Positions 1 to 64,000 of a stretch of DNA of 64,000 bases are shown here, piece by piece (the first letter of the stretch is position 1; the number at the start of each line of letters is the position of its first letter). The DNA is from Longimicrobiales bacterium (GTDB lineage Bacteria > Gemmatimonadota > Gemmatimonadetes > Longimicrobiales > RSA9). The notes under the pieces are model-generated. The model was given only the letters and a program-made list of their open reading frames with translations. It made no database searches and had not been told where the DNA came from. Location of the stretch: assembly GCA_036381195.1 (NCBI GenBank), contig DASVDH010000078.1, forward strand, positions 10,250 through 74,249, written 5' to 3'. Both the position numbers and the translations under genes were made by a program.

Positions 1-1
1 C

Positions 2-448
2 CTCGAGGAGACGGTGGACCGGGTTCTCGCCGCGGACGCGATCGCCGTGGTGCCCTGGGGCTTCGGGAAATGGTGGCTCGGCCGGGGGAGGCGGGTCGCC
101 CGGCTGATCGAGCGCGCTCCCCCGGGCCTTTTCCTGGGCGACAACGCTGGCAGGCCGGAGCTCGGCCGGCGCTCCAGACTCTTCGACCTGGCGGCCGAGC
201 GCGGAGTGCGCGTGCTTCCGGGGACCGATCCCCTGCCCTTCCGGAGGAGCGCGGCGCTGCCGGGGCGCTACGGGTTCGCGCTGCCCGCCGGACTCCATCC
301 GCAACGGCCTGCGGAAGGGTTGAGGCGGGCCCTCCTCGACGCGACCGCGCAGCCGCGCATTTTCGGGCGGCGCGCGCGGCCGCTCCGGTTCCTGCGCGAC
401 CAGACGATGATCAACCTGAGAAAGTACGTCGGAGGGCCGGCCGCGTGA
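2..448 (+). CDS. hypothetical protein, C-terminal part (5' end lies outside the window)
   Basis: The frame of ORF 14..448 stays open back to nt 2. Composition is coding-like (...VVPWGFGKWWLGRG...LFLGDNAGRP...). Its TGA (446-448) overlaps the GTG start of the next gene (GTGA). No family recognised. Confidence 0.5.
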   Translation, partial: LEETVDRVLAADAIAVVPWGFGKWWLGRGRRVARLIERAPPGLFLGDNAGRPELGRRSRLFDLAAERGVRVLPGTDPLPFRRSAALPGRYGFALPAGLHPQRPAEGLRRALLDATAQPRIFGRRARPLRFLRDQTMINLRKYVGGPAA

Positions 449-1620
449 GAGTCCTCGTCGTCGCCCCCGAGCCCTTCTTCTCGCCGCGAGGCACGCCGTT
501 CAGCGTGTACTACCGCACCCTCGTCACGGCCGAGCTGGGAGCGCGCATCGATCTGTTGACGTACGGCGAGGGGGACGACGTCGACATCCCCGGAGTCCGG
601 GTCATCCGCATCCCGCGGTTCCCGTGGCTCGGGCCGATCCGGATCGGGCCCTCGTGGCCGAAGCTCCTCCTGGACATCGTCCTCCTCGCGTGGACGGTGG
701 CCCTCCTCGCCCGAAACCGCTACGACGTCGTCCATGCGCACGAGGAGGCCGTGTTCTTCTGTCGTTACCTGAAGCCGATCTTCGGGTTCAGGCTGATCTA
801 CGACATGCATTCCAGTCTTCCGCAGCAGTTGCGGAACTTCCGGTTCAGCTCCTCACGCGCGCTGATCCGGGTGTTCGAGGGCCTCGAGGACAGCAGCTTG
901 CGGGCGGCCGATGCGGTGATCACGATCTGTCCGGATCTCGCCGATTACGCCGTGCGCCGCATTCCGGACCCGAAGCGTCATTTCCTGATCGAGAACTCGA
1001 TCTTCGAGCCGGTTCGGCTGCGAGCGGGCGCGCCGCGCCGCGCGGCCGGAGCCCTGGCTCCACCCGAGCTGCCGGGCGATCGGCTGATCGTGCTCTATGC
1101 CGGGACGTTCGAACCCTACCAGGGGCTCGACCTCCTCATCCCCGCGTTCGCGCGGGTCCGGGCGAGCCGGCCCGATGCGCTGCTCGTGCTGGCAGGAGGC
1201 CAGCCCGCGCAGGTGGACCGTTACCGCCGGCTGGCCGAGGAGGAGGGCGTCGGCGAGGCCTGCGTCTTCACGGGCATGCTGGAGCAGGAGGCGGTGCGCC
1301 AGCTCGCGCGCCGGGCGGCGGTGCTGACGTCGCCGCGGACGGCGGGCATGAACACGCCGCTGAAGATCTACGAGCAGTTGGCGAGTGGGATCCCGCTGGT
1401 CGCCACGCGTGTGGCGGCTCACACCCAGGTCTTGAACGAGGACGTCTGCTTTCTCGTCGACCCGGAGCCGGACAGTCTGGCGGCCGGGATCCTGGCCGCG
1501 TTGCGCGGCGATGAGCGGTGCCGCCGGGTCGTCGCCGCCGCGCGCGCCCTCTACGACGCCCACTACTCGCGTACCGCGTACGAGGCCAAGATGCGGGCGC
1601 TCCTGCAGGCCGTCTCCTGA
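445..1620 (+). CDS. glycosyltransferase, GT4/group-1 type (GT-B fold)
   Basis: Same frame as ORF 70..1620, whose first ~125 aa are Arg/Pro/Ala-rich junk. GTG at 445 gives VRVLVVAPEPFFSPRGTPFSV..., a typical GT-B N-terminus. The C-terminal part (...SPRTAGMNTPLKIYEQLASGIPLVATRV...) resembles the EX7E region. GTGA overlap with the upstream stop. Confidence 0.85.
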   Translation: MRVLVVAPEPFFSPRGTPFSVYYRTLVTAELGARIDLLTYGEGDDVDIPGVRVIRIPRFPWLGPIRIGPSWPKLLLDIVLLAWTVALLARNRYDVVHAHEEAVFFCRYLKPIFGFRLIYDMHSSLPQQLRNFRFSSSRALIRVFEGLEDSSLRAADAVITICPDLADYAVRRIPDPKRHFLIENSIFEPVRLRAGAPRRAAGALAPPELPGDRLIVLYAGTFEPYQGLDLLIPAFARVRASRPDALLVLAGGQPAQVDRYRRLAEEEGVGEACVFTGMLEQEAVRQLARRAAVLTSPRTAGMNTPLKIYEQLASGIPLVATRVAAHTQVLNEDVCFLVDPEPDSLAAGILAALRGDERCRRVVAAARALYDAHYSRTAYEAKMRALLQAVS

Positions 1621-3500
1621 TGTGCGGCATCGCCGGCATCATCTCGCTCGGCGGGGCGGCCCCCACGCACGAGGCGCTCCGTGCCGCCTGCGACGCCCTG
1701 GTGCATCGCGGGCCCGATGACGAGGCGATCGACATCCGCGGCCAGGTGGGGCTGGGGATGCGGCGCCTCGCAGTCATTGACGTGGCCGGCGGGCGCCAGC
1801 CGTACGTCAACGAGGACGGGACGGTCCGCGCGGTCTTCAACGGCGAGATCTACAACTTTCGCGAGCTGCGGAGATCTCTCGCGGCGCGTGGGCATCGGTT
1901 CACATCCCGGACGGACGGGGAAGTGATCGTCCATCTCTGGGAGGAACACGGACCGGAGTTCCTCCGCATGCTCAACGGGATGTTCGCGATCGCGCTCCAC
2001 GATGCCCGGCGGCAGCGTGTTGTCCTGGCGCGCGACCGGCTGGGCGTGAAGCCGCTGTACTACGCGCGGACGAGGGACCACCTCGTCTTCGGCTCGGAGG
2101 TGAAGGCGATCCTCGCCTCGGGCCTGGTGGACCGGGGGCTGGACGTGGATGCGCTGGGCGAGTTCCTGGCGTGGGAGTACGTGCCCGCGCCGCGCACGCT
2201 GTTCACCGGGATCATGAAGCTGGAGCCCGCCCAGTCGCTCGAGATCCACCTCGCGAGCTCACGGCTGTGCTTCCGCACCTGGTGGGACATCCCGCTGCCG
2301 GAGGAGCAGGAGGGGCTCGCGCCGAGGGGGGCCGGCGAGTGGGCGGAGGCGGTGGAGGAGAAGATCCGGACGGCGGTCCAGCGGCAGCTCATCAGCGACG
2401 TGCCCCTCGGCGCGTTCCTGTCCGGAGGCGTGGACAGTTCGCTGGTGGTGGCCGGCATGGGGGATGCCCGCGTCTTCACCATCGGGTTCGACGACCCCAC
2501 CTACAACGAGCTGCGATGGGCGCGCGCCGTGGCGGCGCACCTGGGCGTGCGCCACGAGGTGGAGGTGATCCGGCCGGACGCGATCGAGCTCTTCGATCGA
2601 ATCATGCCGTTCCTCGACGACCCGATCGCGGACTCGTCCGTCTTCCCGACGTACCTGGTTTCGCGTCTGGCACGCCGGGAGGTGACGGTCGCCCTCACGG
2701 GTGACGGCGGGGACGAGCTGTTCGGCGGATACGAGACGTACGTCGCGCAGCAGCTCGCAGGGGCGTGGGCGCGAGTCCCGCGACTCTTGAGGGAGAGGCT
2801 GCTCGCGCCCCTCATCCGGCGCATGCGGCCGCGCCCCGCCAAGAAGGGCCTGGTCAACAAGGCGAAGCGGTTCGTGGACGGCCTCGAGCACGACGAGGCG
2901 CTGGGGCATGCGCGGTGGCGGCTGTTCCTGGGCGAGCGCTTGCGGCGGGAGCTGTTCACGCCGGAAGCGGAGAGCGCGCTGCGCGCGCCGGCCGGCAGCC
3001 ACATCCTGCGGCTGATGAAGGCCGCCGGCCCGCGATCTCCGCTGGCGAGCGGGCTCTACACCGACGTGAAGAGCTACCTCAGCGACAACTGCCTGCTGAA
3101 GGTGGACCGGATGTCGATGGCGTGCTCGCTCGAGGTTCGGGTGCCGTTGCTGGACCACGAGCTGGTCGAGCTCGCGTTCGCCGTGCCGGATGGATTGAAG
3201 GTCCGGCGCGGCGAGACGAAGGTCCTGCTGAAGGAGGTCGCGGCGCGCGCGGTTCCGAGGTCCTGCGTCTACCGCCAGAAGGAGGGGTTCAGCACGCCGA
3301 TCAAGCATTGGCTGCGCGGGCCGTTCCGCCCGATGCTGGAGGAGGCACTGGCGCCCGAGCGCGTGCGTCGGGAGGGGCTGTTCCGGGCCGAGGCCGTCGA
3401 GACGCTCAAGCGAGAGCACCTCGCGGGCCGGGCCAATCACAGTCACGTGCTGTGGGCGCTCCTGGTCTTCCAGGATTGGCGGCAGCGCTGGCGCGTATGA
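1620..3500 (+). CDS. asnB: asparagine synthase (glutamine-hydrolysing) family amidotransferase
   Basis: The internal ATG at 1620 gives MCGIAGI... (Ntn-type Cys2 nucleophile). Also present: GPDDE, FNGEIYN and the PP-loop SGGVDSS. The ATG shares one nt with the upstream TGA (TGATG). Confidence 0.9.
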   Translation: MCGIAGIISLGGAAPTHEALRAACDALVHRGPDDEAIDIRGQVGLGMRRLAVIDVAGGRQPYVNEDGTVRAVFNGEIYNFRELRRSLAARGHRFTSRTDGEVIVHLWEEHGPEFLRMLNGMFAIALHDARRQRVVLARDRLGVKPLYYARTRDHLVFGSEVKAILASGLVDRGLDVDALGEFLAWEYVPAPRTLFTGIMKLEPAQSLEIHLASSRLCFRTWWDIPLPEEQEGLAPRGAGEWAEAVEEKIRTAVQRQLISDVPLGAFLSGGVDSSLVVAGMGDARVFTIGFDDPTYNELRWARAVAAHLGVRHEVEVIRPDAIELFDRIMPFLDDPIADSSVFPTYLVSRLARREVTVALTGDGGDELFGGYETYVAQQLAGAWARVPRLLRERLLAPLIRRMRPRPAKKGLVNKAKRFVDGLEHDEALGHARWRLFLGERLRRELFTPEAESALRAPAGSHILRLMKAAGPRSPLASGLYTDVKSYLSDNCLLKVDRMSMACSLEVRVPLLDHELVELAFAVPDGLKVRRGETKVLLKEVAARAVPRSCVYRQKEGFSTPIKHWLRGPFRPMLEEALAPERVRREGLFRAEAVETLKREHLAGRANHSHVLWALLVFQDWRQRWRV

Positions 3501-5002
3501 TCGAGCGGCGGCCCTCGGATTTCGCCCGGGACCGGTACGACCTGCTCGTCGTGGGCGGAGGGGTCTACGGCGTCGCGCTCACGCTGGAGGCGGCGTTGCG
3601 CGGGCTGCGGCCGCTCCTCGTGGAGCGAGCCGACTTCGGGGGCGGGACGACATGGAACAGCTTCCGGATCATTCATGGGGGCCTGCGCTATCTGCAGACC
3701 CTCGACCTGCGGCGCTTCCGGGAATCGGTGCGTGAGCGTCGATGGTTCTTACGCCACTTCCCTGAGGTGGTCCGGCCCTTCCCGTTCGTGATGCCGATCT
3801 CCGGCAAGGGGATGCGCCGGGTACCCGTCCTCCGCGCCGCGCTGCGCCTCAACGACCTGCTGTCCTCGCGGCGCAACCATGGGGTGGAATCCACGCACCA
3901 CATCGGCGGAGGCCGGATCCTGGGCGTGCCGGAGGCGCTGGAGCTGGTACCGGGCCTCGACCGCCGCAAGCTCCGCGGAGCCGCGCTCTGGTACGACGGC
4001 GTGATGACGTGTGCGCCGCGCGTGCTCATCGAGATGCTCCACTGGGCGTGCGCGGCCGGAGCGCGCGCGCTGAACTACGTCGAGGCGAAGCGGCTGCTGG
4101 TGGAGGGGACGCGGGTGGCCGGGCTCGAAGCCGTGGACCGCACTAATGGCGAGACCCTGGTCTTCCGGGCGCCCGTCGTGGCCAACTGCGCCGGCCCGGA
4201 CGTGCGTGGCCTGGCGCGGCGGTTGGATCGCGATGTCCCGCACCTGTTCTCGCCCTCCATGGCGTTCAACCTCCTGATCTCCAGGTCGGCGCCATCCCGG
4301 TTCGGCGTCGCGGTGACGGCGGACCGCCCCGGCGCGAGGACGTATTTCGTGCGGCCGTGGGGCGACTGGTCGTTCGCGGGCACGTGCCATGTCCCGGCGA
4401 GCGACGAGGCGGCCGTACACGGGCCCGGCCCGCGCGACGTCGAGGGGATGATCGCCGACCTGAACGCCGGATTGCCGGGCTGGGGCGTGACGACGGACGA
4501 CGTGCGCCGCGTCTTCTGGGGCGTGCTCCCGGTCGCGACCCGCGGGACCGTTCGCTTGTCGACCCGGCCCGTGCTGCACGATCATGCACGGAGCGGCGGG
4601 CCCGCCGGGCTGTTCAGCGTGTCGGGCGTGAAGTTCACGACGGCGCGCCGGGTTGCCGAGGTCTTGCTGGCGGCGATCCTCGAGCGGGTGCCCGGCATGC
4701 GGCCCGGCCCGGTTTCCCCGATCGAGCGCCCGGAGCCTGCCCCCGTCCCCACCGCCTCCGAGTTCCGCTCGCTGCTGCAAGCGGAGCCCGCAGCCGCCCG
4801 TTCCCTCGTCGCCCGGCTGATGGAGCGCGAGGCCGTCATCGCACCGGATGACCTGCTCCTGCGACGGACCGATTGGGGAGCCGACCCGGAGCAGCGGGAC
4901 GTGTTCGCCAGGGAGTTGGGGAGCGTGCTCGATGCGCGCTCCCACGGGCCCGGGGCGGTCGAGCAGCCGGCGGCGGCAGGCGGGGCCGAGGGCCGCGCCT
5001 GA
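3497..5002 (+). CDS. FAD-dependent oxidoreductase, glycerol-3-phosphate dehydrogenase/oxidase-like
   Basis: ATG 3497 overlaps the asnB stop (ATGA). N-terminal dinucleotide-binding motif DLLVVGGGVYGVALTLEAALRG. RIIHGGLRYL motif and a GlpD-like C-terminal extension. Confidence 0.8.
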   Translation: MIERRPSDFARDRYDLLVVGGGVYGVALTLEAALRGLRPLLVERADFGGGTTWNSFRIIHGGLRYLQTLDLRRFRESVRERRWFLRHFPEVVRPFPFVMPISGKGMRRVPVLRAALRLNDLLSSRRNHGVESTHHIGGGRILGVPEALELVPGLDRRKLRGAALWYDGVMTCAPRVLIEMLHWACAAGARALNYVEAKRLLVEGTRVAGLEAVDRTNGETLVFRAPVVANCAGPDVRGLARRLDRDVPHLFSPSMAFNLLISRSAPSRFGVAVTADRPGARTYFVRPWGDWSFAGTCHVPASDEAAVHGPGPRDVEGMIADLNAGLPGWGVTTDDVRRVFWGVLPVATRGTVRLSTRPVLHDHARSGGPAGLFSVSGVKFTTARRVAEVLLAAILERVPGMRPGPVSPIERPEPAPVPTASEFRSLLQAEPAAARSLVARLMEREAVIAPDDLLLRRTDWGADPEQRDVFARELGSVLDARSHGPGAVEQPAAAGGAEGRA

Positions 5003-5637
5003 GGAGCTCTTCCCGGACGGCGAGCGAGCGACCCGCTCCCGAGCGTAGAAGGCCGCCGTTGCGTCCGGGCCACAGTTGTCGCGCTGTCGTCCGGAGGCTC
5101 GCCGCCGCATCCCGCAGCCGCGGACGCGTCCAGGTCCGGATCCGCCGCGGGAGAGGGCAGTACTCTGCGATGCCGCCCCGGGCGCCGGTGACGTGTCCCG
5201 CCGAGCCGCGCCGTGGCGGGCTTCGTGCATCGCGCGCGGGCCGAGGTCAGGGCCAAGGTGACCTCGTGTGCATCCTGCCGGACGGAGCGGGGGACCCGGA
5301 AGGATCGAGCCTCCGCCGGGGCGGACGACACGGACTTCTGCGCCCCCGCACCAGGACGTGGAATTCGATCGAGACTCGAAGCCGCCGCCACGTGGGGTCT
5401 GGCCGCGCGGCGCCGCGGCCGGGGCGTCGTTCGCGTGGACGGCTCCCGTCGGCTTGCGGTGAGGCGGCGACGGCGCTGATGCGCCGCCGCCCCCGGCGCC
5501 ACGGCTGATTTCACGCGGCTGCCGCTCCGCGCGCTCCGGCTCGTTCGGCGCGTTGCAATGCCCGTATCGCCGGCGCGCCGTTGCATCACCACCGGTTGCG
5601 TTCGGGTGCGACGGGGAACCAAGCACGAGAGGGCCGC

Positions 5638-7512
5638 ATGATCCTGGGGACCATCGAGGTGCCCTCCTGCCCCGGCCGGATCGCGGAGCGCTGGACGGCC
5701 TGGGGACTCGGCGACGGCGACGCGGCCTTCGAGCGCTGGGAAGAAGACGGCTTCCTTGCCGCGATCATCTCGAGCGGCGCACCTGCGCTGGACGAAGGCC
5801 GGCTGCTGCATCACGATCCCGCCTCGCGGGTGACCGCCATCCTCTACGGGGAGCTCCACGATGCGAGCGAGCTGGTCCGGCGGCTCGGCGGAGGACCGCG
5901 GCCAAAGGATGGGTCGCTGCTCGTGGAAGGGTATCTCCGCCTCGGGACCGAGCTCTTCCGCCTGCTCAACGGCAGCTTCGTCCTGGTGATTCGCGATCCC
6001 GCCCGGGGCCGGGTGTGGATCGCGCGGGACCATCTCGGCATCGAGTCGCTCTACTACCGCCGGACTGGCGAGGCGGTGCACTTCTGCTCCGAGCTGCGGC
6101 CGCTGACGAACGTCGGTGGCGGCCCGTGTCTGGAGCCGGCCGTGGTGCTCCGCTACCTCCTGCTCAACTACAACCCCGGCTTCGAGACGCTCTACCGCGG
6201 GATCGAGAAGCTCCGCGCTGGGCACGTGCTTCGGATCGAGGCTGGCGGCATCCGCACCGAGCGCTACTGGGCGCCATCGTTCCGCGAGAATCCCGTCAAG
6301 TCGCGCGAGGAGTACCGCGAGGAGCTCCGTTCGCTGATCCGCGATGCGGTCCGCATCCGGCTCCAGCCCGGCTACGCGGCTGGCGCGTACCTGAGCGGCG
6401 GCATGGACAGCAGCTCGGTCGTCTGCCTGATGACCGAGGAGCTCGGCTCGCCGATCCACACGTTCTCGTTCCGCTGCGCCGTCAAGTCGTTCGACGAAGC
6501 GATCTATGCCCGAGCCGTGAGCCGGCACTGCGGCACCCGACACCACGAGGTGCCCTACGACGCGGGCAGCGCGCGGGAGATCGTCGAGCTCGTCCGGCTG
6601 CTGCACGAGCCGATCGCCGATGTCGGGATCGAAGTCGCGACGTTTCTCCTGGCGAAGAAGGCGGCAGGGCTGGCCGGTTACGTGCTGACGGGCGATGGCG
6701 GCGACGAGCTGTTCGCGGCGCACCCGGTCTACGCGGCGGACAAGGCGGCCGAGTGGTTCGAAGCGCTTCCGCCCCTCGTCCGCCGGCCGCTCGTCAACGT
6801 GCTCCAGCGGCTCCCGGACAGCAGCAAGAAGAAGAGCGCCATGGTCAAGCTGCGGCGCTTCGCATACAGCGTCGGGTTCCCGGGAGAGTTCCACAGCAAC
6901 CGGTGGCGGATCTACTACAAGCCGGATGAGCTCAGGCAACTGCTCTCTCTCGACTGGCAGGCGGTCCTGGACACGGCCGATCCGCTCGCGCCGCTCCGGA
7001 CGATCTACGCCGAGGCGGATGGCCCCGATCATCTGAGCAGGAGCCTGTACGGGGACTACCAGACCGTGGTGGACTTCTATCTGCGCCGGATGCAGGTGGT
7101 CCGGCGGTTGGGTTTCGTGGGGCGCTACCCGCTACTCGACCACCGCCTGGTCGAGTACGCGGCGCGGATCCCCTCGGGCCTGAAGGTCACGAGTGATGCG
7201 GCCACCAAGTTCCTGTTGCGGGACGCGATGGCCGACGTGCTCCCCCCGGAGATCCTGGCGCGCAAGGACAAGCTGGGCAACAGCGTGCCGCTCAAGAACT
7301 GGCTGCGGGAACGCCCCGAGCTCCAGTCGCTCGTGGAGGAGTGTCTCTCGCCGGAGGCGGTGCGGCGGCGCGGCATCTTCGATCCGGACTCCGTACAGCA
7401 GCTCTGGCATCGCCATCTCGGTGGCCGGGAGAACAACAGCCATCGCATCTGGGCGATGGTGGTGTTCGAGCTGTGGTGCCGGAACAACATCGATGCGGGG
7501 GCCTCCGCATGA
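5638..7512 (+). CDS. asparagine-synthase-family protein lacking the N-terminal Cys nucleophile
   Basis: The ATG at 5638 gives MILGTIE.... No Cys follows the start in this or any in-frame extension. AsnB-like core is retained (LNGSFVLVIRD, HLGIESLYY) with an intact PP-loop LSGGMDSS. Confidence 0.8.
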   Translation: MILGTIEVPSCPGRIAERWTAWGLGDGDAAFERWEEDGFLAAIISSGAPALDEGRLLHHDPASRVTAILYGELHDASELVRRLGGGPRPKDGSLLVEGYLRLGTELFRLLNGSFVLVIRDPARGRVWIARDHLGIESLYYRRTGEAVHFCSELRPLTNVGGGPCLEPAVVLRYLLLNYNPGFETLYRGIEKLRAGHVLRIEAGGIRTERYWAPSFRENPVKSREEYREELRSLIRDAVRIRLQPGYAAGAYLSGGMDSSSVVCLMTEELGSPIHTFSFRCAVKSFDEAIYARAVSRHCGTRHHEVPYDAGSAREIVELVRLLHEPIADVGIEVATFLLAKKAAGLAGYVLTGDGGDELFAAHPVYAADKAAEWFEALPPLVRRPLVNVLQRLPDSSKKKSAMVKLRRFAYSVGFPGEFHSNRWRIYYKPDELRQLLSLDWQAVLDTADPLAPLRTIYAEADGPDHLSRSLYGDYQTVVDFYLRRMQVVRRLGFVGRYPLLDHRLVEYAARIPSGLKVTSDAATKFLLRDAMADVLPPEILARKDKLGNSVPLKNWLRERPELQSLVEECLSPEAVRRRGIFDPDSVQQLWHRHLGGRENNSHRIWAMVVFELWCRNNIDAGASA

Positions 7513-8654
7513 CGAGACCACGCGTGCAGGCTCCGGGGACCGCCGCGCCCACACCGCTTCCACGGCGAGACGGAGGTGCTTCGCCAGGGGTCGAGCGCCG
7601 GCCGTCCGCGGTGGAGCGCGACCTCAGCGCAGCCGGCGTCGCCATCGCGGTATTGAACTACAACGGGCGCCCGGTGCTTCCGGACTGCCTCGACTCGATC
7701 AGGCGGCTGGCGTCCGCGCCTGGCGAGATCCTGTTGGTGGATGATGGCAGCACGGACGGCAGTCCCGCCTGGGTTCGCAGTCATTACCCCGAGGTCCGCG
7801 TCGTCGAGCTGGGCGCGAACACGAGGTGTCTGAACAAGGTGCGGAATCGTGCCCTGCGGGAGGCGGAGCGGGATCTCGTGCTCCTGGTGGACAACGACGT
7901 CGTACTCCGCCCCGATTGCCTGCGCGAGCTCCTCGCGGCGATGGCGGCGCTGCCGAACGCGGCTGTCTGCATGCCTCGCACGCTGTACCAGCACGACCCC
8001 GGCCGGATCTATCAGGATGGACAGGTCCTCCACTACGTCGGCGCGACCTGCGCCATCAACCGGAATCACCCCCTGGCGGAGGCGGACTCGGCGCCCCGCC
8101 TCAGCATCGGCTGGGGAGTCCAGCTCATCGACCGGCGCAAGGCGATGGAGGTCGGGCTCTTCAACGAAGAATACGTCATGGGCTGGGGTGATGACGGCGA
8201 ATTCAACCACAAGATGAACCTGGCGGGCCACTTCTGCTACCACGTGCCGACGGCGGTCGTGTACCACAAGCGAGTGTCCGGCGCCCGGCGCTACTACGGC
8301 AGCGTCCGCAACCGCTGGAGGTTCTTGCTGGAGTGTTACCAGCTCAGGACGCTCCTCCTCTGTGCACCCGGGCTGCTCGCGTACGAGGTCGCACAGGTCG
8401 CTTTTCTGGCCATGAAGGGTGCACTGCGGGATTACCTCCGCGCTGCAGCCTACATCGGGCGGAATCTGCCAGCGATCCTGCGGGAGCGGCGCCGCATCCA
8501 GCGCCGAAGGCGCGTCGGCGATGCCCAGCTCATGGGGAGCGGAGAGATCTTCATCGTTCCGGAGTACGTGGATTCACCGGTCCTGGCCGTCGGCATTCGG
8601 GTGCTCAGCGCGATGCTGGATCTGAATTGGCGGCTCGTGCGCCCGTTCATCTGA
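7509..8654 (+). CDS. glycosyltransferase family 2
   Basis: ATG 7509 overlaps the upstream stop (ATGA). Motifs VAIAVLNYNGRP, LLVDDGSTDGS and LLVDNDVVL. Confidence 0.85.
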   Translation: MTRPRVQAPGTAAPTPLPRRDGGASPGVERRPSAVERDLSAAGVAIAVLNYNGRPVLPDCLDSIRRLASAPGEILLVDDGSTDGSPAWVRSHYPEVRVVELGANTRCLNKVRNRALREAERDLVLLVDNDVVLRPDCLRELLAAMAALPNAAVCMPRTLYQHDPGRIYQDGQVLHYVGATCAINRNHPLAEADSAPRLSIGWGVQLIDRRKAMEVGLFNEEYVMGWGDDGEFNHKMNLAGHFCYHVPTAVVYHKRVSGARRYYGSVRNRWRFLLECYQLRTLLLCAPGLLAYEVAQVAFLAMKGALRDYLRAAAYIGRNLPAILRERRRIQRRRRVGDAQLMGSGEIFIVPEYVDSPVLAVGIRVLSAMLDLNWRLVRPFI

Positions 8655-8655
8655 C

Positions 8656-9753
8656 ATGAGTCTCGCGCTCGGGAACACGCTGCGTGAGGGCGCGTCGTTC
8701 CTCCGCGCGTACGTCGGAGGGGGATACCCCGCCTTCATCTATCCTCCTGGCCGGCTCGGCGATGAGCTCCCGGTCTTCTTCTACCACGGCGTGGACGGCC
8801 GGACGTTCGAGCGGCACCTCCAGTACCTGCAAGCCAACGGGTATCGGACCGTGGCCTGTGACGAGGCCGTCGAGCTCGCTGCGGAGCGGCGGAGCGGGGG
8901 CCGTGCCGTGATGCTGACGTTCGATGACGGGCTCGCGAGCGTATACCTCAGCGCGTTTCCCCTCGCACGACGCCACGGCGTGAGGATCGTCCTCTACATC
9001 GTGCCGTCCCGCATCGGGCGTCCGGGGTTCCTGACGTGGGAGCAGTGCCGGGCGATGCACCGTTCGGGCCTGGTCGACATCCAGTCCCACTCGTATGCGC
9101 ACAAGCGCGTGGTCACGGCACTGGCGGTCCAGGGGATCCTGAACGGGCCCCCGGCCGATGCGTGGGGAGTCCCCGGCCTCGACCCGATCGGGCTGCCGGA
9201 GCGGCCGGCCCACCTGCCGGTTTTCGAGGCGGCATCGTTGTTCGAGGCGTCGCGGGCGTACCGGTTGCCGGCGGCCTTCTGGGAGGACTGGCTCGCTCTC
9301 CAGCGCCGCGAGGGGGCGAGCCGGGCCCGTGCGCTGCGCGGTCGATTGCTCGAGCTCCTCGAGGCGCACGCGCGTGGCGTGCAGGTCGTGGACGGCGAGG
9401 CACTGCGCCGGGAGATCCGCGAGGACCTCGAATCCTCGAGGGCCTGCATCGAAGACCAGCTCCCGGGTCACCGGGTGCGCCACTTCGCTTATCCCTGGCA
9501 CCGCCACGGCCCCGCCGCCTGGATGGCCCTGGAAGCGGCCGGCTTCCGCTCGGCGGCGATCGGGCTGGGGATCCCGGAAGGGAGAAAGCCGGCCGGTCTC
9601 GCGGAATCGGTGCTGGAGCTGCGCCGCGTGAACGCGGACTTCCTGCTTTGCCTGCCGGGCAGAGGGCGGACACCGTTCCGGCGGGTGCTCGCTGGCAAGG
9701 CGATGCGACGCTTCAGGAGCACGAACCGAGGAGGGCAGGGTGGCCATGTCTGA
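8656..9753 (+). CDS. polysaccharide deacetylase (NodB-homology/CE4-like)
   Basis: VMLTFDDGLASVY and IQSHSYAH motifs. Starts 2 nt after the upstream stop. Confidence 0.8.
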   Translation: MSLALGNTLREGASFLRAYVGGGYPAFIYPPGRLGDELPVFFYHGVDGRTFERHLQYLQANGYRTVACDEAVELAAERRSGGRAVMLTFDDGLASVYLSAFPLARRHGVRIVLYIVPSRIGRPGFLTWEQCRAMHRSGLVDIQSHSYAHKRVVTALAVQGILNGPPADAWGVPGLDPIGLPERPAHLPVFEAASLFEASRAYRLPAAFWEDWLALQRREGASRARALRGRLLELLEAHARGVQVVDGEALRREIREDLESSRACIEDQLPGHRVRHFAYPWHRHGPAAWMALEAAGFRSAAIGLGIPEGRKPAGLAESVLELRRVNADFLLCLPGRGRTPFRRVLAGKAMRRFRSTNRGGQGGHV

Positions 9754-10696
9754 GCGACGCGAGGCCGGTACACCGTCCGTCTCCGTGGTCGTGGTCAACT
9801 GGAACGGCAAGAACGTGCTCCCGCAGTGCCTCGACTCGATCCTCGCCCTCGAGTACCCGATCAAGGAGACGATCGTCGTCGACAACGGATCCGTGGACGG
9901 CTCCGGGGCGCTCCTGAGGGAGCGCTACGGGGAGCGGGTGACCGTCATCTGGAACGAACGCAACCTTGGCGCGCCGGTGGCAAGGAACCAGGGCATGCGG
10001 CACGCCGTGGAGTCGGGCAGCGATTTCGTGTTCACGCTCGACAACGACCTGACCATCGCCCCCGATGCGATCGCGCCGCTGGTCAGGCTGATGCAGGGCG
10101 ATCCGAAGATCGCGATGGCGGGCGCGCTCATCCTCCACCAGGATCGTCCCGACGTGATCTTCTCGGCGGGCCACATGGTCAACTGGACCCAGAACCTGGT
10201 CCGGACGCTCGGCGCCAACCAGAGATTGCAGGGCCAGTTCAGGGAGATCTGGGACGTGGATTACGTCGGCAGCGGGGCGATGCTCACTCGCCGTTCCTAC
10301 ATCGAGCAGCACGGCTACTTCGATGAAACGCTGATCGGCTACGGTTACGAGGACACCGAGTACGGATACCGCGCCAAGCAGTTGGGGTTCAGGGTCGTCT
10401 GCTGCGCCGATGCCAGGGTGTGGCACCGGCCGCATTCGGGGATCGGGCGCTACAGCTATCGCAAGAAGTACCTGGAGGCGCGCAACGCCGTGGTGTTCAT
10501 GAAGCGGCACGGCAACCTGTTCCGCTGGTCGAAGTACCTGTTCTACGTGCTGCTCGGATTCGGTTATGCGGCGGTTCGCGAGGGGCTGCGCGGCAACTTC
10601 GCGGGAGTGAGGGGAAAGATGCGCGGGTTCATCGACGGCCTGCGCGGTCGCGAGGATCTGGCGTACCGACTCCTGGACCCGAGCGAGCCGGCATGA
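9740..10696 (+). CDS. glycosyltransferase family 2
   Basis: VSVVVVNWNGKN, VVDNGSVDGS and TLDNDL motifs. GAGGAGGG lies at 9728-9735. The start is either GTG 9740 or ATG 9746. Overlaps the upstream gene end. Confidence 0.85.
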   Translation: MAMSERREAGTPSVSVVVVNWNGKNVLPQCLDSILALEYPIKETIVVDNGSVDGSGALLRERYGERVTVIWNERNLGAPVARNQGMRHAVESGSDFVFTLDNDLTIAPDAIAPLVRLMQGDPKIAMAGALILHQDRPDVIFSAGHMVNWTQNLVRTLGANQRLQGQFREIWDVDYVGSGAMLTRRSYIEQHGYFDETLIGYGYEDTEYGYRAKQLGFRVVCCADARVWHRPHSGIGRYSYRKKYLEARNAVVFMKRHGNLFRWSKYLFYVLLGFGYAAVREGLRGNFAGVRGKMRGFIDGLRGREDLAYRLLDPSEPA

Positions 10697-12246
10697 CGGA
10701 CACGGCGAATCAGGAAACCCGCGTCCTCGGCGCCGGCGCGAGTGTTGCGCTGGGAGGAGCCCTGGCCGGGAGCGCGCTGACGTACCTCACGGGGCTCATC
10801 GTCTCCCGGCTGGTGGGAGCCGAGCTCCTCGGCGTCTACTTCCTGGCGATCATCTGGCTCACCCTCGGCAGCACCATCGCCCGACTGGGCCTGTCGGATG
10901 CGCTGTTGCGCTTCGTTCCACCCGCGCGGCTGCGCGGGGATCGCACGGAGGCCAGTCTCGCGATCAAGACCGCGGTCTGCCTCGGGGCCGGGGCCGGGAT
11001 CGTGTTGGCCGGGTTGTTCTCGATCCTCCTCGTGTGGCTCCGTGCCGGTTCCTCCAACAGACTCGTGGCCTCGTATCTCGGCTGGTTCCTCTGGGCCCTG
11101 CCACTCCATGTGATCTTCACGCTGCTGCTGATGGTGATCCAGGCGCACCAGTGGATGGGCCGGGTCGCCGCGATCCGGGATCTCCTGCAGCCATTGCTGT
11201 TGATCGGCCTCACGGTCGCCCTCGTGCGCGTTGCGGGGCCCCGGATCGGGCTGGTGGGCGGATTCGTCCTGTCCCTGGCGCTGGCGATCCCCCTCGCCCT
11301 GCTCAGCGTCGAGCGGATCGCGCCCGGCGCGTTCACGACCCCGGGGTGGGCGCCGGTTCGCCCCATGTTGTTGTTCTCCCTGCCCGTGATGCTGAGCGAT
11401 GCGAGCAGCTACGCCTACCGCTGGCTGGATACGCTGGTCATTGGCCGCCTCCTGACGCTCCGCGACGTGGGGATCTACAACGCGGCGAGCCGGACCGCGC
11501 TGCTCGTGTCGCTGGTTCTGACGGGCGCCAACGCCATCTATGCCAGCGTCGCCGCCGGGTACTTCAACACTTCCCGGGTGGACCAGCTCCAGCGGGCGCT
11601 GCACGCCGCCATGCGCTGGTGCCTCCTGCTCGCGCTGCCGCTGGTCCTCTTCCTGGTCGTCGGCGGCGATTGGATCCTGTCGCTCTGGGGGCGCGAGTTT
11701 TCCGAAGCCGCGCCGGCGCTCGTCATCCTGGCCGGCGCGCACCTCGTCGGAATTCCGGCGGGCCTGTTCGCGTACACGCTGGTGATGTGCAACCGGGAGA
11801 GGGTGGAGCTGCTGAACACCCTCGTTCTGCTGGCTCTCCTGCTCGCGACCAATCTGCTGTTGATCCCGCTCGTGGGGTTCCCGGGTGCGGCCGTTGCGTT
11901 GTTCGTGGTCAACACGCTGGCGCTGCTCGTCCGTGGCTATGAGGTGCGCCGGCTGCTGGGAGTGCAGCCGTTCGCGGCGAGTCTCCTGAAGCCGATCGGC
12001 GTGGCGCTGCTCGCGCTGGTCGTCGCCTCCGTCGTGAGGAGCACGATTCCCCTGCTGCTGCCCGCAGCCGGGCCGGCGCCGGCCGTGGCGGACGCGCCTG
12101 CGCTGCTCGCATCACTCGCCGTGCTCGGCTCGATCGTCGCGATCGCGTTCTTCGGCCCCTGCCTGCTGGTGGACGCCCAGGGACGGGAGCTGGTCCGCGT
12201 GTCCCTGCTCCGGCTCCTACGCCCGGGCCGTCCCGCCGCGGAGTAG
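10693..12246 (+). CDS. Wzx-type oligosaccharide flippase / polysaccharide biosynthesis protein (MOP superfamily)
   Basis: ATG 10693 overlaps the upstream stop (ATGA). 517 aa with hydrophobic segments throughout (about 12-14 helices by eye), typical of Wzx/RfbX-like proteins. Confidence 0.8.
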   Translation: MTDTANQETRVLGAGASVALGGALAGSALTYLTGLIVSRLVGAELLGVYFLAIIWLTLGSTIARLGLSDALLRFVPPARLRGDRTEASLAIKTAVCLGAGAGIVLAGLFSILLVWLRAGSSNRLVASYLGWFLWALPLHVIFTLLLMVIQAHQWMGRVAAIRDLLQPLLLIGLTVALVRVAGPRIGLVGGFVLSLALAIPLALLSVERIAPGAFTTPGWAPVRPMLLFSLPVMLSDASSYAYRWLDTLVIGRLLTLRDVGIYNAASRTALLVSLVLTGANAIYASVAAGYFNTSRVDQLQRALHAAMRWCLLLALPLVLFLVVGGDWILSLWGREFSEAAPALVILAGAHLVGIPAGLFAYTLVMCNRERVELLNTLVLLALLLATNLLLIPLVGFPGAAVALFVVNTLALLVRGYEVRRLLGVQPFAASLLKPIGVALLALVVASVVRSTIPLLLPAAGPAPAVADAPALLASLAVLGSIVAIAFFGPCLLVDAQGRELVRVSLLRLLRPGRPAAE

Positions 12247-12252
12247 CCCGCG

Positions 12253-13905
12253 ATGAGCGAGCATCCGACGGGTGCGCGAGTCGTGCGGCAGAGGGGGCGA
12301 CGCGCCTGGCCACGACTGCTGTGCATGGCGGTCACGGGCGCTCTCTACATCGTCCTCGCAAACGATGGCAGGCACCACTGGCACGAGTGGCGCCACGTCT
12401 ACTCCGCGGCGCACTTCACCATCGAGCAGCTCGCCGCGGGCGAGTTCGACCCCGGGCCACCCCCGGAGAGAACCGCCACCGAGGCGGCCGGCTGGTACTG
12501 GGGACAGTTGGGGCACGAAGCCCTCCTGCGCGCCATCATCCGGCTGGCGGGGCCGGGGCTGGGGACGGTCGCGCTCCTGGAATGGCTGTACGGCCTGCTG
12601 GTTCCGCTGGCGGCGCTCCTGACCTTCCTCACGCTCCGGCGCCTGCCGCTCGGAACCGATCCGTCCCTGATCTCCGCCGCCACCCTCCTGTCGCCCCTCG
12701 CGGTCTACCTGGGGTTCAAGCTGATGGGGGAGGTGCCGGCGCTGCTCTTCGCGGCGTTCGCCGGATACCTCTTCCTGGCGGGCCTCCGCGCGCGGCATCG
12801 CCTTGCGGCCGCGGCGCTCCAAACGGGAGCCGGGCTGTCCCTCGCGCTCTGCTTCCTGTGCAAGGTGTTCATGCCCCTCTCGTTCTTCGGGTTCGCGCTG
12901 GCGTTGCCCGCCGCGTTCCCTGAATACGGCTGGAGGCGGGTGTCGGGGCGATTGCTGCTCACGACGGGAGTCGCGGCCGCGGCTGCGGCCTGGGCAGGCG
13001 CCGCGGTTTCCGTTCGGCCCGCGGACTGGGCGCTGGTGTACGTCTTCTTCAGGGACTACCGGCAACCGGCGGCGGCTTCCGCCTTCGGCCTGCTGAGCGC
13101 CGGGTCCCTGCTCTACGCGCTGGTCCCGTTCTCCTTCCTCGCCCGGGACTCGAGGGCGGTGCGGTTCTTCGCTGCGTGGCTGGGCTTCACGGCGGCTCCG
13201 GTGCTCCTCCTGGCGACCAATTTCGTCGAGGCCCGCTACCTCGCCGTCGCTCTGGTTCCGTTCGCGGGCCTGGGCGTTGCCGGCCTGGAAGAGATCGTGC
13301 GCCGCGTTCGCGGGCCCGTGGGAGATGCGGCCCTTCGAACGCGCAGCGCCATCGCCACCCTGGTGATCGTGCCCGTGGCGACGGCCGGCGCGCTCCCCTT
13401 CCTCCCGTACGAGATGAGCTGCCGGGAGCTGGTCAACCTCGTCACCCGGATCTGGGGCGAAGATCCGGATGCCGCCCTCCTGGTGCCGTGGAATTACACC
13501 GATTATCACCTCCTCGCGTTCGCCTTCCCGGGCCGGCCCATCTACCTGGTCCAGTCCCCCGTTGACGACCGCGGCGTCGTGTACCGGGACAGTCTTTGGG
13601 AACGGCGCCAGGAGCGGAACTACGGCCCGGCGTTCATTCCCGGCCCGGAGGACCTCGGCCGCGTGGCGGAGACGACGAGGGTCTACCTCGGCCACGGCGT
13701 GCTGCCCCCCATTGCCAATCTCCGGAAGCTCGCCTCGAGTCTGGGCATCACGCCGATCGTCCGGAGCCTGGACGCGCTGCAGCCCCGGAGGCACATCACG
13801 GAGAGCTGGCTGTGGAGCAGTCCGGAGGTACGGCTGCAGGAAGCGCTGCGCGTGGGCCGGTACGCCGCTTACCGTGTCGAAGCTACGCCGGCGGCTCCGC
13901 CCTGA
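12253..13905 (+). CDS. polytopic membrane protein, GT-C (ArnT/PMT, GT39/83)-like glycosyltransferase
   Basis: N-terminal ~380 aa contain many hydrophobic helices. A C-terminal ~150 aa soluble domain ends ...YAAYRVEA. Layout matches the ArnT/PMT_2-like proteins at 27599 and 41681. Confidence 0.6.
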   Translation: MSEHPTGARVVRQRGRRAWPRLLCMAVTGALYIVLANDGRHHWHEWRHVYSAAHFTIEQLAAGEFDPGPPPERTATEAAGWYWGQLGHEALLRAIIRLAGPGLGTVALLEWLYGLLVPLAALLTFLTLRRLPLGTDPSLISAATLLSPLAVYLGFKLMGEVPALLFAAFAGYLFLAGLRARHRLAAAALQTGAGLSLALCFLCKVFMPLSFFGFALALPAAFPEYGWRRVSGRLLLTTGVAAAAAAWAGAAVSVRPADWALVYVFFRDYRQPAAASAFGLLSAGSLLYALVPFSFLARDSRAVRFFAAWLGFTAAPVLLLATNFVEARYLAVALVPFAGLGVAGLEEIVRRVRGPVGDAALRTRSAIATLVIVPVATAGALPFLPYEMSCRELVNLVTRIWGEDPDAALLVPWNYTDYHLLAFAFPGRPIYLVQSPVDDRGVVYRDSLWERRQERNYGPAFIPGPEDLGRVAETTRVYLGHGVLPPIANLRKLASSLGITPIVRSLDALQPRRHITESWLWSSPEVRLQEALRVGRYAAYRVEATPAAPP

Positions 13906-13915
13906 TCGCCAGCGA

Positions 13916-13929
13916 CTGAGCCGGCTCAG
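13916..13929. terminator. possible bidirectional hairpin between convergent genes
   Basis: Perfect 14-bp palindrome CTGAGCCGGCTCAG in the 66-bp gap between convergent stops. No U-tract. Confidence 0.25.
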
Positions 13930-13971
13930 CCGTGCAGGCGTCGCATACCATCGGTGGGATGACGCCAGGAT

Positions 13972-15582
13972 TCACCGGTAGATGTGCAGCACCCAGTCCG
14001 CGCCTGCGGGCTTTTCGAACCGCCGGACCCCGCCTCCGGCGATCTCTGCCGTGATGGCCGTCCGCACGCCGCTCCGCGGGTCCAACCACTCCGCGCGCAG
14101 GGTCCCGTCCGCCCCCGTCAGATCGACCTCCACCGGGCCGCCGTTCTCGAGGTAGACGATGTACTCCTGCCCTGGATCGGCCAGGCACAGCGCTCCGGCG
14201 GACACGAGCTCCTGGGAAGGAGTCATCGTGGAGAAGGGGACGCTCGCCATGAAGTCGTACAGGATGGAGAGGTCGTCGTGCGCTTTCCCCATCCCGTGCG
14301 GCCCGATTCCTTCGCCATCGAGATCGAACTCGCCATAGAGAAAGAATCCGCCCGCGAGGGTGATCCCCCACGCGCCGCGGCGAACCTGGTCCGCCGTGAG
14401 CTTCTGAGGACCCTCCCACACCATTTCGGCGGCTGCCACCGGCTTCCCGCGATAGTGCTCGGCGACGAATCGGTAGGCCAGGTCCGCTCCGCCGGCTCTG
14501 CCCGCATCGTACTGCAGGTTCGCGAGGTCCAGCCAGGGTTCCTCCAGGAGCTGGTCGGCATCCTGCGTGTCATGGACCGTGGTCAACAGGCCGAACGGAT
14601 CGATCGACTCGAGGTAGCTGCCGATCCGCCTCACGCGGTCGAGCGACATGAACTCCCAGAACTCGAACGTGAGGTTGTGGATCAGATTGGAGTACACGCC
14701 GACGCGGGCCACCACGTAGCGGAGGTAACGACGCTCCAGCTCGGGGTCGTCGGGAAACCTCGGAGGCAGGTTCGGAAAGTACCCGTCGAAGAGGTAGACG
14801 TAGACCCCATGCTCCTGGAGGTAGCGCAGCACCTCGTCGAGTTTCCGCCACGACCGCAGGTCGTACTGGTTCCACAGGACCCGCTCACCATCCCGCAGCC
14901 AGGGGAAGAAGGACGGCCGGCCGTACCTGCGGCGGTTCCAGCCGTTCTGCAGGAGGTGGTCCGCCTGGGTGGTGAGAATGCTCACCATGTTGTAGCCGCG
15001 CTCGATCACGTGCTCGCGTACGTCCTGTCGCCACGTGTCGCCTACGGTGAAGAGGAGGTCGTGGAGGTAGAACCAGCGCGGCAGGAACGGCCCATCCCCT
15101 TCCCGGACCAGCCAACGCGGGTTCGCCGGGTGCACTCGCAAGGGGGGAGCGACCCCTTCGCCCCGGCACTCGAATTCCCCGCTGGCGCCCGGCGCGCCAT
15201 CCGTGAACTCCGCGGACCAGGTCCAGGCGCCTTCCTCCAGGCACATGAACCGGATGCGCCAGACGTTCCCCTCCTGTCCGCCCTTCCCATTGCCGTCATA
15301 AAACCCGAAGAAGGAGTAGACCTTGCCGGATGGCGACGTGAAGGTGGTCAGGAGCTCCGTCTCGTTGAAGGGGTCCTCGTACTCTCTCGAGTTGGTGAGT
15401 GTCGCATCGAAGACCCCCCAGAGCGGCACCACCTGCCGGGAACCGGGAGGAGGCGGGGATGTCGCCGGTCTGCCGGGCGCGCCATCACACGCGGCGGGGA
15501 GCGCCGAGGCCGCGATCAGCAGCAGCGCGCTCCGCCACGCACGCGCCAGCACGCGGCGCCTCAGCGAGCCCGCGACGGGCAT
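13972..15582 (-). CDS. secreted lipoprotein, glycoside-hydrolase-like (DUF5060/DUF4038-type TIM-barrel candidate)
   Basis: ATG 15582 gives MPVAGSLRRRVLARAWRSALLLIAASALPAAC, a signal peptide plus lipobox. GTG 15552, preceded by TGAGG, is an alternative start. N-terminal beta-sandwich-like segment (VWRIRFMCLEEGAWTWSAEF) is followed by a catalytic-domain-like region. The family call is from memory only. Confidence 0.6.
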   Translation of the reverse strand: MPVAGSLRRRVLARAWRSALLLIAASALPAACDGAPGRPATSPPPPGSRQVVPLWGVFDATLTNSREYEDPFNETELLTTFTSPSGKVYSFFGFYDGNGKGGQEGNVWRIRFMCLEEGAWTWSAEFTDGAPGASGEFECRGEGVAPPLRVHPANPRWLVREGDGPFLPRWFYLHDLLFTVGDTWRQDVREHVIERGYNMVSILTTQADHLLQNGWNRRRYGRPSFFPWLRDGERVLWNQYDLRSWRKLDEVLRYLQEHGVYVYLFDGYFPNLPPRFPDDPELERRYLRYVVARVGVYSNLIHNLTFEFWEFMSLDRVRRIGSYLESIDPFGLLTTVHDTQDADQLLEEPWLDLANLQYDAGRAGGADLAYRFVAEHYRGKPVAAAEMVWEGPQKLTADQVRRGAWGITLAGGFFLYGEFDLDGEGIGPHGMGKAHDDLSILYDFMASVPFSTMTPSQELVSAGALCLADPGQEYIVYLENGGPVEVDLTGADGTLRAEWLDPRSGVRTAITAEIAGGGVRRFEKPAGADWVLHIYR

Positions 15583-15949
15583 CCGGGGCCGATGCCCCGG
15601 CGCCGGAGCGCGATCACCGCGACGCGGGCGTCCCTGAACCCGGCGTCCTCGAGGGCGAAGGGCCGGGGCGTCCCCGCATGCCTGCGCGGGGTCGCGGATG
15701 CGCGCAGCGGATCCAGCCACCGTCTTTCTCCTTCCTGGCCGGTCGCTCGCCTCTGCCTCACCGCCCGGCATCGGACCCGCAGACGGCACGTTGCCGCCCG
15801 ATGACGACATCACACTCATGCACGCCAACCCTAGCGGCGTCGCGGAGGCGATGGCTGTCCGCGGGTCCGCGTGGGCCGAATCCAAGATGGCCCGTGCTCC
15901 GGCGGCATGAAAGTGCCGCGGCTACGCCCGGCTCGATGCGAGCGCGGAT

Positions 15950-16927
15950 TCAGCGCCGGATGCGGCCACGCTCGCCGTCCCTCCCTGGCCGGCGGCCGTC
16001 GGCATCGCTCCGTTGCCGCGGGCGCGCCGCCGCAGTGCGCCTTTTCCGACGGTCAGCGATGCTGGCCACCCAGAAGCAAGCCAGCAGCGCGAGCCCGAGA
16101 TACGACGGGTAATCCCGGTGCCCCCCATGGCGATGATACCTCGCCACGCGGACGCTATCCGGCGTGATGAACGTCCCTTCGATCGAAGCCACCCGTGCCC
16201 CGTCGAGTGGAGGGCCGACGAGGGTGATCAGCTCCCTGCCGGTGGTCCTGACCATGAGCGCGCCATCGCGCCGCACGATCTCCGCACGGTCGAACCCCAC
16301 CCGCTGTCCGACCCGGTCCTCGCCGCGGCGCAGCGTCCCGACGAAATGACTGTCGCTCGCCTCGACGCTCGCGGTGAAGAGCAGCGGGCCGGCGACGTAG
16401 GTTGCCAGGAGCGAGAGCGCGAGCATGGCCCGCGCCGGCCGCCAGCGGGCCGGGCCGATCGCGTATCGCGTCCGGCGCGGCCACTCCGAGGCCACGAACG
16501 CCGCTCCGCACAGCGTCAGCCCCAGGACGATGCCGCTCTCGGGCCAGAACCAGCCGAAGTTGAGGTCCCTCCACGAGAACGGCGCGAAGAGGTGTACGCC
16601 GTTTCCCCATTTCGTCTCGGCGGCGTCGAGGAGGAGATGCAGGAACGCTCCCGTCGCCAGCAGGGCGAAGACTTGCCGGGGCATGGCAGAGCAGAGGGCG
16701 AGCGCGCCGCAAAGGACGAGGGAGAAGGCGAGCGATGCCTGCACGATGGCGTAGAGCCGCATGGTGTAGGGGGCCAGCACCGGGCCGAGCATCCCGTTCA
16801 GGCGCTGGAGGATCCAGGGGATGTCGGGGATGATGCAACTGAGGAGGAGCCACTTCGGATCGGCCTGCCGGAACGTCAGCCGGGCGGCCGCTCCCTGTGC
16901 TGCGAAATGCGCCAGGGCGTTGGGCAT
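15950..16927 (-). CDS. membrane-bound metal-dependent hydrolase-like protein (DUF457/YdjM-like N-terminus)
   Basis: N-terminal ~170 aa have His/Asp-containing hydrophobic helices (HFAAQG, FLHLLLDAAE). A further soluble segment is followed by a C-terminal TM and an Arg-rich tail. Confidence 0.55.
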   Translation of the reverse strand: MPNALAHFAAQGAAARLTFRQADPKWLLLSCIIPDIPWILQRLNGMLGPVLAPYTMRLYAIVQASLAFSLVLCGALALCSAMPRQVFALLATGAFLHLLLDAAETKWGNGVHLFAPFSWRDLNFGWFWPESGIVLGLTLCGAAFVASEWPRRTRYAIGPARWRPARAMLALSLLATYVAGPLLFTASVEASDSHFVGTLRRGEDRVGQRVGFDRAEIVRRDGALMVRTTGRELITLVGPPLDGARVASIEGTFITPDSVRVARYHRHGGHRDYPSYLGLALLACFWVASIADRRKRRTAAARPRQRSDADGRRPGRDGERGRIRR

Positions 16928-17024
16928 GGGTCGCTATTGCAACCTTTGGCTCGGAAGGCGCCGGGCATCGCCGGGAGCATGCCGATCAGTCGCTTGCGCG
17001 TCTGCGGTGTGGGGCGCCCCGGCG

Positions 17025-17192
17025 TCAATCCTTGCGCGCCCAGAAGAACGCGATCTGCTCGAAGCCAGGCGTGGTCGGGCGAGATAAGCCCACCTCGCCA
17101 ACGATGCTCAGCATTTGCCTCACGCTCTCAATGGTGTACGAATGGATATGCCCGTAGCGGTTGACTCCTGGCTGTACCAGAGAGTCTCCGCG
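17025..17192 (-). pseudogene. C-terminal remnant of a class I SAM-dependent methyltransferase-like gene
   Basis: The minus-strand frame reads RGDSLVQPGVNRYGHIHSYTIESVRQMLSIVGEVGLSRPTTPGFEQIAFFWARKD*. This matches the GH(I/L)HxYTxES(V/L)xxxL pattern at the C-termini of Methyltransf_11/23-type enzymes. The upstream part would overlap the carbamoyltransferase gene, and no start codon is available. The stretch is locally lower in GC. Confidence 0.35.
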
Positions 17193-17266
17193 GCGCGCCG
17201 CGGGCGGGCGCCGGGATGCCGGAGAGCGTCCATTGCCGCGAGGCGCGGTTCGGCCCCGCGGCCAGA

Positions 17267-19078
17267 TCAGTGACTGCTGCCGCGCGCCGCGGCTGGTGCG
17301 AGCGCCGAGCTCGGCACCGGCCGGCGTGCCGGGCGGGGGTGTTTCACGATGAAGCGGCCGATCGCGAGATAGTCGAGCTTGCCATCGAGGAACGCCCGGA
17401 CGCAGTCGTCCGCGCTACAGACGATGGGCTCCTCGTGCATGTTGAAGCTGGTGTTGATGATGCCGGGCAGGCCCGTGCGCCGGTGATACGCCTCGATGAT
17501 GCGGTGGTACTCGGGATTCACCTCCCGCCGGACGAGCTGGGGGCGGGCGGTGCCATCGATGTGCACGACCCCCGGCATGCGGCGGCGCATCCAGGGCGTG
17601 CAATCGAAGGTGATGGTCATGAACTCCGCCGCGTGCTCCCCGCCTGCGAGGTCCTCGAAGCACGCCTCGCGATGCTCGTAGAGGACGGACGGCGCGAACG
17701 GCATGAACTCCGTGCGGTGCAGGTTCTTGTTCAGCCAGTCGTTCACGCCCGGGTCGGTCGCCTGGTAGAGGATCGAGCGATTGCCGAGCGCGCGCGGGCC
17801 GTACTCCATGCGGCCGGCCGCACGGGCGACGACGTGCCCGGCGGCAAGGAGCTCGGCGATGCGTTCCTCGAACGGAGCGCCAGCGTCGTCGGAGCGTTCC
17901 GGAGTCAGGCCGTACTTCCGCAACGCGGCGGCGATCTCATCGTCATCGAAGCCCGGGCCGAGATAGACGTGCTCGAGGGGGTTCGGGTCCGGCGTCATCG
18001 GGACCGGGAGGAGTCCCGGCACGCAGGCGGCGAGTGCGGCGCCGACGCCGAGACCGCCGTCGCCCATGTGGGGATGGATGAAGATCCGATCCACTTCGGG
18101 AAGCCGATGGACCTCCTGGTTGACCCGGACGTTGGCGAAGACGCCGCCCGCCACAGCCACGTTGCGCAGCCCCGTGCGGCGCGCCCAGTGCTGGACGAAG
18201 CGCGGGACGAGCTCCTCGAAGTGCCGCTGGATGCTCGCGGCCAGGTCCTCGCGCTTCCAGCCCGCCGGCAGCCGCCTCTCCAGTTGCCGGGCCGCCTCGC
18301 CGAAGACGACGCCGGCCCGGTTGATGAACGTGCCGTTCTCTTCGACGATCATGTCCCGCAGGAGGGGGAGGAAGCGCGGCTCCCCGTGTGCGGCCAGGCC
18401 GGTGAGCTTCCCTTCGTGCTTCTGGGCCTTGAACCCGCAGATGTGCGTGGCGTAAGCGTAGTAGTTCCCGAGCGAGTTGAACGCCGCGATGGTGTGGAGG
18501 TGCTCGAGACGGCCGGTTCTGGCGGCGTACACCGTCCCGCTCTTGCCGTCGCCGCCGCCATCGAGCGAGATCACCAGGGCGTCATCGAAGCCGCTGGTGA
18601 AGTATGCCGACGCGATGTGCGCGAGGTGATGGTCCACGAAGTGGATCGGGCACCGGACCCCGAACTCCCGGCGCAAGATGCGACGGATGCTCCGCCGGCG
18701 GTGCCGGAAGGTCGGCTCGAGGAGGAGGTAGTACGCCCTCTCAAGCCCCGGGAGGCGGTCGCGATACCGCGAAAGCTTGCCGGCGGCGCGCTTGATCGTC
18801 CCGCCGAGCCCGGCCGCGCGCTCCCAGTGCTGGAACCAGCCCTCGAAGGGCTGCAGTTCGTCCACGAAGAGATCCTGCCTGGATGACACAAGCACGGCGT
18901 CCAGCTCCTCCACCGTGGTGGCGGCCAGGCGGAGCGTCTCCCGGATGGACGTGCGCGGGAATCCTTCGACCAGCTTCATCCTGGACGTCCGCTCCTCGTT
19001 CAACGCTGCGAGGATGCGGCCATCCTCGGCGATCGCGGCTCCGCTATCGCCCTCTGTGGCGATTCCGAGGACTTTCAT
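17267..19078 (-). CDS. carbamoyltransferase (NodU/CmcH family)
   Basis: ATG 19078 is preceded by GAGGAA. MKVLGIATEGDSGAAI..., HHLAHIASAYFTSGF, and the YrdC/Kae1-like architecture typical of NodU/CmcH. The upstream 181 aa of ORF 17267..19621 are Arg/Pro-rich junk. Confidence 0.9.
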   Translation of the reverse strand: MKVLGIATEGDSGAAIAEDGRILAALNEERTSRMKLVEGFPRTSIRETLRLAATTVEELDAVLVSSRQDLFVDELQPFEGWFQHWERAAGLGGTIKRAAGKLSRYRDRLPGLERAYYLLLEPTFRHRRRSIRRILRREFGVRCPIHFVDHHLAHIASAYFTSGFDDALVISLDGGGDGKSGTVYAARTGRLEHLHTIAAFNSLGNYYAYATHICGFKAQKHEGKLTGLAAHGEPRFLPLLRDMIVEENGTFINRAGVVFGEAARQLERRLPAGWKREDLAASIQRHFEELVPRFVQHWARRTGLRNVAVAGGVFANVRVNQEVHRLPEVDRIFIHPHMGDGGLGVGAALAACVPGLLPVPMTPDPNPLEHVYLGPGFDDDEIAAALRKYGLTPERSDDAGAPFEERIAELLAAGHVVARAAGRMEYGPRALGNRSILYQATDPGVNDWLNKNLHRTEFMPFAPSVLYEHREACFEDLAGGEHAAEFMTITFDCTPWMRRRMPGVVHIDGTARPQLVRREVNPEYHRIIEAYHRRTGLPGIINTSFNMHEEPIVCSADDCVRAFLDGKLDYLAIGRFIVKHPRPARRPVPSSALAPAAARGSSH

Positions 19079-19184
19079 GGATTCCTCAGGTGGAGGGCTG
19101 CGGTTCGACCCCGGTACGGCAGACTCGGCTCCGCCACCGGGGGATCGCGACATTGTACTGGATGCTTGCTCGCAGCCCGCTACC

Positions 19185-19200
19185 TGCAAGGAGGATGCCG
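19185..19200 (-). promoter_or_regulatory. candidate sigma-54 (-24/-12) promoter for the carbamoyltransferase gene
   Basis: Minus strand reads CGGCAT-CCTCC-TTGCA against consensus TGGCAC-N5-TTGCW. GG and GC have exact spacing. Predicted TSS is near 19173, about 95 nt upstream of ATG 19078. Confidence 0.5.
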
Positions 19201-19615
19201 GCAAGGGATGGGGGCCGGGGCAGGCCGGTATCGGGGGCGAGTGAGGGGGAACGCGCATGGCCGTAGGAGATGCGGCAGGCGGGTGCCGGCGGGCTGATCG
19301 GTCCGCCCGGCGGGCGCGGGCCCGCGCGCAACGACCGTGGCAGCGGGGCCACACCCCGGCGCCGCGCGCGGCCGCGGCATCGCCGGGGCGGCTCCCGGCA
19401 CGACGTGGCGGGCGCGTGTTGCGGGCCGTCCGTTCCGGTGCGCCAGCGGATGCGCGCTGCCGCTTCCCGAGGGAAGGCCGCCGGCCGGCCGGTGACCCGC
19501 GCGTAGCCCGTAGACCTGCCGCTCGATGCCGGCCGTTGGTGACGGGGTTCCCGGTACGGGCCGGAGGTCGGCTCGTGCCGGTCCACGCGAGACCCCTGCG
19601 GCCGCCGGCCTCGAC

Positions 19616-19631
19616 GGGCACGTGTCTTGCT
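19616..19631 (+). promoter_or_regulatory. candidate sigma-54 (-24/-12) promoter for the deacetylase-FemAB-DegT-GT operon
   Basis: Plus strand reads GGGCACG-TGTC-TTGCT against consensus TGGCACG-N4-TTGCW, with only the first base deviating. Predicted TSS is near 19643, followed by AGGAG at 19654-19658. Confidence 0.65.
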
Positions 19632-19665
19632 CCCCGGGCAGCGCCACGTCGACAGGAGTTCCACG

Positions 19666-20493
19666 CTGATTCACCATTTCACGATCGACGTCGAGGAGTA
19701 TTTCCAGGTTTCCGCGTTCGAGGCATGCGTGCCGCGGGAACGCTGGGATCTGCTCGAGAGCCGTGTGGCGCGGAGCGTCGCGCGACTGCTGGAGCTGCTG
19801 GCCCGGCATCGCGCACGTGCCACCTTCTTCGTCCTCGGCTGGGTCGCGGAGCGCCACCCCGGCATCGTCCGGGACGTGGTGGGCGCCGGGCACGAAGTCG
19901 CTTCCCACGGCTGGGACCATGCGCGCATCCCGGACCTGCGGCCGGAACGCTTCCGACTGGAGGCGCGGCGGACCAAGCAGGTCCTGGAGGACCTGGCGGG
20001 TGCGCCCGTCGTCGGGTTCCGGGCGCCCAGCTTCTCGCTGTTGCCGGGATACGAGTGGGCGCTGGACATCCTGCTGGAGGAGGGCTACCGCTACGACTCC
20101 AGCCTCTTCCCCGTTCGTCGCCCCGGCTACGGCTACCCGAACGGGAAACGAGACCCGCACTGGCTGCGGCTGCCGGGCGGGCGGCTCGCCGAAGTGCCTC
20201 CGACGACCCTGCGGCGCTGGGGCCTCAACCTCCCGGCAGGGGGCGGGGCCTACTTCCGGTTGCTGCCGTACCGGCTCGTCCGCGAGGCGCTCCTGGACTG
20301 CGAGCAGAGGGGCGTGCCGGGGACCTTCTACATCCACCCGTGGGAGCTGGACCCCGGGCAGCCGCGGCTGCGGGCGCCGTTCCTGACGCGGATCCGGCAC
20401 TACGGCGGGTTGCAGAGGACGGAGCGCCGGCTCGTGCGCCTGTTGGAGGAGTTCCGCTTCGGGCGGATCATCGACACGGTGGCTACGCTGTGA
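19666..20493 (+). CDS. polysaccharide deacetylase, XrtA/PEP-CTERM-system-associated type (CE4 domain + DUF3473-like C-terminus)
   Basis: HHFTIDVEEYFQVSAFE..., ATFFVLGW, SHGWDH, and the C-terminal YIHPWELDPGQPR motif typical of the TIGR03006-like family. The ORF-track start (TTG 19627) lies inside the sigma-54 promoter match. I place the start at CTG 19666 (or ATT 19669), 7-10 nt after AGGAG. The start is uncertain. Confidence 0.8.
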   Translation: MIHHFTIDVEEYFQVSAFEACVPRERWDLLESRVARSVARLLELLARHRARATFFVLGWVAERHPGIVRDVVGAGHEVASHGWDHARIPDLRPERFRLEARRTKQVLEDLAGAPVVGFRAPSFSLLPGYEWALDILLEEGYRYDSSLFPVRRPGYGYPNGKRDPHWLRLPGGRLAEVPPTTLRRWGLNLPAGGGAYFRLLPYRLVREALLDCEQRGVPGTFYIHPWELDPGQPRLRAPFLTRIRHYGGLQRTERRLVRLLEEFRFGRIIDTVATL

Positions 20494-21560
20494 GCGTCGC
20501 GGGATCCGTCGTTGCAGAGAGTCGGCGCTCGGCGCCGACCGTGGTCGCGCCTTGGGATGGCGACGCGCGCGCCTGGGACGAGTTCGTCCTGCGGGCGGAG
20601 GGCGGGACGTTCTGCCACCTGTCCTCCTGGCGGGAGGTCATCGGCGAGGTCCTGGGGCACGAGTGCCTGTACGCGGCCGCGCTGGCGCCGGGCGGCGAGC
20701 TGGTCGGCGTGCTGCCCCTGATTCGGGTCCGCAGCCCGATCTTCGGCCACTACCTCGTCTCCATGCCCTTCCTCAATGCGGGCGGGCCGCTCGGCTCGGG
20801 CGAGGCCCAGGAGCGCCTGGTCTCGTGGGCGGTCGAGGAGGCGCGGCGGTCGCGGGCAGACCTGCTGGAGCTGCGGAGCCGCGATGCTGCCGCGCCGGAG
20901 CTGGCTCGCTCGGACCGGAAGGTGACCGTGCTGCTGCCCCTCCCTGCGTCTGCGGAGACGTTGTGGCACCAGACGTTCCGGTCGAAGCTGCGGAGCCAGA
21001 TCCGGCGCGCCCAGAAGGCGGGGATGGAGGCCCGCTTCGGGCCGGACCAGGCGGAAGCGTTCTACGAGGTCTTCACGCGGAACATGCGGGACCTGGGCAC
21101 GCCGGTGCTGCCGTGGCGCTTCTTCGATGCGATCCGCGCGCGCTTCGAGGAGATTGTGGTCTTCGCGGCCGTGTACCGGCGAGGCGAGCCCGTGGCGGGG
21201 GGGTGTGGTTTCGCCTTCCGTGGCACGTTCGAGCTGACGTGGGCCTCGTCGCTCCGGCGCTATGCCCCGGAGGCGCCGAACATGCTCCTCTACTGGTCGC
21301 TCATGGAGCACGCGATCGCGCGGGGGATGGAGGTGTTCGACTTCGGCCGCTGCACCCCGGGCGGCGGAACGCACCGGTTCAAGCTGCAGTGGGGCGGCGC
21401 GGACCAGCCGCTCCCCTGGTCGCGGTGGTCGCCGCGCGGGCTCGCTGCGCCGCCGACGCCGGACCGGCCGGTCTACCGGGTCGCGGGCGCGGTGTGGCGG
21501 CGGCTGCCTCTCGCGGTCACGAAGGCCGTGGGGCCGCTCCTCGCCCGGAGTCTCCCGTGA
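20490..21560 (+). CDS. FemAB-family protein, PEP-CTERM/XrtA-system-associated type
   Basis: GTG 20490 overlaps the upstream stop (GTGA). WDEFV, LPLIRVRSPIFGHYLVSMPFLNAGGP and FDFGRCTPGGGTHRFKLQWGG resemble the TIGR03019-like FemAB/GNAT-fold family. Confidence 0.85.
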   Translation: MSVAGSVVAESRRSAPTVVAPWDGDARAWDEFVLRAEGGTFCHLSSWREVIGEVLGHECLYAAALAPGGELVGVLPLIRVRSPIFGHYLVSMPFLNAGGPLGSGEAQERLVSWAVEEARRSRADLLELRSRDAAAPELARSDRKVTVLLPLPASAETLWHQTFRSKLRSQIRRAQKAGMEARFGPDQAEAFYEVFTRNMRDLGTPVLPWRFFDAIRARFEEIVVFAAVYRRGEPVAGGCGFAFRGTFELTWASSLRRYAPEAPNMLLYWSLMEHAIARGMEVFDFGRCTPGGGTHRFKLQWGGADQPLPWSRWSPRGLAAPPTPDRPVYRVAGAVWRRLPLAVTKAVGPLLARSLP

Positions 21561-22831
21561 GCGCGCCGGCGGTGACCCGGGTGCGGGCGAGGGCCCGCGG
21601 GGGGCGGACGAGCGAGCCGCGGCTCGGCGGGCCATTCCGGCATCAGCCGCCGGTCCGCTCGCCGGTCCCGCCGGGCGCGTTCGTTGCCGCCATCCGGCAG
21701 CTTCTCCGGCTCGCCCCCGATCCGCGACCGCGCCTTTCGGCCCTGCTGGAGGCGGTGTACGGAGCCGAGCGCGTGGTGCTCTGCTCCAGCGGCACGGCGG
21801 CGCTCCAGCTCGCGATCCGGGTCGCGGCGGCGCACGCGGGCGAGCCGGGGCCGGTCGCGCTCCCGGCGTTCACGTGCTACGACGTCGCCTCCGCGGCGAT
21901 CGGCGCGCAGGCGAGTCTCGTGCTGTACGACGTCGAGCCCTCGGCGCTCGCGCCGGATCTCGCGTCGCTGGAGCGGGCCCTGCGCGTCGGCGCCCGTGTC
22001 GTGGTGGTCTCGCCGCTGTACGGGATCCCGGTGGATTGGGGGGCCGTCCAGGCGCTGTGCGACCGCTACGGCGCGGTGCTCATCGAGGATGCGGCCCAGG
22101 GCCACGGCGCCGCCTGGCGCGGCCGGCCGATCGGCTCGCTCGGCGCGATCAGCGTGCTGAGCTTCGGCCGCGGGAAGGGGTGGACGGGCGGCAAGGGAGG
22201 CGCGTTGCTGCTCCGGGGCGCTGCTGCCGGAGCGCACGCTCGGGTGGCGGAGGAGCTGGCAGGGACGTCCGCATTCGTCGAAGCCCGCGTGGTCGCCGGA
22301 TCGCTGGCGCAGCAGGTCCTCGGGCGTCCCGGGCTCTACGCCCTGCCTCGCGCGGTGCCGTGGCTGCACCTCGGCGAGACGCGGTACCGGCCGCCCGTCC
22401 CGCCCGCGGCGTTGCCCAGGGCGGCGGCAGCGCTCCTGCAGGCCTCCAAGGATGCCGCGGATCGGGAAGCCGCACGGCGGCGGGCGAACGGCGAGTTCTT
22501 CCGTGCACGGCTCGACGGCATCGCAGGCATTGGGGTACCGGCCCCGCCGCCGCAGGCGAGCCCCGGGTACCTGCGCTTCCCGGTGCTGGTCCGGGGCGGA
22601 GCCGGGGCGCTCGGTCCCTCGGCCCTCCTCCGGCGCTTCGGGGTGGAGGCCGGGTACCCGCAGCCGCTCTCGGAGCTCGGCCCCGTGCGTGGGCGGCTGG
22701 CCACCGACCCCGGTCCGCTGCGAGGCGCGACGGCCCTGGCGCGGGAGCTGGTGACGCTGCCGACGACTTCGCTACTCGGTGATTCGGAAAAGCACGGCCT
22801 GTTGCGTCTCCTCGATCGATTGCGACGGTGA
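21557..22831 (+). CDS. DegT/DnrJ/EryC1/StrS-family (PLP-dependent) aminotransferase-like protein
   Basis: GTG 21557 overlaps the upstream stop (GTGA). CSSGTAALQLAI, LIEDAAQGHGA and the candidate PLP-Lys region SFGRGKGWTGGKGGALL. Confidence 0.75.
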   Translation: MSAPAVTRVRARARGGRTSEPRLGGPFRHQPPVRSPVPPGAFVAAIRQLLRLAPDPRPRLSALLEAVYGAERVVLCSSGTAALQLAIRVAAAHAGEPGPVALPAFTCYDVASAAIGAQASLVLYDVEPSALAPDLASLERALRVGARVVVVSPLYGIPVDWGAVQALCDRYGAVLIEDAAQGHGAAWRGRPIGSLGAISVLSFGRGKGWTGGKGGALLLRGAAAGAHARVAEELAGTSAFVEARVVAGSLAQQVLGRPGLYALPRAVPWLHLGETRYRPPVPPAALPRAAAALLQASKDAADREAARRRANGEFFRARLDGIAGIGVPAPPPQASPGYLRFPVLVRGGAGALGPSALLRRFGVEAGYPQPLSELGPVRGRLATDPGPLRGATALARELVTLPTTSLLGDSEKHGLLRLLDRLRR

Positions 22832-23853
22832 ACGGTCTGGACCGGGAACGGAGCGGACCTCACGGTTGGGCCACGACGGCCAGTGCCGGAGGCAGCTCGG
22901 AGCCCGGGCCGGCGCTGTCCGTCGTCGTGCCGCTGTACAACGAGGAGGGGAACATCCACCCCCTGGTTTCCGCCGTCCGGGAGGCGCTCGCGGCCGTGGA
23001 ATCGTGGGAGCTTCTCCTGGTGGATGATGGCAGCACGGACGGGACGGCCGCGCGTGCGCTGGAGTGCTGCGGCGCGGACCCGCGGGTGCGGCTGTTGAGA
23101 CTCGCCAGGAACTACGGGCAGACCGCCGCGATGCAGGCGGGGTTCGACCACGCGCGGGGGGCCGTGGTGGTCAGCATGGACGGCGACATGCAGAACGATC
23201 CCGCCGACATCCCACGGCTGGTTGCCCGGCTCGACGAGGGGTTCGACCTCGTGGCGGGCTACCGCGAGCGGCGGCGGGACAAGGTCCTGACACGGAAGGT
23301 GCCCTCCTGGCTGGCGAACCGACTGATCCGGCGCGTGACGGGCGTTCCGATCCGGGACAACGGCTGCTCGCTGAAGGCGTTTCGCCGGGACCTGCTGCAC
23401 CGGCTGCACCTGTACGCGGACCTGCACCGGTTCATTCCCGCGGTGGCCGCAGCGACGGCCGGCGCGCGGATCACGGAGATACCGGTTCGGCATCATCCCC
23501 GGCAGTACGGCCGGAGCAAGTACGGTCTTTCGAGGACGGTGAAGGTCCTGCTGGATCTGCTGACGGTCCGGATGATCCAGCGGGTGCGGGAGCGGCCGCT
23601 CCAGCTCTTCGGCGCCGGCGCGCTCGCCGCGTGCGTGTGCGGCGCCGTGTTCGCGGCCTTCGCGGCGATCGCATACGCCAGGTTCGGTCCGGACAAGGCC
23701 TACTCCGTCGTGTTTCCGGCCGTGTCCCTGCTCTGGTTCGGGCTCGGGGCCTACCTGCTCATGCTCGGGCTGATCGCCGAGGCCGCGCTGCGGGAGGACC
23801 TCCCGGGACACGGACGGAACGCGCCGGTCGTGCGTGAGGTGTCGGGCTCATGA
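22828..23853 (+). CDS. GT2 polyprenol-phosphate sugar synthase-like glycosyltransferase (ArnC/GtrB/DPM1 type)
   Basis: GTG 22828 overlaps the upstream stop (GTGA). LSVVVPLYNEEGNI, LLLVDDGSTDGT and SMDGDMQNDP, plus two C-terminal TM helices as in ArnC/GtrB. Confidence 0.8.
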   Translation: MNGLDRERSGPHGWATTASAGGSSEPGPALSVVVPLYNEEGNIHPLVSAVREALAAVESWELLLVDDGSTDGTAARALECCGADPRVRLLRLARNYGQTAAMQAGFDHARGAVVVSMDGDMQNDPADIPRLVARLDEGFDLVAGYRERRRDKVLTRKVPSWLANRLIRRVTGVPIRDNGCSLKAFRRDLLHRLHLYADLHRFIPAVAAATAGARITEIPVRHHPRQYGRSKYGLSRTVKVLLDLLTVRMIQRVRERPLQLFGAGALAACVCGAVFAAFAAIAYARFGPDKAYSVVFPAVSLLWFGLGAYLLMLGLIAEAALREDLPGHGRNAPVVREVSGS

Positions 23854-24887
23854 ACAGCGCGGATACGGCGGTTTCCGGGAGCGCGGCGTTCACGACTGCC
23901 GACCTGCGGCCGTCGACGGTCTCCGTGATCGTGCCGGTCACGGAGAGGCCCGAGCCGCTGGCGGAGCTCTACCGCGAGTACGCCGCGCCCCTGCGCGCGG
24001 CGGGGCACTCATTCGAGTTCCTGTTCGGCTGCGAGCCGTGGGCCCGCGGGCTTGCAGGGCCGGTGGCTGCGCTGGCGGACGCGGGCGAGCCCGTACGGGT
24101 GCTGGAGGTGGCGAACAGCGCCGGGGAGACGACGCTGCTGAAGGCGCTGGCGGCGCGCGCGGAGGGCGGGATCGTGATCACGCTGCCCGCGTACCGACGC
24201 GTGGAGTCGGCCGTGTTGCCCGTGCTGATCGCGCGGGTCGAGCAGGGCGCCGACATGGTGCTCGCCCGCCGCTGGCCGCGCCGCGACTCGTGGATCAACC
24301 GCCTCCAGAACCGGCTCTTCCACGCTCTCGTCGGCCGCGTGTCGGGCGGCGAGCTGCACGACATCGCGTGCGGGGTCCGGGCGATGCGGCGAGAGGTGCT
24401 GCTGGACCTCCCCGTCTATGGCGACCTGGCGCGGTTCCTCCCGCTGTTCGCCGTGCGGGAGGGCTACGACGTCCGGGAGGTCGATGCGCCGCAGCACCGC
24501 GCCGACGTCCATACGCGGATCTACGGCGCCGGCACGTACCTGCGGCGCCTGCTCGATGTGCTCGGGCTCTTCTTCCTGCTGCGATTCACGGACAAGCCAC
24601 TGCGCTTCTTCGGCCTGATCGGCAGCTCACTCCTGCTGGGCGGCGCGGTCCTGCTGCTCGTGCTCTTCATCCAGCGCCTGGGCGGGGAGGGCATCGCGAA
24701 CCGGCCGTTCCTGCTCCTGGGCTCGCTGCTCGCCGTTCTCGGGGTGCAGGCCATCGCGCTCGGACTCGTCGGCGAGATCATCGTGTATCTGCACGCGCCC
24801 TCGCGCCGGCCGTACCGGCTCGCGCGGACGCGGACACCGCGGTCCGAGGAGGCGGTGGCAACGCCGGTGGCCGCGGATCGGCAATGA
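23850..24887 (+). CDS. GT2-like glycosyltransferase, divergent, with C-terminal TM helices
   Basis: ATG 23850 overlaps the upstream stop (ATGA). VSVIVPVTERPEPL. Same topology as the preceding gene, with two C-terminal TM helices. The DDGS-type motif is not conserved (FLFGCEP). Confidence 0.7.
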   Translation: MNSADTAVSGSAAFTTADLRPSTVSVIVPVTERPEPLAELYREYAAPLRAAGHSFEFLFGCEPWARGLAGPVAALADAGEPVRVLEVANSAGETTLLKALAARAEGGIVITLPAYRRVESAVLPVLIARVEQGADMVLARRWPRRDSWINRLQNRLFHALVGRVSGGELHDIACGVRAMRREVLLDLPVYGDLARFLPLFAVREGYDVREVDAPQHRADVHTRIYGAGTYLRRLLDVLGLFFLLRFTDKPLRFFGLIGSSLLLGGAVLLLVLFIQRLGGEGIANRPFLLLGSLLAVLGVQAIALGLVGEIIVYLHAPSRRPYRLARTRTPRSEEAVATPVAADRQ

Positions 24888-24912
24888 CCGGAGGAAAGGC
24901 GACGAACGTTCG

Positions 24913-26085
24913 ATGAAAGAGGCTGGATTGGATCCGAGGCCAGTCGCGCTCGAGCGGTGTGACACGTTCGTGGGCAGGACCATGAACTGGCTCTACGACC
25001 ATCTTCGGGTGGTCCCGCGCCATTCCCCGGTCGTGCTCGCCGACCGGCTGCAGAACCGGGACGAGTTCCCCGAACTGGTCGCCATGACCCTGCGCAGCTC
25101 CGTCGGGGGGCGGATCTGGCGGAGGCTCGCCCCGGAGAGGATGTACCCTGGCCACGTGCGGACGCTGCGGCGACACGGGCCCAGGTTGCTGCACTCGCAC
25201 TTCGGCTACGTCGCCGCGGGAGACGACCAGCTCCACGCGGCGCTGGGCGTCCCCTGGTTCGTGAGCTTCTACGGCGCTGACGTCTACATGCTGGGCAGGC
25301 AGCCCGAGTGGGTGGACACGTACGGGCGGGTGTTCGAGAAATGCCAGCGGGTGCTGGCGCTCGGTCCCCGCATGGCCGAGGAGCTGCAGCGGCTGGGGTG
25401 TCCCGCGGAGAAGATCTCGATCCACCCGCTCGGCATCGATCCGGCCGGACTTCCGAGCGTTCCGCGCGAGCTCCGGAACGGCGAGCCGTTGCGGGTGCTC
25501 TATGCCGGCACCTTCCGGGAGAAGAAAGGGATCCCGTACCTGCTGGATGGGGTCGCGCTGGTGCGTGATGCCGGTGTCCGCGTGGAGCTGCACCTGGTGG
25601 GCGATGCGGCCGCGAAGGATGGCGATGCCCAAACGAAGGAGGAGGTGTTCCGCCGGATCCGCGGACACGGCCTGGAGGACTGCACGCACCACCATTCCTG
25701 GCTCCGCTTCGACGATCTCGTGCGGCTCGCCCTGCAGTGCCACGTGTTCGTGGCCCCGAGCGTCACGGCGAAAGACGGCGATGCGGAAGGAACGCCCTTC
25801 GTCATCCAGCAGATGATGGCGACCGGGATGCCCGTGATCTCGACCCTGCATTCGGACATCCCCTTCATCTTCGGGCCGCATGCGCACCTCCTGGTTCCGG
25901 AGCGATGCGGACAGGCGATCGCTGATCGGCTGAAGGCGTATGCGGAGGAGCCCTCCCGCCTGACGGAAGACGGCCGACGGCTCGGCAGTCATGTCCGGGA
26001 AGCGCTCGACGTGCGCAGGTGTGCGGCTGCGTTGAGTGACCTCTACGACCGGTACGCGGGGAGCGGGTCGCCCGGGGAGCGGTGA
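24913..26085 (+). CDS. glycosyltransferase, GT4/group-1 type
   Basis: C-terminal half is typical of GT-B: LRVLYAGTFREKKGIPYLL, VFVAPSVTAKDGDAEGTPFVIQQMMATGMPVIST. The start may alternatively be ATG 24982. Confidence 0.8.
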   Translation: MKEAGLDPRPVALERCDTFVGRTMNWLYDHLRVVPRHSPVVLADRLQNRDEFPELVAMTLRSSVGGRIWRRLAPERMYPGHVRTLRRHGPRLLHSHFGYVAAGDDQLHAALGVPWFVSFYGADVYMLGRQPEWVDTYGRVFEKCQRVLALGPRMAEELQRLGCPAEKISIHPLGIDPAGLPSVPRELRNGEPLRVLYAGTFREKKGIPYLLDGVALVRDAGVRVELHLVGDAAAKDGDAQTKEEVFRRIRGHGLEDCTHHHSWLRFDDLVRLALQCHVFVAPSVTAKDGDAEGTPFVIQQMMATGMPVISTLHSDIPFIFGPHAHLLVPERCGQAIADRLKAYAEEPSRLTEDGRRLGSHVREALDVRRCAAALSDLYDRYAGSGSPGER

Positions 26086-26100
26086 TGGTGCCGTTGCGGC

Positions 26101-27576
26101 TCAGCTCGCGACCTGCGGCTCCGGCCTCTGGCTCCGCCGCATCGAGCGGATCAGGTCGCGGAGCTCGGAGATGACCGGCAGCCCGGTGGCGAGCACGAGA
26201 GCCGAATAGCTGACCATGCCGAGCCCCACGAGGACAACGAGCGTCGTCGCGGGTGACCAGCTCGCGGGGAGCAGGTGCCCGGCGGCCCAGACGAGAACGG
26301 CCATCGCCATGGCGCAGAGGAGCGGGCCGCTGACCGAGCGCGCGACCTCGGAGAAACGCAGGTCGATGAGGCGTCCCGCGATGGCGATGCACGGGTAGCA
26401 GATCACCACGTTCGCCAGGAAGTACCAGAGCGCGACGGCCTGCACGGTCCCCTGGAGGACCCCGACGACGATCCCGACGATCAGCGTTCCGGATCCTCCG
26501 ACCCCCCACCAGAACATCCGGTCGGTCCGGCCCTGCGATGTGTAGATCCACCCCGTCGGGCTGCACATGGACTGGATGACGCCGACGAAGCAGAGGATGC
26601 GGAGCAGCGGCGCGACTCCGATCCACCGCTCGCCGAAGAGCGTCAGGACGAAGGGTTCCGCGACCACGACGAGGCCCAGCATCATCGGGAAGGCGATCAG
26701 CGCGATCGTCGGCATGGCGCGCAGGTAGATCCGCTTGACGCGCGCCCGATCCTGCTGGATGGACGACAGCGCCGGGAACATGACGTTACCGAGCACGGAG
26801 ATCACCTCGCTGATCGGGAGGAGCATCAGGCTGTACGCCCGGCTGTAGATGCCGAGGGGGGCGGATCCGAGAAACTTGCCGATCAGCAGGTTGTCGGCGT
26901 TGCGGGCCCAGTAGTTGATCACCCCGAAACCGACGAGGTTGCTGCTGTAGCCCAGGAGCTCGCGGACCGCGGAAACCGAGAACTGCAGGGTCGGCCGCCA
27001 GCGCGAGAATGCGAGGGCGAGGCCGCTGGTGGAGGCCGCCGAGACGAGTCCCTGGATGACGAGGGCCCACGCCCCCAGGCCGGCGTAGGCGAGCCCCACC
27101 GCGACGATCCCGGCCACCAGGGCGGCGAGGACGTTCAGGGCGGCGACGCGGTCGAACGCCATGCGCCTGCGGAGGAGCGCGGCGGGGACGATGCCGAACG
27201 CGCTCAGCAGGAAATTCAGCCCGATCGCCCGAGTGATGCCCACGAGCATCGGGGTCTCGTAGAAGGTCGCAACGAAGGGTGCGGCGACCCAGAAGACGGT
27301 CGCGAGCAGCGCGCCCGCCGCGACGTTCACCCAGAAGATGCTGGCGAGGTGGATGGGCCGGAGGTCGGGCCGATAGACGACGGCGGAACTGAACCCGAAC
27401 TCGGCGAACAGGGTCGCGAAGCCGATGAACACGGCGACCATGCCGACGAGGCCGTAGTCCTCCGGAAGGAGCAGGCGGGCGAGGATGACGGAGAGCGTGA
27501 ACTGGATCGCTTGCTGGATGACACGCGCGACGGTGTTCCAGGCGATGCCCGTGACTGTGCGCTCCTTCAACGACAT
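26101..27576 (-). CDS. Wzx-type flippase / polysaccharide biosynthesis protein (MOP superfamily)
   Basis: ATG 27576 gives MSLKERTVTGIAWNTVARVIQQAIQFTLSVILARLL..., a typical N-terminus for this family. 491 aa and polytopic. The upstream 162 aa of ORF 26101..28062 are junk. Confidence 0.85.
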   Translation of the reverse strand: MSLKERTVTGIAWNTVARVIQQAIQFTLSVILARLLLPEDYGLVGMVAVFIGFATLFAEFGFSSAVVYRPDLRPIHLASIFWVNVAAGALLATVFWVAAPFVATFYETPMLVGITRAIGLNFLLSAFGIVPAALLRRRMAFDRVAALNVLAALVAGIVAVGLAYAGLGAWALVIQGLVSAASTSGLALAFSRWRPTLQFSVSAVRELLGYSSNLVGFGVINYWARNADNLLIGKFLGSAPLGIYSRAYSLMLLPISEVISVLGNVMFPALSSIQQDRARVKRIYLRAMPTIALIAFPMMLGLVVVAEPFVLTLFGERWIGVAPLLRILCFVGVIQSMCSPTGWIYTSQGRTDRMFWWGVGGSGTLIVGIVVGVLQGTVQAVALWYFLANVVICYPCIAIAGRLIDLRFSEVARSVSGPLLCAMAMAVLVWAAGHLLPASWSPATTLVVLVGLGMVSYSALVLATGLPVISELRDLIRSMRRSQRPEPQVAS

Positions 27577-27598
27577 CGAGGGATCTCGCTCCGCAGTC

Positions 27599-29293
27599 TC
27601 ACTGAGAAGAGACCCGCGCGACTCCAGCGGGGCAGGCGCTGGCATCGGCTGCAGGGTTGCGCCACCGGAACGCAGTGAGCCGGAGGCCGGCAGGGAGTGA
27701 GAGGGTCTCCGTATGGTCCCGCAGGTAAGCAGCGGTGGCTGGAGGCACCGACCAGGTCTGGCCCAGGTGCTTGTCCTCGACGACGACGAGGCCGCTGCGC
27801 TGGCACGCGATGAGGCGCGCCACGGATTCCGGGTGCGTGATGGTCGGCCGGAGCAGGTTGGACGCGATCGAGAACTCGGGTTCGCTCCCGAGCGCGGTGG
27901 CGGAGAGGACCACGTCCACGCGGCCGAGATAGAAGAGGGCCTTGAGGCCCGATGACGACACGATGACGGCGGAGCTGTCCACGACGGTTCGCAAGGCAGC
28001 GGTCGCCGCCGCCCAATCGGGCTCGCCTCGATAGAGGATGGGCGCGGCCCAGTCCGCGTCATCGACCGTCAGCATCTTGTAGCTCAGCCGGTAGGCGCTG
28101 TTGGCGGTGACCAGGTAGCCGATGACGATCGCGAGCGAGACCTTCGTTGCGGGCGCGGCGAGCCGCCGGGCAGTGGCGGGCCAGCGAGCGCTGTGCCACA
28201 GGGCCCGCACCCGCCGGGAGGTCCACCGTAGCGCCGCCGCCGCGGCGATGCCCCACAGGGCGAAGAGGAGCGGCATCGCGTAGAACAGGAAGCGCGGGTT
28301 CTTCCAGGCCGCGAGCGAGTGGGTCGCGAACGCGATCAGGAAGATGGCGCCGGCGAACGCCGCGAACCGCGGGTGGCGGTGCAGGGCCACGACGAGCACG
28401 ATGGGCAGCAGGGACCACATCGTGGGATAGCCGTCGAGCAGGAAGCGGACGTAGTAGAGAGGATCGTCCGCCATCCCCGCGGCCCAGAGGTCGGCGTAGG
28501 TGAAGAGCTCGAGGTAGCGCGGGAGCAGACGGCGGGCCGCGAAGGCGGCCGGCAGTGATGCGACGAGCAGAGCGGGAAGCCACCACCGCCATCGACGCCC
28601 GACCGCCGCGAGGGTCTCGCCGCGGACGAGCAGCAGCAGTGCGGCGAGGGTGACGCCTCCCAGCCCGATCACGGTCGTGACCTGCAGATGATACGCCAGC
28701 CCGAACGCGCCGAACGCGCCCGCGATGAGCGCTGCGCGGCGGGCCGAGGACAGGGGCGCTGTGCAGAGGTGGAACACCGCGATCGCGCCCAGCAGGAAAA
28801 GCAGCGCATGGATCGTGTAGAAGCGCGTGAGCTGGGAGAGATAGAGCGCAGTGGGGTCGAGGCACAGGAAGAGCGCGGCGAGCCACGCCGCGGCGCGCCC
28901 GGCAACGGATCGCGTCCAGAGGAACAGGACCGCGATGAGCGCCGTGCCGGCGAGCACGGCCGGGATCCGCGCGACGACCACGCTCTCGCCGAAGAGCCGG
29001 AACATCGCTGCGACGAGATACGTGAACGCGCGCGCCCGCGTGTACATGCCGCCATCCTCTCCGAGGCGGAGCGTTCCATCCTCGAGGAGCGAACGTGCGG
29101 CGAGGATGTGGTTCAGCTCGTCGACCTGGACCGTGTGGTCGAGCCGGATCGAGCGGATGGCCAGCGCAATGGCCGTGAGGAGCGCCAGATCCCGCCACGG
29201 GATGCCCCCGAGCGCCGCGGTGGCATGGAAGGGAGCCGCGCGGGGAAGCACCCGGCTCCCGGTCTCAGGCACAGCGATCCCGGTCGATCCCAT
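27599..29293 (-). CDS. GT-C (ArnT/PMT, GT39/83)-like membrane glycosyltransferase
   Basis: ATG 29293. The polytopic N-terminal part has a loop-1 acidic motif region (VDELNHILAARSLLEDG). A C-terminal ~150 aa soluble domain ends ...LTAFRWR. Confidence 0.65.
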   Translation of the reverse strand: MGSTGIAVPETGSRVLPRAAPFHATAALGGIPWRDLALLTAIALAIRSIRLDHTVQVDELNHILAARSLLEDGTLRLGEDGGMYTRARAFTYLVAAMFRLFGESVVVARIPAVLAGTALIAVLFLWTRSVAGRAAAWLAALFLCLDPTALYLSQLTRFYTIHALLFLLGAIAVFHLCTAPLSSARRAALIAGAFGAFGLAYHLQVTTVIGLGGVTLAALLLLVRGETLAAVGRRWRWWLPALLVASLPAAFAARRLLPRYLELFTYADLWAAGMADDPLYYVRFLLDGYPTMWSLLPIVLVVALHRHPRFAAFAGAIFLIAFATHSLAAWKNPRFLFYAMPLLFALWGIAAAAALRWTSRRVRALWHSARWPATARRLAAPATKVSLAIVIGYLVTANSAYRLSYKMLTVDDADWAAPILYRGEPDWAAATAALRTVVDSSAVIVSSSGLKALFYLGRVDVVLSATALGSEPEFSIASNLLRPTITHPESVARLIACQRSGLVVVEDKHLGQTWSVPPATAAYLRDHTETLSLPAGLRLTAFRWRNPAADASACPAGVARVSSQ

Positions 29294-29669
29294 GACGGAG
29301 CCCTCGTGAGGAGAGCGCCCACCGGTCTGCCGTCCCGACCCGTCGGTCGGTTCGGCGAGAGCGACGCACGCCCTGGCGTCGCGGGGCAGGAGAAAAACGA
29401 GCGGCGCACGCCGGTGGCGGTGCCGGGCCGGCGCGGCCGCAGCCGCCGGGTCGCGTGCAAAGTCTGTGCACCCGGAGGGCATCGCCGGACGGGCGGGCCG
29501 AGGGCGGCAGGCACGCGGCGCGGCCGCGGGTTCGGCGCACCTGGCAGCCGGGGGGCTGTGGTCAGGCGGGGCAATGTGTAGCGCGGCCGCAACGCCGCGG
29601 CCGAGCCGGCGGCGGGCACGCCGGCGCCGGCGCGAGGGTCGCAGGCGAGCGGCCGGCGAACGCGTTGCG

Positions 29670-29685
29670 TGGTACTCGCCTTGCA
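29670..29685 (+). promoter_or_regulatory. candidate sigma-54 (-24/-12) promoter for the GT4/GT2 pair
   Basis: Plus strand reads TGGTAC-TCGCC-TTGCA, one mismatch to TGGCAC-N5-TTGCA. Predicted TSS is near 29697, only ~8 nt before ATG 29704. Confidence 0.6.
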
Positions 29686-29703
29686 ACTCCGCGGTGGGCT
29701 GGA

Positions 29704-30846
29704 ATGCACAGCGATCCCGAACGCGCCGCCGCACGCCTCTCGATCCTGCACGTGCTCGCCCCGGCCCGGGTCGGCGGTCTCGAGCGCGTGGTCCATGCCC
29801 TTGCGATCGGCCAGCATCGGGCCGGGCACGATGTCCGGGTCGCAGCGGTCCTGGAGCCCGGGGCGGAAGAGCATCCGTTCGTGCGCCCGCTGGAGGATGC
29901 CGGCGTTCCCGTCGTGGGGATCGTGCTCGGCTCCCGATCCTACCTGCGGGAAAGGCGGGATGTTGCGCGGATCTGCCGGGCAGGGCGGCCCGCGGTGATG
30001 CACACGCACGGGTACAGGACGGATGTTCTGCATGGCGGGCTCGCGCGGTCGCTGGCCATCCCGGTGGTGACGACGGTGCACGGCTTCACGGGTGGCGGCC
30101 TGAAGAACCGGGTGTACGAGTGGCTGCAGCGCCGCGCGTTCCGCCGGTTCGACGCGGTGGTCGCCGTGTCGCGTCCACTGGGCGAGGCGCTCGGTCGCGC
30201 GGGCGTGCCGCGGCACCGGCTGCACGTGGTCCCCAACGCGTGGCCGGGGGACCGTCACCTGGAGGAGCGTGACGCGGCGCGGAGAGCTCTCGGCGTTCCG
30301 GCGGACGCCTTCCACATCGGCTGGGTCGGCCGCCTCAGCCCCGAGAAGGGGCCGGATGTGATGCTGGAGGCGCTGGGACAGCTGCGGGACCTGCCGTTCG
30401 TCGCTTCCTTCATCGGAGCCGGGCCGGAGCAACCGGCGCTGGAGCGGCGGGCCGCGCGGCTGGGCCTCGCGAAGCAGGTCCTGTGGCACGGCGTGCTGCC
30501 GGAAGCGGGCCGGTGGTTCCGCGCATTCGACGTGCTGGTGCTGAGCTCGCGCAGCGAAGGGACGCCGATCGTGCTCTTCGAGGCCATGGCGGCCGGCGTG
30601 CCGATCGTGGCGACGCGGGTCGGCGGTGTGCCCGATGTGCTGGGCGAGGGCGCGGCGCTGCTCGTGGAGCCGGAGGCGCCGGCGGCCATCGCCCGCGCGC
30701 TCCGCGCGATTCACGAAGCGCCGGCCGCGGCAGCCGAGCGGGCGCGCGCGGCGCGCGAGCGGCTGGCGCGCGAGTTTTCCATGGAGCCGTGGCTGGCCCG
30801 CTACGAAGCGATCTACCGGGCCGTGGCGCGGCAGCAGCGCGCCTGA
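29704..30846 (+). CDS. glycosyltransferase, GT4/group-1 type
   Basis: The ATG at 29704 gives MHSDPERAAARLSILHVLAPARVGGLERVV.... The C-terminal part reads VLVLSSRSEGTPIVLFEAMAAGVPIVATRVGGVPDVL. Confidence 0.85.
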   Translation: MHSDPERAAARLSILHVLAPARVGGLERVVHALAIGQHRAGHDVRVAAVLEPGAEEHPFVRPLEDAGVPVVGIVLGSRSYLRERRDVARICRAGRPAVMHTHGYRTDVLHGGLARSLAIPVVTTVHGFTGGGLKNRVYEWLQRRAFRRFDAVVAVSRPLGEALGRAGVPRHRLHVVPNAWPGDRHLEERDAARRALGVPADAFHIGWVGRLSPEKGPDVMLEALGQLRDLPFVASFIGAGPEQPALERRAARLGLAKQVLWHGVLPEAGRWFRAFDVLVLSSRSEGTPIVLFEAMAAGVPIVATRVGGVPDVLGEGAALLVEPEAPAAIARALRAIHEAPAAAAERARAARERLAREFSMEPWLARYEAIYRAVARQQRA

Positions 30847-30874
30847 CGGGCGCGCAGCGACAACCCGACCGACG

Positions 30875-32050
30875 ATGCCGATCCTCTATTCCATCGCCTG
30901 CGTCTCCATCGCGCTGATCCTTTACACCTACGCGGGCTATCCACTCATCCTGGGCGTGCTGGGCCTGCTGCGCCGGCGGCCGCGGCCGCCGGCGCCCCCG
31001 GCGGTCTGGCCGATGGTCAGCATCAGTCTCCCGGTCTACAACGAGGAAGCGCAGATCGGGCAAACCCTGGAGAGTCTGCTCGCGCTGGACTACCCGCGGG
31101 ACCGATTGCAGATCGTGGTGATCTCGGATGCGTCGACCGACCGGACGGACGAGATCGTCAAGGGGTTCGCGGATCGCGGCGTCGAGCTGCTCCGCCTGGC
31201 GCGGCGCGGTGGGAAGACCGCCGCGGAGAACGTGGCGCGCTCGCACCTGCGCGGGGAGATCGTCGTCAACACGGATGCCTCGATCAGGCTGGCGCGGGAT
31301 TCGATCAAGGCGCTGGTCGCGTGGTTCGGCGACCCGACGGTGGGGGTCGCATCGGGCAGGGACGTGAGCATCAGCCGCGTGTCCCGCGATGCGAACACGG
31401 GCGAATCGGGTTACGTGGGATACGAGATGTGGGTGCGCAGCCTCGAGACGCGGGTGGACGGGATCGTCGGCGCGTCGGGGAGCCTCTACGCGATTCGGGC
31501 GGAGCTGAACAGGCACGTGCTGCCGGAGGCGTTGAGCCGGGACTTCGCGGCGGCGCTGGTCGCCCGCGAGGCGGGGTATCGCGCCGTATCCGTTCCCGAG
31601 GCGGTGTGCTACGTGCCACGCGCCCCCTCGTTGCGCCGCGAGTACCGGCGAAAGGTCCGGACGATCACGCGAGGGCTCGGGACGCTCCATTACAAGCGCC
31701 ACCTCCTGAACCCGCTGCGCTACGGCGTGTTCGCGTGGATGCTCTTCAGCCACAAGCTGTGCCGCTGGCTCGTGCCCTGGGCGCTGGCGATGCTCGCGGT
31801 CGCAGTTGCGGCGCTGGCGCTGGTCGAGCCGTGGGCGCGGGTGGCCGCGGGCGCGATGGGCCTCGGGCTCGCGCTCGCGGGCGCGGGATGGTTGTGGCCG
31901 ACGGAGCGAGGCATGCCCCGGTTGCTCGGGATCCCGGCGTACCTCGTCGCCGGCAACATTGCGGCGCTGCACGCATGGATCCGGGCGTTCCGGGGCCAGC
32001 TGAATCCGATCTGGGAGCCGACGCGGCGGGAGCCCGTGCGGGCCGGGTGA
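30875..32050 (+). CDS. glycosyltransferase family 2, membrane-integrated (processive/synthase-like topology)
   Basis: The ATG at 30875 gives an N-terminal TM helix (MPILYSIACVSIALILYTYAGYPLILG). VSISLPVYNEE, VISDASTDRT and C-terminal TM helices are present. Confidence 0.8.
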   Translation: MPILYSIACVSIALILYTYAGYPLILGVLGLLRRRPRPPAPPAVWPMVSISLPVYNEEAQIGQTLESLLALDYPRDRLQIVVISDASTDRTDEIVKGFADRGVELLRLARRGGKTAAENVARSHLRGEIVVNTDASIRLARDSIKALVAWFGDPTVGVASGRDVSISRVSRDANTGESGYVGYEMWVRSLETRVDGIVGASGSLYAIRAELNRHVLPEALSRDFAAALVAREAGYRAVSVPEAVCYVPRAPSLRREYRRKVRTITRGLGTLHYKRHLLNPLRYGVFAWMLFSHKLCRWLVPWALAMLAVAVAALALVEPWARVAAGAMGLGLALAGAGWLWPTERGMPRLLGIPAYLVAGNIAALHAWIRAFRGQLNPIWEPTRREPVRAG

Positions 32051-32052
32051 GC

Positions 32053-32075
32053 GCGGGCGGGGGACGCCCGCCCGC
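32053..32075. terminator. GC-rich hairpin between convergent genes (possible terminator)
   Basis: 9-bp perfect stem GCGGGCGGG/CCCGCCCGC with a 5-nt loop, starting 3 nt after the TGA of 30875..32050. No U-tract. Confidence 0.35.
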
Positions 32076-32166
32076 AGGATGCGGGTTGCCCTCCGCCTTG
32101 ACGGCGCGACCCTCGCGCGTGCGGATGTCCAGGGCGGATCGTGCCGGGGCGACGCGGCCGGCGTCC

Positions 32167-33513
32167 TCAGGCCGGCCGGGGGCCGGACGGGCCGTCGGCC
32201 TTTCTCAGCAGCCGGTCCATCTCGCTTGCGAGCGTCGGGTAGTCGATGGCGGCCGCGGGCTCGATCCGGGCGGGCTGCGCCCGCAGCCACAGCCGCCGGA
32301 GGACGGAGACGATCCCGTCGATGTCCGTCGGCTCGCACGCGATCGCGCCGATCCGGCGCGCCTCCCGCGCGGCAGCGCTCGATGACTCCCCGATGACGAG
32401 CGTCGGCAGCCCCAGCGCCACGCACTCGTAGAGCTTGGCGGGGACCTGCATCTCCTGATCCTGGGCCAGGACCAGCGCGAGGTGCGACCGGCAGAGGAGG
32501 CCGAGGGCCTCGTCGCGCGGCAGGATGCCGTGCGTCTCGACGATGTCGCCGAGCGCGCCGGCCGCGACCTGTTCGCGGAGGCGCGCCTCGTGAGGACCGG
32601 CGACCGCGCCGGCGAGGTGCAGCCGCGTCATCGCCCGGGCGTCCGGGTGCTCGGCCAGGAACCCACCCAGCGCCGCCAGGACGGGCCCGAGGTCGCGGCC
32701 CGCGTAGAGCGTGCCGACGTGCGCGACCGAGAGGCCTGGCCCCGGCTCGGCGCTCCGCGCCGGGAGAGGTTCGGGGTCGATTCCGTTGGGGATCCACTCC
32801 ACGGCGAGCGTGGGATACTTGCGACGCGCGGCTTCCGCGAACTCGGCGGTGTTGGCAATGACGAGGGCCGCGCGGCGGAGCACCGCGCGCTCGAGACGTG
32901 GGGTCAGCCAGCGGGCGACGCGGGAGGAAGAAAGGCCCGTGCTCCAGGTCTTGCCGAGCAGGTCCGACCACGGGTCGCGCATGTCGACGCGGTGGAGTCC
33001 GGGTCTCCCGAGAGTGGCGAGCATCCCGGCGACATGGGCCGAGTGTGGCGGGCCGCTGCTGACGACTGCGTCGAAGGCCATGCGCCGCAGCAGGCGGCGC
33101 GCCGCCAACGCGCTCTTCAGCACCCAGCCGCGGGCGTAGTCCGGGAGCTCGAGCAGGATGGCGAGCTCGGCCCGGATGCGCTGGAGCGGGGTGGGCGCCG
33201 ACTCCGTGGCCGGGCCCGCGGCGCCGGAGCCAGTCGGTGCGCCGGGACGCGCGGAGCGGATCCGGCGTGCGACGGCGTTGTAGGCGTCGTTGAGCGTGCG
33301 CGCCCGACGGCAGGTGTGCACGTGGACGCCGGGGACGGCCGTCGCCGCCTCGGCCGCGGTGATCACGTGCACCTCCCAGCCGAGGCGGGCGAGGTACTTG
33401 GCGTACCCAGCCCAACGCAGTCCGCCGACCGACCCGTCCGGCGGGTAATGATACGTGATCACGAGCAACCGCCGTGCGGCGGCGCCGGCCGTTCCCGGCT
33501 CTCGATCGCTCAC
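32167..33513 (-). CDS. glycosyltransferase, GT4/group-1 type
   Basis: GTG 33513 overlaps the stop of the ATP-grasp gene (GTGA). RLLVITYHYPPDGSVGGLRWAGYAKYLARLGWEVHVIT. C-terminal GT-B region. Confidence 0.8.
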   Translation of the reverse strand: MSDREPGTAGAAARRLLVITYHYPPDGSVGGLRWAGYAKYLARLGWEVHVITAAEAATAVPGVHVHTCRRARTLNDAYNAVARRIRSARPGAPTGSGAAGPATESAPTPLQRIRAELAILLELPDYARGWVLKSALAARRLLRRMAFDAVVSSGPPHSAHVAGMLATLGRPGLHRVDMRDPWSDLLGKTWSTGLSSSRVARWLTPRLERAVLRRAALVIANTAEFAEAARRKYPTLAVEWIPNGIDPEPLPARSAEPGPGLSVAHVGTLYAGRDLGPVLAALGGFLAEHPDARAMTRLHLAGAVAGPHEARLREQVAAGALGDIVETHGILPRDEALGLLCRSHLALVLAQDQEMQVPAKLYECVALGLPTLVIGESSSAAAREARRIGAIACEPTDIDGIVSVLRRLWLRAQPARIEPAAAIDYPTLASEMDRLLRKADGPSGPRPA

Positions 33514-34715
33514 GGCGTTCCCTTCCCTGCCCTCGCGAACCAGTCCAGGGACTCCCGCAGCGCCGGCGCGGGATCGGACCAGCGGAAGACCTCGCTGCGG
33601 TCGCCGGGTCTCCACGGCACGAGGACAGCCAGGAGCGACCGCCACCTGGGCGGGAAGTCCGGCGGGAGGGCGAGCTCCTCCCGCGATCGCCTCAGGATCG
33701 CGAGCAGGTGATCCACGTCCCCCCACCACCACCGGCTCCGGACGCCCGCGCGGTACGGCGGCTGCGGCGGCAGCGGCTCGCCGAGCGCCAGCCGGACGAG
33801 CCGGACCGGAAAGTCCACACCGGCGTCCACGGCGAGCTGGAGCGAGCCCCAGAACCTGCCGTTCACCTCCATGAGGTATGGCTCGCCCGTGGACGCGTCG
33901 ACCTTGTACTCGACCATCGCCACGCCCTGCCAGCCGAAGCCTGCCAGGAGCGCCGTCGAGGCGCGGACCAGCTCCGGATCCGGCGGGATGCTCTCGCGGT
34001 AGACGCTGACCCCGCCAGCGGGTGGCCTCTCGCGGATCCGGCGGTGGGAGAACACCGCGTCCGTGCGGCCGTCCCACAGCAGGAGGAAGATGCCGACGCC
34101 GGGGCCGATGATCCGCTGCTGGAGCAGGACGGGGAAGGCCGCATCCGGCAGTTGCGCCAGGCGCCGGCGCAGCTCGCCCTCGTCGCGGGCGAACGCCACG
34201 CCGAGCTTCAGCCTTCCGTGGCCGCTCTCGGCCACGGACCGCGCCGGCTTCACGACGAGCGGGTAGCGCAACGAATCCAGATCCAGGGCGCCGGCGTCCT
34301 CCGGGCGGGCCAGGATCCGCTGCTCGGGGACCGAGATCCCGACCTGCCGCGCCGCTGCGAGGACGCGCGCCTTGTCGCAGGCCGCGCGGAACACGGGCTC
34401 TTCCGGGAAGGGGACGCAGATGCCGCCGAAGCGGGAACGCTCGCTGAGGACCGCGAGGAGAGAGGCCTCGGTGACGGGGAGGAGGACGCGCGCGCCGGTG
34501 GTCCGGGCACGCTGCTCGACTGCCTGCACGAACCCGCGTGCGTCGCGCAGCGGGTCGGGCACGCGCTGCTCATCCGCGCAATACCTCGAGGCGCCCGCGA
34601 GGGAGCGCCCCCGCGTCGAGCAGACGTGGACCGTGTATCCGGCCCGCCCCAACGAGCGGACAACGGCGAGAGCAGCGCGCTCGTCACCATCCGTCACGAG
34701 GACCGGGATAGCCAT
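33510..34715 (-). CDS. ATP-grasp domain protein (carboxylate-amine ligase type)
   Basis: MAIPVLVTDGDERAALAVVRSLGRAGY (pre-ATP-grasp), YPLVVKPARS, VLLQQRIIGPGVGIF and MVEYKVD...YLMEVNGRFWGSL. Confidence 0.8.
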   Translation of the reverse strand: MAIPVLVTDGDERAALAVVRSLGRAGYTVHVCSTRGRSLAGASRYCADEQRVPDPLRDARGFVQAVEQRARTTGARVLLPVTEASLLAVLSERSRFGGICVPFPEEPVFRAACDKARVLAAARQVGISVPEQRILARPEDAGALDLDSLRYPLVVKPARSVAESGHGRLKLGVAFARDEGELRRRLAQLPDAAFPVLLQQRIIGPGVGIFLLLWDGRTDAVFSHRRIRERPPAGGVSVYRESIPPDPELVRASTALLAGFGWQGVAMVEYKVDASTGEPYLMEVNGRFWGSLQLAVDAGVDFPVRLVRLALGEPLPPQPPYRAGVRSRWWWGDVDHLLAILRRSREELALPPDFPPRWRSLLAVLVPWRPGDRSEVFRWSDPAPALRESLDWFARAGKGTP

Positions 34716-34725
34716 TCGGGGCAGG

Positions 34726-36177
34726 TCAGGAGCGCGGGCGCCGCACGGGGATTCGGGCGGCCACCTGCCGCGGGTGCGCCCCAGCTACGCGGTCGGCCAC
34801 GGCGGGGCGCCCGTGGACGGAACGGACGCCCGTCACCTTGGCGAGCCCGACGATGACGCCGTGGACGACGAACATGTACGCAGCATACGCCTGAGACAGG
34901 AAGAAGCCGCAGATCACGTAGCCGATGATGGTCCCCGCGAGCGCGTGGCCGAGGACCACCTCGTCCGATTGGGTGGTCCCGCGGCCCGGCGCAGGATCGA
35001 TGCTGCGTGCCGTCCTGTACGCATGGACCAGGAGGAGCACGAGTGCGACCAGGCCGCCGATCCCGAGCTCCGCGCCGATCTCCACGAAGGAGTTGTGCGC
35101 AGCGGACCACTTCAGGCCGATTCCGTACTCCTGCCGCTCGGCCAGCGGAGAGATCGTGCCCTCCGCGACCGGGAACGCGCGGACGCCGACGCCCGTCACG
35201 GGGCGGGACAGCATGTAGCCGATTCCTCGTTTCCAGACCTCCATCCGACCGGCCTCGGAGTTGCCGCTCCAGTTGTAGTCCTGCGTAGGATGGAGCAGCG
35301 TGCGCATCATGCTCCAGTAGGTGTCGTTGCCGGCCAGCAGCAGCAACGCCAAGCACGCGCCGACCGCCGCCATGCGCACCTTCACGGGGACCGACCGGAA
35401 CGCCAGCAGGAGATAGCCGCCCACGCCGAGCAGGCCCAGGAACGCCCCCCGCGAGCCCGTCTTGATGATCACAAGCACGAACAGACCGATGCAGAGGGCG
35501 GCGGCGGCGCGCCCGAGGAGAGTGCGTCCGCGGAGCACGAAGAAAACGGCGAGCGGGAGGGAGCAGACGAGCAGCATGCCGAGGTCGTTCGCATCGTAGT
35601 AGACGATGTTTCCCAGACGTCCGCTCGGCCCGATGCTCAGATTCAGATACACGAACTGTGCGTAGATCGCGCCGCCGATCACGATGAAGGCGGCGTAGCG
35701 GCGCACATCCTCCAGCGTCCGGATGCTCGCCGCGAGGATGATCATGAGCAGGAAGTTCTTGCTCAGGTCATCCTTGATGAAGCCGAAGCTCAGTCCCTGA
35801 TAGAGACTGGTGGGGACGGAGGCCACGGCGAGCGCCACGATCGCGATGACGCAGGCGGTCACCGGATGCCGGATCGTGTTCAGCTTGCGCCGAGGATCCC
35901 CGTCCATCACGTAGAGGCCATACATCGCGAGCGAGGCGAGGATCGGCAGCTTGACCGTCGCGAGGATCGGGTAGAGGTCCTGGACGCGCCAGACGTACGT
36001 CAGGATGCTCACTGCCACCGCGAGCAGGAGCATGTCTACTTTCGCGGATTGCCGGGCCGCGACCACGCGCGTGCGCCCTGCCCGCGCCCCTGCCACGGGC
36101 GGAGCGGGAGGTCGCCGGATGCCGGCCGGGGTTCGGCCGATCGTGCCAGGTGGAAGACGGATCGACATGCGCCTCAT
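34726..36177 (-). CDS. O-antigen ligase/polymerase (Wzy_C-domain) family membrane protein
   Basis: Polytopic. KTGSRGAFLGLLG and SAAHNSFVEIGAELGIGG motifs are typical of the O-antigen-ligase domain. The N-terminal 48 aa are Arg/Pro-rich, so the true start may be ATG 36033. Confidence 0.75.
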   Translation of the reverse strand: MRRMSIRLPPGTIGRTPAGIRRPPAPPVAGARAGRTRVVAARQSAKVDMLLLAVAVSILTYVWRVQDLYPILATVKLPILASLAMYGLYVMDGDPRRKLNTIRHPVTACVIAIVALAVASVPTSLYQGLSFGFIKDDLSKNFLLMIILAASIRTLEDVRRYAAFIVIGGAIYAQFVYLNLSIGPSGRLGNIVYYDANDLGMLLVCSLPLAVFFVLRGRTLLGRAAAALCIGLFVLVIIKTGSRGAFLGLLGVGGYLLLAFRSVPVKVRMAAVGACLALLLLAGNDTYWSMMRTLLHPTQDYNWSGNSEAGRMEVWKRGIGYMLSRPVTGVGVRAFPVAEGTISPLAERQEYGIGLKWSAAHNSFVEIGAELGIGGLVALVLLLVHAYRTARSIDPAPGRGTTQSDEVVLGHALAGTIIGYVICGFFLSQAYAAYMFVVHGVIVGLAKVTGVRSVHGRPAVADRVAGAHPRQVAARIPVRRPRS

Positions 36178-36316
36178 CCGTGAAAGGAAGCCGAAGCACG
36201 TGCACGTGGGCCGCAGCCGATGCCGCCGCCGGGGAGCCCTCCGGCGGGTGCGACCGCAGCGCGCTGGCTGCCGACGCCAGTCGTGGGCGGACCCGCCGCG
36301 ATCGGAGCCGGTCCGT

Positions 36317-37231
36317 TCATGCGTGGAAAAGCCCCGCCGCGCGGAGCGCGAAGCCTCGCCGCGAGCTGCCCGCCGGGATATTGATCCGCGGGAGCGCGTA
36401 CCGCTGCATCCCTCTGCGAGGCAGCAGGCCGCCGGTGACTCGCAGTGCTGCGGCGTAGCCCGCCCGGGCGACGGCCGCCTCCACCGCGGGCGAGGTCATG
36501 CCGTAAGGATACGATAACCAGGGCAGGACCCGCTCGAAACGCTCCCGCAACCAGCGTAGCGGCAGCTCCAGCTCCTGGGCGAGCTCGGCCGCCAGGAGTC
36601 GGACGAGATTGGGATGACTCCACGTGTGTGAGCCGAGCGACAGGCCGGGATGCTGGAGCGCGCACGCCAGTTCCTCCTCGCTGGCTGCACGCGCGTGCGC
36701 CGGAACGGTCGTCTGCGCGATTCCCGCCTGTGCTGCCCAGCGCCGGATCTCGGAATCCACTCCTCGCAGACCCGCGAGCGCGTGGGCGCGAAGCTCGGCA
36801 TCGAGCCCCTCGGGGCCCGAGGCCAGGCTGTCCCACCAGAAGGATCGGCCACCGACGAATGCCGGTGCGACGAAGACCGTGGCCGGAAGGCCGCGGGCAC
36901 GCAGCTCCGCCACGCCGCAGGTGATCGCGCCGCGGTACGCGTCATCGAAGGTGATTGCCACGCGGGGCCGCCGCGGCGGCCTGTCGGGCGGTCGCAGGAG
37001 CGCATCCAGCGGCACGACCTCGTGGGTCTCGACGAGATGATCGAGCTGGGCCCGGAACTGCTGAACCGGCAGATGCAGCGAGCGATCGCCCGCCGGCTCC
37101 TCGCCTTCAGGGACGATGTTGTGGTACGCGAGCACACACCCGCGGCCCGTGCTGAGGCGGCGGGCCAGCGCGGCAGCGCCGCATCCCATCAGAACCGCCT
37201 CGAGCGACGCCTTCAGATGCTGCCGGATCAT
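36317..37231 (-). CDS. polysaccharide deacetylase (NodB-homology/CE4-like)
   Basis: ATG 37231 overlaps the upstream stop (ATGA). VAITFDDAYRG and GSHTWSHPNL motifs. Confidence 0.8.
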   Translation of the reverse strand: MIRQHLKASLEAVLMGCGAAALARRLSTGRGCVLAYHNIVPEGEEPAGDRSLHLPVQQFRAQLDHLVETHEVVPLDALLRPPDRPPRRPRVAITFDDAYRGAITCGVAELRARGLPATVFVAPAFVGGRSFWWDSLASGPEGLDAELRAHALAGLRGVDSEIRRWAAQAGIAQTTVPAHARAASEEELACALQHPGLSLGSHTWSHPNLVRLLAAELAQELELPLRWLRERFERVLPWLSYPYGMTSPAVEAAVARAGYAAALRVTGGLLPRRGMQRYALPRINIPAGSSRRGFALRAAGLFHA

Positions 37232-38616
37232 GTCGAGCCGTCCCGGGTCCGAAGGGGCTCGCCGCCTGAACCGTGGGTTGCGGATGTGTCCACGGCAACG
37301 CCGGTACCGGCCGCCACGAGGTGCTCCGGCCAGCCGAGCACTTCCAGGTACTCGCGGACCAAGGCCCTGCCGACCACGTCCCAGCTATAGAGCTGCTCCA
37401 CCGTCCGCCGGCCGTTCGCGCCGAGACGGCGGCGCAGGCGCGGGTCGACCATCACCTGGCGGATCGCCTCGGCAAAGCTGCCCGGGTCATCGCGGATCAG
37501 GATGTTCTCACCGTCCACCGCGTGGAGCCCTTCGCACCCGACGCTGGTGCTGACCACGGCCTTCCCCATGGCCCACGCGGTGGTGATCTTCAGCCGGGTC
37601 CCGCCCCCGATGCGGAGCGGGACGATGGTGCAGAAGGCGTCACGCACCCATGGACGTACGTCATCGACGTAGCCCGTCAACTCGACGGAGTGCCGCGCCC
37701 GATAGTGGGCGATCTGCTCGGGGCTGGCGCGCCCGATCCAGCGAACGGGGACGGAACGCCCATCGCGCCGCAAGATCGGCAGGATCTCCCCGCAGAAGTA
37801 CTCGAGCGCGTCGAGGTTGGGAAACCACTCGGTTCCGCCGAGGTAGGCGATGAGCTCGTCCGTGCCGTCCAACGGGACGTATTCGGCGATGTCGACGCCG
37901 TTCGGCGCCACCGTGATGCGCGCGCCCGGGGCGATGCGGAGGAGCCCATCCCGGTCCGCATCGGAGACGGCAACGTTGATCGCCGCCGAGCGGCACCAGC
38001 GCATCTCCTCCGATTCGGTGAGCGCGGCCTGGAGCCGCAGATACCAGGATCGAAGACCCGTCCCGTTCTGTGCACGGCGCCGCAGCAGCTCGGATTCCAC
38101 GTTGTGGTGTGTGCAGGCCACGGGGACGCGGTCGAGGAGCGGGAGGTAGGCAGAGAGGTCCGAGCTGTCCACGTGGACGATATCGAAGCGCTCCGAGCGG
38201 AGCAGCTCGAGCAGACGGCGCCGATACGGTCTCGCATCGTAGGCGAAGCGCGTGTACGCCCTGCCCGACGCGAGGCTCCGGAGGTGGTCCCAGAGGAAGC
38301 GGAGCCGGCTGTGCTCCTGGGGGATCGGGAAGGCTTCGACCCGGGCGATGCCGGAGAGAGCCGCGAGGCTCGCGGACACCTGCGCTGCAGACCCGTGCGC
38401 CTTCACTCGGTAGAAGCAGAGGGCCGTCACGTCGAAGGCGGCCGCGAGCTGGCGGAGCACGTTGTAGGTGCGGATCGCTGCGCCGCTGCTCGGCGGGTAC
38501 GGCAGGGCGTGCGACAGGAAGAGGAGCTTCGGCTTTGCCATGTGCGGTGCGGCCGCCACGGGTTCGCTCACGGCGAGCGACTCGCCAGCGGAACGTCCCA
38601 GCCGTGACCGGTTCAT
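37228..38616 (-). CDS. glycosyltransferase, GT4 type resembling the PEP-CTERM/XrtA-associated TIGR03087-like family
   Basis: KPKLLFLSHALPYPPSSGAAIRTYNVLRQLA, compared with the R-I-P-Y-P-P-x-K-G-D-K-I-R signature as I remember it. ATG 38616 overlaps the asnB stop (ATGA). An alternative start is ATG 38541. Confidence 0.75.
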   Translation of the reverse strand: MNRSRLGRSAGESLAVSEPVAAAPHMAKPKLLFLSHALPYPPSSGAAIRTYNVLRQLAAAFDVTALCFYRVKAHGSAAQVSASLAALSGIARVEAFPIPQEHSRLRFLWDHLRSLASGRAYTRFAYDARPYRRRLLELLRSERFDIVHVDSSDLSAYLPLLDRVPVACTHHNVESELLRRRAQNGTGLRSWYLRLQAALTESEEMRWCRSAAINVAVSDADRDGLLRIAPGARITVAPNGVDIAEYVPLDGTDELIAYLGGTEWFPNLDALEYFCGEILPILRRDGRSVPVRWIGRASPEQIAHYRARHSVELTGYVDDVRPWVRDAFCTIVPLRIGGGTRLKITTAWAMGKAVVSTSVGCEGLHAVDGENILIRDDPGSFAEAIRQVMVDPRLRRRLGANGRRTVEQLYSWDVVGRALVREYLEVLGWPEHLVAAGTGVAVDTSATHGSGGEPLRTRDGST

Positions 38617-40565
38617 GCCAGCCATCGATACCGCCATGCCTGGAACATCAAGACGGCCCAGAGCCCAATCGCGAGCTGGTCATGGCCATCCTGCAGCGCG
38701 GCCCAGGCGCGATGGACGCTGACGCCGCGGAGGATGCCGTCCCGATCCAGGGCGTCACGGTCGAGGAGGTCCTCGGCCCACGGTCGCAGCGCGCCGCGCA
38801 GCCACGTGGCGATCGGCACCGAGAACCCCATCTTGGGGCGATCCACCAGCTCCTGCGGCACGCGACGGTAGAGCGCCTGGCGCAAGAGCCACTTCCCCTG
38901 GCGCCCGCGGATCTTGAGGTTGCGGGGCAAACACCAGGAGAACTCGATGATGCGGTGATCGAGCAGAGGGACGCGGACCTCCAGGCTGACCGCCATGCTC
39001 GCACGATCCACCTTGGCCAGCAGGTCGTCGGGGAGGTACATCGCCTGGTCCGTCAGCATCATCCGTTCGAGCAGCGGAAACGCCGCGCCCGCCTCGAACG
39101 CCCGGTCCACGGGACTCGGCTGCGACTCGCCGCAACGCAGGATCCGGCCGGGCTCCTGCCACGCGCTGAGCAGTGAGCGGTACATCTCGAGCGGCGAGTC
39201 CCAGCTCATCAAGGCCCCGAACTTGACGATCTTCTCGCCGGGCAGCCGGTGGCGCGCTGCCACCGGGAGTACGGGACTGACCGAGCGGTAGAGCCGGTCC
39301 CAGGAGCGGGACGAGACGCGGCCGATGCCGGCCGCGACGACGCGCCGGAGCGGCCTGGGCATCCGTTGCAGCCCCCCGATCGCCTGCTCTCCCTGGATGT
39401 AGCGGTGGTAGCCCGCGAAGACCTCGTCACCGCCATCGCCTGAAAGCGCCACGGTCACGCTCCGTCGCGCGAGCTGGGACACCAGGAAGGTCGGGATCTG
39501 CGAGGGATCCGCGTGCGGCTCGTCGAAGATGTCGGGCAGCCGCGGGACCACGGCGCGCGCGTCTTCGTCCGTCAGCACGAGCTGCGTATGATCGGTGCCC
39601 ACGTACGCGGCGACCCGCGCCGCAGCCGGCGCCTCGTCGTAATCCGGGTGATCGAATCCGATGGAGAACGTCCTGACCGGGCGCGACGAGAGACTCTGCG
39701 CGACGGCGGTCACCGTCGAGGAATCGATCCCGCCCGAGAGGAGCGTGCCCAGGGGGACATCCGACAGCAGGCGCAGGCGCACCGAATCCGTGAGGAGCGC
39801 ATCGAACTCCTCGAGCGCCTCCATCTCCGTGCCCCTGAACGGAGCGGCACGTCCGCGCGCAGCCGCATCGACCAGCGACCAGTACGGCCGTGACGCGGGG
39901 AGCGGCTCGTCCACCGAGCGGACCGTCAAGATGTGGCCGGGGGGCAGCTTCGAGGCGTCGGCGTAGATCGTCCTGGGTGCGGGGACGTACAGGTACCGTA
40001 GGTACGCCGCCAGCGCAGCGGTGTCGAGCTCACGATCGAATTCAGGGCCCTCGACCAGGGACTTGAGCTCGGATCCGAACGTCAGGATGCCGGGTTGCCA
40101 CGAGATGTAGAGGGGCTTGATCCCGAGGCGGTCCCGCAGCAGGAAGATCTCACGGGTGGCGGCATCCCAGACGGCCATCGCGAACATCCCGATGAAGCGG
40201 TGGACTGCGGGCTCGACGCCCCAACGCTCGAACGCCGCCAGGATCGTCTCCGTATCCGAGTGGCCGCGAAAACGGAAGCCGGCTCCCTCGAGCTCCGTGC
40301 GGAGGGCCCGGTGGTTGTACACCTCGCCGTTGAAAACCAGAGTGTAGCGCCCGGAAGGCGAGCGCATCGGCTGGCGGCCGTTCGCCGAGAGATCGAGGAT
40401 GGCGAGTCGCCGGAAACCCAGCGCGATGCCGGCCTCGGCATCCGCCCAGACCCCTTCGTCATCGGGACCGCGGTGCGCGATGGGCGCGATCATCCGCCGC
40501 ACCGCCGCCTCCAGCCCAGCGCGCTCGTATCCTCGAGTCGAGACTATTCCCGCAAAGCCACACAT
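38613..40565 (-). CDS. asnB: asparagine synthase (glutamine-hydrolysing) family amidotransferase
   Basis: The ATG at 40565 gives MCGFAGIV.... HRGPDDEG, FNGEVYN and the PP-loop LSGGIDSS are present. Confidence 0.9.
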   Translation of the reverse strand: MCGFAGIVSTRGYERAGLEAAVRRMIAPIAHRGPDDEGVWADAEAGIALGFRRLAILDLSANGRQPMRSPSGRYTLVFNGEVYNHRALRTELEGAGFRFRGHSDTETILAAFERWGVEPAVHRFIGMFAMAVWDAATREIFLLRDRLGIKPLYISWQPGILTFGSELKSLVEGPEFDRELDTAALAAYLRYLYVPAPRTIYADASKLPPGHILTVRSVDEPLPASRPYWSLVDAAARGRAAPFRGTEMEALEEFDALLTDSVRLRLLSDVPLGTLLSGGIDSSTVTAVAQSLSSRPVRTFSIGFDHPDYDEAPAAARVAAYVGTDHTQLVLTDEDARAVVPRLPDIFDEPHADPSQIPTFLVSQLARRSVTVALSGDGGDEVFAGYHRYIQGEQAIGGLQRMPRPLRRVVAAGIGRVSSRSWDRLYRSVSPVLPVAARHRLPGEKIVKFGALMSWDSPLEMYRSLLSAWQEPGRILRCGESQPSPVDRAFEAGAAFPLLERMMLTDQAMYLPDDLLAKVDRASMAVSLEVRVPLLDHRIIEFSWCLPRNLKIRGRQGKWLLRQALYRRVPQELVDRPKMGFSVPIATWLRGALRPWAEDLLDRDALDRDGILRGVSVHRAWAALQDGHDQLAIGLWAVLMFQAWRYRWLA

Positions 40566-40706
40566 CTCGGGCCTCGTGACAGCGCACGCGTTCGACGCGG
40601 TGGCACCACCACCGAGGGGTCCCGAAGGGGCGCGCAGCGGATGACCGCGCTCCACTCCGGCAACGCCACGTGCGCCGTTGGCCGGCCGCCTCCCGCGGCG
40701 TGTTGG

Positions 40707-41510
40707 CTAGAACGCGAGCGAAGTCGGAGCCAGCGCCCCGTCGACGCTCTGGGATTCGAGGTCGAGCAGGGCCACCTGGGGCTGGTCGTAGAAGCCACGG
40801 AGCAGATTGCCGCGGATCACCAGCAGATCGCGGGCCATGCGGAGCGAATCGAGCGCGAGATTGACGCGCGAGCCGGGCTTGTGCGTCCAGTTGACCGGAA
40901 CCTCCGTGACCCGGTACCCGGCCCGGCGCGCCATCAGCAGCACCTCGACATCGAAGCTGAAGCCGTTCATCCGCATGCGCGAGAAAAGGTCGTGCGCGAC
41001 CGAGTCGCGGAACAGCTTGAAGCCGCACTGCGTGTCGGCAATGCCGCCGACGGCCAGGGTTCGCACCAGGAGATGGAAGGCCCGGCCGATGACGCGCCGG
41101 TACAGGCGCGCCCGCACCTCCACTCCCGACGCCCGCAGGGCGCGGGAGCCGATGGCAATGTCGGCCCCCGCATCGATCGCCGCCTCCAGGCGCTCGAGCT
41201 CGGCGATGGGCGTCGCGCCGTCCGCGTCGGCGAACAGGACCAGCCGCCCCGTGGCGTTGACGACGCCCACCCGCACCGCGTAGCCCTTGCCGCGGTTGCC
41301 GGGCAGCCGGAACAGGCGGATCTCGGGGTAACCCCGCGCCAGTCGCGCGACCAGAGCACTCGTGCCGTCCCGACTCCCATCATCGACCACCAGGATCTCG
41401 GCGGCGCGGCGCCGTTCCCGGAAATACGAGACGGTCTCGCGAAGCGTGGGCTCCAGCCGTGCTTCTTCGTTGAACGCGGGAATGATGACGGAGAGCTCGG
41501 GTCGCAACAC
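40707..41510 (-). CDS. GT2 glycosyltransferase, DPM1/ALG5/GtrB-like (polyprenol-phosphate sugar synthase candidate)
   Basis: GTG 41510 is preceded by AGAGGA, 5 nt upstream. LSVIIPAFNEEARL, ILVVDDGSRDGT and LFADADGATP motifs. No C-terminal TM. Confidence 0.8.
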   Translation of the reverse strand: MLRPELSVIIPAFNEEARLEPTLRETVSYFRERRRAAEILVVDDGSRDGTSALVARLARGYPEIRLFRLPGNRGKGYAVRVGVVNATGRLVLFADADGATPIAELERLEAAIDAGADIAIGSRALRASGVEVRARLYRRVIGRAFHLLVRTLAVGGIADTQCGFKLFRDSVAHDLFSRMRMNGFSFDVEVLLMARRAGYRVTEVPVNWTHKPGSRVNLALDSLRMARDLLVIRGNLLRGFYDQPQVALLDLESQSVDGALAPTSLAF

Positions 41511-41545
41511 GTTGATCCTCTTCGGTTGTAGTCGGCCCCGCCACG

Positions 41546-41561
41546 GGCAAGTCTGATACCA
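41546..41561 (-). promoter_or_regulatory. candidate sigma-54 (-24/-12) promoter internal to the long minus-strand gene array
   Basis: Minus strand reads TGGTAT-CAGAC-TTGCC. GG and GC have exact spacing. Predicted TSS is near 41534, about 25 nt before GTG 41510, with an AGAGGA Shine-Dalgarno in between. Confidence 0.5.
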
Positions 41562-41680
41562 GCAGGGGGAGGGGCGGTGTCGGTGCGGACGGGAGCCCGA
41601 GGCGCCGCGAGGGGCTGGCCGCCGCCGCCGGGCCCCCACATCTGTAGTGGGCCCGCCACAGCACCCCCGTCGGCGGCGGC

Positions 41681-43174
41681 TCAGCCATCCCCGAGGGGGG
41701 GCCCGCACAGGTGGAGGTCGACGCGGTACACGCGGTAATCGAACCGTGGGCGTTGGTGCGAGTGAGTCAGGCGGCAGTGCCGGTCGAGCCAGGGGGCGAC
41801 CTCGCCGGAGCCATCGAAGGCGAGGCCCTCGCGCCGGACCAGGGCCACCACCCAGAAGGGGGATCCGCCCGCAAGCATTTCATCGAGCTGGGCCGTGTTC
41901 ATTTTCAGCTCGCGGCCATCGAGCTCGGGCGCGTAATGCCGCTGGAAGATGATCGGCGTCGTGAGGACCGGGAGCTCCGGCGCTGTCCCGGCGATCACGC
42001 GGAACGCGGGCCGCGGATCGAACCGCATCCCATCCGACAGGTGGGAGACGAGGGATGGCGCGAGGCCCGCGCCGATGACCGCCATCACCGCCGCCGCCAG
42101 CAGGCCCCGCCGCTCGACGGCCCGTTCCGCCACGAGATGGATCAGGCCGCCGGCAGAGACGAACACCATGGGCAACATGACGACGGCGTAGTCCGCGTAG
42201 ACGTTCGTCACGGCGGAAGCGGCGAGCAGCGCCGCGAGCGTGCTCACCCCACCACTGATGGCAAGGACGGCCCACCGGCGCTGCCGGGCGCTCGACGCGA
42301 GGGGCAGGAGGGCGAGTGCGCCGGCCGCCGCGGCCGCGACCAGCACGGGGGTCAACCATTCGACGATGGCCGGCAAGAGCCGGAGCGTCGCCTCCAGACC
42401 CCGGCCGCTGAAGTTCCGCAGAGAAGAGCCGCGTCCCAACAGGGACAGGGTCAGGTAGCCCGCGCCCGCGATCGCCGCGAACGGCAGCCAGAGCGCCGAC
42501 CACGCCGCCCGGGACGGCCACGCCCAGCCCAGCCGGCCGGACCGCCCGACCAGCACCGTCGCGAGGGCCACGCCCGCCACCGGGAACAGGAAGGTCGGGT
42601 GGGTGGCCGTGCCCAACACCAGGGCCACGAGCGCGGCGAGGTAGTCGCGCGGCCGATCGGTGTCCCAGGCGCGGATCAGGAAGAGCAGGAAGAGCGCGGA
42701 CAGGAGATAGAGCAGCGACCCGTACCGCGCCATTCCCGAGACGTGGAGATGCCAGGGCGCCAGCGCCACCCAGAGCGCGGCGGCGATGGCGCCGAGCCGG
42801 CCGAAGAGCTCGGCCCCGAGCTTCCAGGTGACGTAGATGCCCAGGATGCCGAACAGGAGCGGCAGCAGCCGCATCCCCACGTGGTTGGGAGGCACCCACT
42901 CGAAGAGCACGTGCTGCAGGAGGTAGTAGAGCGGACGCGCCTCGATCCCGGGCCGGAGGGGCGAATCGAACAGGCGCGTCGCCTCGATGACCGTATAGAG
43001 CTCGTCCTCCTCGAACGGGTAGGAGCCGAGGCCGTAGAGCCGCAGGAGGATCCCCAAGCCGAGCACGAGTGCCGGCAGCATTGCGCCCCCGCCGATGCGG
43101 CCTGCCGGCTGCCCGGGTACGGCGGATCGTGTCGCGGCACTCTGTTTCGCCCGAACCAAAAAGGAGGCAACCAT
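41681..43174 (-). CDS. GT-C (ArnT/PMT, GT39/83)-like membrane glycosyltransferase
   Basis: ATG 43174 (the ORF track uses TTG 43180). LRLYGLGSYPFEEDELYTV is the ArnT/PMT-type first-loop acidic motif. Polytopic, with a C-terminal soluble domain ending ...YRVYRVDLHLC. Confidence 0.7.
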   Translation of the reverse strand: MVASFLVRAKQSAATRSAVPGQPAGRIGGGAMLPALVLGLGILLRLYGLGSYPFEEDELYTVIEATRLFDSPLRPGIEARPLYYLLQHVLFEWVPPNHVGMRLLPLLFGILGIYVTWKLGAELFGRLGAIAAALWVALAPWHLHVSGMARYGSLLYLLSALFLLFLIRAWDTDRPRDYLAALVALVLGTATHPTFLFPVAGVALATVLVGRSGRLGWAWPSRAAWSALWLPFAAIAGAGYLTLSLLGRGSSLRNFSGRGLEATLRLLPAIVEWLTPVLVAAAAAGALALLPLASSARQRRWAVLAISGGVSTLAALLAASAVTNVYADYAVVMLPMVFVSAGGLIHLVAERAVERRGLLAAAVMAVIGAGLAPSLVSHLSDGMRFDPRPAFRVIAGTAPELPVLTTPIIFQRHYAPELDGRELKMNTAQLDEMLAGGSPFWVVALVRREGLAFDGSGEVAPWLDRHCRLTHSHQRPRFDYRVYRVDLHLCGPPLGDG

Positions 43175-43307
43175 GCTCAAGAACTCTCAGGAGCCGCGCG
43201 ACACGCTCACCCGCCGTACCCGCGGTGCCAGCGCAGGGATCGCCTGTGCCGCCCGCCCCGCGCTGCAGATCGCGGGCTCGGAGACGTACAGAGCGTAGCC
43301 GAGCGAG

Positions 43308-44480
43308 TCATCGGTTGACGGCGCTCGAGAGAGCGCCGCGGCGTGGGCGAATCGTCCGTTCTCGCGCCACCCGATACGCTCGCTCATACTCGTTCGCCAT
43401 GGCCTCAATGCTGAACGCCTCCTCCGCGCGCCTCCGCGCCTCGTTGCCGATAGCCCGACGAAGGGCCTCGTCGCGCAGCAGGCGAGCGAGCGCCGTGGCG
43501 AGGCCATCCGGGTCTCCGGGAGGCACGAGCAGCCCCTCCTCCTCATGCGTGATCACCTCGGGGATGCCCCCCACGGCCGAGGCGACGATCGCCTTCCCAG
43601 CGAACATCGCCTCCAGCATCGCCATCGGCAGACCCTCTGAGAGCGAGGGCATGGCGAAGATGTCCGCAGCGGCCAGGAGATCGGGCACGTCCGTCCGGAA
43701 CCCCAGGAGGTGCAGGCGGTCCGAGAGGCCGTGCTCCTCGGCGAATCGCCGCAGGGCGGGGCCCTCACCGCCGGCCGTGCCCCCGAAGCCGTCGGTGCCG
43801 GCGATTGCCAGGCGCCATTTCAGCTCGGGATGGAGCTCCCGCAGCACGGCGAGTGCCTTGAGCAGGACGAGGTGGCCTTTCACCGGATAGAGGTTCCCCA
43901 CGGCGACGATCACGGATTCATCGTGTGTCGCGCCGAGCTCGCGGCGCACCCCATCGCCATGAGCCCCGGGCACGAACCGGATGCCGTTGCGAACGACGTG
44001 AATCCCGCCCCTCGGCTCGCCGAGCGTTGCCAGGAGCTCTGCCCGGCTCGCCTCCGAGACAGCGACAACGCCGCCACTGTGCCTGAACGCCCATCGGAGA
44101 GCCATTCTCCTCCGCCTCGCCCCGAGGGCGTGCTTGCCTCCATGCATCGTGACCACGGACCCGATTCGCGTCACGCGCGCCGCCGCCGTACCGTACACCG
44201 CCATTGTGAACTCGTGGCAGTGCGCGACTTCGATGCTCCGCTGGCGAAAGATTCGGACGAGGTCGCGGAGGCATCCCAGATCGAGCGGCCGCCTCAAGCT
44301 GAAAGACTCGGTGTCGAATCCCGCTTTCCGGAACTCGCCCCCGAGCCAGCCGCAGCCGTTCGCGGGACCGATGAAGCAAATCGAGTGACCCCGGCGGCGG
44401 AGCTCCTCGGCGAGCTGGAGCACCATCATCTCCGCACCGCCGGGACCATCACTCTCGAGGAGGAGGGCAACCCGTCGCAT
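43308..44480 (-). CDS. glycosyltransferase, GT4/group-1 type
   Basis: MRRVALLLESDGPGGAEMMVLQLAEEL.... IFAMPSLSEGLPMAMLEAMFAGKAIVASAVGGIPEVI. Confidence 0.85.
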   Translation of the reverse strand: MRRVALLLESDGPGGAEMMVLQLAEELRRRGHSICFIGPANGCGWLGGEFRKAGFDTESFSLRRPLDLGCLRDLVRIFRQRSIEVAHCHEFTMAVYGTAAARVTRIGSVVTMHGGKHALGARRRRMALRWAFRHSGGVVAVSEASRAELLATLGEPRGGIHVVRNGIRFVPGAHGDGVRRELGATHDESVIVAVGNLYPVKGHLVLLKALAVLRELHPELKWRLAIAGTDGFGGTAGGEGPALRRFAEEHGLSDRLHLLGFRTDVPDLLAAADIFAMPSLSEGLPMAMLEAMFAGKAIVASAVGGIPEVITHEEEGLLVPPGDPDGLATALARLLRDEALRRAIGNEARRRAEEAFSIEAMANEYERAYRVARERTIRPRRGALSSAVNR

Positions 44481-44481
44481 C

Positions 44482-45561
44482 TCAGTGCGCGCGAACTCGA
44501 TGAGTCATCAGCCTTTTCACCTTGTGCAACGAACGCAGGACCGGGACCGGGAGCAGGCTGGCGGCATACAATCCCAGAGAATAGAGTGAGACAGCCGCTC
44601 CAGTCTCCCATGCTCGCGCGATGGCGACCCGGGCAGCACCACGGTCCAGTGTGGAAAGGTGTGCATAAGCCAGCCGGAGCAACAATCTCTGCTGCCCTTC
44701 TTCAAACGCTTTGCGTTCAGCCGCGGTCGGATTGGCACGCAATGCCAGCGCGCGCCGGCCGCTTTCCAGCGCTCCCAGGATCAAGGACGCCGTGTTTGAC
44801 GGTGAGGTCAGCGCGTCACCCTGCCCCATCCGATAATCCACGAGGGGGGTCATGATCATTGCCGCCGGGAATCTCGCGGCGACGCGGTGAAAGAACTCCG
44901 TTTCCTCGGCCTTGCGGAAGGCCTCATCGAAAAGCCCGACGCGCTCGATCACGCGGCGATGCAGGATCGCCGCCGAGGGGAGGACGAAGTTTCCATGGAA
45001 CAGCAGCTCGAAGACATCGCCCACGAACACGGTATGCGACCCGGCAGCGGCCTGCATTGAAACGCGCTCGAGTCGCGACTCGAAGAGCGCCTCCGGGGAG
45101 AGGCCGAGAGCGTCGAAGATCGGAAAGACCTGCCGGAGCCCGTCGGCGGGTCGGAGCTGGGCGCCGTGCTCGTCGATGACGTCGCACGCGCAGGTGCACC
45201 ACCCGGCCGTGGGGAACTTTTGCAAGGCCGCAAGCTGCGTCTCCAGCTTGGTGGCGTGCCAGACATCATCGGAATCCAGCAGCGCGACGTATTCCCCTTT
45301 GGCCTCCCGAAGGCCGCGGTTCCTGGCCGCGGAGACGCCGGCGTTTTCCTGCCGGACATATCGTACCGGCTCCGGAAGCGACATACAGATGGCGGCGGTG
45401 TCATCCACCGACCCATCGTCGACAATGATCACCTCGGCAGGCCGGTGCGTTTGCGCCAGGACGGAGCGAACCGCCGCCTCCAGGTACGCCGCGCGATTAT
45501 AGGTCGGGATGATCACACTGACGGCGGGCTCGTCGTAGTCGAGATTCGGGGCTGTGCGCAT
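44482..45561 (-). CDS. glycosyltransferase family 2
   Basis: VSVIIPTYNRAAYL, IIVDDGSVDDT and LLDSDDVW motifs. Start is ATG 45561, or TTG 45600 as in the ORF track. Ends 1 nt before the next gene. Confidence 0.85.
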   Translation of the reverse strand: MRTAPNLDYDEPAVSVIIPTYNRAAYLEAAVRSVLAQTHRPAEVIIVDDGSVDDTAAICMSLPEPVRYVRQENAGVSAARNRGLREAKGEYVALLDSDDVWHATKLETQLAALQKFPTAGWCTCACDVIDEHGAQLRPADGLRQVFPIFDALGLSPEALFESRLERVSMQAAAGSHTVFVGDVFELLFHGNFVLPSAAILHRRVIERVGLFDEAFRKAEETEFFHRVAARFPAAMIMTPLVDYRMGQGDALTSPSNTASLILGALESGRRALALRANPTAAERKAFEEGQQRLLLRLAYAHLSTLDRGAARVAIARAWETGAAVSLYSLGLYAASLLPVPVLRSLHKVKRLMTHRVRAH

Positions 45562-46015
45562 AAAGGGTTCCGGGAGGTGACGCTTCGGGGCACTGGCCAA
45601 CAGCAGCGGAGTGCAAGGTCCGAGCTAAGGGTAACGGGAGGCGGCCACCTCGAATTCGGGCCGGGCCTTCTGCGATCCGGGCCACTTGGCGCCTTCCGCC
45701 CGCACCTGCGGGATTGTGGGATTGACGCCACACGCGGTGGCCCAGGTGCAGCGGTATGGGCCGGCGGTCGTTGCGTCCAACGGTGCTCCGTACCGCGAAA
45801 GGCCTGGGCGGATCAGGGAAGAGATACCTGGGAGATATCAGGCCGGGTGGCTGGCGCGGGCGGGCCGGCGCCGGCATCCATGTTTCCGTAGGAGCCGAGG
45901 CCATGGACCCGCAGGGCAGCGTCCAGCTCGAGCGCGAGCGCGGGGAGGGTGGCACCCCGGGCCCTCCTCCGAGGCGACCGCGGCGCCGCGGCCAGCGGCG
46001 GCAGCAGAGTTTCCG

Positions 46016-47716
46016 TCATCGGCGTGGGGAACGGGCAGCGATGCTGCGGATCGTGAACGTCCCCACGGAGCGCGACGACGGTTCGACCGGAAAGGCGGCG
46101 AGGGCGGCGATGACCCGATCCGGCCCGTATCCGGCCGCGGCGAGGGCCTTCCATGGGTTCTGTTTCGGGGGAACGTCGTAGATGGAGACGATGTCGACCC
46201 GGCCGCCGCCCTCGAGCGCCTGGCGGATGCGGGCGGCGAGGGTGTCCAGTCCCTCCGGCGCAGGATAGCGATCGGCGAGGGAGGTGACCGAAAGCCTGCG
46301 CGTGCGGTCCGGACCGTCGACGAAGAAGAGGAGCTGGTCCACCTCGTCGTAGCCCGGGTAGATCACGAGGTCCGCGCCGGCCAGGGCGTGCTCGAGGAGC
46401 GCGACGCGTTCGGCCCGTGGGTACAGGACGCGGTTTTTCACCATGTCGAGCGCGTTCCAGCCCAGCGTCAGGAGCACGAGGGCGAGGATCGCCGCAAGCC
46501 GACGCCCCCGCAGACGGATTCCCGTCAGCAGGGCCCCCATCGCGATGCCGAGCTGGAAGTAGAACTGGTCGTCCGAGTTGTTCCAGTAGACCGCGAACGT
46601 GAACACCGCGATGCCGATGCCGGCCGCGAGGAGGGGAGCGATCCCCCTCGTTCCGGGCGCGTCCGGATCCGGGGCCACCAGGGAATCGCGGAGCGCGAGC
46701 ACGAGCACGAGAACCCCCGCCAGGCAAAAGGCCAGCGGAGCCAATGACGCGGGCGTCAGCGTCCTGCCATCCCGGATCGCCTCGACCACGGGGGCGAGAT
46801 CGACGATGCTGCTGAGCGAGCCGTACACTGCCCGGGCTGTTGAAACGGTGATCGCGCGGACCGAGAGGTCCGCGCCGTAACCCGCCGCCAGCAGGCCGGG
46901 GGATGCATCGCCACCATAGCTGGTGATCCACGAAACCGGCCCCACCTCTGACGGGCCGACCACGGCCCACGCCGCAATGAGCCCTGCGAGCGCCGTGAGG
47001 ACCGCCCCCAGGCCCAGGCCGGCCGCGATCTGGACGACTCGCCGCACCTCGCGCCGCAGGGCGTACCGCATCCCGATGACGCCGGCAATTGCGAGCGGAA
47101 TCAGGATGTTCGAGATGTAGGCCAGTGCAGCCGCTCCTCCGACCAGGCCAGCAAACACCGCCAGCATCCAGCTCGGGCGCGCCACGTAGGCGACCACCAG
47201 CGCTGCCACACCGGCCAGGAACGGCATCTGGAGCATGTGGATCTCATCCGAGATCCAGAGGCGCGAGAACGCCGACCCCAGCGCAACCCACGCGGTGGCG
47301 AGGTTTGCTTCCAGCCGACCGGGGGCCAGGGGGCCGGCGACACGCCAACGAAAGATGCCGAGCGCAGCCGCACCGCACACGATGCTCAGCCATTTCAGCC
47401 GGTCGGGAGCCGGGCGCGCCGAGCCCAGCCCCGCCGTCACCGCCTGCCACCAGCTCCCCACGGGCTCCAGCAGCAGGTGATTCGGGTTCCACGTCCAGGT
47501 GCCGCGGGTGAACGTCGCGCTGTGCGCGAGACCATCCCCGGAAACGAAGCCGATCGGCACGACGCACAGCACCAGAGCCGGTACGACGAGCCAGAGCAGC
47601 GCGTCTATACGATCGGCTCCGCTTCGTCCGAGCGCTCGGCCGGCAGGCCCAATCGCATGCACGGGCGTGCCCGGCGCGGGGGCAATCGCCTGAGGCTTGG
47701 AATCAGGGGGCACCAT
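46016..47716 (-). CDS. uncharacterised polytopic membrane protein with C-terminal soluble domain (GT-C-like layout)
   Basis: 566 aa with many hydrophobic helices through ~aa 430. The soluble tail runs ...LVIYPGYDEVDQLLFFVDGPD...FTIRSIAARS. No family recognised. Confidence 0.6.
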   Translation of the reverse strand: MVPPDSKPQAIAPAPGTPVHAIGPAGRALGRSGADRIDALLWLVVPALVLCVVPIGFVSGDGLAHSATFTRGTWTWNPNHLLLEPVGSWWQAVTAGLGSARPAPDRLKWLSIVCGAAALGIFRWRVAGPLAPGRLEANLATAWVALGSAFSRLWISDEIHMLQMPFLAGVAALVVAYVARPSWMLAVFAGLVGGAAALAYISNILIPLAIAGVIGMRYALRREVRRVVQIAAGLGLGAVLTALAGLIAAWAVVGPSEVGPVSWITSYGGDASPGLLAAGYGADLSVRAITVSTARAVYGSLSSIVDLAPVVEAIRDGRTLTPASLAPLAFCLAGVLVLVLALRDSLVAPDPDAPGTRGIAPLLAAGIGIAVFTFAVYWNNSDDQFYFQLGIAMGALLTGIRLRGRRLAAILALVLLTLGWNALDMVKNRVLYPRAERVALLEHALAGADLVIYPGYDEVDQLLFFVDGPDRTRRLSVTSLADRYPAPEGLDTLAARIRQALEGGGRVDIVSIYDVPPKQNPWKALAAAGYGPDRVIAALAAFPVEPSSRSVGTFTIRSIAARSPRR

Positions 47717-47758
47717 TGCGTTGGGGCAATCGGGTCTTGAGGCAGGGCCGCTGGGCGT

Positions 47759-47774
47759 TGCAAGAACGGGGCCA
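47759..47774 (-). promoter_or_regulatory. candidate sigma-54 (-24/-12) promoter
   Basis: Minus strand reads TGGCCC-CGTTC-TTGCA, one mismatch to consensus. It lies in the 111-bp gap. Predicted TSS is near 47747, about 30 nt before ATG 47716. Confidence 0.55.
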
Positions 47775-47827
47775 ACCGACGACGGCCCGGCTATGGCGGG
47801 GCTTCGGGCCGGAGCCCCCTCTTGCCG

Positions 47828-49384
47828 TTACGGCGGAAGCGGCTCCGATTCCCGGCCAGGAACAACCCGGTACAGCGTGACCTCGCCTTTGTGCGCCACG
47901 GGCTCGGCGTGTTCCATGATCAGCGCGCTCGCCCGTGGATCATCTCCCGCTTCTACGATGAACTCGTACTGGGCGAGAATGCGGTCCCAAGCGAGCGGGC
48001 TGTATTGCCTCGTGCCCCAGTCGTCGCCCGGATGGTAGAGGCGATCCGGCACCCAGAAATGGAGGAGCTGCTGCCCGTTCCCGTTACCGGAGAAGAGGTT
48101 GGGAGCACGACCCTGCCGCTTGATCGTATGCCAGTGAGCGAAGTGGCGGTAAGCCGGGATTCGGCCGTGCCGGCGCTGATCCGAGACCAGCGGTAGCACG
48201 TTCGACCGGGCGGGGAGCAAGTCCAGTACGGCAGCCATGTCCGCCAGCTCCCGATCGATGACGACGGCGCGATGCCCTATGACGGCAGCGTGCACCAGGC
48301 ATCCGAGAAACGGCAGCAACAAGAAGACGCGCCTCGGCGGCGACTCGCGAGCAGGACAGCAGAAGATCAGGAGCAGGCCGGGAAGGAGGAAGCGGACATC
48401 GACATCCTCCGCGCCCATGAACGTCGCCGGAAACACCAGATAGGCGATAAAAAGGCCGGCCGTAGCGAGCGCGAGGGAATCCCGCTTCCGCTGGAAGCGG
48501 TGCCAGACGCCAAACAGGAGGACTGACGCGAAATAGGTGCCTGCCATGAGCGCGGCCTGCGCGGGCGAAAAGGAGTAGAACGGCGCGAACACGTGGGTCG
48601 CCTTGCTCAAGGCGCCGCGCATCTCGGTCGTGTACGCGGGCAAGGGAGCGCCTGGCGCGTAAGCTTTGGCAGCCAACCACGCGCTGCCGACCGCCAGCGT
48701 GACCGCCACTGTCGCCCAGGTCCGTTGGTCGCGGATCGCTCGCCGGACGTGGAGCTCCCCCGAGCCGAGGTGGAGCGCTGTATCCGTCCACGCCACGATC
48801 AGGGCGACGGCGGCGGCGGAGAGGTGCACGAAGTAGAGCGCCAGGGCGCCTACCGCCAGCAAGAGGCCGGCTGCGGCCGATGGGTGCGTGCGGTATCGCC
48901 ACCATCCCGCGATCCACAGCATGGCCAGACCAACGCCCACGGCATAGCTGACGAATCCGATGAGGAAGAACCAGTTGAACGCGAGCAGCGCTCCGATCAG
49001 GGCCCACCCGCGTGCGGCCGGCGCCTTGGCCCGGAGGAGCAAGTACATGGCGACAGGGGTGAGATTCACGGCCACGAGAGACAGCACTCGTTGCGCAGCG
49101 AGCGGCGGCATCAGCCCGACCAGGATCGCGCCCACTGCATCCATGCCCAGATAGGCGGTGGGAACGAATCGGAACTCGGCAGGAAACGGTGGCGGTTCTC
49201 CTCCCCAGATCTGCGCCAGCAGGACGTATCGGGCCAGGTGGTTGGTCGCATCCGTGTACGGGAAGTACTGCACCGTCAGCACGACGGCGGTGTTGGCCGC
49301 GATGGCGATTCCCAGGAGCAGCGCCTCCCGGGAAAGCATGCGGTGTCGGCCCCCATCCGCTCTCGTCGAGTTCCAGGATGGCAT
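47828..49384 (-). CDS. uncharacterised polytopic membrane protein with C-terminal soluble domain (GT-C-like layout)
   Basis: ATG 49384 is preceded by AGGAG, 7 nt upstream. 518 aa with hydrophobic helices through ~aa 370. The soluble tail ends ...KGEVTLYRVVPGRE. No family recognised. Confidence 0.65.
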   Translation of the reverse strand: MPSWNSTRADGGRHRMLSREALLLGIAIAANTAVVLTVQYFPYTDATNHLARYVLLAQIWGGEPPPFPAEFRFVPTAYLGMDAVGAILVGLMPPLAAQRVLSLVAVNLTPVAMYLLLRAKAPAARGWALIGALLAFNWFFLIGFVSYAVGVGLAMLWIAGWWRYRTHPSAAAGLLLAVGALALYFVHLSAAAVALIVAWTDTALHLGSGELHVRRAIRDQRTWATVAVTLAVGSAWLAAKAYAPGAPLPAYTTEMRGALSKATHVFAPFYSFSPAQAALMAGTYFASVLLFGVWHRFQRKRDSLALATAGLFIAYLVFPATFMGAEDVDVRFLLPGLLLIFCCPARESPPRRVFLLLPFLGCLVHAAVIGHRAVVIDRELADMAAVLDLLPARSNVLPLVSDQRRHGRIPAYRHFAHWHTIKRQGRAPNLFSGNGNGQQLLHFWVPDRLYHPGDDWGTRQYSPLAWDRILAQYEFIVEAGDDPRASALIMEHAEPVAHKGEVTLYRVVPGRESEPLPP

Positions 49385-49683
49385 GGCGTCGCTCCTGATG
49401 TCCCCGTGCTAGCGGCCGGGACTCCTCGCGCATCCTCGAGGCGGGAGGGGAGGGGGATACGCTCAACAGCCCAAGAGGGCGAGGCCGCCACTCGAGCCCA
49501 GCGGACGGAGTGAACCGCCCTCAACCGGAGGAGCGCCGTCGCCGGATCCGCGCCGCCCAAGATATGGCCAGCGATCGGGGCTGTCGAGGCAATCCTGAGC
49601 AGTCCGTGATCCGCTGGATGCCTTCTCGCAGGCCGGGAGACGCCACGCGCTCGGCGCGGGCGAAGTGGGATGCACACAGAAAC

Positions 49684-49715
49684 GGGGCCAGCCGCACATG
49701 TCGGCGGCTGGCCCC
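49684..49715 (-). terminator. intrinsic-terminator-like hairpin downstream of the Big_2 lipoprotein gene
   Basis: 12-bp perfect stem GGGGCCAGCCGC/GCGGCTGGCCCC with an 8-nt loop, 40 nt after the stop at 49756. On the minus strand it's followed by GTTTCTGTGTG. Confidence 0.6.
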
Positions 49716-49755
49716 ACGAAACCCGCGATTGAAAGCAGGGGTCGGAGGGCCCGGG

Positions 49756-52700
49756 TCAGTCCGGGGTCCAGATCACGATGTCCCAGATATACTCGACCTG
49801 GTCCATCCGCGGCGAATTGAAGACGGACGGCAGTGCAAATCCGCGGAAGCCCTGCACGTCCATCGCCGCGGTCGTGTCCATGATCTTGGTGCCGTTGACC
49901 CACGCCACGATGCGCCCGTCGCTTCGGCCCGGAGCCGTCGCGGCCTGGTAATACACGGTGATCGTCAGGTCCTCCGCGATGTGGTCCTCCGGGAACCAGT
50001 TTGCGTACCTCGCCACCCCCTCGGTATCCAGGCGCACGCTGAACCGCGACGGCGCCGGACCGCCCCAGATCACGTCGGTTCTGCCGTCGTTCCCGGCATC
50101 ACCACCCGTCGACGGGTCACCCCGGCCCATGATCGTCATCTTGCGCCCCGCGTTCCCGCCCGTACCGCAGTTCGGGTTCGTGATCGCGAATTCGTTCACC
50201 GCGCCGAAGGAGGTGTTCGTATCGGCGGGGTGGCGGCCCATTCGCATCTTCCATTGCATGTAGATGCGCCTGGGGGAGCTGCCCTGCTGCTCGCCTGCGA
50301 AGACGTGCGCGATCTTGTGCGTTTGCTCGGAACAGGTCCCGCCCCAGCCCCGCCATTCGATGCGATAGGCGTTCGTGCCCCGGCCATTGAAATTGCGACT
50401 GAACTTGATGCCGGACGTGTACTCGAGGCCAGCGATCGCTTGCTGGAGCGACGTAGCGCTCTGGAGCGATGCCCGCGTATCGAACAGGATGCGGTCACCC
50501 TGTCCTGGCTGCGGATCCCCGCCCTGAGAGGGCCGCGTCACGGTAATGGTCGCACTCCCGCTCTTCCCCTCGCTCCTGGCGGTGATCGTGGCAGTCCCTT
50601 CCCCCACGCCCCGGACGAGCCCGCCGGACGTCACCGTGGCCACGCCGGTGTTGGAGCTGGACCACTCCACGGCGCGGCCGTTGAGCGTGTTCCCGCTCTC
50701 GTCCTTCAGCGTCGCCGTGAGCTGGAGCGTGCCGTCGACCGGGATCGTCCCGGAGGACGGCGAGACCGTGACCGTGGCCACGGGCGCCGGCCCGCTTCCG
50801 CCGCCGCCGGAGCCGCCGCCGCAGCCGATCCGCTGTGTGCTGACGACCAGGTTATCGAAGTAGCGCTCCTGTTGCCGCGGCGCTCCGTTGTTCCAGTAGT
50901 TTTCCAGGAACAGGGCGTTGATCCCGTAGGCGCTGTAATTGCCCACCCAGTTCAGGTTCGTCGCGCGTGCCTCGAGCTGCCCGTCGATCCACAGCTCGAA
51001 CACCCCGTTGCTCTGCCCGGGGTCGTTCACCCGCACGTGGGATTCGATGCAGTGCCATTCTCCGACATGCGCGGCGTCGAAGATCGGCGTGCTGCTCGTC
51101 TGCGCGCCCAGCCAGCGCAGGTTGCCGAAGTCGTTGTACCCGGTCGTGCGGACGTTGCCCTGCTCGTCCGTGCCCGATGCAGGATCGAGCACCAGGTAGT
51201 TGTTCCCGCTGCCGCCGCTCCAGACGTGGGCGATGAGCGCCTCCGACCAGTCCTCGCGCGCGAAGATGATCGCACGGGCCAGCTTGTCCCCGCCGCCTCC
51301 GCTCCAGTCGGGCGCGTTGCGGAGGTAGACCCGCCAGTAGATGTCCCGATAGTTGGCGGTGCCGGCATCGACCGGCCGCATGTAGGACGACGGTGTCTTT
51401 CCGAATGCGAGCTTCAGGTTCCCCGCGTTGACCTGGCCGGCGCTGAACCGGGCCCGCATCCCCCCCGAACCATCGATCCCCACGCCCGCCGCGCGCACGA
51501 AGGCGCCGCCGCGCTCGTCGTACTCGAAGTACTGGCTGAGGCGGTCCTGATCGAAGTCGTCGCACCAGATCCAGCCGTCGCCCGGTTGGGAGCACTCGTT
51601 GACGAGGCTCGCGCTGCCGCCGCCTCCACCGCCGCCACCACCACCGCTCACCGTGATGTGCGCTTCCGCGCTCTGGTCCCCGCTCTCGGCCCTGATGGTC
51701 GCCTCGCCGGGGGCGACCCCCCGCACCAGGCCGGTTTCGTCAACCGCGGCGATGGCTTCGTCGGAAGACCTCCAGGCGATCTCCGCCCCCGGGATGGGGT
51801 TGCCGTTGGCATCGGCCGCGGTGGCGGTCAGTTGGAGGGTCTCGCCGACGCCGACCGTGCCCGTATCGCGGTCGAGCGACAACGAGGCCACGACCTGCCG
51901 CACCTCGATGCCGGCGGTGTCCGCCTCGCCACAGCAGACGGCCGTGGCGACGATCAGTGCGGTCCCGACGGCTTTGGCCGTGACTCTGCCCATGGTGTCC
52001 ACCGTTGCAATGTGTGAATCAAGGGAGGTCCACACGATCCGGACGCCGGACACGACCGAGCCGTCTGCCGTGTAGGCGGTGGCTCCAAGTTGCAATGTAG
52101 CGCCGATGGCGTCCAGGGTGCCCGTGTGGGGTGTGATCTCGACTCGCGCGACCGCCGCCTCCTGCCGGACCGCGACGGTCACGGTGTCCGCAATGTCTCC
52201 GGCCGACGCGACGATCTTCGCGTCCCCGCTCTGATGGGCCGTGGCGAGGCCGCTCTCGTCGATCGAGACGACGGCCGGCGCCAGGGAAGCCCAGCTCACC
52301 GCGACGTCGGGGATCTCGTGCCCGTTGCGGTCCCGGGCGATCGCCACGAAACGGAGCGTGTCGCCGAGCTCCACGACCACCTCTTCCGGGGGCTCGCCGT
52401 CCGGAGACGTGCCCGCCGGGAGCGCCGACAGGGAGGCGACCTTCTGGCGGACGGTGATGGTCGCGGTGTCCGCGAGAGAGCTCACGGATGCCTCGATCCG
52501 GGCTGTTCCGACCGCTTCCGCCCGGACCAGACCGTCCGGGCTGACGGTCGCGATCTCCGGGTCGAGACTGCGCCACGAGATCTTCGCTCGTGGGCTCAAG
52601 AGTCCGTCCGCCGTCTCGAGTTCCGCCGAGAGACGGATCGTATCCCCCAACGCCTCCAGCTCGGCCGTGCTCGGTTCGAGCACGATCCGGAAGGCATCCG

Positions 52701-52791
52701 GATTCGACTCGATCAGATCTCCGAACTCGCAGGCGGAAGCCACGACCAGACCAACCGCCATCAGAAAGATCCCGGTCCCGCGCCTGAGCAT
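49756..52791 (-). CDS. large secreted lipoprotein: 5 Big_2 (bacterial Ig-like group 2) domains + two beta-jelly-roll (ConA/polysaccharide-lyase-like) domains
   Basis: ATG 52791 (GAGG 8 nt upstream) gives MLRRGTGIFLMAVGLVVASAC, a signal peptide plus lipobox. Four tandem ~85-aa repeats have the Big_2 pattern (...LxLxAxxxDxxGxxxxxxxVxWxSSDxxIATVxxxGxVxAxxxGxAxI...). Then come a poly-Gly linker, a ~230-aa jelly-roll-like domain, a GS linker, a fifth Big_2 and a second ~250-aa beta-rich domain. Confidence 0.8.
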   Translation of the reverse strand: MLRRGTGIFLMAVGLVVASACEFGDLIESNPDAFRIVLEPSTAELEALGDTIRLSAELETADGLLSPRAKISWRSLDPEIATVSPDGLVRAEAVGTARIEASVSSLADTATITVRQKVASLSALPAGTSPDGEPPEEVVVELGDTLRFVAIARDRNGHEIPDVAVSWASLAPAVVSIDESGLATAHQSGDAKIVASAGDIADTVTVAVRQEAAVARVEITPHTGTLDAIGATLQLGATAYTADGSVVSGVRIVWTSLDSHIATVDTMGRVTAKAVGTALIVATAVCCGEADTAGIEVRQVVASLSLDRDTGTVGVGETLQLTATAADANGNPIPGAEIAWRSSDEAIAAVDETGLVRGVAPGEATIRAESGDQSAEAHITVSGGGGGGGGGGSASLVNECSQPGDGWIWCDDFDQDRLSQYFEYDERGGAFVRAAGVGIDGSGGMRARFSAGQVNAGNLKLAFGKTPSSYMRPVDAGTANYRDIYWRVYLRNAPDWSGGGGDKLARAIIFAREDWSEALIAHVWSGGSGNNYLVLDPASGTDEQGNVRTTGYNDFGNLRWLGAQTSSTPIFDAAHVGEWHCIESHVRVNDPGQSNGVFELWIDGQLEARATNLNWVGNYSAYGINALFLENYWNNGAPRQQERYFDNLVVSTQRIGCGGGSGGGGSGPAPVATVTVSPSSGTIPVDGTLQLTATLKDESGNTLNGRAVEWSSSNTGVATVTSGGLVRGVGEGTATITARSEGKSGSATITVTRPSQGGDPQPGQGDRILFDTRASLQSATSLQQAIAGLEYTSGIKFSRNFNGRGTNAYRIEWRGWGGTCSEQTHKIAHVFAGEQQGSSPRRIYMQWKMRMGRHPADTNTSFGAVNEFAITNPNCGTGGNAGRKMTIMGRGDPSTGGDAGNDGRTDVIWGGPAPSRFSVRLDTEGVARYANWFPEDHIAEDLTITVYYQAATAPGRSDGRIVAWVNGTKIMDTTAAMDVQGFRGFALPSVFNSPRMDQVEYIWDIVIWTPD

Positions 52792-53001
52792 GCAGCTGCC
52801 TCGTTCGTCGCGATTGAACCAAAGACCACCGAGCGTGAATCCCCCGGAGGGCAAATCTCCGGATCACCGGCGGCCAAGCGGGCGTGGCGGGCGGGGAGCC
52901 CGCTGTAGCCCTCGACTCTGCGCTCCCGTCTTTCCGCGGGTTTGCTCTGAGCAACGACGATGGTGGGCTTTGGTCTTGTTCGCGGCTCGGTCGCCCGGAG
53001 C

Positions 53002-53017
53002 GGCAACAGCGGTGCCC
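53002..53017 (-). promoter_or_regulatory. candidate sigma-54 (-24/-12) promoter for the Big_2 lipoprotein gene
   Basis: Minus strand reads GGGCAC-CGCTG-TTGCC; GGCAC and TTGC are perfect. Predicted TSS is near 52990, about 200 nt upstream of ATG 52791. Confidence 0.6.
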
Positions 53018-53043
53018 GGCGCGGCACGGACCCGTGCCGCGCC
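53018..53043. repeat. 26-bp near-perfect palindrome abutting the -24 element
   Basis: GGCGCGGCACGG-ac-CCGTGCCGCGCC, with 12-bp arms. It's followed by a second 12-bp palindrome, CCAAGCGCTTGG (53046-53057), and then ATTTTC. Confidence 0.6.
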
Positions 53044-53582
53044 GCCCAAGCGCTTGGATTTTCGGGAGATCACGGCTCGCCGCGGCTCGACGGAGTGGCG
53101 GAACGACCCGGCCGCCGCCGGGACTTCATTGCCGGCCGACGTGCATTCTTTTCAGCGGCGGGCCGCGGGCGTGCCTTGCTGGTCGCGGCTAGCGAGAGTC
53201 GGCAGAGGACTCATCGCCACGATTGGAATCGAAATCGTCGTGTAATGATAAGCGATCGCCGCCCAATAGCCGGCCGGAGGCAGTTCGGGAGTGACTGTAT
53301 CGCTATTCTGCCGGCTTGCGGGTCGTCGTGGCCCACGTCCACCGAGAAGCCCGGCAAACCGGATCCCGGGCGCGGCCGCGACGCCAGACCGGGAAGACAG
53401 CGACGGGTCCGAGCAGCAGGCCGTGGCCGACATCGGGGTGGCGGAGCCCGTCGCGGCCCCGCGTCAGCGTGGGCTGCCGGAAGCGGAGCGGGAAGGTCGC
53501 GGCGGCTGTGCGATGGCCGGCCGCGTGGTACCGGCGCCGTCGCCGGGGTGCGCCCGGCGGCGGAGCGCCTCGAGGGGTCACA

Positions 53583-54356
53583 TCACCACGCGCCCAACCT
53601 GAACGCGATGACGGGGAGGGTGCGGAGCATGATCTTGAGGTCCTCGAGGGCGGACCTGCGCTGGATGTATTCGAGGTCGTACTGGAGCTTGCGGCGCACG
53701 TCGTCGATGGAGCTGTCGTAGTGATGGTTGATCTGGGCCCAACCCGTGATGCCCGGGAGCACGTGCTGCCGGTCGGAGTACCGCTCGATCTGGTCGCGGA
53801 GCCGCATGAAGATGGCGGGCTGCTCGGGACGCGGCCCCACGATGTTCATGTCGCCCTTGAGGACGTTGATGAGCTGGGGCAGCTCATCCAGGCGGTAGGC
53901 GCGCAGGATGCGCCCGATCCTCGTGACGCGGGGGTCGTCGGGCGCGGCCCAGACGGCGCCGGCACGATCCGCGTCGGGGACCATCGTGCGGAACTTGTAG
54001 AGCTTGAAGAGCCGCCCGCCGTAGTCCACGACGCGGCGGTGTCCGCCGGGCGAGCGTTTGCCGCGCCGGCGGTCGATGCCGACCCGGATCTGGGTGAAGA
54101 AGACGGGTCCTGGGGAGGTGAGCTTGATCGCGATGGCGATGACGAGCATCAGCGGCGCCGCCAGGAGGAGGCCGATGGCCGCGACCGAGAGGTTGAGCAG
54201 CCGGAGGGACCAGGAGTCCCGTGCCGGGATGTGTCGAACGACCGCGGTGGTGTCCAGGCCGTGCAGGTCCGGGGCGGTGCCATGCGCGTAGCGGCCATCG
54301 ACGGGGCGCGGCCGCACGCGGAGTTGTCGTACGCTGGCGATGCTCTTGGATGTCAT
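53583..54356 (-). CDS. polyprenyl-phosphate sugar-phosphate transferase (bacterial sugar transferase, WbaP/EpsB C-terminal type)
   Basis: ATG 54356. One TM helix (LLNLSVAAIGLLLAAPLMLVIAIAI) is followed by SPGPVFFTQIRVG, KFRTM, DELPQLINVLKGDMNIVGPRP and GITGWAQI. Confidence 0.9.
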   Translation of the reverse strand: MTSKSIASVRQLRVRPRPVDGRYAHGTAPDLHGLDTTAVVRHIPARDSWSLRLLNLSVAAIGLLLAAPLMLVIAIAIKLTSPGPVFFTQIRVGIDRRRGKRSPGGHRRVVDYGGRLFKLYKFRTMVPDADRAGAVWAAPDDPRVTRIGRILRAYRLDELPQLINVLKGDMNIVGPRPEQPAIFMRLRDQIERYSDRQHVLPGITGWAQINHHYDSSIDDVRRKLQYDLEYIQRRSALEDLKIMLRTLPVIAFRLGAW

Positions 54357-54435
54357 GCGCTTCTCTGCGTGCTGATCGGGGTGCGATACCTCGCATAGGG
54401 CCCAACCGGGCGAGGGTGGGCGGGCGGGAAGCAGG

Positions 54436-54451
54436 TGCAACGGTCGTGCGC
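54436..54451 (-). promoter_or_regulatory. weak sigma-54 promoter-like sequence upstream of the sugar transferase gene
   Basis: Minus strand reads GCGCAC-GACCG-TTGCA. The -12 element is perfect, but only one of the two invariant -24 G residues is present. Confidence 0.25.
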
Positions 54452-54613
54452 GTGGCGGGAGGGGTGGAGCTGCGGTCGTAAGTCGCTCTGTTGCCGCTAG
54501 TTGCGATCGTGAGGGTGGTTGGCGCCGGGGCGGCGGTCTTGTGGCGGGGTGGCGACTTCTGTGGGCGGGGCGCCACACGGGGTGTGGCGGCGGGAGGGGG
54601 CGGGCGCCCTGGG

Positions 54614-55731
54614 TCAGACGAGGGCCGCGGGGGGCAGGTGGAGCTCGAAGAAGAACCGTGTCCCCCACCCTCGCCGGGTTTCGAAGCGGAGCTCGGAATC
54701 CATCGCCGCGAGGAGCTTGCGGCAGATGGCGAGGCCGAGGCCGGTGCCGGAGAAGCGCCAGCCGCTCGCGCGGTGGCGGTCCGGGCGGAAGGGTTGGTAG
54801 AGCGAGGCGACGACGTCGGGGTCGATGCCGTTGCCGGTGTCGCGGACGGAGAACTCGACGCGAGAGGCGGCGCAGGGGTGGGCGACGATCTCGATGAACC
54901 CCTCGTCGGTGAACTTGAGCGCGTTGCTCGTGAGGTTGAGGAGGACGCGGCTGAGGGCGACGGGGTAGCCGAGGCGCCGGTCCGCGTCCGGGGGCAGGAG
55001 GCGGATGGTGAGCCCTTTTTCCTCTGCCATGGGCTGGACGATGTCGGCGACGGACTGCAGGATCTCCGTGACGGAGAACGGAGAGGGCTCCGTCTCGGTG
55101 AGGCGATCGCCGCTGCGGGCGAGCTCGATGACGTCGCTGGCGACGGAGATCAGGCCGAGGGCGGCGCTGTAGATGATGCCGAGCTGGCGCCGCTGGGTAT
55201 CGCTCACGGGTCCGCTCCGGCCTCGCCGCAGGGTTTCAGCGAGGAAGAGGATGGAGGTCAGGGGGGACCGGAGGTCGTGCGCGAGCTCGATGGCGAGCTC
55301 CAGGCCGTCCGGGCGCAGCAGGCGCATGGCGAAGGAGTCGGCATCCACCGGCTCTGGCTCGGTGGATCCGCGCAGCCGCTCGAGGTTCTGGAGCGTGCGC
55401 AGCATCTCGGGGGTCGGGGGCGACACGGGCGCACGCGCCCACTCCAGCAGCAGCTCGGCCCTGAAGCGGTCGAGGATGGGCGGCGGGAGGAGGGGGCCGG
55501 CGCTGTCCTGCGCGAGGCGCGGGGCGTCTGGCGCGTCGGACTCGATCGCGCGGGCGAGAGCGATGAGCTCCCGGATGGGGAGTTCGCCGTGGCCGCCGCG
55601 CGAGGGGTCGGCGGACTCCTCGGCGATGCGGCGGACGGCGGCCCGCAGGGCCGGGGAACGGATGGTTTCGAGCGAGCAGGAGTCGGCGGCAGCGGCGTCG
55701 CGCGATGGTCGTCGTTCGAGCTCGGGCAGGC

Positions 55732-55735
<4 letters not shown>
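54614..55735 (-). CDS. soluble sensor histidine kinase (HisKA + HATPase_c)
   Basis: ATG 55735 overlaps the stop of the response-regulator gene (ATGA). H-box ELAHDLRSPLTSI, N-box LLNLTSNALKFT, G1 VRDTGNGI and G2 GTGLGLAI. No hydrophobic helix in the ~150-aa N-terminal region. Confidence 0.85.
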
Positions 55736-57282
<1,547 letters not shown>

Positions 57283-57903
57283 GGGGGGACTACCTCCGTC
57301 GAACGATACAAGATTGGATCGTGGCGCGGGCCGGAGTCGGGGCGAGTCCGAAGCCGTCCGGCGGGGCGGCGGCCGTCCGCGACCGACTCGGTCGCAGGTC
57401 TATCGGGCCGGGCCGGCGCATCATTGGGGAACGGCGGCTGGTGCCGCTTCTCGCCGTGAGCGCCCTGGCGGCGCGCGACGCACGACGCGGAGCGGACGTG
57501 CGGGGCGTTGCCGGCACCGGGATCGCGAGCCAGGGGACGACCGCTCGAGCCGACACTCGTGAGTTCCTTGGCTGCGCTGCCGACCCGGGAGCGAGTGATG
57601 AAGGCCATGGCAGCGTCCATGGACGGACTCCACACCATCGGCAACGCTGGCCGATGCGGCCGGCAGAGCGGTCGCGGCGGCCTCAAGTAGATAGCTGAAA
57701 CGGGTGGCGCTGTCAATGGCCGAGGCACCGTTTCGTAGCGGGGGCGCGACAGGCCCCGGGCGGAGGAGGGGGCGCAAAGTGTGGTGCTCGCGCAACAAGA
57801 CGAGGGGCGGGCTGCCCGGGATTTGACGCCCGTGTGCGGGGAGAGCGGCGGCACGGCGCGGATCACGAGGCAGGCGTGGGCGGGCGCGGTGCGGATCCGC
57901 CTG

Positions 57904-57919
57904 CGGTACCGGGATTGCG
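57904..57919 (+). promoter_or_regulatory. candidate sigma-54 (-24/-12) promoter upstream of the Wzc-like gene
   Basis: Plus strand reads CGGTAC-CGGGA-TTGCG. GG and GC have exact spacing, with two flanking mismatches. Predicted TSS is near 57931, about 67 nt before ATG 57998. Confidence 0.4.
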
Positions 57920-57997
57920 GGCGAGCCCGCCGCGAGCCGTGGGTGGAGGCGACCGGGGTGGTGGCCGTTTCAGACGTTCAAGAGGTGGCTTCGATCG

Positions 57998-60418
57998 ATG
58001 TCGAGCAATCTTCCGACGACGCCAGGGCCGGTGGAGCTGCAGATGGCCGCGAGCGAGCCGGGCCAACCGGCCCGGGCGGTGCCTGAGCTGGGCGCCGGTG
58101 CCTCGTTCAACTGGCGCCGCTACGTCTCGATGGTGCTGAGGCGGAAGTGGCTGGTGCTGGGCATCACGGCGTTCGGCCTGGCGGCGGGCGTCCTGGCGAC
58201 GCGGTTCATGAGCCCGGTGTACGTGGCAAACGCGACGCTCTGGATCGAGGCGGACGACCGGCGCGGGTCGAGCCCCGGACCCATCCGCCCGGATGGATTG
58301 CTGGAGGCGTGGGGGTGGCGCGAGCTGCTGAGGTCGTACGTGGTGCTGGACCACGTGGTGCGCGAGGCGCTGCTGTACGTGACGCCGCAGTCGCCGGCTG
58401 ATTCGGCGTTGTTCAAGGGGTTCGGGCTCAAGGAGTCGTTCCGGGTCGGAGAATACTCGCTGAACGTGGCGGAGGACGGGCGGACGTTCGTGCTCGCGGG
58501 TGAGGGCGGCGTCGAGATCCAGCGGGGCGTGGTCGGCGATTCGGTGGGTGCGGGCGTCGGTTTCCAGTGGGTCCCGCCGGCAGAGGAGATGCGGCCGGGC
58601 CGGGTGGTGAAGTTCAGGGTGGGGTCACCGCGGGATGCGGCGGATGCGCTGGCTGCGGCCCTGGACGTACGCATGTCCGAGCGAGCATCGAACTTTATGC
58701 GGATCTCGCTGGAGGGCACGGATCCGGTGCGGATCGCGCGGACGGTGAACGCGGTGGCGGAGCGGTCGGTGGAGGTGGCGGCGGAGCTGAAGCGGGCGAA
58801 GCTGGACGAGTACACGGAGATCCTGCGGGCGCAGTTGGAGACGGCCGAGCAGAATCTGGCGGCGGCGGAGACGGCCCTGGAGAGTTTCCGGGTCCAGACG
58901 ATCACGTTGCCGTCGGAGCGGACGGTGATGCAGGTGGCGCCGGGGCTGCAGCAGACGCGGGATCCGGTGTTCGCGCGCTACTTCGACATGAAGGTGGAGC
59001 TGGACGAGGTGGCGCGTGCGCGGGAAGGGATCGAGCGGGTGCTGGCGGAGGCGCGAGGGGGAGAGCTCTCAGTGGCAGGCCTGGAGGCGATCCCGGCGGT
59101 GCAGCAATCGTCGGAGCTGAGGGCGGCATTGAGCGAGCTGACGGATGCGCGTGCGGAGTTGCGGGCGCTGCTCCACCAGTACACGCCGGAGCATCCTGCG
59201 ACGCGGCGGCTGGAGGCGCAGATCGACACGCTGGAGCGGCGGACGATTCCGCGGCTTGCGACGGTGCTGATCGGGGAGCTGGCGACGCGGGAGGCGGAGC
59301 TCGCGGCGCAGGTGCGAGGCGCCTCCGCAGAGCTGCAGGCGATTCCTCCGCGGATGATCGAGGAGGCGCGGCTGATGCGCCAGGTCGCGATCGCGGCGGA
59401 CCTGTACCAGTCGCTGCAAGCGTCATATGAGGAAGCGCGTCTCGGGGCGGAGAGCAGCATCCCGGACCTGCGGATCCTGGACATGGCGGCGGTTCCGCGA
59501 CGGCCGGTGAGGGATGAGCGGCCGAGGGCGATTCTCCTCGCGTTCCTGGGGAGTCTGGGGCTCGCGGTGGTGGGCGTGGTGTTGCTGGAGAAGGTGGATC
59601 CACGTGTGCGGTACCCGGAGCAGGTGACACGGGAGCTCGGGCTGCCGATCCTGGGCGCGGTGCCCCGGCTGGAGACGCCGGGCGGGTCGGTCCAAAGCGG
59701 GTCGGAGAGCGCGGCGCATGTGATCGAGGCGTTCCGGGGGATCCGGCTGAACCTCGCCTATGCGGCAGCGGCGGACGGCGGGCCGCTGCAGGTGACGGTG
59801 ACGAGTCCGGGTGTCGGGGATGGCAAGTCGTTCGTCAGCTCGAACCTCGCGCTGGCCTTCGCGGAGCTGGGGAAGCGGACGCTGCTCGTGGATGCGGACA
59901 TCCGGCGGGGTGTGCTCCACCGGCTGTTCGGGCGGACCCGCAAGCCCGGCTTGACCGATTACCTGGCGGGGGATGTGACCCGGGAGGCGCTGGTCCAGAG
60001 GACGCGGTACCCGATGCTGGACCTGATCGGATCGGGCACGCGGATGCAACGGGGGCCGGAGCTGCTTTCGACTGCGGCGCTGGGGGAGCTGCTCGACGCG
60101 CTGCGCTCGGAGTACCAGGTCATCATCGTGGACACAGCGCCGTTGAGCGCCGGTGTGGACCCGTTCGTGTGCGGGACGGTGACAGGCCGCGTGCTGATGG
60201 TGCTGCGGACAGGGATGACGGACCGTGAGCTGGCGGGTGCGAAGCTGGGCGTGCTGGACCGGCTGCCCGTCGAGGTGGTAGGGGCGGTGCTGAACGACGT
60301 GACCCGGAGTGGCACGTACGGCTACTACTATCGGCTGTACGGCTACTCGGCGAATTACGAGGTGGTGGGGTCGGAGGAGGAGACGGAGACGCTCGTGGCC
60401 GGCGAGCGGCGGAGCTAG
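57998..60418 (+). CDS. polysaccharide co-polymerase / BY-kinase (Wzc/GumC-EpsG type, chain-length determinant fused to tyrosine autokinase)
   Basis: N-terminal Wzz-type region with TM helix (WLVLGITAFGLAAGVLATRF), a long coiled-coil and a second TM. Walker A SPGVGDGKS, A' LLVDADIRRG and B VIIVDTAPL. Tyr-rich tail GTYGYYYRLYGYSANY. Confidence 0.9.
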   Translation: MSSNLPTTPGPVELQMAASEPGQPARAVPELGAGASFNWRRYVSMVLRRKWLVLGITAFGLAAGVLATRFMSPVYVANATLWIEADDRRGSSPGPIRPDGLLEAWGWRELLRSYVVLDHVVREALLYVTPQSPADSALFKGFGLKESFRVGEYSLNVAEDGRTFVLAGEGGVEIQRGVVGDSVGAGVGFQWVPPAEEMRPGRVVKFRVGSPRDAADALAAALDVRMSERASNFMRISLEGTDPVRIARTVNAVAERSVEVAAELKRAKLDEYTEILRAQLETAEQNLAAAETALESFRVQTITLPSERTVMQVAPGLQQTRDPVFARYFDMKVELDEVARAREGIERVLAEARGGELSVAGLEAIPAVQQSSELRAALSELTDARAELRALLHQYTPEHPATRRLEAQIDTLERRTIPRLATVLIGELATREAELAAQVRGASAELQAIPPRMIEEARLMRQVAIAADLYQSLQASYEEARLGAESSIPDLRILDMAAVPRRPVRDERPRAILLAFLGSLGLAVVGVVLLEKVDPRVRYPEQVTRELGLPILGAVPRLETPGGSVQSGSESAAHVIEAFRGIRLNLAYAAAADGGPLQVTVTSPGVGDGKSFVSSNLALAFAELGKRTLLVDADIRRGVLHRLFGRTRKPGLTDYLAGDVTREALVQRTRYPMLDLIGSGTRMQRGPELLSTAALGELLDALRSEYQVIIVDTAPLSAGVDPFVCGTVTGRVLMVLRTGMTDRELAGAKLGVLDRLPVEVVGAVLNDVTRSGTYGYYYRLYGYSANYEVVGSEEETETLVAGERRS

Positions 60419-61338
60419 ACGGGGCGGGTGGCGCCCTCGGTCTGGAAGTCATCGGCGACCTGGACCGGGCTCTCGCTGCTCCCGGCCTTGTGGAGCGCGA
60501 GGGTCGCGCGGACCAGGAGGTCCGCCGGGGCGATCGCGGTTTCGCGGAAGCTCGAGACGCCGGCGCAGCCGACGCGGAACTGGCGCGGCGTGTCGCCGGC
60601 GGGGTCGGGCGCGCGTTCCCGGATCACGCGGAGGATGCGTTCGGCCGCGATCCGGGAGCCCGCGGGTCCGGTGCCGGTGGCGAGGATGACGAACTGGGAT
60701 GCGCCGAGCCGGCCGACGACATCGGACTTGCGGACCGTGTCGCGGAACGTTTCGGCGAATCGCCTTAGGAGATCGGGGTCGTCGGGGCCGGGCGCGAGCG
60801 CGAAGATGATGCACGCCATGGGGCGGTCGTGGCGCGCGGCGTCAGCGCCGATCTCCCTGGCGCGCTGGAGAATGCCGCGCAGGTTGTAGAGGCCGGTGGC
60901 CTCGTCGAGAAGGCCGTGATCGCGCGCGTGATCGCTGTCGAGCTTGGCGCGCGCGAACGCGTTGAGCTTGAGCACGAGCTCTTCGGCATCGAGCGGGAAC
61001 CCGATGATGTCCCAGGCGCCGGCCTTGAGGGCCTCGAGTCGCTGTTGTCTGGTCGCGGGGCCCGCGGTGGTGAGCAGGACCGGCGTGCTCCTCAGGAAGC
61101 CGGGGTCCCTGCAGATGAGCCGGCAGGTCTCGATGCCGTCGGGCTCGGGCAGGTCCACATCGAGCAGCAGGATGTCCGGGCGGGAGTTGCGGAACGCTTC
61201 GATGGCGTGCTTGCCGCTGGAGGCCCGCAGGACGGCGAATCCGTGGGGGCCGAGGATGCTCTCAATGGACCAGCCGATCCATTCCTGATCGCTGGCAACG
61301 AGGACGAGGGGTGCCGCCGCGCCGTTCGCTGGCTTCAT
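60415..61338 (-). CDS. response-regulator receiver fused to a degenerate GGDEF domain
   Basis: ATG 61338. REC (PDILLLDVDLPEPDG, VLLTTAG). GGDEF-like domain (DEATGLYNLRG..., RKSDVVGRLGASQFVILA, ...LLVRATLALHKAG). The active site reads GASQF instead of GG(D/E)EF. RKSD occupies the RxxD I-site position. The stop shares the tetranucleotide CTAG with the Wzc stop. Confidence 0.8.
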   Translation of the reverse strand: MKPANGAAAPLVLVASDQEWIGWSIESILGPHGFAVLRASSGKHAIEAFRNSRPDILLLDVDLPEPDGIETCRLICRDPGFLRSTPVLLTTAGPATRQQRLEALKAGAWDIIGFPLDAEELVLKLNAFARAKLDSDHARDHGLLDEATGLYNLRGILQRAREIGADAARHDRPMACIIFALAPGPDDPDLLRRFAETFRDTVRKSDVVGRLGASQFVILATGTGPAGSRIAAERILRVIRERAPDPAGDTPRQFRVGCAGVSSFRETAIAPADLLVRATLALHKAGSSESPVQVADDFQTEGATRPV

Positions 61339-61777
61339 GTGCTCGCTGTTCCGTGTTGTGACGCACGGGAAGCGGAGAGTCAGATCGAGGAGCGGCTTGC
61401 CGCGAAGGGCAGCCACTCGCGGGACGGATTCCGGCCTCTCGCTTTCGGGCCCGTGATGTTGCAGGAATCGTGCGACGAGAGGGACGAGGGCGCCGCGCCG
61501 ATGCCTGTGGCCCTTGCGCATCCGCGGGCCGCGCCGGCCGGGAGGCCGGTTGCGGCGCGGAGGCGACACTTTGCTCCCGGGCTGCTACACGCGGGCCGCC
61601 CGGCGGAGAGCGAAGAGGGGTCGTCGGAGGCGGAAGCGGCCCGGAGAGAACGGCGTGCAGCCGTGCTGCCGCCGGCCGGCGCCGAGGCGGCATCGATCTT
61701 GAAAACGCGGCGGCCCGGATTGATCATCGCGCTGCCGAAGGCGCCATCTTCGGCGTGTCCTATTCCAGAGTGGGAGC

Positions 61778-61793
61778 GGGGACATGCTTTGCG
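61778..61793 (+). promoter_or_regulatory. weak sigma-54 promoter-like sequence upstream of the Wza-like gene
   Basis: Plus strand reads GGGGAC-ATGCT-TTGCG. GG and GC spacing is exact, with a C-to-G mismatch in the -24 element. It overlaps the ATG of the small ORF 61784..62020, so the two calls are mutually exclusive. Confidence 0.3.
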
Positions 61794-62020
61794 AACGGTG
61801 CTCGGCCAGCCGGGCCCGGCGGGGGGCGAGGGCGGTTCCAGCGGCACCGGATTGTCCGGCGGGAGAACGTTCGTTGGCAGGGGTGGTCTGCGCGTCCTGC
61901 GGCGCGTTGTTGCCGCAGGATGCGACGGACGTGCTCCTCGAGACGCTGGCGCAGCTCGCGCGATTCGGGCTGGTCCCGGAAGGGCAGCCGCTGTTCGAGA
62001 GCGTGCGGGCACGGAGCTGA
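61784..62020 (+). CDS. possible small zinc-ribbon protein (78 aa)
   Basis: ORF-track ORF MLCERCSAS...(29 aa)...VVCASCGALL..., i.e. CxxC-N29-CxxC. By my count about 80% of third codon positions are G/C. The C-terminal half is non-repetitive (DATDVLLETLAQLARFGLVPEGQPLFESV). No homologue recognised. Confidence 0.35.
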   Translation: MLCERCSASRARRGARAVPAAPDCPAGERSLAGVVCASCGALLPQDATDVLLETLAQLARFGLVPEGQPLFESVRARS

Positions 62021-62096
62021 ATTGGGAAGGCCGGGTGCGACGCGTGCCCCCTCCGGGCACGCAGCGCCGTTGGATCGGCGGATCGGAGAGTCCATC

Positions 62097-62921
62097 ATGG
62101 GCAGTACTGGAAGGAAGGTTCTCGGCGTGCTGAAGCCGGGCTCGATGGCGGTCCTGCGCGTGGTCCTGGCGGGTTGCGCGGTGCTGCTGGGCGGGCGGGC
62201 AGCGCAGGGGCAGACGGCCGCGTCGTGGGATCCCGGCCGGCCGAACATGACGCGCGCGGCGCTGGAGGATCTCCTCGCCCGCTATGAGCAGGCGACGGCA
62301 TCGCCCGGGTACACGGAGGAGATGCGAGAGCGGGCGCGCTACGAGGCATCCTTGATCCGGGCGCGGTTGGAGGAGGGGGATTTCCAGGTGGGGGATCGCA
62401 TCCTCCTGGTCCTCGAAGGTGAGGAGCAGCTCTCGGATACGTTCGCGGTGGCGCCGGGCCCGGCGCTCCTGCTGCCGGTGGTGGGCGAGATCCCGCTGAA
62501 GGGCGTGCTGCGGTCCGAGTTGGAGGACCACATCAGGGAGCACCTCACGCGCTTCTACCGGAATCCCGTGGTGCGGGCGCGGGCGCTGATCCGGATCGAG
62601 GTTTACGGGGAAGTGACGCGGCCGGGGTTCTACGTGCTGGCGCCGGAGACGCCCGTGACGGACCTGTTGATGAGGGCGGGTGGGATGACGCGGGAGGCGG
62701 ACCAACGGTCCATCCGGGTGGAGCGAGGTGACCGCACCATCTGGGGGGCCGAGGCGCTGCGGCAGGCGATCATCGAGGCGCGGACCCTGGACCAGCTCAG
62801 CGTGCGGGCGGGGGATCGGCTCGTGGTGCCGCGTAAGAGCACATGGAGCCTCGGCGAGATGCTGCGCGTGGGGGCGTTCGTGCTCCCCTCCGTGGTCACG
62901 CTGGTGACGCTGCTCAGATGA
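62097..62921 (+). CDS. polysaccharide export lipoprotein (Wza/Poly_export + SLBB-like, short form)
   Basis: ATG 62097 (GGAGAG 8 nt upstream). Signal peptide with lipobox VLAGC. DFQVGDRILLVLEGEEQLSDTF (Poly_export-like), GEVTRPGFYVL and VRAGDRLVVP (SLBB-like). C-terminal hydrophobic helix. Confidence 0.8.
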   Translation: MGSTGRKVLGVLKPGSMAVLRVVLAGCAVLLGGRAAQGQTAASWDPGRPNMTRAALEDLLARYEQATASPGYTEEMRERARYEASLIRARLEEGDFQVGDRILLVLEGEEQLSDTFAVAPGPALLLPVVGEIPLKGVLRSELEDHIREHLTRFYRNPVVRARALIRIEVYGEVTRPGFYVLAPETPVTDLLMRAGGMTREADQRSIRVERGDRTIWGAEALRQAIIEARTLDQLSVRAGDRLVVPRKSTWSLGEMLRVGAFVLPSVVTLVTLLR

Positions 62922-62977
62922 CGGAGGGCGAGCACCGGGCGACGGGGAGCGGCGGGAGGATTCACGGTCCAGGATCC

Positions 62978-64000
62978 ATGATCAAGGTCATGCATGTCGC
63001 GGGCGCGCGGCCGAACTTCATGAAGGTTGCGCCCGTGATGGAAGCACTGCGCCAGTACCCGCAGGTCTGCCAGCATCTGGTCCACACGGGCCAGCACTAC
63101 GATGACCGTCTCTCCCGGACGTTCTTCGAGGAGCTGGAGATCCCCCGCCCGGACGTGAATCTCGGGGTGGGTTCGGGGACGCACGCAGCCCAGACCGCGC
63201 GGGTGATGCAGGCGTTCGAGCCCGTGTGTCTCGAGCGGCGGCCGGACGTGGTGGTGGTGGTCGGAGACGTCAACTCGACGCTGGCGTGCGCGCTGGTGGC
63301 TGCGAAGCTGGGGATCGGAGTCGCGCACGTGGAGGCGGGGCTGCGCTCGTTCGACTGGTCGATGCCCGAGGAGATCAACCGGGTCGTGACCGACCGGCTC
63401 TCGGACCTGCTGTTCACGACGGAGCCGAGCGCGAACGAGAACCTGCGGCGGGAGGGCGTGCCGCCGGAGCGGATCCATTTCGTGGGGAACGTGATGATCG
63501 ACACGTTGCTCCGGCACCGCGCGCGTGCGCGCGCGTTACGCATGCCCGATCGTCTCGGGCTCGTCCCCGGGCGCTTCGCGCTGGTGACGCTGCATCGGCC
63601 GTCGAACGTGGACTCGCCGCGGACGCTGGCGCCGATCGTGGCGGGGCTGGAGCGTGTGGCCGCGGAGGTGCCGGTGGTGTTCCCGGTGCATCCGCGGACG
63701 CGAGGAACGCTCGAGGCGGTGCTCGCCGCGGGCGGCCGTTCCTCCATCCGGCGGCTGGAGCCGCTGGGCTACCTCGAGTTCCTGGGCCTCATGTGCGATG
63801 CGGGAGTCGTCGTCACGGATTCCGGCGGGATTCAGGAAGAGACGACGGTGCTGGGCGTCCCGTGCCTGACGGTGCGGCCGAACACCGAGCGTCCGATCAC
63901 GATCGAGCAGGGGACGAACCGGCTGGTGCGCGCGGAGCCGCGTGCGATCGCCGACGCCGCGCTGGCCGCGCTCGAGGGCGAGCGCCGGGACGGGCGGCGC
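62978..64000 (+). CDS. wecB: UDP-N-acetylglucosamine 2-epimerase (non-hydrolysing), 3'-truncated by window edge
   Basis: Not in the ORF track because no stop falls in the window. My own translation gives MIKVMHVAGARPNFMKVAPV...HTGQHYD...GSGTHAAQTA...VVVVGDVNSTLA...HVEAGLRSFD...MPEEINR...DSGGIQEE. An alternative upstream ATG at 62918 overlaps the Wza-like stop (ATGA). Confidence 0.9.
   Translation, partial: MIKVMHVAGARPNFMKVAPVMEALRQYPQVCQHLVHTGQHYDDRLSRTFFEELEIPRPDVNLGVGSGTHAAQTARVMQAFEPVCLERRPDVVVVVGDVNSTLACALVAAKLGIGVAHVEAGLRSFDWSMPEEINRVVTDRLSDLLFTTEPSANENLRREGVPPERIHFVGNVMIDTLLRHRARARALRMPDRLGLVPGRFALVTLHRPSNVDSPRTLAPIVAGLERVAAEVPVVFPVHPRTRGTLEAVLAAGGRSSIRRLEPLGYLEFLGLMCDAGVVVTDSGGIQEETTVLGVPCLTVRPNTERPITIEQGTNRLVRAEPRAIADAALAALEGERRDGRR

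Follow-up and report, generated by a model that had tools for sequence, protein, structure and literature searches.

A clade of AsnB-family proteins without a glutaminase site, predicted amide synthetases of bacterial polysaccharide loci

The window, the whole stretch of DNA that was analysed, comprises 64,000 nucleotides of a Longimicrobiales genome (assembly GCA_036381195.1, contig DASVDH010000078.1). Its first part carries a polysaccharide biosynthesis operon with an AsnB-family gene that lacks the N-terminal cysteine (here Cys-less). Gene assignments not otherwise explained are from Pfam. The relevant features are as follows.

70 to 1620, + strand: GT4 glycosyltransferase, its stop overlapping the start of the canonical AsnB gene (TGATG)
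1620 to 3500, + strand: canonical AsnB paralogue, WbpS-like, MCGIAGI start, PP-loop SGGVDSS
3497 to 5002, + strand: FAD-dependent oxidoreductase, glycerol-3-phosphate-dehydrogenase-like (Pfam DAO, 2.1e-33), in ATGA overlap with the canonical AsnB gene
5003 to 5637, no strand: non-coding spacer of 635 bp, directly before the Cys-less gene
5506 to 5508, + strand: in-frame TGA, 130 nt upstream of the Cys-less gene
5627 to 5633, + strand: Shine-Dalgarno-like GAGAGGG, read from the sequence, ending 4 nt before the ATG
5638 to 7512, + strand: Cys-less AsnB-family gene, 624 aa plus stop (ORF, translation, Pfam)
7509 to 8654, + strand: GT2 glycosyltransferase (Glycos_transf_2), in ATGA overlap with the Cys-less gene
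8656 to 9753, + strand: CE4 polysaccharide deacetylase (Polysacc_deac_1)
9740 to 10696, + strand: GT2, with which the operon continues
to 12246, + strand: Wzx-type flippase, second gene of the stretch 9740 to 12246, in which the operon continues
15950 to 16927, - strand: YdjM-family membrane protein, a recurrent cluster member
38613 to 40565, - strand: third AsnB gene, canonical, MCGFAGI start, PP-loop SGGIDSS

A preliminary description of the window had counted three AsnB-family genes, two of them with MCG(I/F) starts, and a six-frame scan agrees, with three SGGxDS PP-loops, two MCG[IF] starts and no more of either. The WbpS-like gene at 1620-3500 scores 457 bits on the AsnB model TIGR01536 (cut-off 267), has TIGR03108 as its best match (603 bits), and clusters in the tree with the canonical AsnBs that accompany the Cys-less gene elsewhere. 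The gene at 38613-40565 also exceeds the TIGR01536 cut-off, with 489 bits; it lies in a separate polysaccharide sub-cluster and on a separate tree branch. The Cys-less protein is 30% identical to its co-encoded WbpS-like paralogue.

The Cys-less ORF opens with ATG ATC CTG GGG, so that the translated N-terminus is MILGTIEVPSC. An MCG extension is impossible because the in-frame TGA closes the frame (translation of 5341-5760). Between that stop and the ATG lie 43 codons with a single Cys, and since this Cys is preceded by Arg (CGT) no Met/Val/Leu-Cys start is available; the sole alternative upstream start, a TTG at 5581, would give MHHHRLRS... and gain no Cys. The earlier claim of a Cys-less third gene that cannot be extended to an MCG start is thus borne out by translation, stop codon and six-frame scan. 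That description had itself raised the prospect of a sequencing or assembly error; a frameshift or mis-assembly would then hide the true upstream MCG start of an ordinary glutamine-dependent AsnB. We reject this explanation with near certainty. No MCG lies nearby in any frame, proteins of 88-90% identity start in the same way in three Longimicrobiales assemblies, and so do distant homologues in about 120 independent assemblies. Arg49, Asn74 and the HRGPD and GxQP motifs have been lost as well.

Independent assemblies from several phyla in fact contain about 125 homologues with the M-I-x-G start. These homologues form a monophyletic clade (36/36), the deepest node of the tree separates it from every MCG enzyme, and library scores drop sharply from >310 to <305 bits just where M-I-x-G starts yield to MCG. 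A non-Cys start is uncommon, with MCG missing from about 4% of the canonical-like representatives in the library; in the Cys-less clade it is a fixed family trait. The best 80 genome matches are all metagenome-assembled genomes, and the family is almost confined to uncultured bacteria. A literature search for Cys-less AsnB described in polysaccharide loci returned nothing.

Membership in the AsnB superfamily is clear from PF00733, SGGxDS, the acidic GxGxDE, the Lys449 equivalent and the two-domain fold. Pfam finds Asn_synthase at residues 229-614 (2.7e-71) and a partial and weak GATase_7 match at residues 60-157 (6.4e-13). The protein falls under the cut-off of all curated NCBIfam AsnB-type families, with 227.2 bits on TIGR01536 (cut-off 267.1) and, as its best match, 261.6 bits on TIGR03108 (cut-off 816.9), where it covers model positions 70-626 only. 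On the lasso-peptide cyclase model NF033535 it scores 170.8 bits (cut-off 525) and on the albusnodin-ikarugamycin macrolactam cyclase model NF033561 93.7 bits (cut-off 300). For every member of the clade the current label 'asparagine synthase (glutamine-hydrolysing)' is incorrect. An AF2 model (pLDDT 90.2, pTM 0.92), a check that the preliminary description had proposed, allows a two-domain AsnB/BLS fold to be predicted with confidence; its best PDB fold matches are TsnB9, BLS, ASNS, AsnB and CarA.

We compared the surroundings of the Cys-less gene over 88 loci, using those with at least 9 kb of flank for counts upstream (54 loci) and downstream (50 loci). The setting, a polysaccharide biosynthesis locus with GT4, GT2, CE4 and Wzx genes, is conserved across phyla. 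A canonical MCGI AsnB gene lies upstream in 44/54 loci (81%), and the two genes have been inherited together, their distances correlating with r = 0.72. The GT4-AsnB pair is kept in 37/54 loci, the DAO oxidoreductase is upstream in 28/54, and YdjM is downstream in 35/50. The homologue of the oxidoreductase in locus L006 reaches 267 bits on NF008899 (cut-off 360), and L006 is the only Pfam-annotated locus with a UDP-sugar dehydrogenase beside the cluster. From its ATGA overlap the Cys-less gene appears to be translationally coupled to GT2. A second transcription unit probably begins here, with the 635-bp spacer before the gene as its promoter and leader. We rejected a small gene or a structured RNA here: the spacer is 70-76% identical among three Longimicrobiales genomes with indels that are not multiples of three, codon periodicity is absent, there is no Rfam match, and the folding z of +1.55 gives no excess folding energy.

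Among the long-flank loci we found no universally linked gene that would supply a special amine. The CE4 deacetylase, predicted to be cytoplasmic because it has neither a signal peptide nor a TM segment by hydropathy, adjoins the Cys-less gene in the first four loci, but it is upstream in 15/54 and downstream in 11/50 loci, and anywhere in the locus in 45/88; its role as a universal amine-supplying partner is unsupported. ProC (a true TIGR00112 member; downstream in 17/50) and a FemAB-like gene (downstream in 12/50) were rejected as universal partners as well.

Within the Cys-less gene, the following parts were located by alignment.

5638 to 6207, + strand: degenerate Ntn (pseudo-glutaminase) domain, residues about 1-190 (MAFFT alignment, 1ct9 numbering)
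6043 to 6045, + strand: Glu136, at the ammonia-tunnel gate position, aligned with human ASNS Arg-142 and E. coli Ile-143
6208 to 7509, + strand: synthetase (ATP pyrophosphatase, adenylating) domain, residues about 191-624 (Pfam 229-614)
6394 to 6414, + strand: PP-loop SGGMDSS, S253-S259 (LSGGMDSS spans 6391-6414)
7087 to 7104, + strand: R484-R489 segment, standing for the canonical K-V-D-R-M-S-M motif
7270 to 7281, + strand: K545-L-G-N548, K545 being the invariant equivalent of AsnB Lys449

The MAFFT alignment joined 125 clade members with 62 canonical sequences, numbered through 1ct9. Met1 of the clade aligns with canonical Gly3. In the target, S45 replaces Arg49 and Y70 replaces Asn74 (E. 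coli numbering), while G71 (Gly75), E72 (Glu76) and D91 (Asp98) are retained. Conservation of Arg49, Asn74 and Asp98 had been suggested earlier as a test of glutaminase loss; the first two are indeed lost, and Asp98, present as D91 in the target, is not conserved in the clade (17%). Retention across the 125 members is 0% for Cys1, 1% each for Arg49 and Asn74, and 11% for Glu76, so that of the glutamine-site residues Arg49, Asn74, Gly75, Glu76 and Asp98 the clade keeps only Gly75; HRGPD and GxQP are lost throughout. Seven clade members start with MICG, and one might take their first two residues for a propeptide ahead of a Cys nucleophile. We rejected this reading because their Cys corresponds to canonical position 5 (MCGI-C-G), not 2, and because these proteins also lack Arg49 and Asn74. 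By the alignment, the entire glutaminase site, and not the Cys alone, has been lost across the clade. Mean pairwise identity of the N-domain is 0.305 in the clade versus 0.478 in canonical enzymes, and that of the C-domain 0.531 versus 0.377; the N-domain is under relaxed constraint and evolves fast.

The synthetase domain presents the opposite picture. The preliminary description had called its PP-loop and the remainder of the domain intact, and this holds under strong constraint for the whole clade: SGGxDS, GDGGDE (the E348 region) and K545 (K449 equivalent) occur in 125/125 members. Asp353 of the target stands at the AsnB E348 position, which probably corresponds to Tyr348 in the catalytic Tyr348/Glu382 dyad of BLS. 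The change of E348 to Asp is not a clade peculiarity, since canonical EPS-type paralogues have GDGGDE too. At about 50 positions the clade has a near-invariant residue of its own, different from that of canonical enzymes. Several changes, with roles assigned by alignment only, fall where ammonia would exit the tunnel. The gate position, Lys in 62/62 canonical EPS-type enzymes, is Glu in 115/125 clade members, a charge reversal; the Tyr357 equivalent has become His362; and the Phe452 equivalent near the catalytic Lys is His in 110/125 and Asn in 15/125, among them the target. The tunnel-gate role of the human ASNS Arg-142 position has been described (PMC10245805), and through the alignment and that study the ASNS Asp-405 equivalent maps to Met485. 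It is flanked by a new Arg484 (125/125) and followed by Arg489 (116/125). The clade-specific residues include many basic ones (K398, K399, K404, R422, R424, R484, R489, K553 and R603), which would suit an anionic nucleotide- or pyrophosphate-linked substrate.

A non-catalytic pseudoenzyme, serving as structural or regulatory partner of the canonical AsnB, for example in a heterodimer, would account for the dead N-domain and for paralogues that are encoded together (44/54) and inherited together. We nevertheless give it very little credence. The PP-loop, GDGGDE and catalytic Lys are invariant, C-domain identity lies above that of the active canonical enzymes (0.53 versus 0.38), and such strict upkeep of nucleotide-binding and catalytic residues is unexpected for a pseudoenzyme; invariant adenylation machinery in 125/125 members argues against a dead protein. 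Very probably, then, the gene encodes a live enzyme of the AsnB fold that makes amides by way of an ATP-dependent adenylate. Its Ntn domain would be structural and non-catalytic, and the enzyme would work in the cytoplasm in a conserved multi-gene surface-glycan pathway. With its Ntn domain non-catalytic the enzyme should be unable to take nitrogen from glutamine, and for want of a glutaminase site it is predicted not to turn a uronic acid into a uronamide with glutamine.

The nitrogen donor is less certain. The main rival to a ligase is an ammonia-dependent amidotransferase, in which a second glycan carboxylate, such as that of a uronic acid, would react with free NH3/NH4+ to a primary amide and the N-domain would be a mere scaffold. 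C1A and C1S variants of E. coli AsnB retain ammonia-dependent synthetase activity. The synthetase site of ASNS can moreover be reached directly by free ammonia (PMC10245805), so that loss of the Cys alone does not exclude such amidation. The intact synthetase core and the lack of a universally linked amine-supplying gene also fit, as do the closest sequence relatives, the WbpS-like uronamide-forming enzymes (TIGR03108; PMC7468200). Against this, glutamine-dependent amidation is already provided by the canonical AsnB in 81% of loci, and it is hard to see why an operon that retains this fully glutamine-competent paralogue should need a less efficient second route through NH3. We know of no characterised Cys-less AsnB homologue that acts as an ammonia-dependent amidotransferase. 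The region of the tunnel exit and catalytic Lys has been rebuilt and then frozen across phyla, which resembles a site for a new nucleophile or substrate and not passive decay. On balance we consider this rival rather unlikely.

We lean towards a ligase, a reading we put at a little short of an even chance. The Cys-less enzyme would join an adenylated glycan carboxylate to a pre-formed amine, giving an N-substituted amide, and leave the uronamide to the WbpS-like paralogue. The carboxylate would be adenylated on a nucleotide- or lipid-linked sugar intermediate, in the simplest case a hexuronic acid, and the acyl-AMP would be attacked by the pre-formed amine and not by ammonia. The amine may be that of an amino acid or of some other small amino compound, or it may sit on a sugar, freed there by the neighbouring cytoplasmic CE4 deacetylase. 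The glutamine-dependent step from uronic acid to uronamide would be performed by the canonical paralogue a few genes upstream. The analysis shows a lost glutaminase site, a retained synthetase site, the fold, the clade and the synteny; that the protein is catalytically active, that its substrate is a glycan, and which carboxylate and amine it joins are inferred. A uronic acid as the substrate is an assumption, and the roles of small acid and sugar amine could be reversed.

The deacetylase also bears on a cyclase similar to BLS, CarA or the lasso cyclases, in which an adenylated sugar carboxylate would close on an amine of the same or a neighbouring residue; the product would be a lactam or an amide cross-link between residues. 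Structurally, BLS and CarA do rank among the best matches, and the cytoplasmic CE4 enzyme, adjoining in the window and in many loci, could expose the amine. About half of the complete loci have no deacetylase, the protein scores far under the lasso and macrolactam cyclase models (171/525 and 94/300), and ATP-dependent lactam formation in glycans has no precedent known to us. We regard this intramolecular closure as improbable.

More tentatively than for the ligase itself, we propose a glycan-specific amide ligase clade, which would place an amine onto a sugar carboxylate, or a small acid onto a deacetylated amino sugar, in a fixed pair with the WbpS-like paralogue. Each operon would make two amides, and the former tunnel gate would be part of the amine site. 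If so, surface glycans in KSB1, Calditrichota, Gemmatimonadota and further largely uncultured phyla would receive two distinct amides from one conserved operon, and the AsnB fold would offer a route to amide decorations of polysaccharides that are otherwise credited mainly to ATP-grasp or FemAB-like enzymes. Bacterial surface glycans commonly carry amide-linked groups on their uronic acids and amino sugars, and these shape antigenicity, charge and recognition by phages or the immune system. Most of the enzymes responsible have yet to be assigned, and the Cys-less clade is a clean candidate. Score gap, monophyly and about 50 diagnostic residues delimit it sharply, and a curated model could mend the annotation. 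The fixed canonical pairing and the charge inversion at the gate make a natural experiment in the passage from a two-site, tunnel-coupled amidotransferase to a single-site ligase. The ligase or cyclase nature of Cys-less AsnB homologues is established as a general principle; the advance is incremental and not conceptual.

BLS, CarA and the lasso cyclases are Cys-less AsnB homologues that join a carboxylate to an amine of the substrate. The preliminary description had drawn on such homologues, and all of its interpretation that was open to computation was upheld, in several respects with added support. The precedent fits: among characterised AsnB homologues, ligase or cyclase chemistry accompanies a non-Cys N-terminus (bioRxiv 10.1101/2025.10.30.685158; PMC12783734). 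By sequence the closest relatives are the WbpS/WbqG/PGN_1234-type enzymes (TIGR03108, 'XrtA/PEP-CTERM system amidotransferase'), with the same two domains, GDGGDE and type of glycan locus. They differ in their MCG start, in keeping Arg49, Asn74 and Asp98, and in using glutamine to form primary uronamides; the target branches outside all of them. An analogous glycan pathway is Wbp/Vim, in which WbpS is found with a FemAB-like aminoacyl transferase as well as a CE4 deacetylase (PMC7468200).

BLS (1jgt) and CarA (1q15), high-ranking structural matches, share with the target the AsnB fold, an inert N-domain and the lack of a Cys nucleophile, and their chemistry, an acyl-adenylate met by a substrate-borne amine, is the one proposed for it. 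Identity is about 15-20% by structural alignment, and phmmer relates the target to this group at 3.2e-18 with only the N-terminal half covered. They belong to antibiotic clusters and close a beta-lactam ring within small substrates derived from amino acids, whereas the target lies in a glycan operon, not in a clavulanate or carbapenem cluster. Lasso cyclases (McjC type, NF033535) likewise belong to the AsnB homologues that have no glutaminase function, and they use an adenylate to build an amide (isopeptide) bond. No precursor peptide or B protein (leader peptidase) was found in the window neighbourhood or the annotated related loci, and none of the 88 loci has these or a lasso-type transporter.

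TsnB9 (7ylz) is the best PDB match (sequence 9e-24, fold TM 0.71/0.77) and, like the target, has His at the AsnB Tyr357 position (FAGH motif). This hydroxyamidotransferase differs in retaining the Cys nucleophile, in an N-domain that releases hydroxylamine from glutamate hydroxamate, and in its secondary-metabolite context. PdmN, which also has a non-Cys N-terminus, ligates an intact amine (D-Ala, D-Ser) to a carboxylate, while FdmV is a Cys-containing amidotransferase (bioRxiv 10.1101/2025.10.30.685158). In the PdmN type Ser or Ala stands in for Cys at position 2; in the target, by contrast, two residues are gone. PdmN-type enzymes act on an aromatic polyketide in an actinobacterial type II PKS context, and their likeness to the target is one of functional class. 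Phage CmoY, an AsnB homologue, ligates glycine to 5-carboxymethylcytosine in DNA and has been contrasted with a related cluster bearing a glutamine-hydrolysing domain (PMC12783734), which suggests that CmoY has none. It resembles the target in its AsnB-type synthetase domain, and it is an ATP-dependent ligase for an amino-acid amine; it acts on DNA, whereas the target keeps a degenerate N-domain and belongs to a glycan operon. With this PdmN/CmoY class the target shares a non-Cys N-terminus joined to an intact adenylating domain.

A six-frame motif scan gave three PP-loops and two MCG starts in the window, MCGIAGI at 1620 (+) and MCGFAGI at 40565 (−), in exact agreement with the preliminary description, which counted three AsnB genes, two of them with an MCG start. 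The remaining PP-loop, YLSGGMDSS, lies within the target ORF at 5638–7512 (+), whose product begins MILGTIEVPSC (ATG-ATC-CTG-GGG). A GAGAGGG run ends 4 nt 5′ of this ATG. The frame is shut upstream by a TGA at 5506–5508 and no start codon followed by Cys is found among the intervening codons, so that, as had been claimed, no in-frame extension gives the target a Cys.

Pfam finds a complete Asn_synthase domain in the target (residues 229–614, 2.7e-71) and a weak, partial glutamine-amidotransferase match restricted to residues 60–157. The target falls below the cut-off of every curated NCBIfam AsnB-type model: TIGR01536 (227 bits, cut-off 267), TIGR03108 (262, cut-off 817), the lasso cyclase model NF033535 (171, cut-off 525) and the macrolactam cyclase model NF033561 (94, cut-off 300). 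Both MCG paralogues clear the TIGR01536 cut-off with ease, at 457 and 489 bits.

A word-indexed search with the target yielded 878 proteins at E ≤ 1e-30. Among the best 120 (40–90% identity), nearly all full-length sequences start M-I-[F/A/Y/L]-G, and these homologues come from JGI, ENA, NCBI and Logan assemblies. When 1.84 billion representatives were scanned exhaustively with HMMER, the scores broke sharply, with M-I-x-G starts in full-length matches above ~310 bits and MCG starts almost throughout below ~305 bits. Assembly error, raised earlier as a way in which an MCG start could have been hidden, is ruled out as the source of the Cys-less start, since M-I-x-G is a family-wide trait across independent assemblies.

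When 125 clade members and 62 canonical MCG-start enzymes were aligned with MAFFT, the clade Met lined up with canonical Gly3; the ancestral ‘MC’ has in effect been deleted (MCGIxG to MIxG). A few members begin ‘MICG’, and this Cys was rejected as a nucleophile because it occupies canonical position 5. The clade is monophyletic (36/36) in a neighbour-joining tree, whose deepest split parts it from all MCG enzymes. Three canonical-like representatives (P0149, P0173 and P0246) start MSA or MSG, with Ser for Cys as in PdmN-type ligases, so the nucleophile has evidently been lost more than once in the AsnB superfamily.

The window has 70% G+C and is most closely related to MAGs of the Longimicrobiales (Gemmatimonadota). 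When one genome per species was scanned with a pattern, relatives turned up in 179 of 185,579 species. All of the 80 best are MAGs, from KSB1/Zhuqueibacterota, Calditrichota, Gemmatimonadota, Nitrospirota, Desulfobacterota, Zixibacteria, Elusimicrobia and others. One partial Calditrichota entry (P0032) has a clade-type AsnB and an ABC-transporter ATPase domain (PF00005) in a single protein, which may be a gene-call fusion on its 2 kb contig.

E. coli AsnB numbering was carried over by aligning the window's canonical paralogue to 1ct9 with HMMER.

Glutaminase site and domain conservation in canonical enzymes (n = 62) and the clade (n = 125)
Cys1: canonical 62/62; clade 0%
Arg49: canonical 62/62; clade 1%
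Asn74: canonical 61/62; clade 1%
Glu76: canonical 61/62; clade 11%
Asp98: canonical 62/62; clade 17%
HRGPD and GxQP motifs: canonical, conserved; clade, absent
Mean pairwise identity, canonical: N-domain 0.478, C-domain 0.377
Mean pairwise identity, clade: N-domain 0.305, C-domain 0.531

Of the residues proposed earlier for checking, Arg49 and Asn74 are near-absent from the clade and Asp98 is kept in a minority. The target has S45, Y70, E72 and D91 at the Arg49, Asn74, Glu76 and Asp98 positions and, judged by its residues, is unable to hydrolyse glutamine by the Ntn mechanism. The identity pattern of the two domains is inverted relative to canonical enzymes, indicating relaxed constraint on the former glutaminase domain; the clade's synthetase domain is under unusually strong constraint.

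The PP-loop and the rest of the synthetase domain had been described as intact, and indeed SGGxDS, G352-D-G354-G-D356-E357 and K545 (AsnB Lys449) are invariant in the clade. As far as sequence can tell, no element known to be required for binding ATP or forming the acyl-adenylate is missing from the target. Some 50 positions are near-invariant among clade members and different in canonical enzymes. Clade-specific residues include R279-C280 (canonical G-F), H362-P-V at AsnB Tyr357, and His or Asn at residue 548, the AsnB Phe452 position beside the catalytic Lys. Near-invariant as well are D394, K398, K399, K404, R422, R424, Y426, Y427, Y474, F480, Y481, R484, R489, K553-N554 and S601-H602-R603.

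Arg-142 of human ASNS (Ile-143 in E. coli) is the gate of the ammonia tunnel and forms salt bridges with Asp-405 and Glu-414 (PMC10245805). Canonical EPS-type enzymes carry Lys at the gate position (62/62), whereas 115/125 clade sequences have Glu there. At the Asp-405 position, Asp is found in 62/62 canonical enzymes but in 0/125 clade members, which have Met or Leu, and new arginines stand beside it: R484 in 125/125 and R489 in 116/125. Taken together, these changes resemble a charge inversion with compensation where the two domains meet, one that may plug the tunnel or make a new binding site.

An AlphaFold2 model of the target, with the clade alignment as input, reached pLDDT 90.2 and pTM 0.92, weakly predicted only at residues ~11–30, the former HRGPD region. 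The Foldseek comparison suggested earlier returned AsnB-type matches from the PDB, led by TsnB9 (TM 0.71/0.77) and followed by beta-lactam synthetase, human ASNS, E. coli AsnB and carbapenam synthetase; PurF and GlmS Ntn domains were also matched. The model has the target retaining the two-domain fold, N-domain included.

Genes around the target
70–1620, GT4
1620–3500 (+), canonical AsnB
3497–5002 (+), GlpD-like FAD oxidoreductase
5003–5637, non-coding spacer, 635 bp, between the GlpD-like gene and the target
5638–7512 (+), target
7509–8654 (+), GT2, ATGA-coupled to the target
8656–9753 (+), CE4 deacetylase, signal-less

The first three genes are chained by stop/start codon overlaps, and the target gene opens a second unit, in which the CE4 deacetylase is followed by another GT2 and then the Wzx flippase. 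The GlpD-like enzyme is translationally coupled to canonical AsnB; its homologue in a related locus (L006:5315–7030) reaches 267 bits with NF008899, short of the 360-bit cut-off. Across three Longimicrobiales genomes the spacer, which is unusually long, shows 70–76% identity and contains strongly conserved blocks, GACCTCGTG and CATCCTGCCGG among them. It gave no Rfam match, coding character or excess folding energy, and probably serves as promoter or regulatory sequence.

Gene order is strikingly conserved over 88 related loci: GT4, canonical MCGI AsnB, [methyltransferase], [GlpD-like], SDR epimerase, hexapeptide acetyltransferase, [GT4, CE4 deacetylase], Cys-less AsnB, [flippase-like LPG_synthase_TM], [ProC], [FemAB-like], YdjM and three GT2s (brackets, some loci only). 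Neighbours were counted only in loci with at least 9 kb of flank. Upstream (n = 54) these were the epimerase (48), canonical AsnB (44), hexapeptide acetyltransferase (41), GT4 (37), GlpD-like (28) and deacetylase (15); downstream (n = 50), GT2 genes (34–37), YdjM (35), ProC (17), LPG_synthase_TM (15), FemAB-like (12) and deacetylase (11). The YdjM-family membrane protein is among the most constant members (window 15950–16927, −; L004:14920–15483).

The co-located canonical AsnBs, the window's 1620–3500 gene included, form their own group in the tree, and their pairwise distances correlate with those of their Cys-less partners (r = 0.72, 17 loci); the pair is old and co-inherited. The third AsnB (38613–40565, −) belongs to another sub-cluster and another branch.

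In about a third of loci (L003–L006 and many others, e.g. L004:12910–13731), ProC (pyrroline-5-carboxylate reductase) lies directly 3′ of the Cys-less AsnB, often alongside the LPG_synthase_TM and FemAB-like (PF13480) proteins. It is bona fide (TIGR00112, 283 bits, cut-off 197). The ProC/FemAB-like linkage is a hint that the pathway involves amino-acid chemistry, possibly that of proline.

Other features of the window
12253–13905 (+), large ORF
19627–20493 (+), XrtA/PEP-CTERM-type polysaccharide deacetylase with DUF3473 (TIGR03006, 342.8 bits, cut-off 276.2)
33510–34715 (−), ATP-grasp enzyme (PF15632), in the sub-cluster of the third, canonical AsnB
34726–36177, Wzy, adjoining the ATP-grasp gene
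36317–37231, second CE4 deacetylase, near the ATP-grasp gene
46016–47716 (−), large ORF
47828–49384 (−), large ORF
49756–52854 (−), large ORF
57998–60418 (+), Wzc-like tyrosine autokinase/chain-length determinant

The XrtA-type deacetylase and Wzc-like kinase indicate several distinct polysaccharide sub-clusters side by side. The other route known for attaching amide-linked decorations to glycans runs through ATP-grasp enzymes, so the third-AsnB sub-cluster may install further amides. The four large ORFs have coding-type GC3 and no Pfam or NCBIfam match; the one of 550 aa is conserved beside Wzx in the Longimicrobiales loci.

The operon to which the target belongs builds a glycan and already encodes a WbpS-like enzyme that depends on glutamine. 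The target would adenylate the carboxylate of a cytoplasmic glycan intermediate, and the acyl-adenylate would be coupled to a nitrogen nucleophile not derived from glutamine. We tentatively favour a pre-formed amine, at somewhat short of even odds, because every characterised Cys-less AsnB homologue is, to our knowledge, a ligase or cyclase (BLS, CarA and lasso cyclases among them), because the site of ammonia arrival has been remodelled and has since stayed fixed from phylum to phylum, and because a dedicated ammonia-delivering paralogue is kept alongside. Free ammonia is the less probable nucleophile, although Cys1 variants of AsnB keep NH4+ use and no amine-supplying gene is linked in all loci. 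Further precedents for coupling to a pre-formed amine are PdmN, a Cys-less ligase contrasted with FdmV (bioRxiv 10.1101/2025.10.30.685158), and the AsnB homologue CmoY, a glycine ligase (PMC12783734).

We class the clade as AsnB enzymes that are phylogenetically broad, glycan-associated and apparently glutaminase-dead, that come as a pair with a canonical paralogue and that are uncharacterised so far. It is a well-delimited target for study. The principle that Cys-less AsnBs are ligases or cyclases is already established, and the chemistry of this clade is putative.

The nearest worked example of such a glycan cassette is the Wbp/Vim pathway of Porphyromonas, in which WbpS makes a uronamide, VimE is a CE4 deacetylase and the FemAB-like VimA adds Ser or Gly (PMC7468200); unlike the window operon, it has no Cys-less AsnB. 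Its sequence marks the target as a divergent sister to WbpS-type glycan amidotransferases, but their defining features (Cys, glutamine site and cut-off score) are all missing from it. It stands outside every curated family, failing all the HMM cut-offs and differing in context, but a mode of action common to the Cys-less AsnB ligases and cyclases and the target is proposed.

Follow-up and report, generated by a model that had tools for sequence, protein, structure and literature searches.

Why one EPS locus should hold five GT-C-like polytopic membrane proteins together with three GT2 enzymes resembling polyprenol-phosphate sugar synthases is the question raised by a 64,000-nt stretch of Longimicrobiales (Gemmatimonadota) DNA (assembly GCA_036381195.1, contig DASVDH010000078.1, positions 10,250-74,249 of the forward strand), hereafter the window, to which all coordinates refer. 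The source is an uncultured MAG, summarized as that of a soil bacterium. According to the original prediction, these genes form multiple Gtr/Arn-type periplasmic glycosylation modules. That interpretation is supported overall, each computational test proposed with it having come out in its favor, and the locus is probably a Wzx/Wzy-dependent EPS cluster with two built-in three-component (Gtr/Arn-like) extracytoplasmic glycosylation modules.

Gene content of the locus

All eight ORFs, those of the polytopic proteins (A-E) and of the GT2 enzymes (G1-G3), are genuine coding genes by their GC1/GC2/GC3 pattern in this 70% GC genome, and conserved homologues were found for each. Marker genes class the locus as an EPS cluster of the XrtA/PEP-CTERM type: TIGR03006 and TIGR03019 score above their cutoffs, alongside genes of the Bac_transf, Wzz/kinase, Wza-like, and PrsR-like types. 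A single Wzy-type protein is found in the window, assigned to the same operon:

34726..36177, minus strand, Wzy_C-family polymerase/ligase (Wzy_C 58.5 bits; TIGR03097 67.5 bits, below cutoff)

Five GT-C-like proteins

The polytopic proteins are the following:

12253..13905, plus strand, A, 550-aa GT-C-like polytopic protein (PMT_2 hits of relatives, profile match to B)
27599..29293, minus strand, B, 564-aa GT-C-like protein (sub-cutoff PMT_2, profile link to A)
41681..43174, minus strand, C, 497-aa PMT_2-family GT-C (PMT_2 37.7 bits, above the 26.1 cutoff)
46016..47716, minus strand, D, 566-aa GT-C_A-fold protein (AF2 and Foldseek)
47828..49384, minus strand, E, 518-aa GT-C_A-fold protein with weak DUF6541-like relatives (AF2 and Foldseek)

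Each has 7-13 strong TM segments by hydropathy, and the basic N-termini suggest an N-in orientation. As predicted, all five are assigned as GT-C-like, in four sequence families, A, B, and C by profiles and family relatives and D and E, for which AF2 models were made, by fold. No pairwise BLASTP similarity is seen among them, A and B being linked by family profiles only, so that the shared layout is architectural and not sequence-level, with A/B as the exception.

The earlier view of A, B, and C as ArnT/PMT-like is upheld at the level of the PMT_2 superfamily, directly for C, which also has weak Agl23 and archaeal STT3 matches. A itself has no direct Pfam or NCBIfam match; PMT_2 is matched by 33 of 78 relatives with no competing family, and the profile of the A family (328 representatives) aligns with that of the B family over 416 columns (97.3% probability, E 2.4e-11), by which A is placed in the PMT_2 superfamily, as a divergent member that is distantly paralogous to B. 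The assignment of B as a PMT_2-like paralogue of A is marginal and runs partly through that link: B scores 23 bits, its homologues (85% and 40% identity) match the same region of the model at 22-24 bits, and the Pfam cutoff is never reached. B also has a weak TIGR03663 (Agl23) match.

Both orphan proteins, D and E, are modeled with a GT-C_A fold. The D model (pLDDT 89.6, pTM 0.89) has GT-C_A proteins as all of its Foldseek PDB hits 1-18 (DPY19, PglB, STT3, AftA, ALG9/12, Emb), with PimE and Pmt4 lower in the list, and the same holds for hits 1-21 of the E model (pLDDT 78.7, pTM 0.84), which include ArnT 5f15 (TMq 0.54), Pmt4, STT3, PglB, EmbB, PimE, and AftB. These values are modest (E 1e-3 to 1e-4, TM-scores 0.35-0.54), against TM ∼0.1 for non-GT-C hits. 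No Pfam or NCBIfam family fits D, and two relatives of E match DUF6541 below cutoff; neither protein could be usefully placed in a sequence family, and candidate new GT-C families are present in the locus. The layout predicted for this pair is confirmed as to the soluble C-terminal domain (D ∼448-559, E ∼394-507 in the models), without BLASTP similarity between the two. E has the predicted (Y/F)R(V/I) ending exactly, as YRV, and so do A and C; B has an approximate form (FRW), but D, which ends in TIRSI, lacks it as such.

In GT-C enzymes the first loop helix has the catalytic position at its start (PMC12041525). Just past TM1, the five proteins carry HHWHEW (A), VDELNH (B), YPFEEDELY (C), VSGDG (D), and FPYTDATNH (E), and an acidic first-loop residue is invariant inside each of the five families, in agreement with the prediction. 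The motif singled out beforehand in C is at residues 52-60 and contains the first-loop motif EEDELY. D58 and E59 are invariant in the B family, D61 in the D family, where it opens the modeled helix 60-71, and D45 in the E family, where it opens the modeled helix 45-60; the loop WNNSDDQFYFQ is likewise invariant in the D family. The A-family motif is W-[D/H]-[E/D], with H44-E45 as the window copy, and K156, E160, E326, and R328 are near-invariant. The conserved acidic residue that tips the first juxtamembrane helix would be the catalytic one.

A reading of A, D, or E (one of them or several) as non-catalytic GT-C-fold proteins (a PIGU-like scaffold or transport accessory), or of the folds as artefacts, is very improbable. 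The non-catalytic PIGU does have this fold (PMC12041525), in the subfamily of A the D-E motif has His for its first acidic residue, and the Foldseek E values are those given above; yet in every family the positions expected to serve catalysis and phosphate binding carry invariant charged residues, pLDDT and pTM of the models are high, all high-probability structural hits are GT-C enzymes, and the genes are conserved beside donor synthases.

Two probable donor synthases and a degenerate paralogue

The three GT2 genes and the aminotransferase gene that precedes G1 are as follows:

21650..22831, plus strand, DegT-family sugar aminotransferase (DegT_DnrJ_EryC1 125 bits)
22828..23853, plus strand, G1, ArnC/GtrB-type polyprenol-phosphate glycosyltransferase (Glycos_transf_2 116 bits)
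23850..24887, plus strand, G2, conserved degenerate ArnC paralogue (full-length ArnC 9hwj match, 105 bits)
40707..41510, minus strand, G3, soluble DPM1/PpgS-like GT2 (Glycos_transf_2 103 bits)

G1 and G2 (30% identity) each consist of a GT2 domain and two C-terminal TM helices. From its matches, G1 is assigned as a full-length ArnC/GtrB-type synthase: it aligns over its full length with the solved ArnC 8vxh (190 bits), GtrB sll0501 (107 bits), and DPMS (66 bits), and its DDGS and DGD motifs are intact. In G2, GCEPW stands where DDGS is expected and PAY where DAD is expected, and the LPAY replacement is repeated in its orthologues, which lie always right after G1, in the loci designated L007 (54% identity) and L004 (47%). 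G2 is probably inactive, likely a pseudo-synthase. G3 is a candidate second polyprenol-P-sugar synthase, with intact DDGS and DAD motifs, top NCBIfam matches that are all polyprenol-P transferases (PpgS at 72 bits, ArnC, Dol-P hexose transferase, AglJ, PgfS), and ArnC (62 bits), DPMS (58), and GtrB (44) as best PDB matches. Of the three synthases originally proposed, G1 and G3 are retained; G2 has lost both DDGS and DxD, which probably leaves two active synthases in place of three.

The DegT gene, which starts near 21.65 kb by frame plot, runs at its stop 4 nt into the start of G1 and has WecE-type (75 bits) and ArnB (52 bits) PDB matches. It is possible that the aminotransferase supplies an amino sugar for G1; the linkage is absent in L004 and L007.

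Conserved linkage and the acceptor

By synteny, two conserved modules can be recognized, one joining G1+G2 to A/B and the other G3 to C and D. G1+G2 orthologues lie beside an A homologue in L004 and adjoin B in L007. G3 starts 170 nt downstream of C, the adjacency to a GT-C gene noted originally, and C has G3 directly after it in five metagenome loci (L010-L014); in L017 and L018 a larger set, C, D, G3, and Wzy_C, is kept together (43-71% identity).

These neighborhoods bear on the acceptor. The same chemistry could serve secreted or membrane proteins (PMT-like O-glycosylation) in place of EPS, which we consider rather unlikely. PMT_2 is a protein O-mannosyltransferase-like family, homologues of D and E stand alone in other phyla, outside EPS loci and without a neighboring GT2, Big_2-rich surface proteins repeatedly flank C, D, and E homologues, and streptococcal GT-C systems glycosylate Ser/Thr-rich regions (PMC12041528). 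PMT_2 also includes lipid- and glycan-modifying enzymes, however, and in several lineages C, D, and G3 are embedded amid Wzy_C, GT4, deacetylase, and AsnB genes, which fits modification of a polymer.

Flippases and the proposed mechanism

Two Wzx/MOP flippases are encoded, and no GtrA/SMR-type or ArnEF-type flippase is found anywhere in the window:

10693..12246 (start approximate), plus strand, Wzx1, divergent MOP/Wzx-family flippase (Polysacc_synt 66 bits; no NCBIfam match)
26101..27576 (start approximate), minus strand, Wzx2, WzxC-type MOP flippase (Polysacc_synt_3 306 bits; NF007773 300.9, above the 273 cutoff)

Wzx1 is directly followed by A, an order kept in L004 (44% identity), and is a candidate donor flippase. 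Wzx2 lies directly downstream of B, whose stop adjoins it, an order kept in L005, and is probably the repeat-unit flippase.

These pairings could also mean that certain GT-Cs, A and B in particular, are OST/ligase-like and transfer Wzx-flipped Und-PP-oligosaccharides en bloc to protein (e.g., PEP-CTERM, Big_2) or glycan, and do not use polyprenol-P-monosaccharides. In keeping with this are the two conserved Wzx/GT-C orders, the two Wzx genes to one Wzy_C, a locus of a protein-sorting type, and STT3 and PglB among the top structural matches of D and E, the GT-C_A fold being shared with these users of diphosphate-linked oligosaccharides (PMC12041525). Against it, A and B are in the PMT_2 lineage, characterized members of which take their sugar from monophosphate donors, the ArnC-type pair G1+G2 accompanies both across genomes, which points to a monosaccharide donor, there is no WWDxG-type STT3 motif and no STT3 family match above noise, and neither an exosortase nor a PEP-CTERM substrate was identified within the window. 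We regard en bloc transfer as improbable.

In the two-module mechanism that we prefer, membrane-anchored G1 and soluble G3 would each move a sugar from a nucleotide sugar to polyprenol phosphate at the cytoplasmic face, G2 most likely partnering G1 without catalytic activity. Wzx1 is the best candidate for flipping the lipid-linked monosaccharides, which would then be used on the periplasmic side by the five GT-C_A enzymes, A and B with G1/G2 and C and D with G3. Side-chain sugars would thereby be added to the polymer made by Bac_transf, GT4, GT2, Wzx2, Wzy_C, and Wzz, or to secreted proteins.

Comparison with known systems

Five such enzymes had been described beforehand as not typical of Wzx/Wzy loci. 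This was overstated, as three-component systems have been reported to be widespread in polysaccharide loci, and versions with a MATE/MOP-type flippase in place of GtrA and with multiple GT-Cs have been noted (PMC11127046). Periplasmic glycosylation of this kind is already known, and the present locus is an unusually dense version of it. As in GtrA/GtrB/Gtr* of Shigella and Salmonella and ORF15/ORF14/ORF12 (GT136) of Citrobacter youngae (PMC11127046), a GT2 polyprenol-phosphate synthase is co-encoded with a GT-C in a polysaccharide locus. It differs in that five GT-Cs from four sequence families stand beside two predicted active synthases, in that a GtrA/SMR flippase is lacking and a DxD-less synthase paralogue (G2) is conserved, and in its host, an XrtA/PEP-CTERM-type EPS cluster of the Gemmatimonadota. 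The Gtr/Arn-type label holds for the conserved GT-C/GT2 pairings but not for the flippase, nor for the Arn pathway itself.

The Arn pathway (ArnB, ArnC, ArnA, ArnD, ArnT, ArnE/F; lipid A L-Ara4N) resembles the locus in several respects: ArnC is the best solved relative of G1 and G2, G1 is translationally coupled to a DegT (ArnB-family) gene, with genes of the polysaccharide-deacetylase family and ArnT-like GT-Cs in the vicinity, and the E model matches ArnT. Identity with it was rejected, however, since there is no ArnA formyltransferase/decarboxylase, the intervening gene encoding a FemAB-type XrtA protein, and no ArnT equivalog match. ArnE/F are also lacking, the score of G1 with the NCBIfam ArnC equivalog, 188 bits, falls short of the 529-bit cutoff, and the setting is that of EPS synthesis and not of lipid A modification.

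In mycobacteria, PpgS, the best NCBIfam match of G3, pairs with a PMT_2-type GT-C (PpgS/Rv3779), and several GT-Cs, the DPA-dependent Emb/Aft arabinosyltransferases, are served by one lipid-linked donor; among the structural matches of the D and E models are AftA, AftB, Emb, and PimE. Identity to PpgS is very low, however (72 bits against a 370-bit cutoff), and phylum and polymer are different, with no DPPR or epimerase pathway here. Streptococcal and lactococcal rhamnan decoration (GacI/GacL, CsdAB-type; PMC8035078, PMC9574508) likewise places several GT2 synthase/GT-C pairs on one cell-wall polysaccharide and includes accessory subunits of the synthase. Those systems are Gram-positive, their GT-C families differ, and the synthase partner is a small membrane protein, in contrast to the degenerate GT2 paralogue found beside G1.

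A large exopolysaccharide locus with XrtA/PEP-CTERM markers

Pfam and NCBIfam scans identify the window as one very large exopolysaccharide (EPS) locus, which encodes a Bac_transf priming transferase, many GT4 and GT2 glycosyltransferases, two Wzx/MOP flippases, one Wzy_C protein, a Wzz/tyrosine-kinase protein, a Wza-like exporter, three AsnB-type amidotransferases, deacetylases, a carbamoyltransferase, an ATP-grasp enzyme, a DegT aminotransferase and a sigma-54 two-component pair. The G+C content of the window is 70%, hence there are many open reading frames (ORFs), and the real frames were picked by codon-position GC (GC1 ~0.72, GC2 ~0.5, GC3 ~0.88). All eight ORFs of the original prediction, which had proposed five GT-C-like proteins and three polyprenol-phosphate sugar synthases as Gtr/Arn-type periplasmic glycosylation modules, are among the frames with a coding-type GC pattern. 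Two markers of the XrtA/PEP-CTERM system exceed their cutoffs, the TIGR03006 deacetylase (342.8 vs. 276) and the TIGR03019 FemAB protein (294.6 bits vs. 260), while the XrtA amidotransferase, PrsR-like regulator, stp1/stp2 and export models are all under theirs in the window, and no exosortase gene was seen in these 64 kb. The founding PEP-CTERM paper contains nothing on glycosylation enzymes (PMC1569441).

Selected genes of the EPS locus (strand in brackets where assigned)
1518-3500 (+): AsnB-type glutamine amidotransferase
5581-7512 (+): AsnB-type glutamine amidotransferase
38613-40655 (-): AsnB-type glutamine amidotransferase
17267-19621: carbamoyltransferase
20490-21560 (+): FemAB-family XrtA/PEP-CTERM-associated protein (TIGR03019), uncalled
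~21650-22831 (+): DegT sugar aminotransferase, true start near 21.65 kb, within a long ORF
33510-34715: ATP-grasp enzyme
34726-36177: Wzy_C protein, a gene separate from those of the five GT-C-like proteins

Three AsnB-type enzymes, a carbamoyltransferase and an ATP-grasp enzyme in one locus suggest that the sugars are amidated or carbamoylated to a high degree; two of the three AsnB-type enzymes were scanned against NCBIfam and are near the XrtA-system family TIGR03108, under its cutoff. The long ORFs at 20490-22831 (+) conceal two genes, those of the FemAB protein and DegT. An apparent 2-kb gap contains a DAO/GlpD-like FAD oxidoreductase at 3497-5002 (+), with a GC3 bias weaker than that of its neighbours, which recurs beside GT-C genes of the A/B type (see below) in three of the loci of relatives used for comparison of gene order (L004, L007 and L008), in many cases together with an NAD-dependent epimerase, and this suggests a conserved sugar-modifying step in the A/B-type module. 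GC skew is +0.16 to +0.23 over 54001-64000 vs. ~0.03 in the rest of the window, at a steady G+C content.

Three GT-C-like proteins recognised from sequence

The five polytopic proteins, designated A to E, each have 7-13 strong transmembrane (TM) segments by hydropathy, and their basic N-termini suggest an N-in topology. BLASTP between all pairs found no similarity among them, and none has a match to the Wzy_C domain. The assignment of A, B and C to GT-C comes from sequence, and D and E were also modelled.

GT-C-like polytopic membrane proteins
12253-13905 (+): A
27599-29293 (-): B
41681-43174 (-): C
46016-47716 (-): D
47828-49384 (-): E

The clearest case is C, which matches the GT39/GT83-like family PMT_2 (PF13231) at 37.7 bits, over the gathering cutoff of 26.1 bits, and carries an EEDELY motif (YPFEEDELY) directly after TM1. 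B scores 23.0 bits against the same cutoff, in the same model region as its homologues at 85 and 40% identity, which are also under it (24.3 and 21.8 bits, respectively), and its family keeps D58 and E59 without exception. A itself has no family match. It belongs to a coherent family of ~540-aa proteins with 328 representatives, found when 1.84 billion representative proteins were searched with a profile, and when 78 diverse members were scanned singly, 33 matched PMT_2 (best E 5e-11), two matched PMT and none matched any other family. The profile of the B family aligns with that of the A family over 416 columns (97.3% probability, E 2.4e-11), a match that takes in the C-terminal domain and places the VDE of B on the WDE of the A family; as judged from these profiles, A and B are thus PMT_2-superfamily members distantly paralogous to each other. 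The second acidic residue is shared by 78/78 members of the A family; at the first position 55 have Asp and 23 have His, as does the window's A (H44-E45), and K156, E160, E326 and R328 are essentially invariant. Profile comparisons by hhalign were otherwise weak, with probabilities of only 1-6% among the shallow profiles of the A, D and E families and still only 6-27% for a deeper A profile against C, D and E. When the PDB was searched by sequence, B, C and the profiles of A, D and E all lacked a relevant match.

Downstream of A are a DUF5060/apiosidase-like glycoside hydrolase (13972-15885, -) and a YdjM-like membrane protein (15950-16927, -), both of which also occur in L004.

D and E have a predicted GT-C_A fold

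The families of D and E consist of hypothetical proteins of Gemmatimonadota, Acidobacteriota and metagenomes and are essentially outside Pfam: D and E themselves do not match PMT_2, and 39 family members gave three marginal PMT_2 matches and two sub-cutoff matches to DUF6541, on which a literature search returned nothing. Confident AlphaFold2 models were built on the family alignments, with pLDDT 89.6 and pTM 0.89 for D and pLDDT 78.7 and pTM 0.84 for E. When compared with the PDB using Foldseek, D retrieved enzymes of the GT-C_A fold class at all of ranks 1-18 (DPY19, PglB, STT3, AftA, ALG9, ALG12 and EmbA/B), with AftD, PimE and Pmt4 at lower ranks, and E did so at all of ranks 1-21 (STT3, Pmt4, ArnT, PglB, EmbB, PimE and AftB), with a TMq of 0.54 to ArnT (5F15). 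For both proteins the matches with a probability near 1.00 are exclusively GT-C_A enzymes, and the first non-GT-C matches have TM ~0.1 and probability < 0.4. A Wzy-like polymerase was also considered for D and E and rejected, with no WaaL, RodA or FtsW among the significant Foldseek matches and no Wzy_C domain.

The GT-C_A core has ~7 TM helices and, within its first extracytoplasmic loop, a pair of juxtamembrane helices, the first of which carries at its tip a conserved Asp/Glu, the catalytic base (PMC12041525). In the models, TM1 is followed by short helices at 60-71 and 83-96 in D and at 45-60 and 79-91 in E, after which TM2 onwards follows, and both proteins have an alpha/beta domain at the C-terminus. 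Each has an Asp at this position, where the first short helix starts, D61 of D (invariant in 29 sequences) and D45 of E (invariant in 10 sequences), as mapped on the secondary-structure strings of the models rather than in 3D. By position and conservation these are putative catalytic residues, and one of the main rival readings, that of non-catalytic GT-C-fold proteins, is unlikely. The original prediction had named as grounds against itself a lack of a GT-C fold in D and E, or of conserved acidic residues in the first loop. Since the models match GT-C_A enzymes and the Asp is invariant, neither objection holds, and acidic residues are present after TM1 and conserved in the families of all five proteins.

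The public annotation of D (514 aa, start MPIGFVSGDG) begins 52 codons late and loses TM1, which is restored by the ATG at 47716; TM1 is conserved across the family and modelled with pLDDT > 88. Adjoining E is a 1032-aa protein (49756-52854, -), the N-terminus of which is lipoprotein-like; it contains many Big_2/Big_1 repeats, matches polysaccharide-lyase-14 weakly and could act as a protein acceptor or as an enzyme that processes EPS. Big_2-rich proteins also flank homologues of C and D in other loci (L011, L013 and L017).

Two probable donor synthases and a degenerate paralogue

The locus contains three GT2 genes of the ArnC/GtrB/DPM1 type, designated G1, G2 and G3.

GT2 genes of the polyprenol-phosphate sugar synthase type
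22828-23853 (+): G1, GT2 domain and two C-terminal TM helices
23850-24887 (+): G2
40707-41510 (-): G3, soluble, motifs intact

G1 aligns over its full length with solved ArnC (190 bits), GtrB sll0501 (107) and DPMS (66), and its DDGS and DxD motifs are intact. It scores 188 bits against the ArnC equivalog cutoff of 529 and is therefore a member of the family and not an ArnC orthologue. The best matches of G3 are PpgS, ArnC, Dol-P-hexose transferase, AglJ and DPMS, all of which are polyprenol-phosphate transferases. G2 is 30% identical to G1 and also aligns over its full length with ArnC (105 bits, PDB 9hwj), with both catalytic motifs lost, GCEPW replacing the DDGS of ArnC and PAY replacing its DAD. 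Orthologues with 47-54% identity are found at 9624-10853 (-) in L007 and 20676-21623 (+) in L004, the replacement LPAY[RH][RQ]V is common to the G2 orthologues of these two other genomes, and G2 is always directly after its active paralogue G1. Hence G2 is a maintained and probably non-catalytic paralogue of G1, and perhaps a partner subunit. The three donor synthases originally proposed are thereby reduced, G1 and G3 retaining their motifs but G2 having lost them, so that two rather than three are likely to be active.

The end of the DegT gene and the start of G1 share 4 nt, in the same way that arnB precedes arnC, which hints at an amino-sugar donor for G1; this linkage is not conserved elsewhere, being absent in L004 and L007. 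The Arn pathway itself, at which the gene order of deacetylase, unassigned gene, DegT and ArnC-like gene had hinted, was rejected, as the unassigned gene encodes the FemAB protein and not ArnA, there is no match to ArnT or ArnE/F, and G1 falls far under the ArnC cutoff.

Flippases beside the GT-C genes

A GtrA/ArnEF-type flippase was not found among all window ORFs of at least 70 aa with at least three TM segments. Both MOP/Wzx flippases adjoin GT-C genes, Wzx1 being beside A and Wzx2 beside B. Wzx2, which scores over the cutoff of the WzxC-type equivalog, is probably the flippase for repeat units, and Wzx1 is divergent, lacks an NCBIfam match and has a conserved place next to A. In a characterised system (PMC11127046), bioinformatics and gene context led to the assignment of a flippase of the MATE/MOP type as the third component, and by this precedent Wzx1 is a reasonable candidate for the donor flippase. 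The same gene arrangement bears on another of the main rival readings, in which A and B would transfer Und-PP-oligosaccharides en bloc in a Wzx-coupled process. In L018 an LPG_synthase_TM (PF03706) membrane protein (9831-10835, +) is located between the homologues of D and C and could be a flippase-like component absent from the window.

Two conserved synthase/GT-C modules

A tblastn comparison of the window proteins with 18 fetched loci yielded two modules. Module I consists of G1 and G2 with a GT-C of the A/B type. In L004, a JGI metagenome contig, Wzx1 (44% identity) is followed by A (44%), with G1 (47%) and G2 (47%) 8 kb away, and the contig also contains the window's DAO oxidoreductase, AsnB, GT2 and DUF5060 hydrolase, while in L007, from a member of the Gemmatimonadaceae, B (40%) adjoins G2 (54%) and G1 (64%). 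Module II consists of G3 with C and D. L010 to L014 contain C (73-86%) directly followed by G3 (81-90%), AsnB, GT4 and a deacetylase, and in L017 and L018 C (49-51%), D (43-49%), G3 (65-71%) and the Wzy_C protein (43-61%) are kept together. The predicted pairing of GT-C with GT2 genes is thus borne out beyond the window, as G1/G2 with A/B and G3 with C recur in other genomes. E is beside D in close relatives only, and homologues of D and E in other phyla are also solitary, away from EPS loci.

Proposed mechanism and relation to known systems

From homology, fold, motif conservation and synteny, on which all of the functional readings here are based, we infer that A to E may use polyprenol-phosphate or -diphosphate donors on the extracytoplasmic face and may add side-chain sugars after polymerisation. 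The conserved linkage to GT2 genes of the ArnC and DPM1 types and the suggested N-in topology are indirect support for such donors. Under the reading with the best support, polyprenol-phosphate-monosaccharides would be formed at the cytoplasmic face by G3 and by G1, the latter possibly complexed with G2, and these donors would then be flipped, that of G1 to be used by A and B and that of G3 by C and D, with the GT-Cs attaching sugars on the periplasmic side to EPS or to proteins. A further main rival places the emphasis on the latter, the acceptors being proteins rather than polysaccharide. A bolder version of the proposed scheme, which we consider rather improbable, is that D and E represent new GT-C (CAZy) families, for which GT136 provides a precedent, that G2 is a non-catalytic hetero-oligomer subunit of G1, and that all of the parts form the glycosylation machinery of an exosortase-type EPS/surface-protein system of Gemmatimonadota and Acidobacteriota. 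If it were true, polyprenol-phosphate-sugar synthesis would be regulated or scaffolded by the G2-G1 hetero-oligomer in a manner not described before.

Periplasmic three-component glycosylation is well established, and GT-C extracytoplasmic glycosylation, characterised mainly in pathogens and Gram-positive bacteria, is a driver of antigenic and structural diversity in bacterial surface glycans. Since three-component systems are described as widespread in O-antigen and capsule loci (PMC11127046), the kind of system is already known, and versions with multiple GT-Cs have been noted, not explained (PMC11127046; also PMC8035078). What differs here is the density, with ~37 kb encoding five GT-C_A proteins of four sequence families, the setting in an XrtA-type EPS locus of Gemmatimonadota, the lack of a GtrA-type flippase, and the presence of a GT-C family (D) without a current classification together with the conserved pseudo-synthase G2. 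The same logic is seen at unusual density in an abundant and poorly studied soil phylum, within an exosortase-type EPS cluster. The leads that it provides are the two conserved synthase/GT-C modules, the GT-C families lacking classification, chiefly D and less so E, and the conserved pseudo-ArnC paralogue G2, which could shed light on the organisation of lipid-linked donor synthesis. In addition, several hundred metagenomic clusters of 'hypothetical proteins' gain an annotation from the analysis.

Follow-up and report, generated by a model that had tools for sequence, protein, structure and literature searches.

Our analysis of a 64-kb stretch of DNA from a member of the Longimicrobiales (Gemmatimonadota), hereafter the window, indicated that it probably represents a Wzx/Wzy-type exopolysaccharide super-locus of approximately 60 kb, which carries three amine-tailoring cassettes (A, B, and C) and descends from an exosortase/PEP-CTERM-type locus. 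Judged from sequence, its nitrogen-chemistry genes appear to be three separately inherited cassettes, in each of which a CE4 de-N-acetylase is accompanied by a distinct way of forming amide bonds. Genes called with a codon-usage model matched the coordinates of a preliminary description exactly or within a few codons, and every gene named there was present and intact, with the family supported by Pfam/TIGR matches and catalytic motifs; the chemistry attributed to these families was also correct. Ten of the approximately 42 genes in the window belong to the amine, amide, or carbamate families, an enrichment above chance relative to a genome background whose frequency is our rough estimate. The locus had been called unusually dense, whereas the density is not above chance when compared with related Gemmatimonadota loci and reflects three independently conserved cassettes lying side by side: seven such genes occupy 23 kb here, and five lie within 6.5-11 kb in L028, L070, L115, L137, L050, L043, and L147, although the surveyed loci were anchored on FemAB or ATP-grasp (±8-10 kb), are biased towards these genes, and do not gauge whole-locus density.

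Cassette B, on the plus strand, resembles a characterized system. Its deacetylase CE4b (19627..20493), which includes DUF3473, exceeded the TIGR03006 cutoff (342.8 versus 276.2 bits) and carries the variant motifs DVEE and HGWDH, where CE4a and CE4c have TFDD and HSxxH-type motifs. The true start may be the CTG at 19666 chosen in the preliminary description, with AGGAG located 8 nt before it and a sigma-54-like site overlapping the TTG at 19627. The FemABX-type tandem-GNAT transferase FemAB (20490..21560; TIGR03019, 294.6 bits versus a cutoff of 260.35) is predicted to be aminoacyl-tRNA dependent. In Foldseek, ranks 1-25 for its structure model (pLDDT, 95.3) were all aminoacyl-tRNA-dependent transferases (FemX, Sbb17/Sba18, FemA, and MprF/aaPGS), including Sbb17 and Sba18 solved with streptothrisamine, and a profile search of the PDB retrieved FemX (9e-16) and Sba18 (7e-13), the alignment covering the FK..WG motif. 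The DegT-family PLP sugar aminotransferase (21557..22831; PF01041, E 9e-37) possesses SFGRGK and a divergent C-terminal half, and scored about equally for WecE, WbpE, and ArnB, singling out no one reaction type. These three genes are joined by GTGA start/stop overlaps at 20490 and 21557, as had been described. FemAB is directly preceded by CE4b in 47 of 71 loci and directly followed by DegT in 37 of 63, and the triad is retained in L006 and L008 despite changed surroundings. Fusions within the family, namely FemAB-DegT (P0250), CE4-FemAB, DUF3473-FemAB, GT2-FemAB, and GT4-FemAB, show that these enzymes act as a unit alongside glycosyltransferases. Two tandem Pfam GT2 proteins follow (22927..24887), each with a C-terminal TM pair by hydropathy in a GtrB/ArnC-type architecture, and the pair adjoins the triad in L007, L009, L014, L018, L025, L033, and L043. 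Their assignment as ArnC-like polyprenyl-phosphate glycosyltransferases is weak, with 89 bits against the ArnC model NF007986, far under its cutoff of 529.

The core idea of the preliminary description, that an amino sugar is first de-N-acetylated and then re-acylated with an amino acid, has direct precedents and agrees with the structural neighbors of FemAB. In Bacteroidota, VimE (a CE4 enzyme) and VimA give rise to 2-N-seryl/glycyl-3-N-acetyl-glucuronic acid or its amide; this one sugar serves as the linker to which the C-terminus of a sorted protein is attached (PMC7468200, which also provides WbpS as a precedent). This precedent dates from 2020, and the view that the deacetylase-FemAB pair is functionally unexplained is therefore outdated. 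Cassette B and VimE/VimA have in common a CE4 enzyme and a TIGR03019 FemAB, a link provided by the report that VimA matches TIGR03019 (PMC7468200). Furthermore, the Gly-tRNA-dependent FemABX-like enzyme Orf11 aminoacylates an amino-sugar intermediate in vitro (PMC12945691), and HfsH with HfsK is a further precedent (PMC5362036). By analogy, cassette B most likely works along the same lines as VimE/VimA. In the scheme that we infer, which extends to substrates, order of steps, Und-P route, and the assignment of groups to glycans, a HexNAc-type sugar, possibly first aminated by DegT, would be de-N-acetylated by CE4b, and FemAB would transfer an amino acid from aminoacyl-tRNA to the exposed amine. 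Delivery might proceed via a polyprenyl-phosphate monosaccharide, as suggested by the GtrB/ArnC-like GT2s and the GT-C proteins, and in relatives with an intact system the free alpha-amine would accept exosortase-processed PEP-CTERM proteins, the local exosortase being a stub. A simple hydropathy scan found no signal or TM segment in CE4a, CE4b, CE4c, or their amide-forming partners, and these partners depend on ATP, glutamine, or charged tRNA; tailoring should thus precede export, and would act on nucleotide-linked or polyprenyl-linked precursors.

Cassettes A and C would probably add further N-acyl or amide groups, the former by an acyl-adenylate route via AsnB1 and AsnB2, the latter by an acyl-phosphate route with an ATP-grasp ligase, plus AsnB3. 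The preliminary description had placed two AsnB-family genes and a third deacetylase at 1620-9753, and all three are present on the plus strand, but one of the AsnB proteins lacks the glutaminase nucleophile. AsnB1 (1620..3500; Asn_synthase E 7e-98 with GATase_7) begins with MCGIAG as a glutamine-dependent amidotransferase, and scored 603.5 against TIGR03108 (cutoff, 816.9). AsnB2 (5638..7512; Asn_synthase E 3e-71, weak GATase match), an AsnB-fold adenylating enzyme scoring under the TIGR01536 cutoff, begins with MILGT and has no Cys2. All ten sampled homologs from several phyla share an MI[FY]G start, placing AsnB2 in a conserved subfamily without the glutaminase cysteine; its relatives in the PDB include hydroxyamidotransferase 7ylz and beta-lactam synthetase. 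The SGGxDSS PP-loop is intact in AsnB1, AsnB2 (SGGMDSS), and AsnB3. Between the two AsnB genes lies a DAO-family FAD-dependent oxidoreductase (3476..5002; PF01266, E 2e-33), found at the same position in L169 and with DAO-like counterparts close to the FemAB triad in L025 and L043. CE4a (8656..9753; PF01522, E 7e-15; TFDD and HSYAH) completes cassette A, whose gene order, including the CE4a-AsnB2 adjacency, is the same in L169; a CE4 gene also adjoins a Cys-less AsnB2 homolog in the KSB1 locus L170.

Cassette C, on the minus strand, runs from AsnB3 (38613..40565; N-terminus MCGFAG) through a GT4 (37228..38616), CE4c (36317..37231; PF01522, E 6e-16; TFDD and HTWSH), a Wzy_C-domain membrane protein, either polymerase or ligase (34726..36033; PF04932, E 5e-16; TIGR03097 score 67, under the cutoff of 188), and an ATP-grasp carboxylate-amine ligase (33510..34715; PF15632, E 3e-10) to a second GT4 (32167..33513). 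L001 and L090 carry the six genes in the same order, with 71-80% identity. ATGA overlaps join CE4c to the GT4 (37228-37231) and the GT4 to AsnB3 (38613-38616). The ATP-grasp gene had been described as sandwiched by overlaps; its stop does overlap the GTG start of the downstream GT4 (GTGA, 33510-33513), but a 10-nt gap separates its ATG (34715) from the Wzy stop (34726). The ligase retains nucleotide and Mg motifs with invariant K156, E283, and N285 (motif LMEVNGRF) and has more than 6000 homologs, while a fold search with its structure model (pLDDT, 92.4) placed biotin carboxylase, PurK, L-amino-acid ligase, and 2pn1 at equal distances and gives no pointer to the substrate. Among 14 ATP-grasp loci, GT4 occurs near the gene in 12, an adjoining Wzy in 11, CE4 in 8, and AsnB in 6; in L003, the CE4, ATP-grasp, and GT4 genes overlap. 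Divergent from cassette B is an O-carbamoyltransferase of the NodU/CmcH/TobZ family (17267..19078, minus strand; Carbam_trans_N E 3e-40, Carbam_trans_C E 8e-58), with an intact HHLAH motif and with NovN, GdmN, and TobZ as the closest solved relatives (E 8e-77 to 3e-59 in the PDB), which probably supplies an O-carbamoyl group. A 92%-identical ortholog was found only in L009; L169 carries one at the same position, and seven other loci have a paralog of about 30% identity close to FemAB.

These enzymes might all act on one polymer, a single heavily N-decorated exopolysaccharide with aminoacyl/peptidyl amino sugars, uronamides, and carbamoyls, as the preliminary description had proposed; we regard this as doubtful, though it is the strongest of the alternatives. 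All of the enzymes are predicted to be cytoplasmic and could modify each repeat unit before export, the window holds one priming transferase, one Wzc, and one Wza, and the arrangement is kept piecewise in the close relatives L009, L169, L001, and L007. Co-regulation is suggested by sigma-54-like sites ahead of several operons: a -24/-12 element precedes cassette B (19616..19630, plus strand), another heads the minus-strand run containing cassette C (47760-47774), and others lie at 29670-29684 (plus) and 53003-53017 (minus). Five of six such matches fall within 300 nt 5′ of a same-strand start (binomial P ~5e-5), and the locus is probably sigma-54 regulated. A histidine kinase and a sigma-54-dependent response regulator, similar to PrsK/PrsR, are encoded at 54614..57282 (minus; TIGR02915 score 371, under the cutoff of 502.6). 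However, the assembly genes encode two Wzx flippases, a single Wzy, and two GT-C proteins, besides three unassigned multi-pass membrane proteins. This set points to several glycans or assembly routes and does not imply a single polymer with all decorations. The GT-C/PMT_2-like multi-pass glycosyltransferases, encoded at 27599..29251 (minus) and 41681-43081, are candidates for using polyprenyl-phosphate sugars in the periplasm; they matched PMT_2 at E 1e-4 and 3e-9 with 8-11 TM-like segments each by hydropathy, and a GT-C gene lies downstream of the triad in L070 and L014. The cassettes are also separate in most relatives: of the 14 ATP-grasp loci, only 2 include FemAB, and in the 33 FemAB loci AsnB, ATP-grasp, and carbamoyltransferase never occur together within 10 kb. 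In the only characterized homologous system (PMC7468200), the aminoacyl sugar is one linking residue rather than a decoration running along the whole polymer. Finally, gene-family annotation found no UDP-sugar dehydrogenase anywhere in the 64-kb window, leaving the AsnB enzymes without a local uronic-acid source and the proposed amidated uronic acids without local support; such a gene adjoins AsnB genes in L081 and L170. Equivalents of WbpA, WbpB, and WbpD were likewise not found in the window, which thus does not encode the full Wbp/Vim pathway.

An exosortase ancestry is indicated by an N-terminal stub of about 50 codons (53357..53506, minus strand), a pseudogene remnant directly 3′ of the priming sugar transferase (53583-54317), an adjacency also seen in L033. 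In a search of the whole window, four Gemmatimonadota-type exosortases matched this single spot (E 1e-7 to 4e-5; motif HPDVGHGLLLGPVAVFPVW); Arg substitutions in TM1 are followed by a stop, and a catalytic exosortase body was not found there in any frame. The label "XrtA-type" is loose, given the stub and the failure of the lineage's intact exosortases to reach the XrtA cutoff, but these do pass the general exosortase model. An intact exosortase lies between cassettes C and B in L070, and PEP-CTERM genes adjoin the triad in six Gemmatimonadota loci. Cassette B could accordingly have the sole function of making an acceptor for exosortase-sorted proteins, a role proposed for exosortase loci by Veith et al. 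(PMC7468200), and be vestigial here, with the exosortase decayed to a stub and no PEP-CTERM tail found in the window by a search that picks up positive controls in other loci. We consider this unlikely, since CE4b, FemAB, and DegT are intact, with strong coding signal, conserved motifs, translational coupling, and a sigma-54-like site 5′; 64 of 80 FemAB loci have neither exosortase nor PEP-CTERM within 10 kb, and an intact exosortase may be present elsewhere in the genome. Housekeeping roles, with AsnB1 and AsnB3 as asparagine synthetases (both exceed the TIGR01536 cutoff and fall under that of the XrtA amidotransferase), CE4/FemAB in peptidoglycan modification, and the carbamoyltransferase, with orthologs only in the closest relatives, in small-molecule metabolism, are highly improbable in view of start/stop overlaps with glycosyltransferase genes, synteny with GT4, Wzy, and CE4 kept over 50-80% identity, FemAB-glycosyltransferase fusions, and the passing of exosortase-system-specific models by CE4b and FemAB.

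Collectively, our findings support well N-aminoacylated amino sugars as a product of this locus, which elaborates the known exosortase-type locus in a way typical of its lineage rather than forming a new kind of system.

Our analysis indicated that the window holds a lineage-typical, modular elaboration of a known exosortase-type exopolysaccharide (EPS) locus, with conserved cassettes. At a G+C content of 70%, raw ORF lists were useless; about 42 genes were called with a codon-usage model that had been trained on the window, and were assigned to families by Pfam and NCBIfam scans. Judged by these families, the window is one very large EPS locus. Besides about 16 glycosyltransferases of the GT2 and GT4 families and two GT-C/PMT_2-like proteins, it encodes a Wzy_C protein, two Wzx flippases, a short priming sugar transferase, Wzc-like and Wza-like proteins, a histidine kinase, a sigma-54 response regulator (the PrsR-like activator at 55732-57282) and a UDP-GlcNAc 2-epimerase starting at 62978, at the right edge. 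Three membrane proteins without a Pfam or NCBIfam match (12325-13905, plus strand; 46016-47572/47716 and 47828-49339, minus strand), each of about 500 amino acids with 7-10 TM-like segments, are candidate extra polymerases or GT-C-like transferases. A secreted protein of 1011 amino acids (49756-52791, minus strand) combines Big_1 and Big-like domains with five repeats of Big_2 and a region weakly resembling a PL14 lyase; it has a sigma-54-like site upstream and is without a PEP-CTERM tail. Also inside the locus is a DUF5060/apiosidase-like glycoside hydrolase whose C-terminal domain is collagen-binding-like (13972-15432, minus strand), kept in the related loci L009 and L169, and between it and the carbamoyltransferase lies a weak YdjM-like membrane protein (15950-16927, minus strand). 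The tRNA and Rfam scans of the window returned no matches.

Every gene listed in the preliminary description was recovered in the family given there, and the catalytic motifs of all listed enzymes were intact. The GTGA overlaps at 20490, 21557 and 33510-33513 were present, whereas the ATP-grasp gene, described as overlapping both neighbors, starts after a 10-nt gap from the Wzy stop; ATGA overlaps were confirmed at 37228 and 38613. Named homologs of the FemAB and ATP-grasp proteins come mostly from Gemmatimonadota MAGs. The closest genome match, the Longimicrobiales MAG locus L009 (86-92% identity), shares the gene order of the window from GT2_9785 to the ArnC-like gene, carbamoyltransferase included, and the left boundary of the locus was inferred from L169, which is 89% identical.

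An intact exosortase was absent from the 64-kb window, which carries only a stub of about 50 codons, and a regex scan of the window found no PEP-CTERM substrate proteins (a match at about 29995 was an off-frame artefact), the same regex finding textbook tails in seven related loci (L016, L017, L023, L056, L065, L067 and L083). The stub was located at 53357-53506 (minus strand), directly downstream of the priming transferase, with an exosortase profile built from the Pfam-verified XrtA-EpsI proteins of L081 and L085 and their homologs. Its sequence (HPDVGHGLLLGPVAVFPVW) matches an N-terminal motif conserved in four exosortases of Gemmatimonadota type (E values of 1e-7 to 4e-5 against the whole window). 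The first TM helix of the stub is degraded, with arginine substitutions, and a stop codon follows. A frameshifted gene was rejected as an explanation, since nothing further was found in the other frames and the catalytic body is absent in any frame of 52.6-53.7 kb. The position of the stub behind the priming transferase is taken by an intact exosortase in L033, and in L070 an intact exosortase lies between cassettes C and B, all within 11 kb. Taken with the stub, these arrangements indicate an exosortase-type ancestry of the locus, with loss of the local exosortase. The exosortases adjoining the CE4-FemAB-DegT triad in L033, L037, L045 and L070 pass the general TIGR02602 model (139-153; cutoff, 105.6) but fall below the cutoffs of the XrtA (140-159; cutoff, 208) and XrtD (172-194; cutoff, 400) models, and the earlier label of an XrtA-type locus is therefore only loosely correct. 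PEP-CTERM genes adjoin CE4-FemAB(-DegT) in six Gemmatimonadota loci (L016, L017, L023, L056, L065 and L067), with five such genes in L023 (567-3489); combined with the exosortases of L033, L037 and L070, these genes indicated that Gemmatimonadota have working exosortase systems.

Sigma-54-like -24/-12 elements were found immediately upstream of operon heads, at 19616-19630 and 29670-29684 (plus strand) and at 47760-47774 and 53003-53017 (minus strand), with a weaker one at 19328-19342 (minus strand). Enrichment of the motif across the window was not significant (6 matches versus 3.3 expected); the placement was, with five of the six elements no more than 300 nt upstream of a same-strand start (P ~5e-5), among them sites preceding cassette B and the minus-strand run to which cassette C belongs. 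These sites fit the PrsR-like regulator and the published RpoN-dependent PEP-CTERM promoters (PMC9850573). The element at 19616-19630 overlaps the TTG start of the CE4b call (19627), and the previously chosen CE4b start at 19666 is defensible because an AGGAG lies 8 nt before it. No TM-like or signal-like segments were detected in the three CE4 deacetylases, FemAB, DegT, ATP-grasp and the three AsnB proteins of the window; since their partners, moreover, require ATP, glutamine or charged tRNA, tailoring should take place on cytoplasmic precursors, unlike the action of PgaB/IcaB-type deacetylases, which are extracytoplasmic.

Cassette B comprises CE4b (19627/19666-20493), FemAB (20490-21560) and DegT (21557-22831), followed by two GtrB/ArnC-like GT2 genes (22927-24887). 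In 80 FemAB-anchored genome loci, a CE4/DUF3473 gene lay directly upstream of FemAB in 47/71 and a DegT gene directly downstream in 37/63; the triad is kept in L006 and L008 despite wholly different surroundings, and a tandem GT2 pair accompanies it in seven loci. Both GT2 proteins end in two TM segments, as is usual for GtrB/ArnC-type enzymes. Fusions among FemAB representatives at 50% identity included FemAB-DegT, CE4-FemAB, DUF3473-FemAB and five GT2/GT4-FemAB proteins. In L050 and L052, a distant ATP-grasp gene (29-30% identity to that of the window) sits between FemAB and DegT, a cassette B variant with its own ligase. One odd homolog, P0363 (653 aa), combines TIR_2 and a TRADD-like N-terminal domain with a FemAB/TIGR03019-like domain and resembles a conflict-system protein.

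Structural modeling of FemAB (pLDDT, 95.3) gave a tandem-GNAT fold, and its top 25 Foldseek matches were all aminoacyl-tRNA-dependent transferases, namely FemX (including peptidyl-RNA complexes), Sbb17 and Sba18 with bound streptothrisamine, FemA and MprF/aaPGS, with acyl-CoA GNATs ranking lower. FemX was matched both by Foldseek (E value, 2e-18; TM-score, 0.65-0.69) and by the FemAB family profile (E value, 9e-16); the near-invariant F297 and K298 lie within the motif RFKxQWG, aligned with FKKVWG of Staphylococcus aureus FemX, and the alignment to Weissella viridescens FemX ends before its conserved catalytic Lys305. At the level of the modelled fold, FemAB is thus predicted to be an aminoacyl-tRNA transferase. 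Orf11, Sbb17 and Sba18 (PMC12945691; PDB 9wqw, 9wqx and 9wqy) share the tandem-GNAT FemABX fold (Foldseek E value, 4e-17; TM-score, 0.65-0.80; profile E value, 7e-13), and in vitro Orf11 uses Gly-tRNA to aminoacylate an amino-sugar intermediate, the acceptor of this group being streptothrisamine (PMC12945691). They differ in serving a Streptomyces natural-product pathway without a deacetylase partner and are only 18-20% identical to FemAB.

The pairing of deacetylase and FemAB had been called functionally unexplained, a view that is out of date given the work on VimE and VimA. By genetics and mass spectrometry, Veith 2020 showed that Porphyromonas gingivalis and Tannerella forsythia make a 2-N-seryl/glycyl 3-N-acetyl-glucuronic acid or amide, a linking sugar that accepts the C-terminus of sorted proteins, with deacetylation assigned to VimE (CE4), amino-acid transfer to VimA and amidation to WbpS (AsnB); VimA was reported to match TIGR03019, and the same role was explicitly proposed for exosortase loci (PMC7468200). 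All three families occur in the window, the VimA link resting on the reported TIGR03019 match, and the Wbp/Vim pathway, which follows the logic of deacetylation and then addition of serine or glycine, likewise includes a glycosyltransferase and an aminotransferase of DegT type (WbpE/PorR) (PMC7468200). Unlike that pathway, which uses the T9SS PorU rather than an exosortase as its sorting enzyme, the window lacks equivalents of WbpA (UDP-GlcNAc dehydrogenase), WbpB and WbpD, no UDPG_MGDP_dh, GFO/IDH/MocA or hexapeptide acetyltransferase genes being found within it. Our literature search on exosortases and the linking sugar found nothing beyond Veith 2020. A second deacetylase/FemX-like pair is known from the Caulobacter holdfast, an adhesive polysaccharide, where the tandem GNAT HfsK has been proposed to acylate amines exposed by the CE4 enzyme HfsH (PMC5362036). 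The best NCBIfam match of CE4c is HfsH, at a weak 36 bits. HfsK differs in binding c-di-GMP, and the HfsH and HfsK genes are not known to be adjacent in Caulobacter. Because of the Veith precedent, HfsH/HfsK, the FemAB fold, the Orf11 biochemistry and the profile motif, an N-aminoacyl amino sugar is a well-founded prediction for the product of cassette B. This upholds the earlier expectation of re-acylated amino sugars, although not its extension to the whole polymer, since the one studied system makes a single linking residue.

The amidated uronic acids also predicted earlier have no local substrate source, as no UDP-sugar dehydrogenase is encoded within the 64-kb window; such a gene could be encoded past the 2-epimerase, outside the right edge. 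The sugar position modified by DegT was not assignable, with WecE-, WbpE- and ArnB-type enzymes scoring alike in a PDB sequence search. The Arn (L-Ara4N) lipid A pathway combines a DegT aminotransferase (ArnB), a GT2 polyprenyl-phosphate glycosyltransferase with C-terminal TM helices (ArnC), a CE4-family deacylase acting on a lipid-linked sugar (ArnD) and a GT-C transferase (ArnT). Membership of cassette B in that pathway was rejected on the ArnC score (89 bits; cutoff, 529). ArnA and ArnE/F are absent as well, and FemAB has no Arn counterpart. By analogy only, Arn may be a template for sugar delivery in cassette B by a possible polyprenyl-phosphate route.

Cassette C, on the minus strand, consists of AsnB3 (38613-40565), a GT4, CE4c (36317-37231), Wzy, ATP-grasp (33510-34715) and a second GT4. 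The same six-gene order was found in L001, whose ATP-grasp homolog is 76% identical, and L003, a contig from Longimicrobium, shows direct overlaps among its CE4, ATP-grasp and GT4 genes. Among 80 ATP-grasp-anchored metagenome loci, the 14 with at least 4 kb on both sides were counted: near ATP-grasp, GT4 occurred in 12, Wzy in 11, CE4 in 8, AsnB in 6, either CE4 or AsnB in 10, FemAB in 2 and carbamoyltransferase in none. The ATP-grasp model (pLDDT, 92.4) showed the three-domain fold, with K156, E269, E283 and N285 invariant and Foldseek E values of ~1e-18 to biotin carboxylase, L-amino-acid ligase and PurK; reading a substrate from the fold was ruled out, as these three and 2pn1 are equidistant. 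Its frequent adjacency to CE4 favours acylation of a freed sugar amine. The adjacency to AsnB in other loci is compatible with carboxylate chemistry instead. The C-terminal ATP-grasp amidoligase of Campylobacter jejuni Cj1438 is also encoded in a polysaccharide locus and forms a sugar amide by joining the C6 carboxylate of GlcA to serinol phosphate or ethanolamine phosphate (PMC11800379). Cj1438 belongs, however, to the TupA-like subfamily, is fused to a GT2 and has no CE4 partner, whereas the window protein matches PF15632 (ATPgrasp_Ter) with no TupA-like match, which places it outside the Cj1438-type glucuronamide amidoligase subfamily, and travels with CE4 or AsnB and Wzy.

Cassette A comprises AsnB1 (1620-3500), an FAD oxidoreductase, AsnB2 (5638-7512, plus strand) and CE4a (8656-9753). 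AsnB1 begins MCGIAG and AsnB3 begins MCGFAG, the start at 40565 thus giving the canonical nucleophile, and both carry the SGGxDS PP-loop of class II (Ntn) AsnB enzymes. AsnB2 begins MILGT instead of MCG and thus lacks the N-terminal Cys, yet keeps the pyrophosphatase loop (SGGMDSS). Since an MI[FY]G start was shared by 10/10 sampled homologs (Gemmatimonadota, KSB1 and Calditrichota; 41-89% identity), AsnB2 is not a gene in decay but belongs to a Cys-less subfamily that is conserved. This subfamily (P0392-P0501; starts MI[FLY]G, PP-loop kept) spans Gemmatimonadota, KSB1, Calditrichota and other phyla. Solved relatives of AsnB2 include a hydroxyamidotransferase and beta-lactam synthetase, AsnB-fold enzymes in which an adenylated carboxylate is joined to something besides glutamine-derived ammonia. 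The cassette A region recurs in L169 as GT4, AsnB1, FAD oxidoreductase, AsnB2, GT, CE4a, GT2 and Wzx, and a CE4 gene lies beside the Cys-less AsnB both there and in the KSB1 locus L170, where a normal AsnB, GT4s and a UDP-sugar dehydrogenase are nearby. Downstream of the Cys-less AsnB, L170 also has a YdjM gene (13009-13683), together with an LPG_synthase_TM gene. CE4 deacetylase motifs were found in CE4a (TFDD and HSYAH) and CE4c (TFDD and HTWSH), with a variant in CE4b (DVEE and HGWDH). The carbamoyltransferase has full-length Kae1-like N-terminal and YrdC-like C-terminal Pfam domains and is a clear relative of NovN, GdmN and TobZ (E values, 8e-77 to 3e-59); scoring 118.7 against a cutoff of 1000, it is not a NodU equivalog.

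The description of this gene set as unusually dense did not hold, as seven such genes in 23 kb are not exceptional for a lineage in which relatives (L028, L070, L115, L137, L050, L043 and L147) hold five within 6.5-11 kb each. A second CE4 is also found in both of the canonical proteobacterial XrtA loci, L081 and L085, the former with two AsnBs. In the 33 loci with enough flank, the 10 kb around FemAB on either side contained AsnB in 9, carbamoyltransferase in 5 and ATP-grasp in 4, with all three together in 0/33, these FemAB loci, like the ATP-grasp loci, having been selected by anchoring on the gene and then counted, and the 10-kb flank being shorter than whole loci. This survey was unsuited to testing whole-locus density, as the carbamoyltransferase alone falls within 10 kb of FemAB in the window itself, and genes per span were compared instead.

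Like the PEP-CTERM/exosortase EPS loci (Haft 2006), the window has a CE4/DUF3473 deacetylase and a FemAB protein above the curated XrtA-system cutoffs (TIGR03006, 342.8 versus 276.2; TIGR03019, 294.6 versus 260.35), as well as AsnB paralogs, GT4s, Wzc, Wza, a priming transferase and a sigma-54 two-component pair. Unlike them, it has an exosortase stub and no PEP-CTERM substrate, and its AsnBs (TIGR03108; 603.5, 552.4 and 261.6 versus 816.9), response regulator (TIGR02915, PrsR; 371.4 versus 502.6) and priming transferase (TIGR03013, EpsB-type; 231.4 versus 393.35) give best or near-best matches to the system-specific models, yet below the cutoffs. The window differs further in that DegT is fixed to the deacetylase-FemAB pair and in having the ATP-grasp cassette and a Cys-less AsnB.

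Collectively, our findings confirmed the genes and families of the preliminary description and only partly supported its interpretation; a new type of system is not established, and the source lineage is uncultured. We regard as unlikely, though conceivable, a broader joint reading in which deacetylation followed by re-ligation, carried out three times with three carboxyl-activation chemistries, is a general and hitherto unrecognised design rule for bacterial glycan tailoring. If it were true, the PF15632 ATP-grasp family (>6000 homologs, in that reading always with Wzy, CE4 or AsnB as a neighbor) and the phylum-spanning Cys-less AsnB family would be new sugar N-acyl/aminoacyl ligases, or lactam formers, the CE4-FemAB-DegT triad would work without any exosortase, and the EPS would bear several distinct amino-acid-like substituents. 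The role of the deacetylase, FemAB and AsnB in exosortase loci has been a question since 2006, the sole experimental handle being the Bacteroidota T9SS. What our analysis adds is that the Gemmatimonadota pair forms a fixed triad with DegT, FemAB and DegT being fused in one family member, and that two more conserved cassettes, ATP-grasp/CE4/Wzy and Cys-less AsnB/CE4, have a deacetylase-plus-ligase logic. For N-acylated or aminoacylated sugars in the EPS of soil bacteria, these cassettes define enzyme sets that are concrete and can be tested, and they offer candidates for the enzymes, long missing, by which amino acids are attached to the sugars of polysaccharides.
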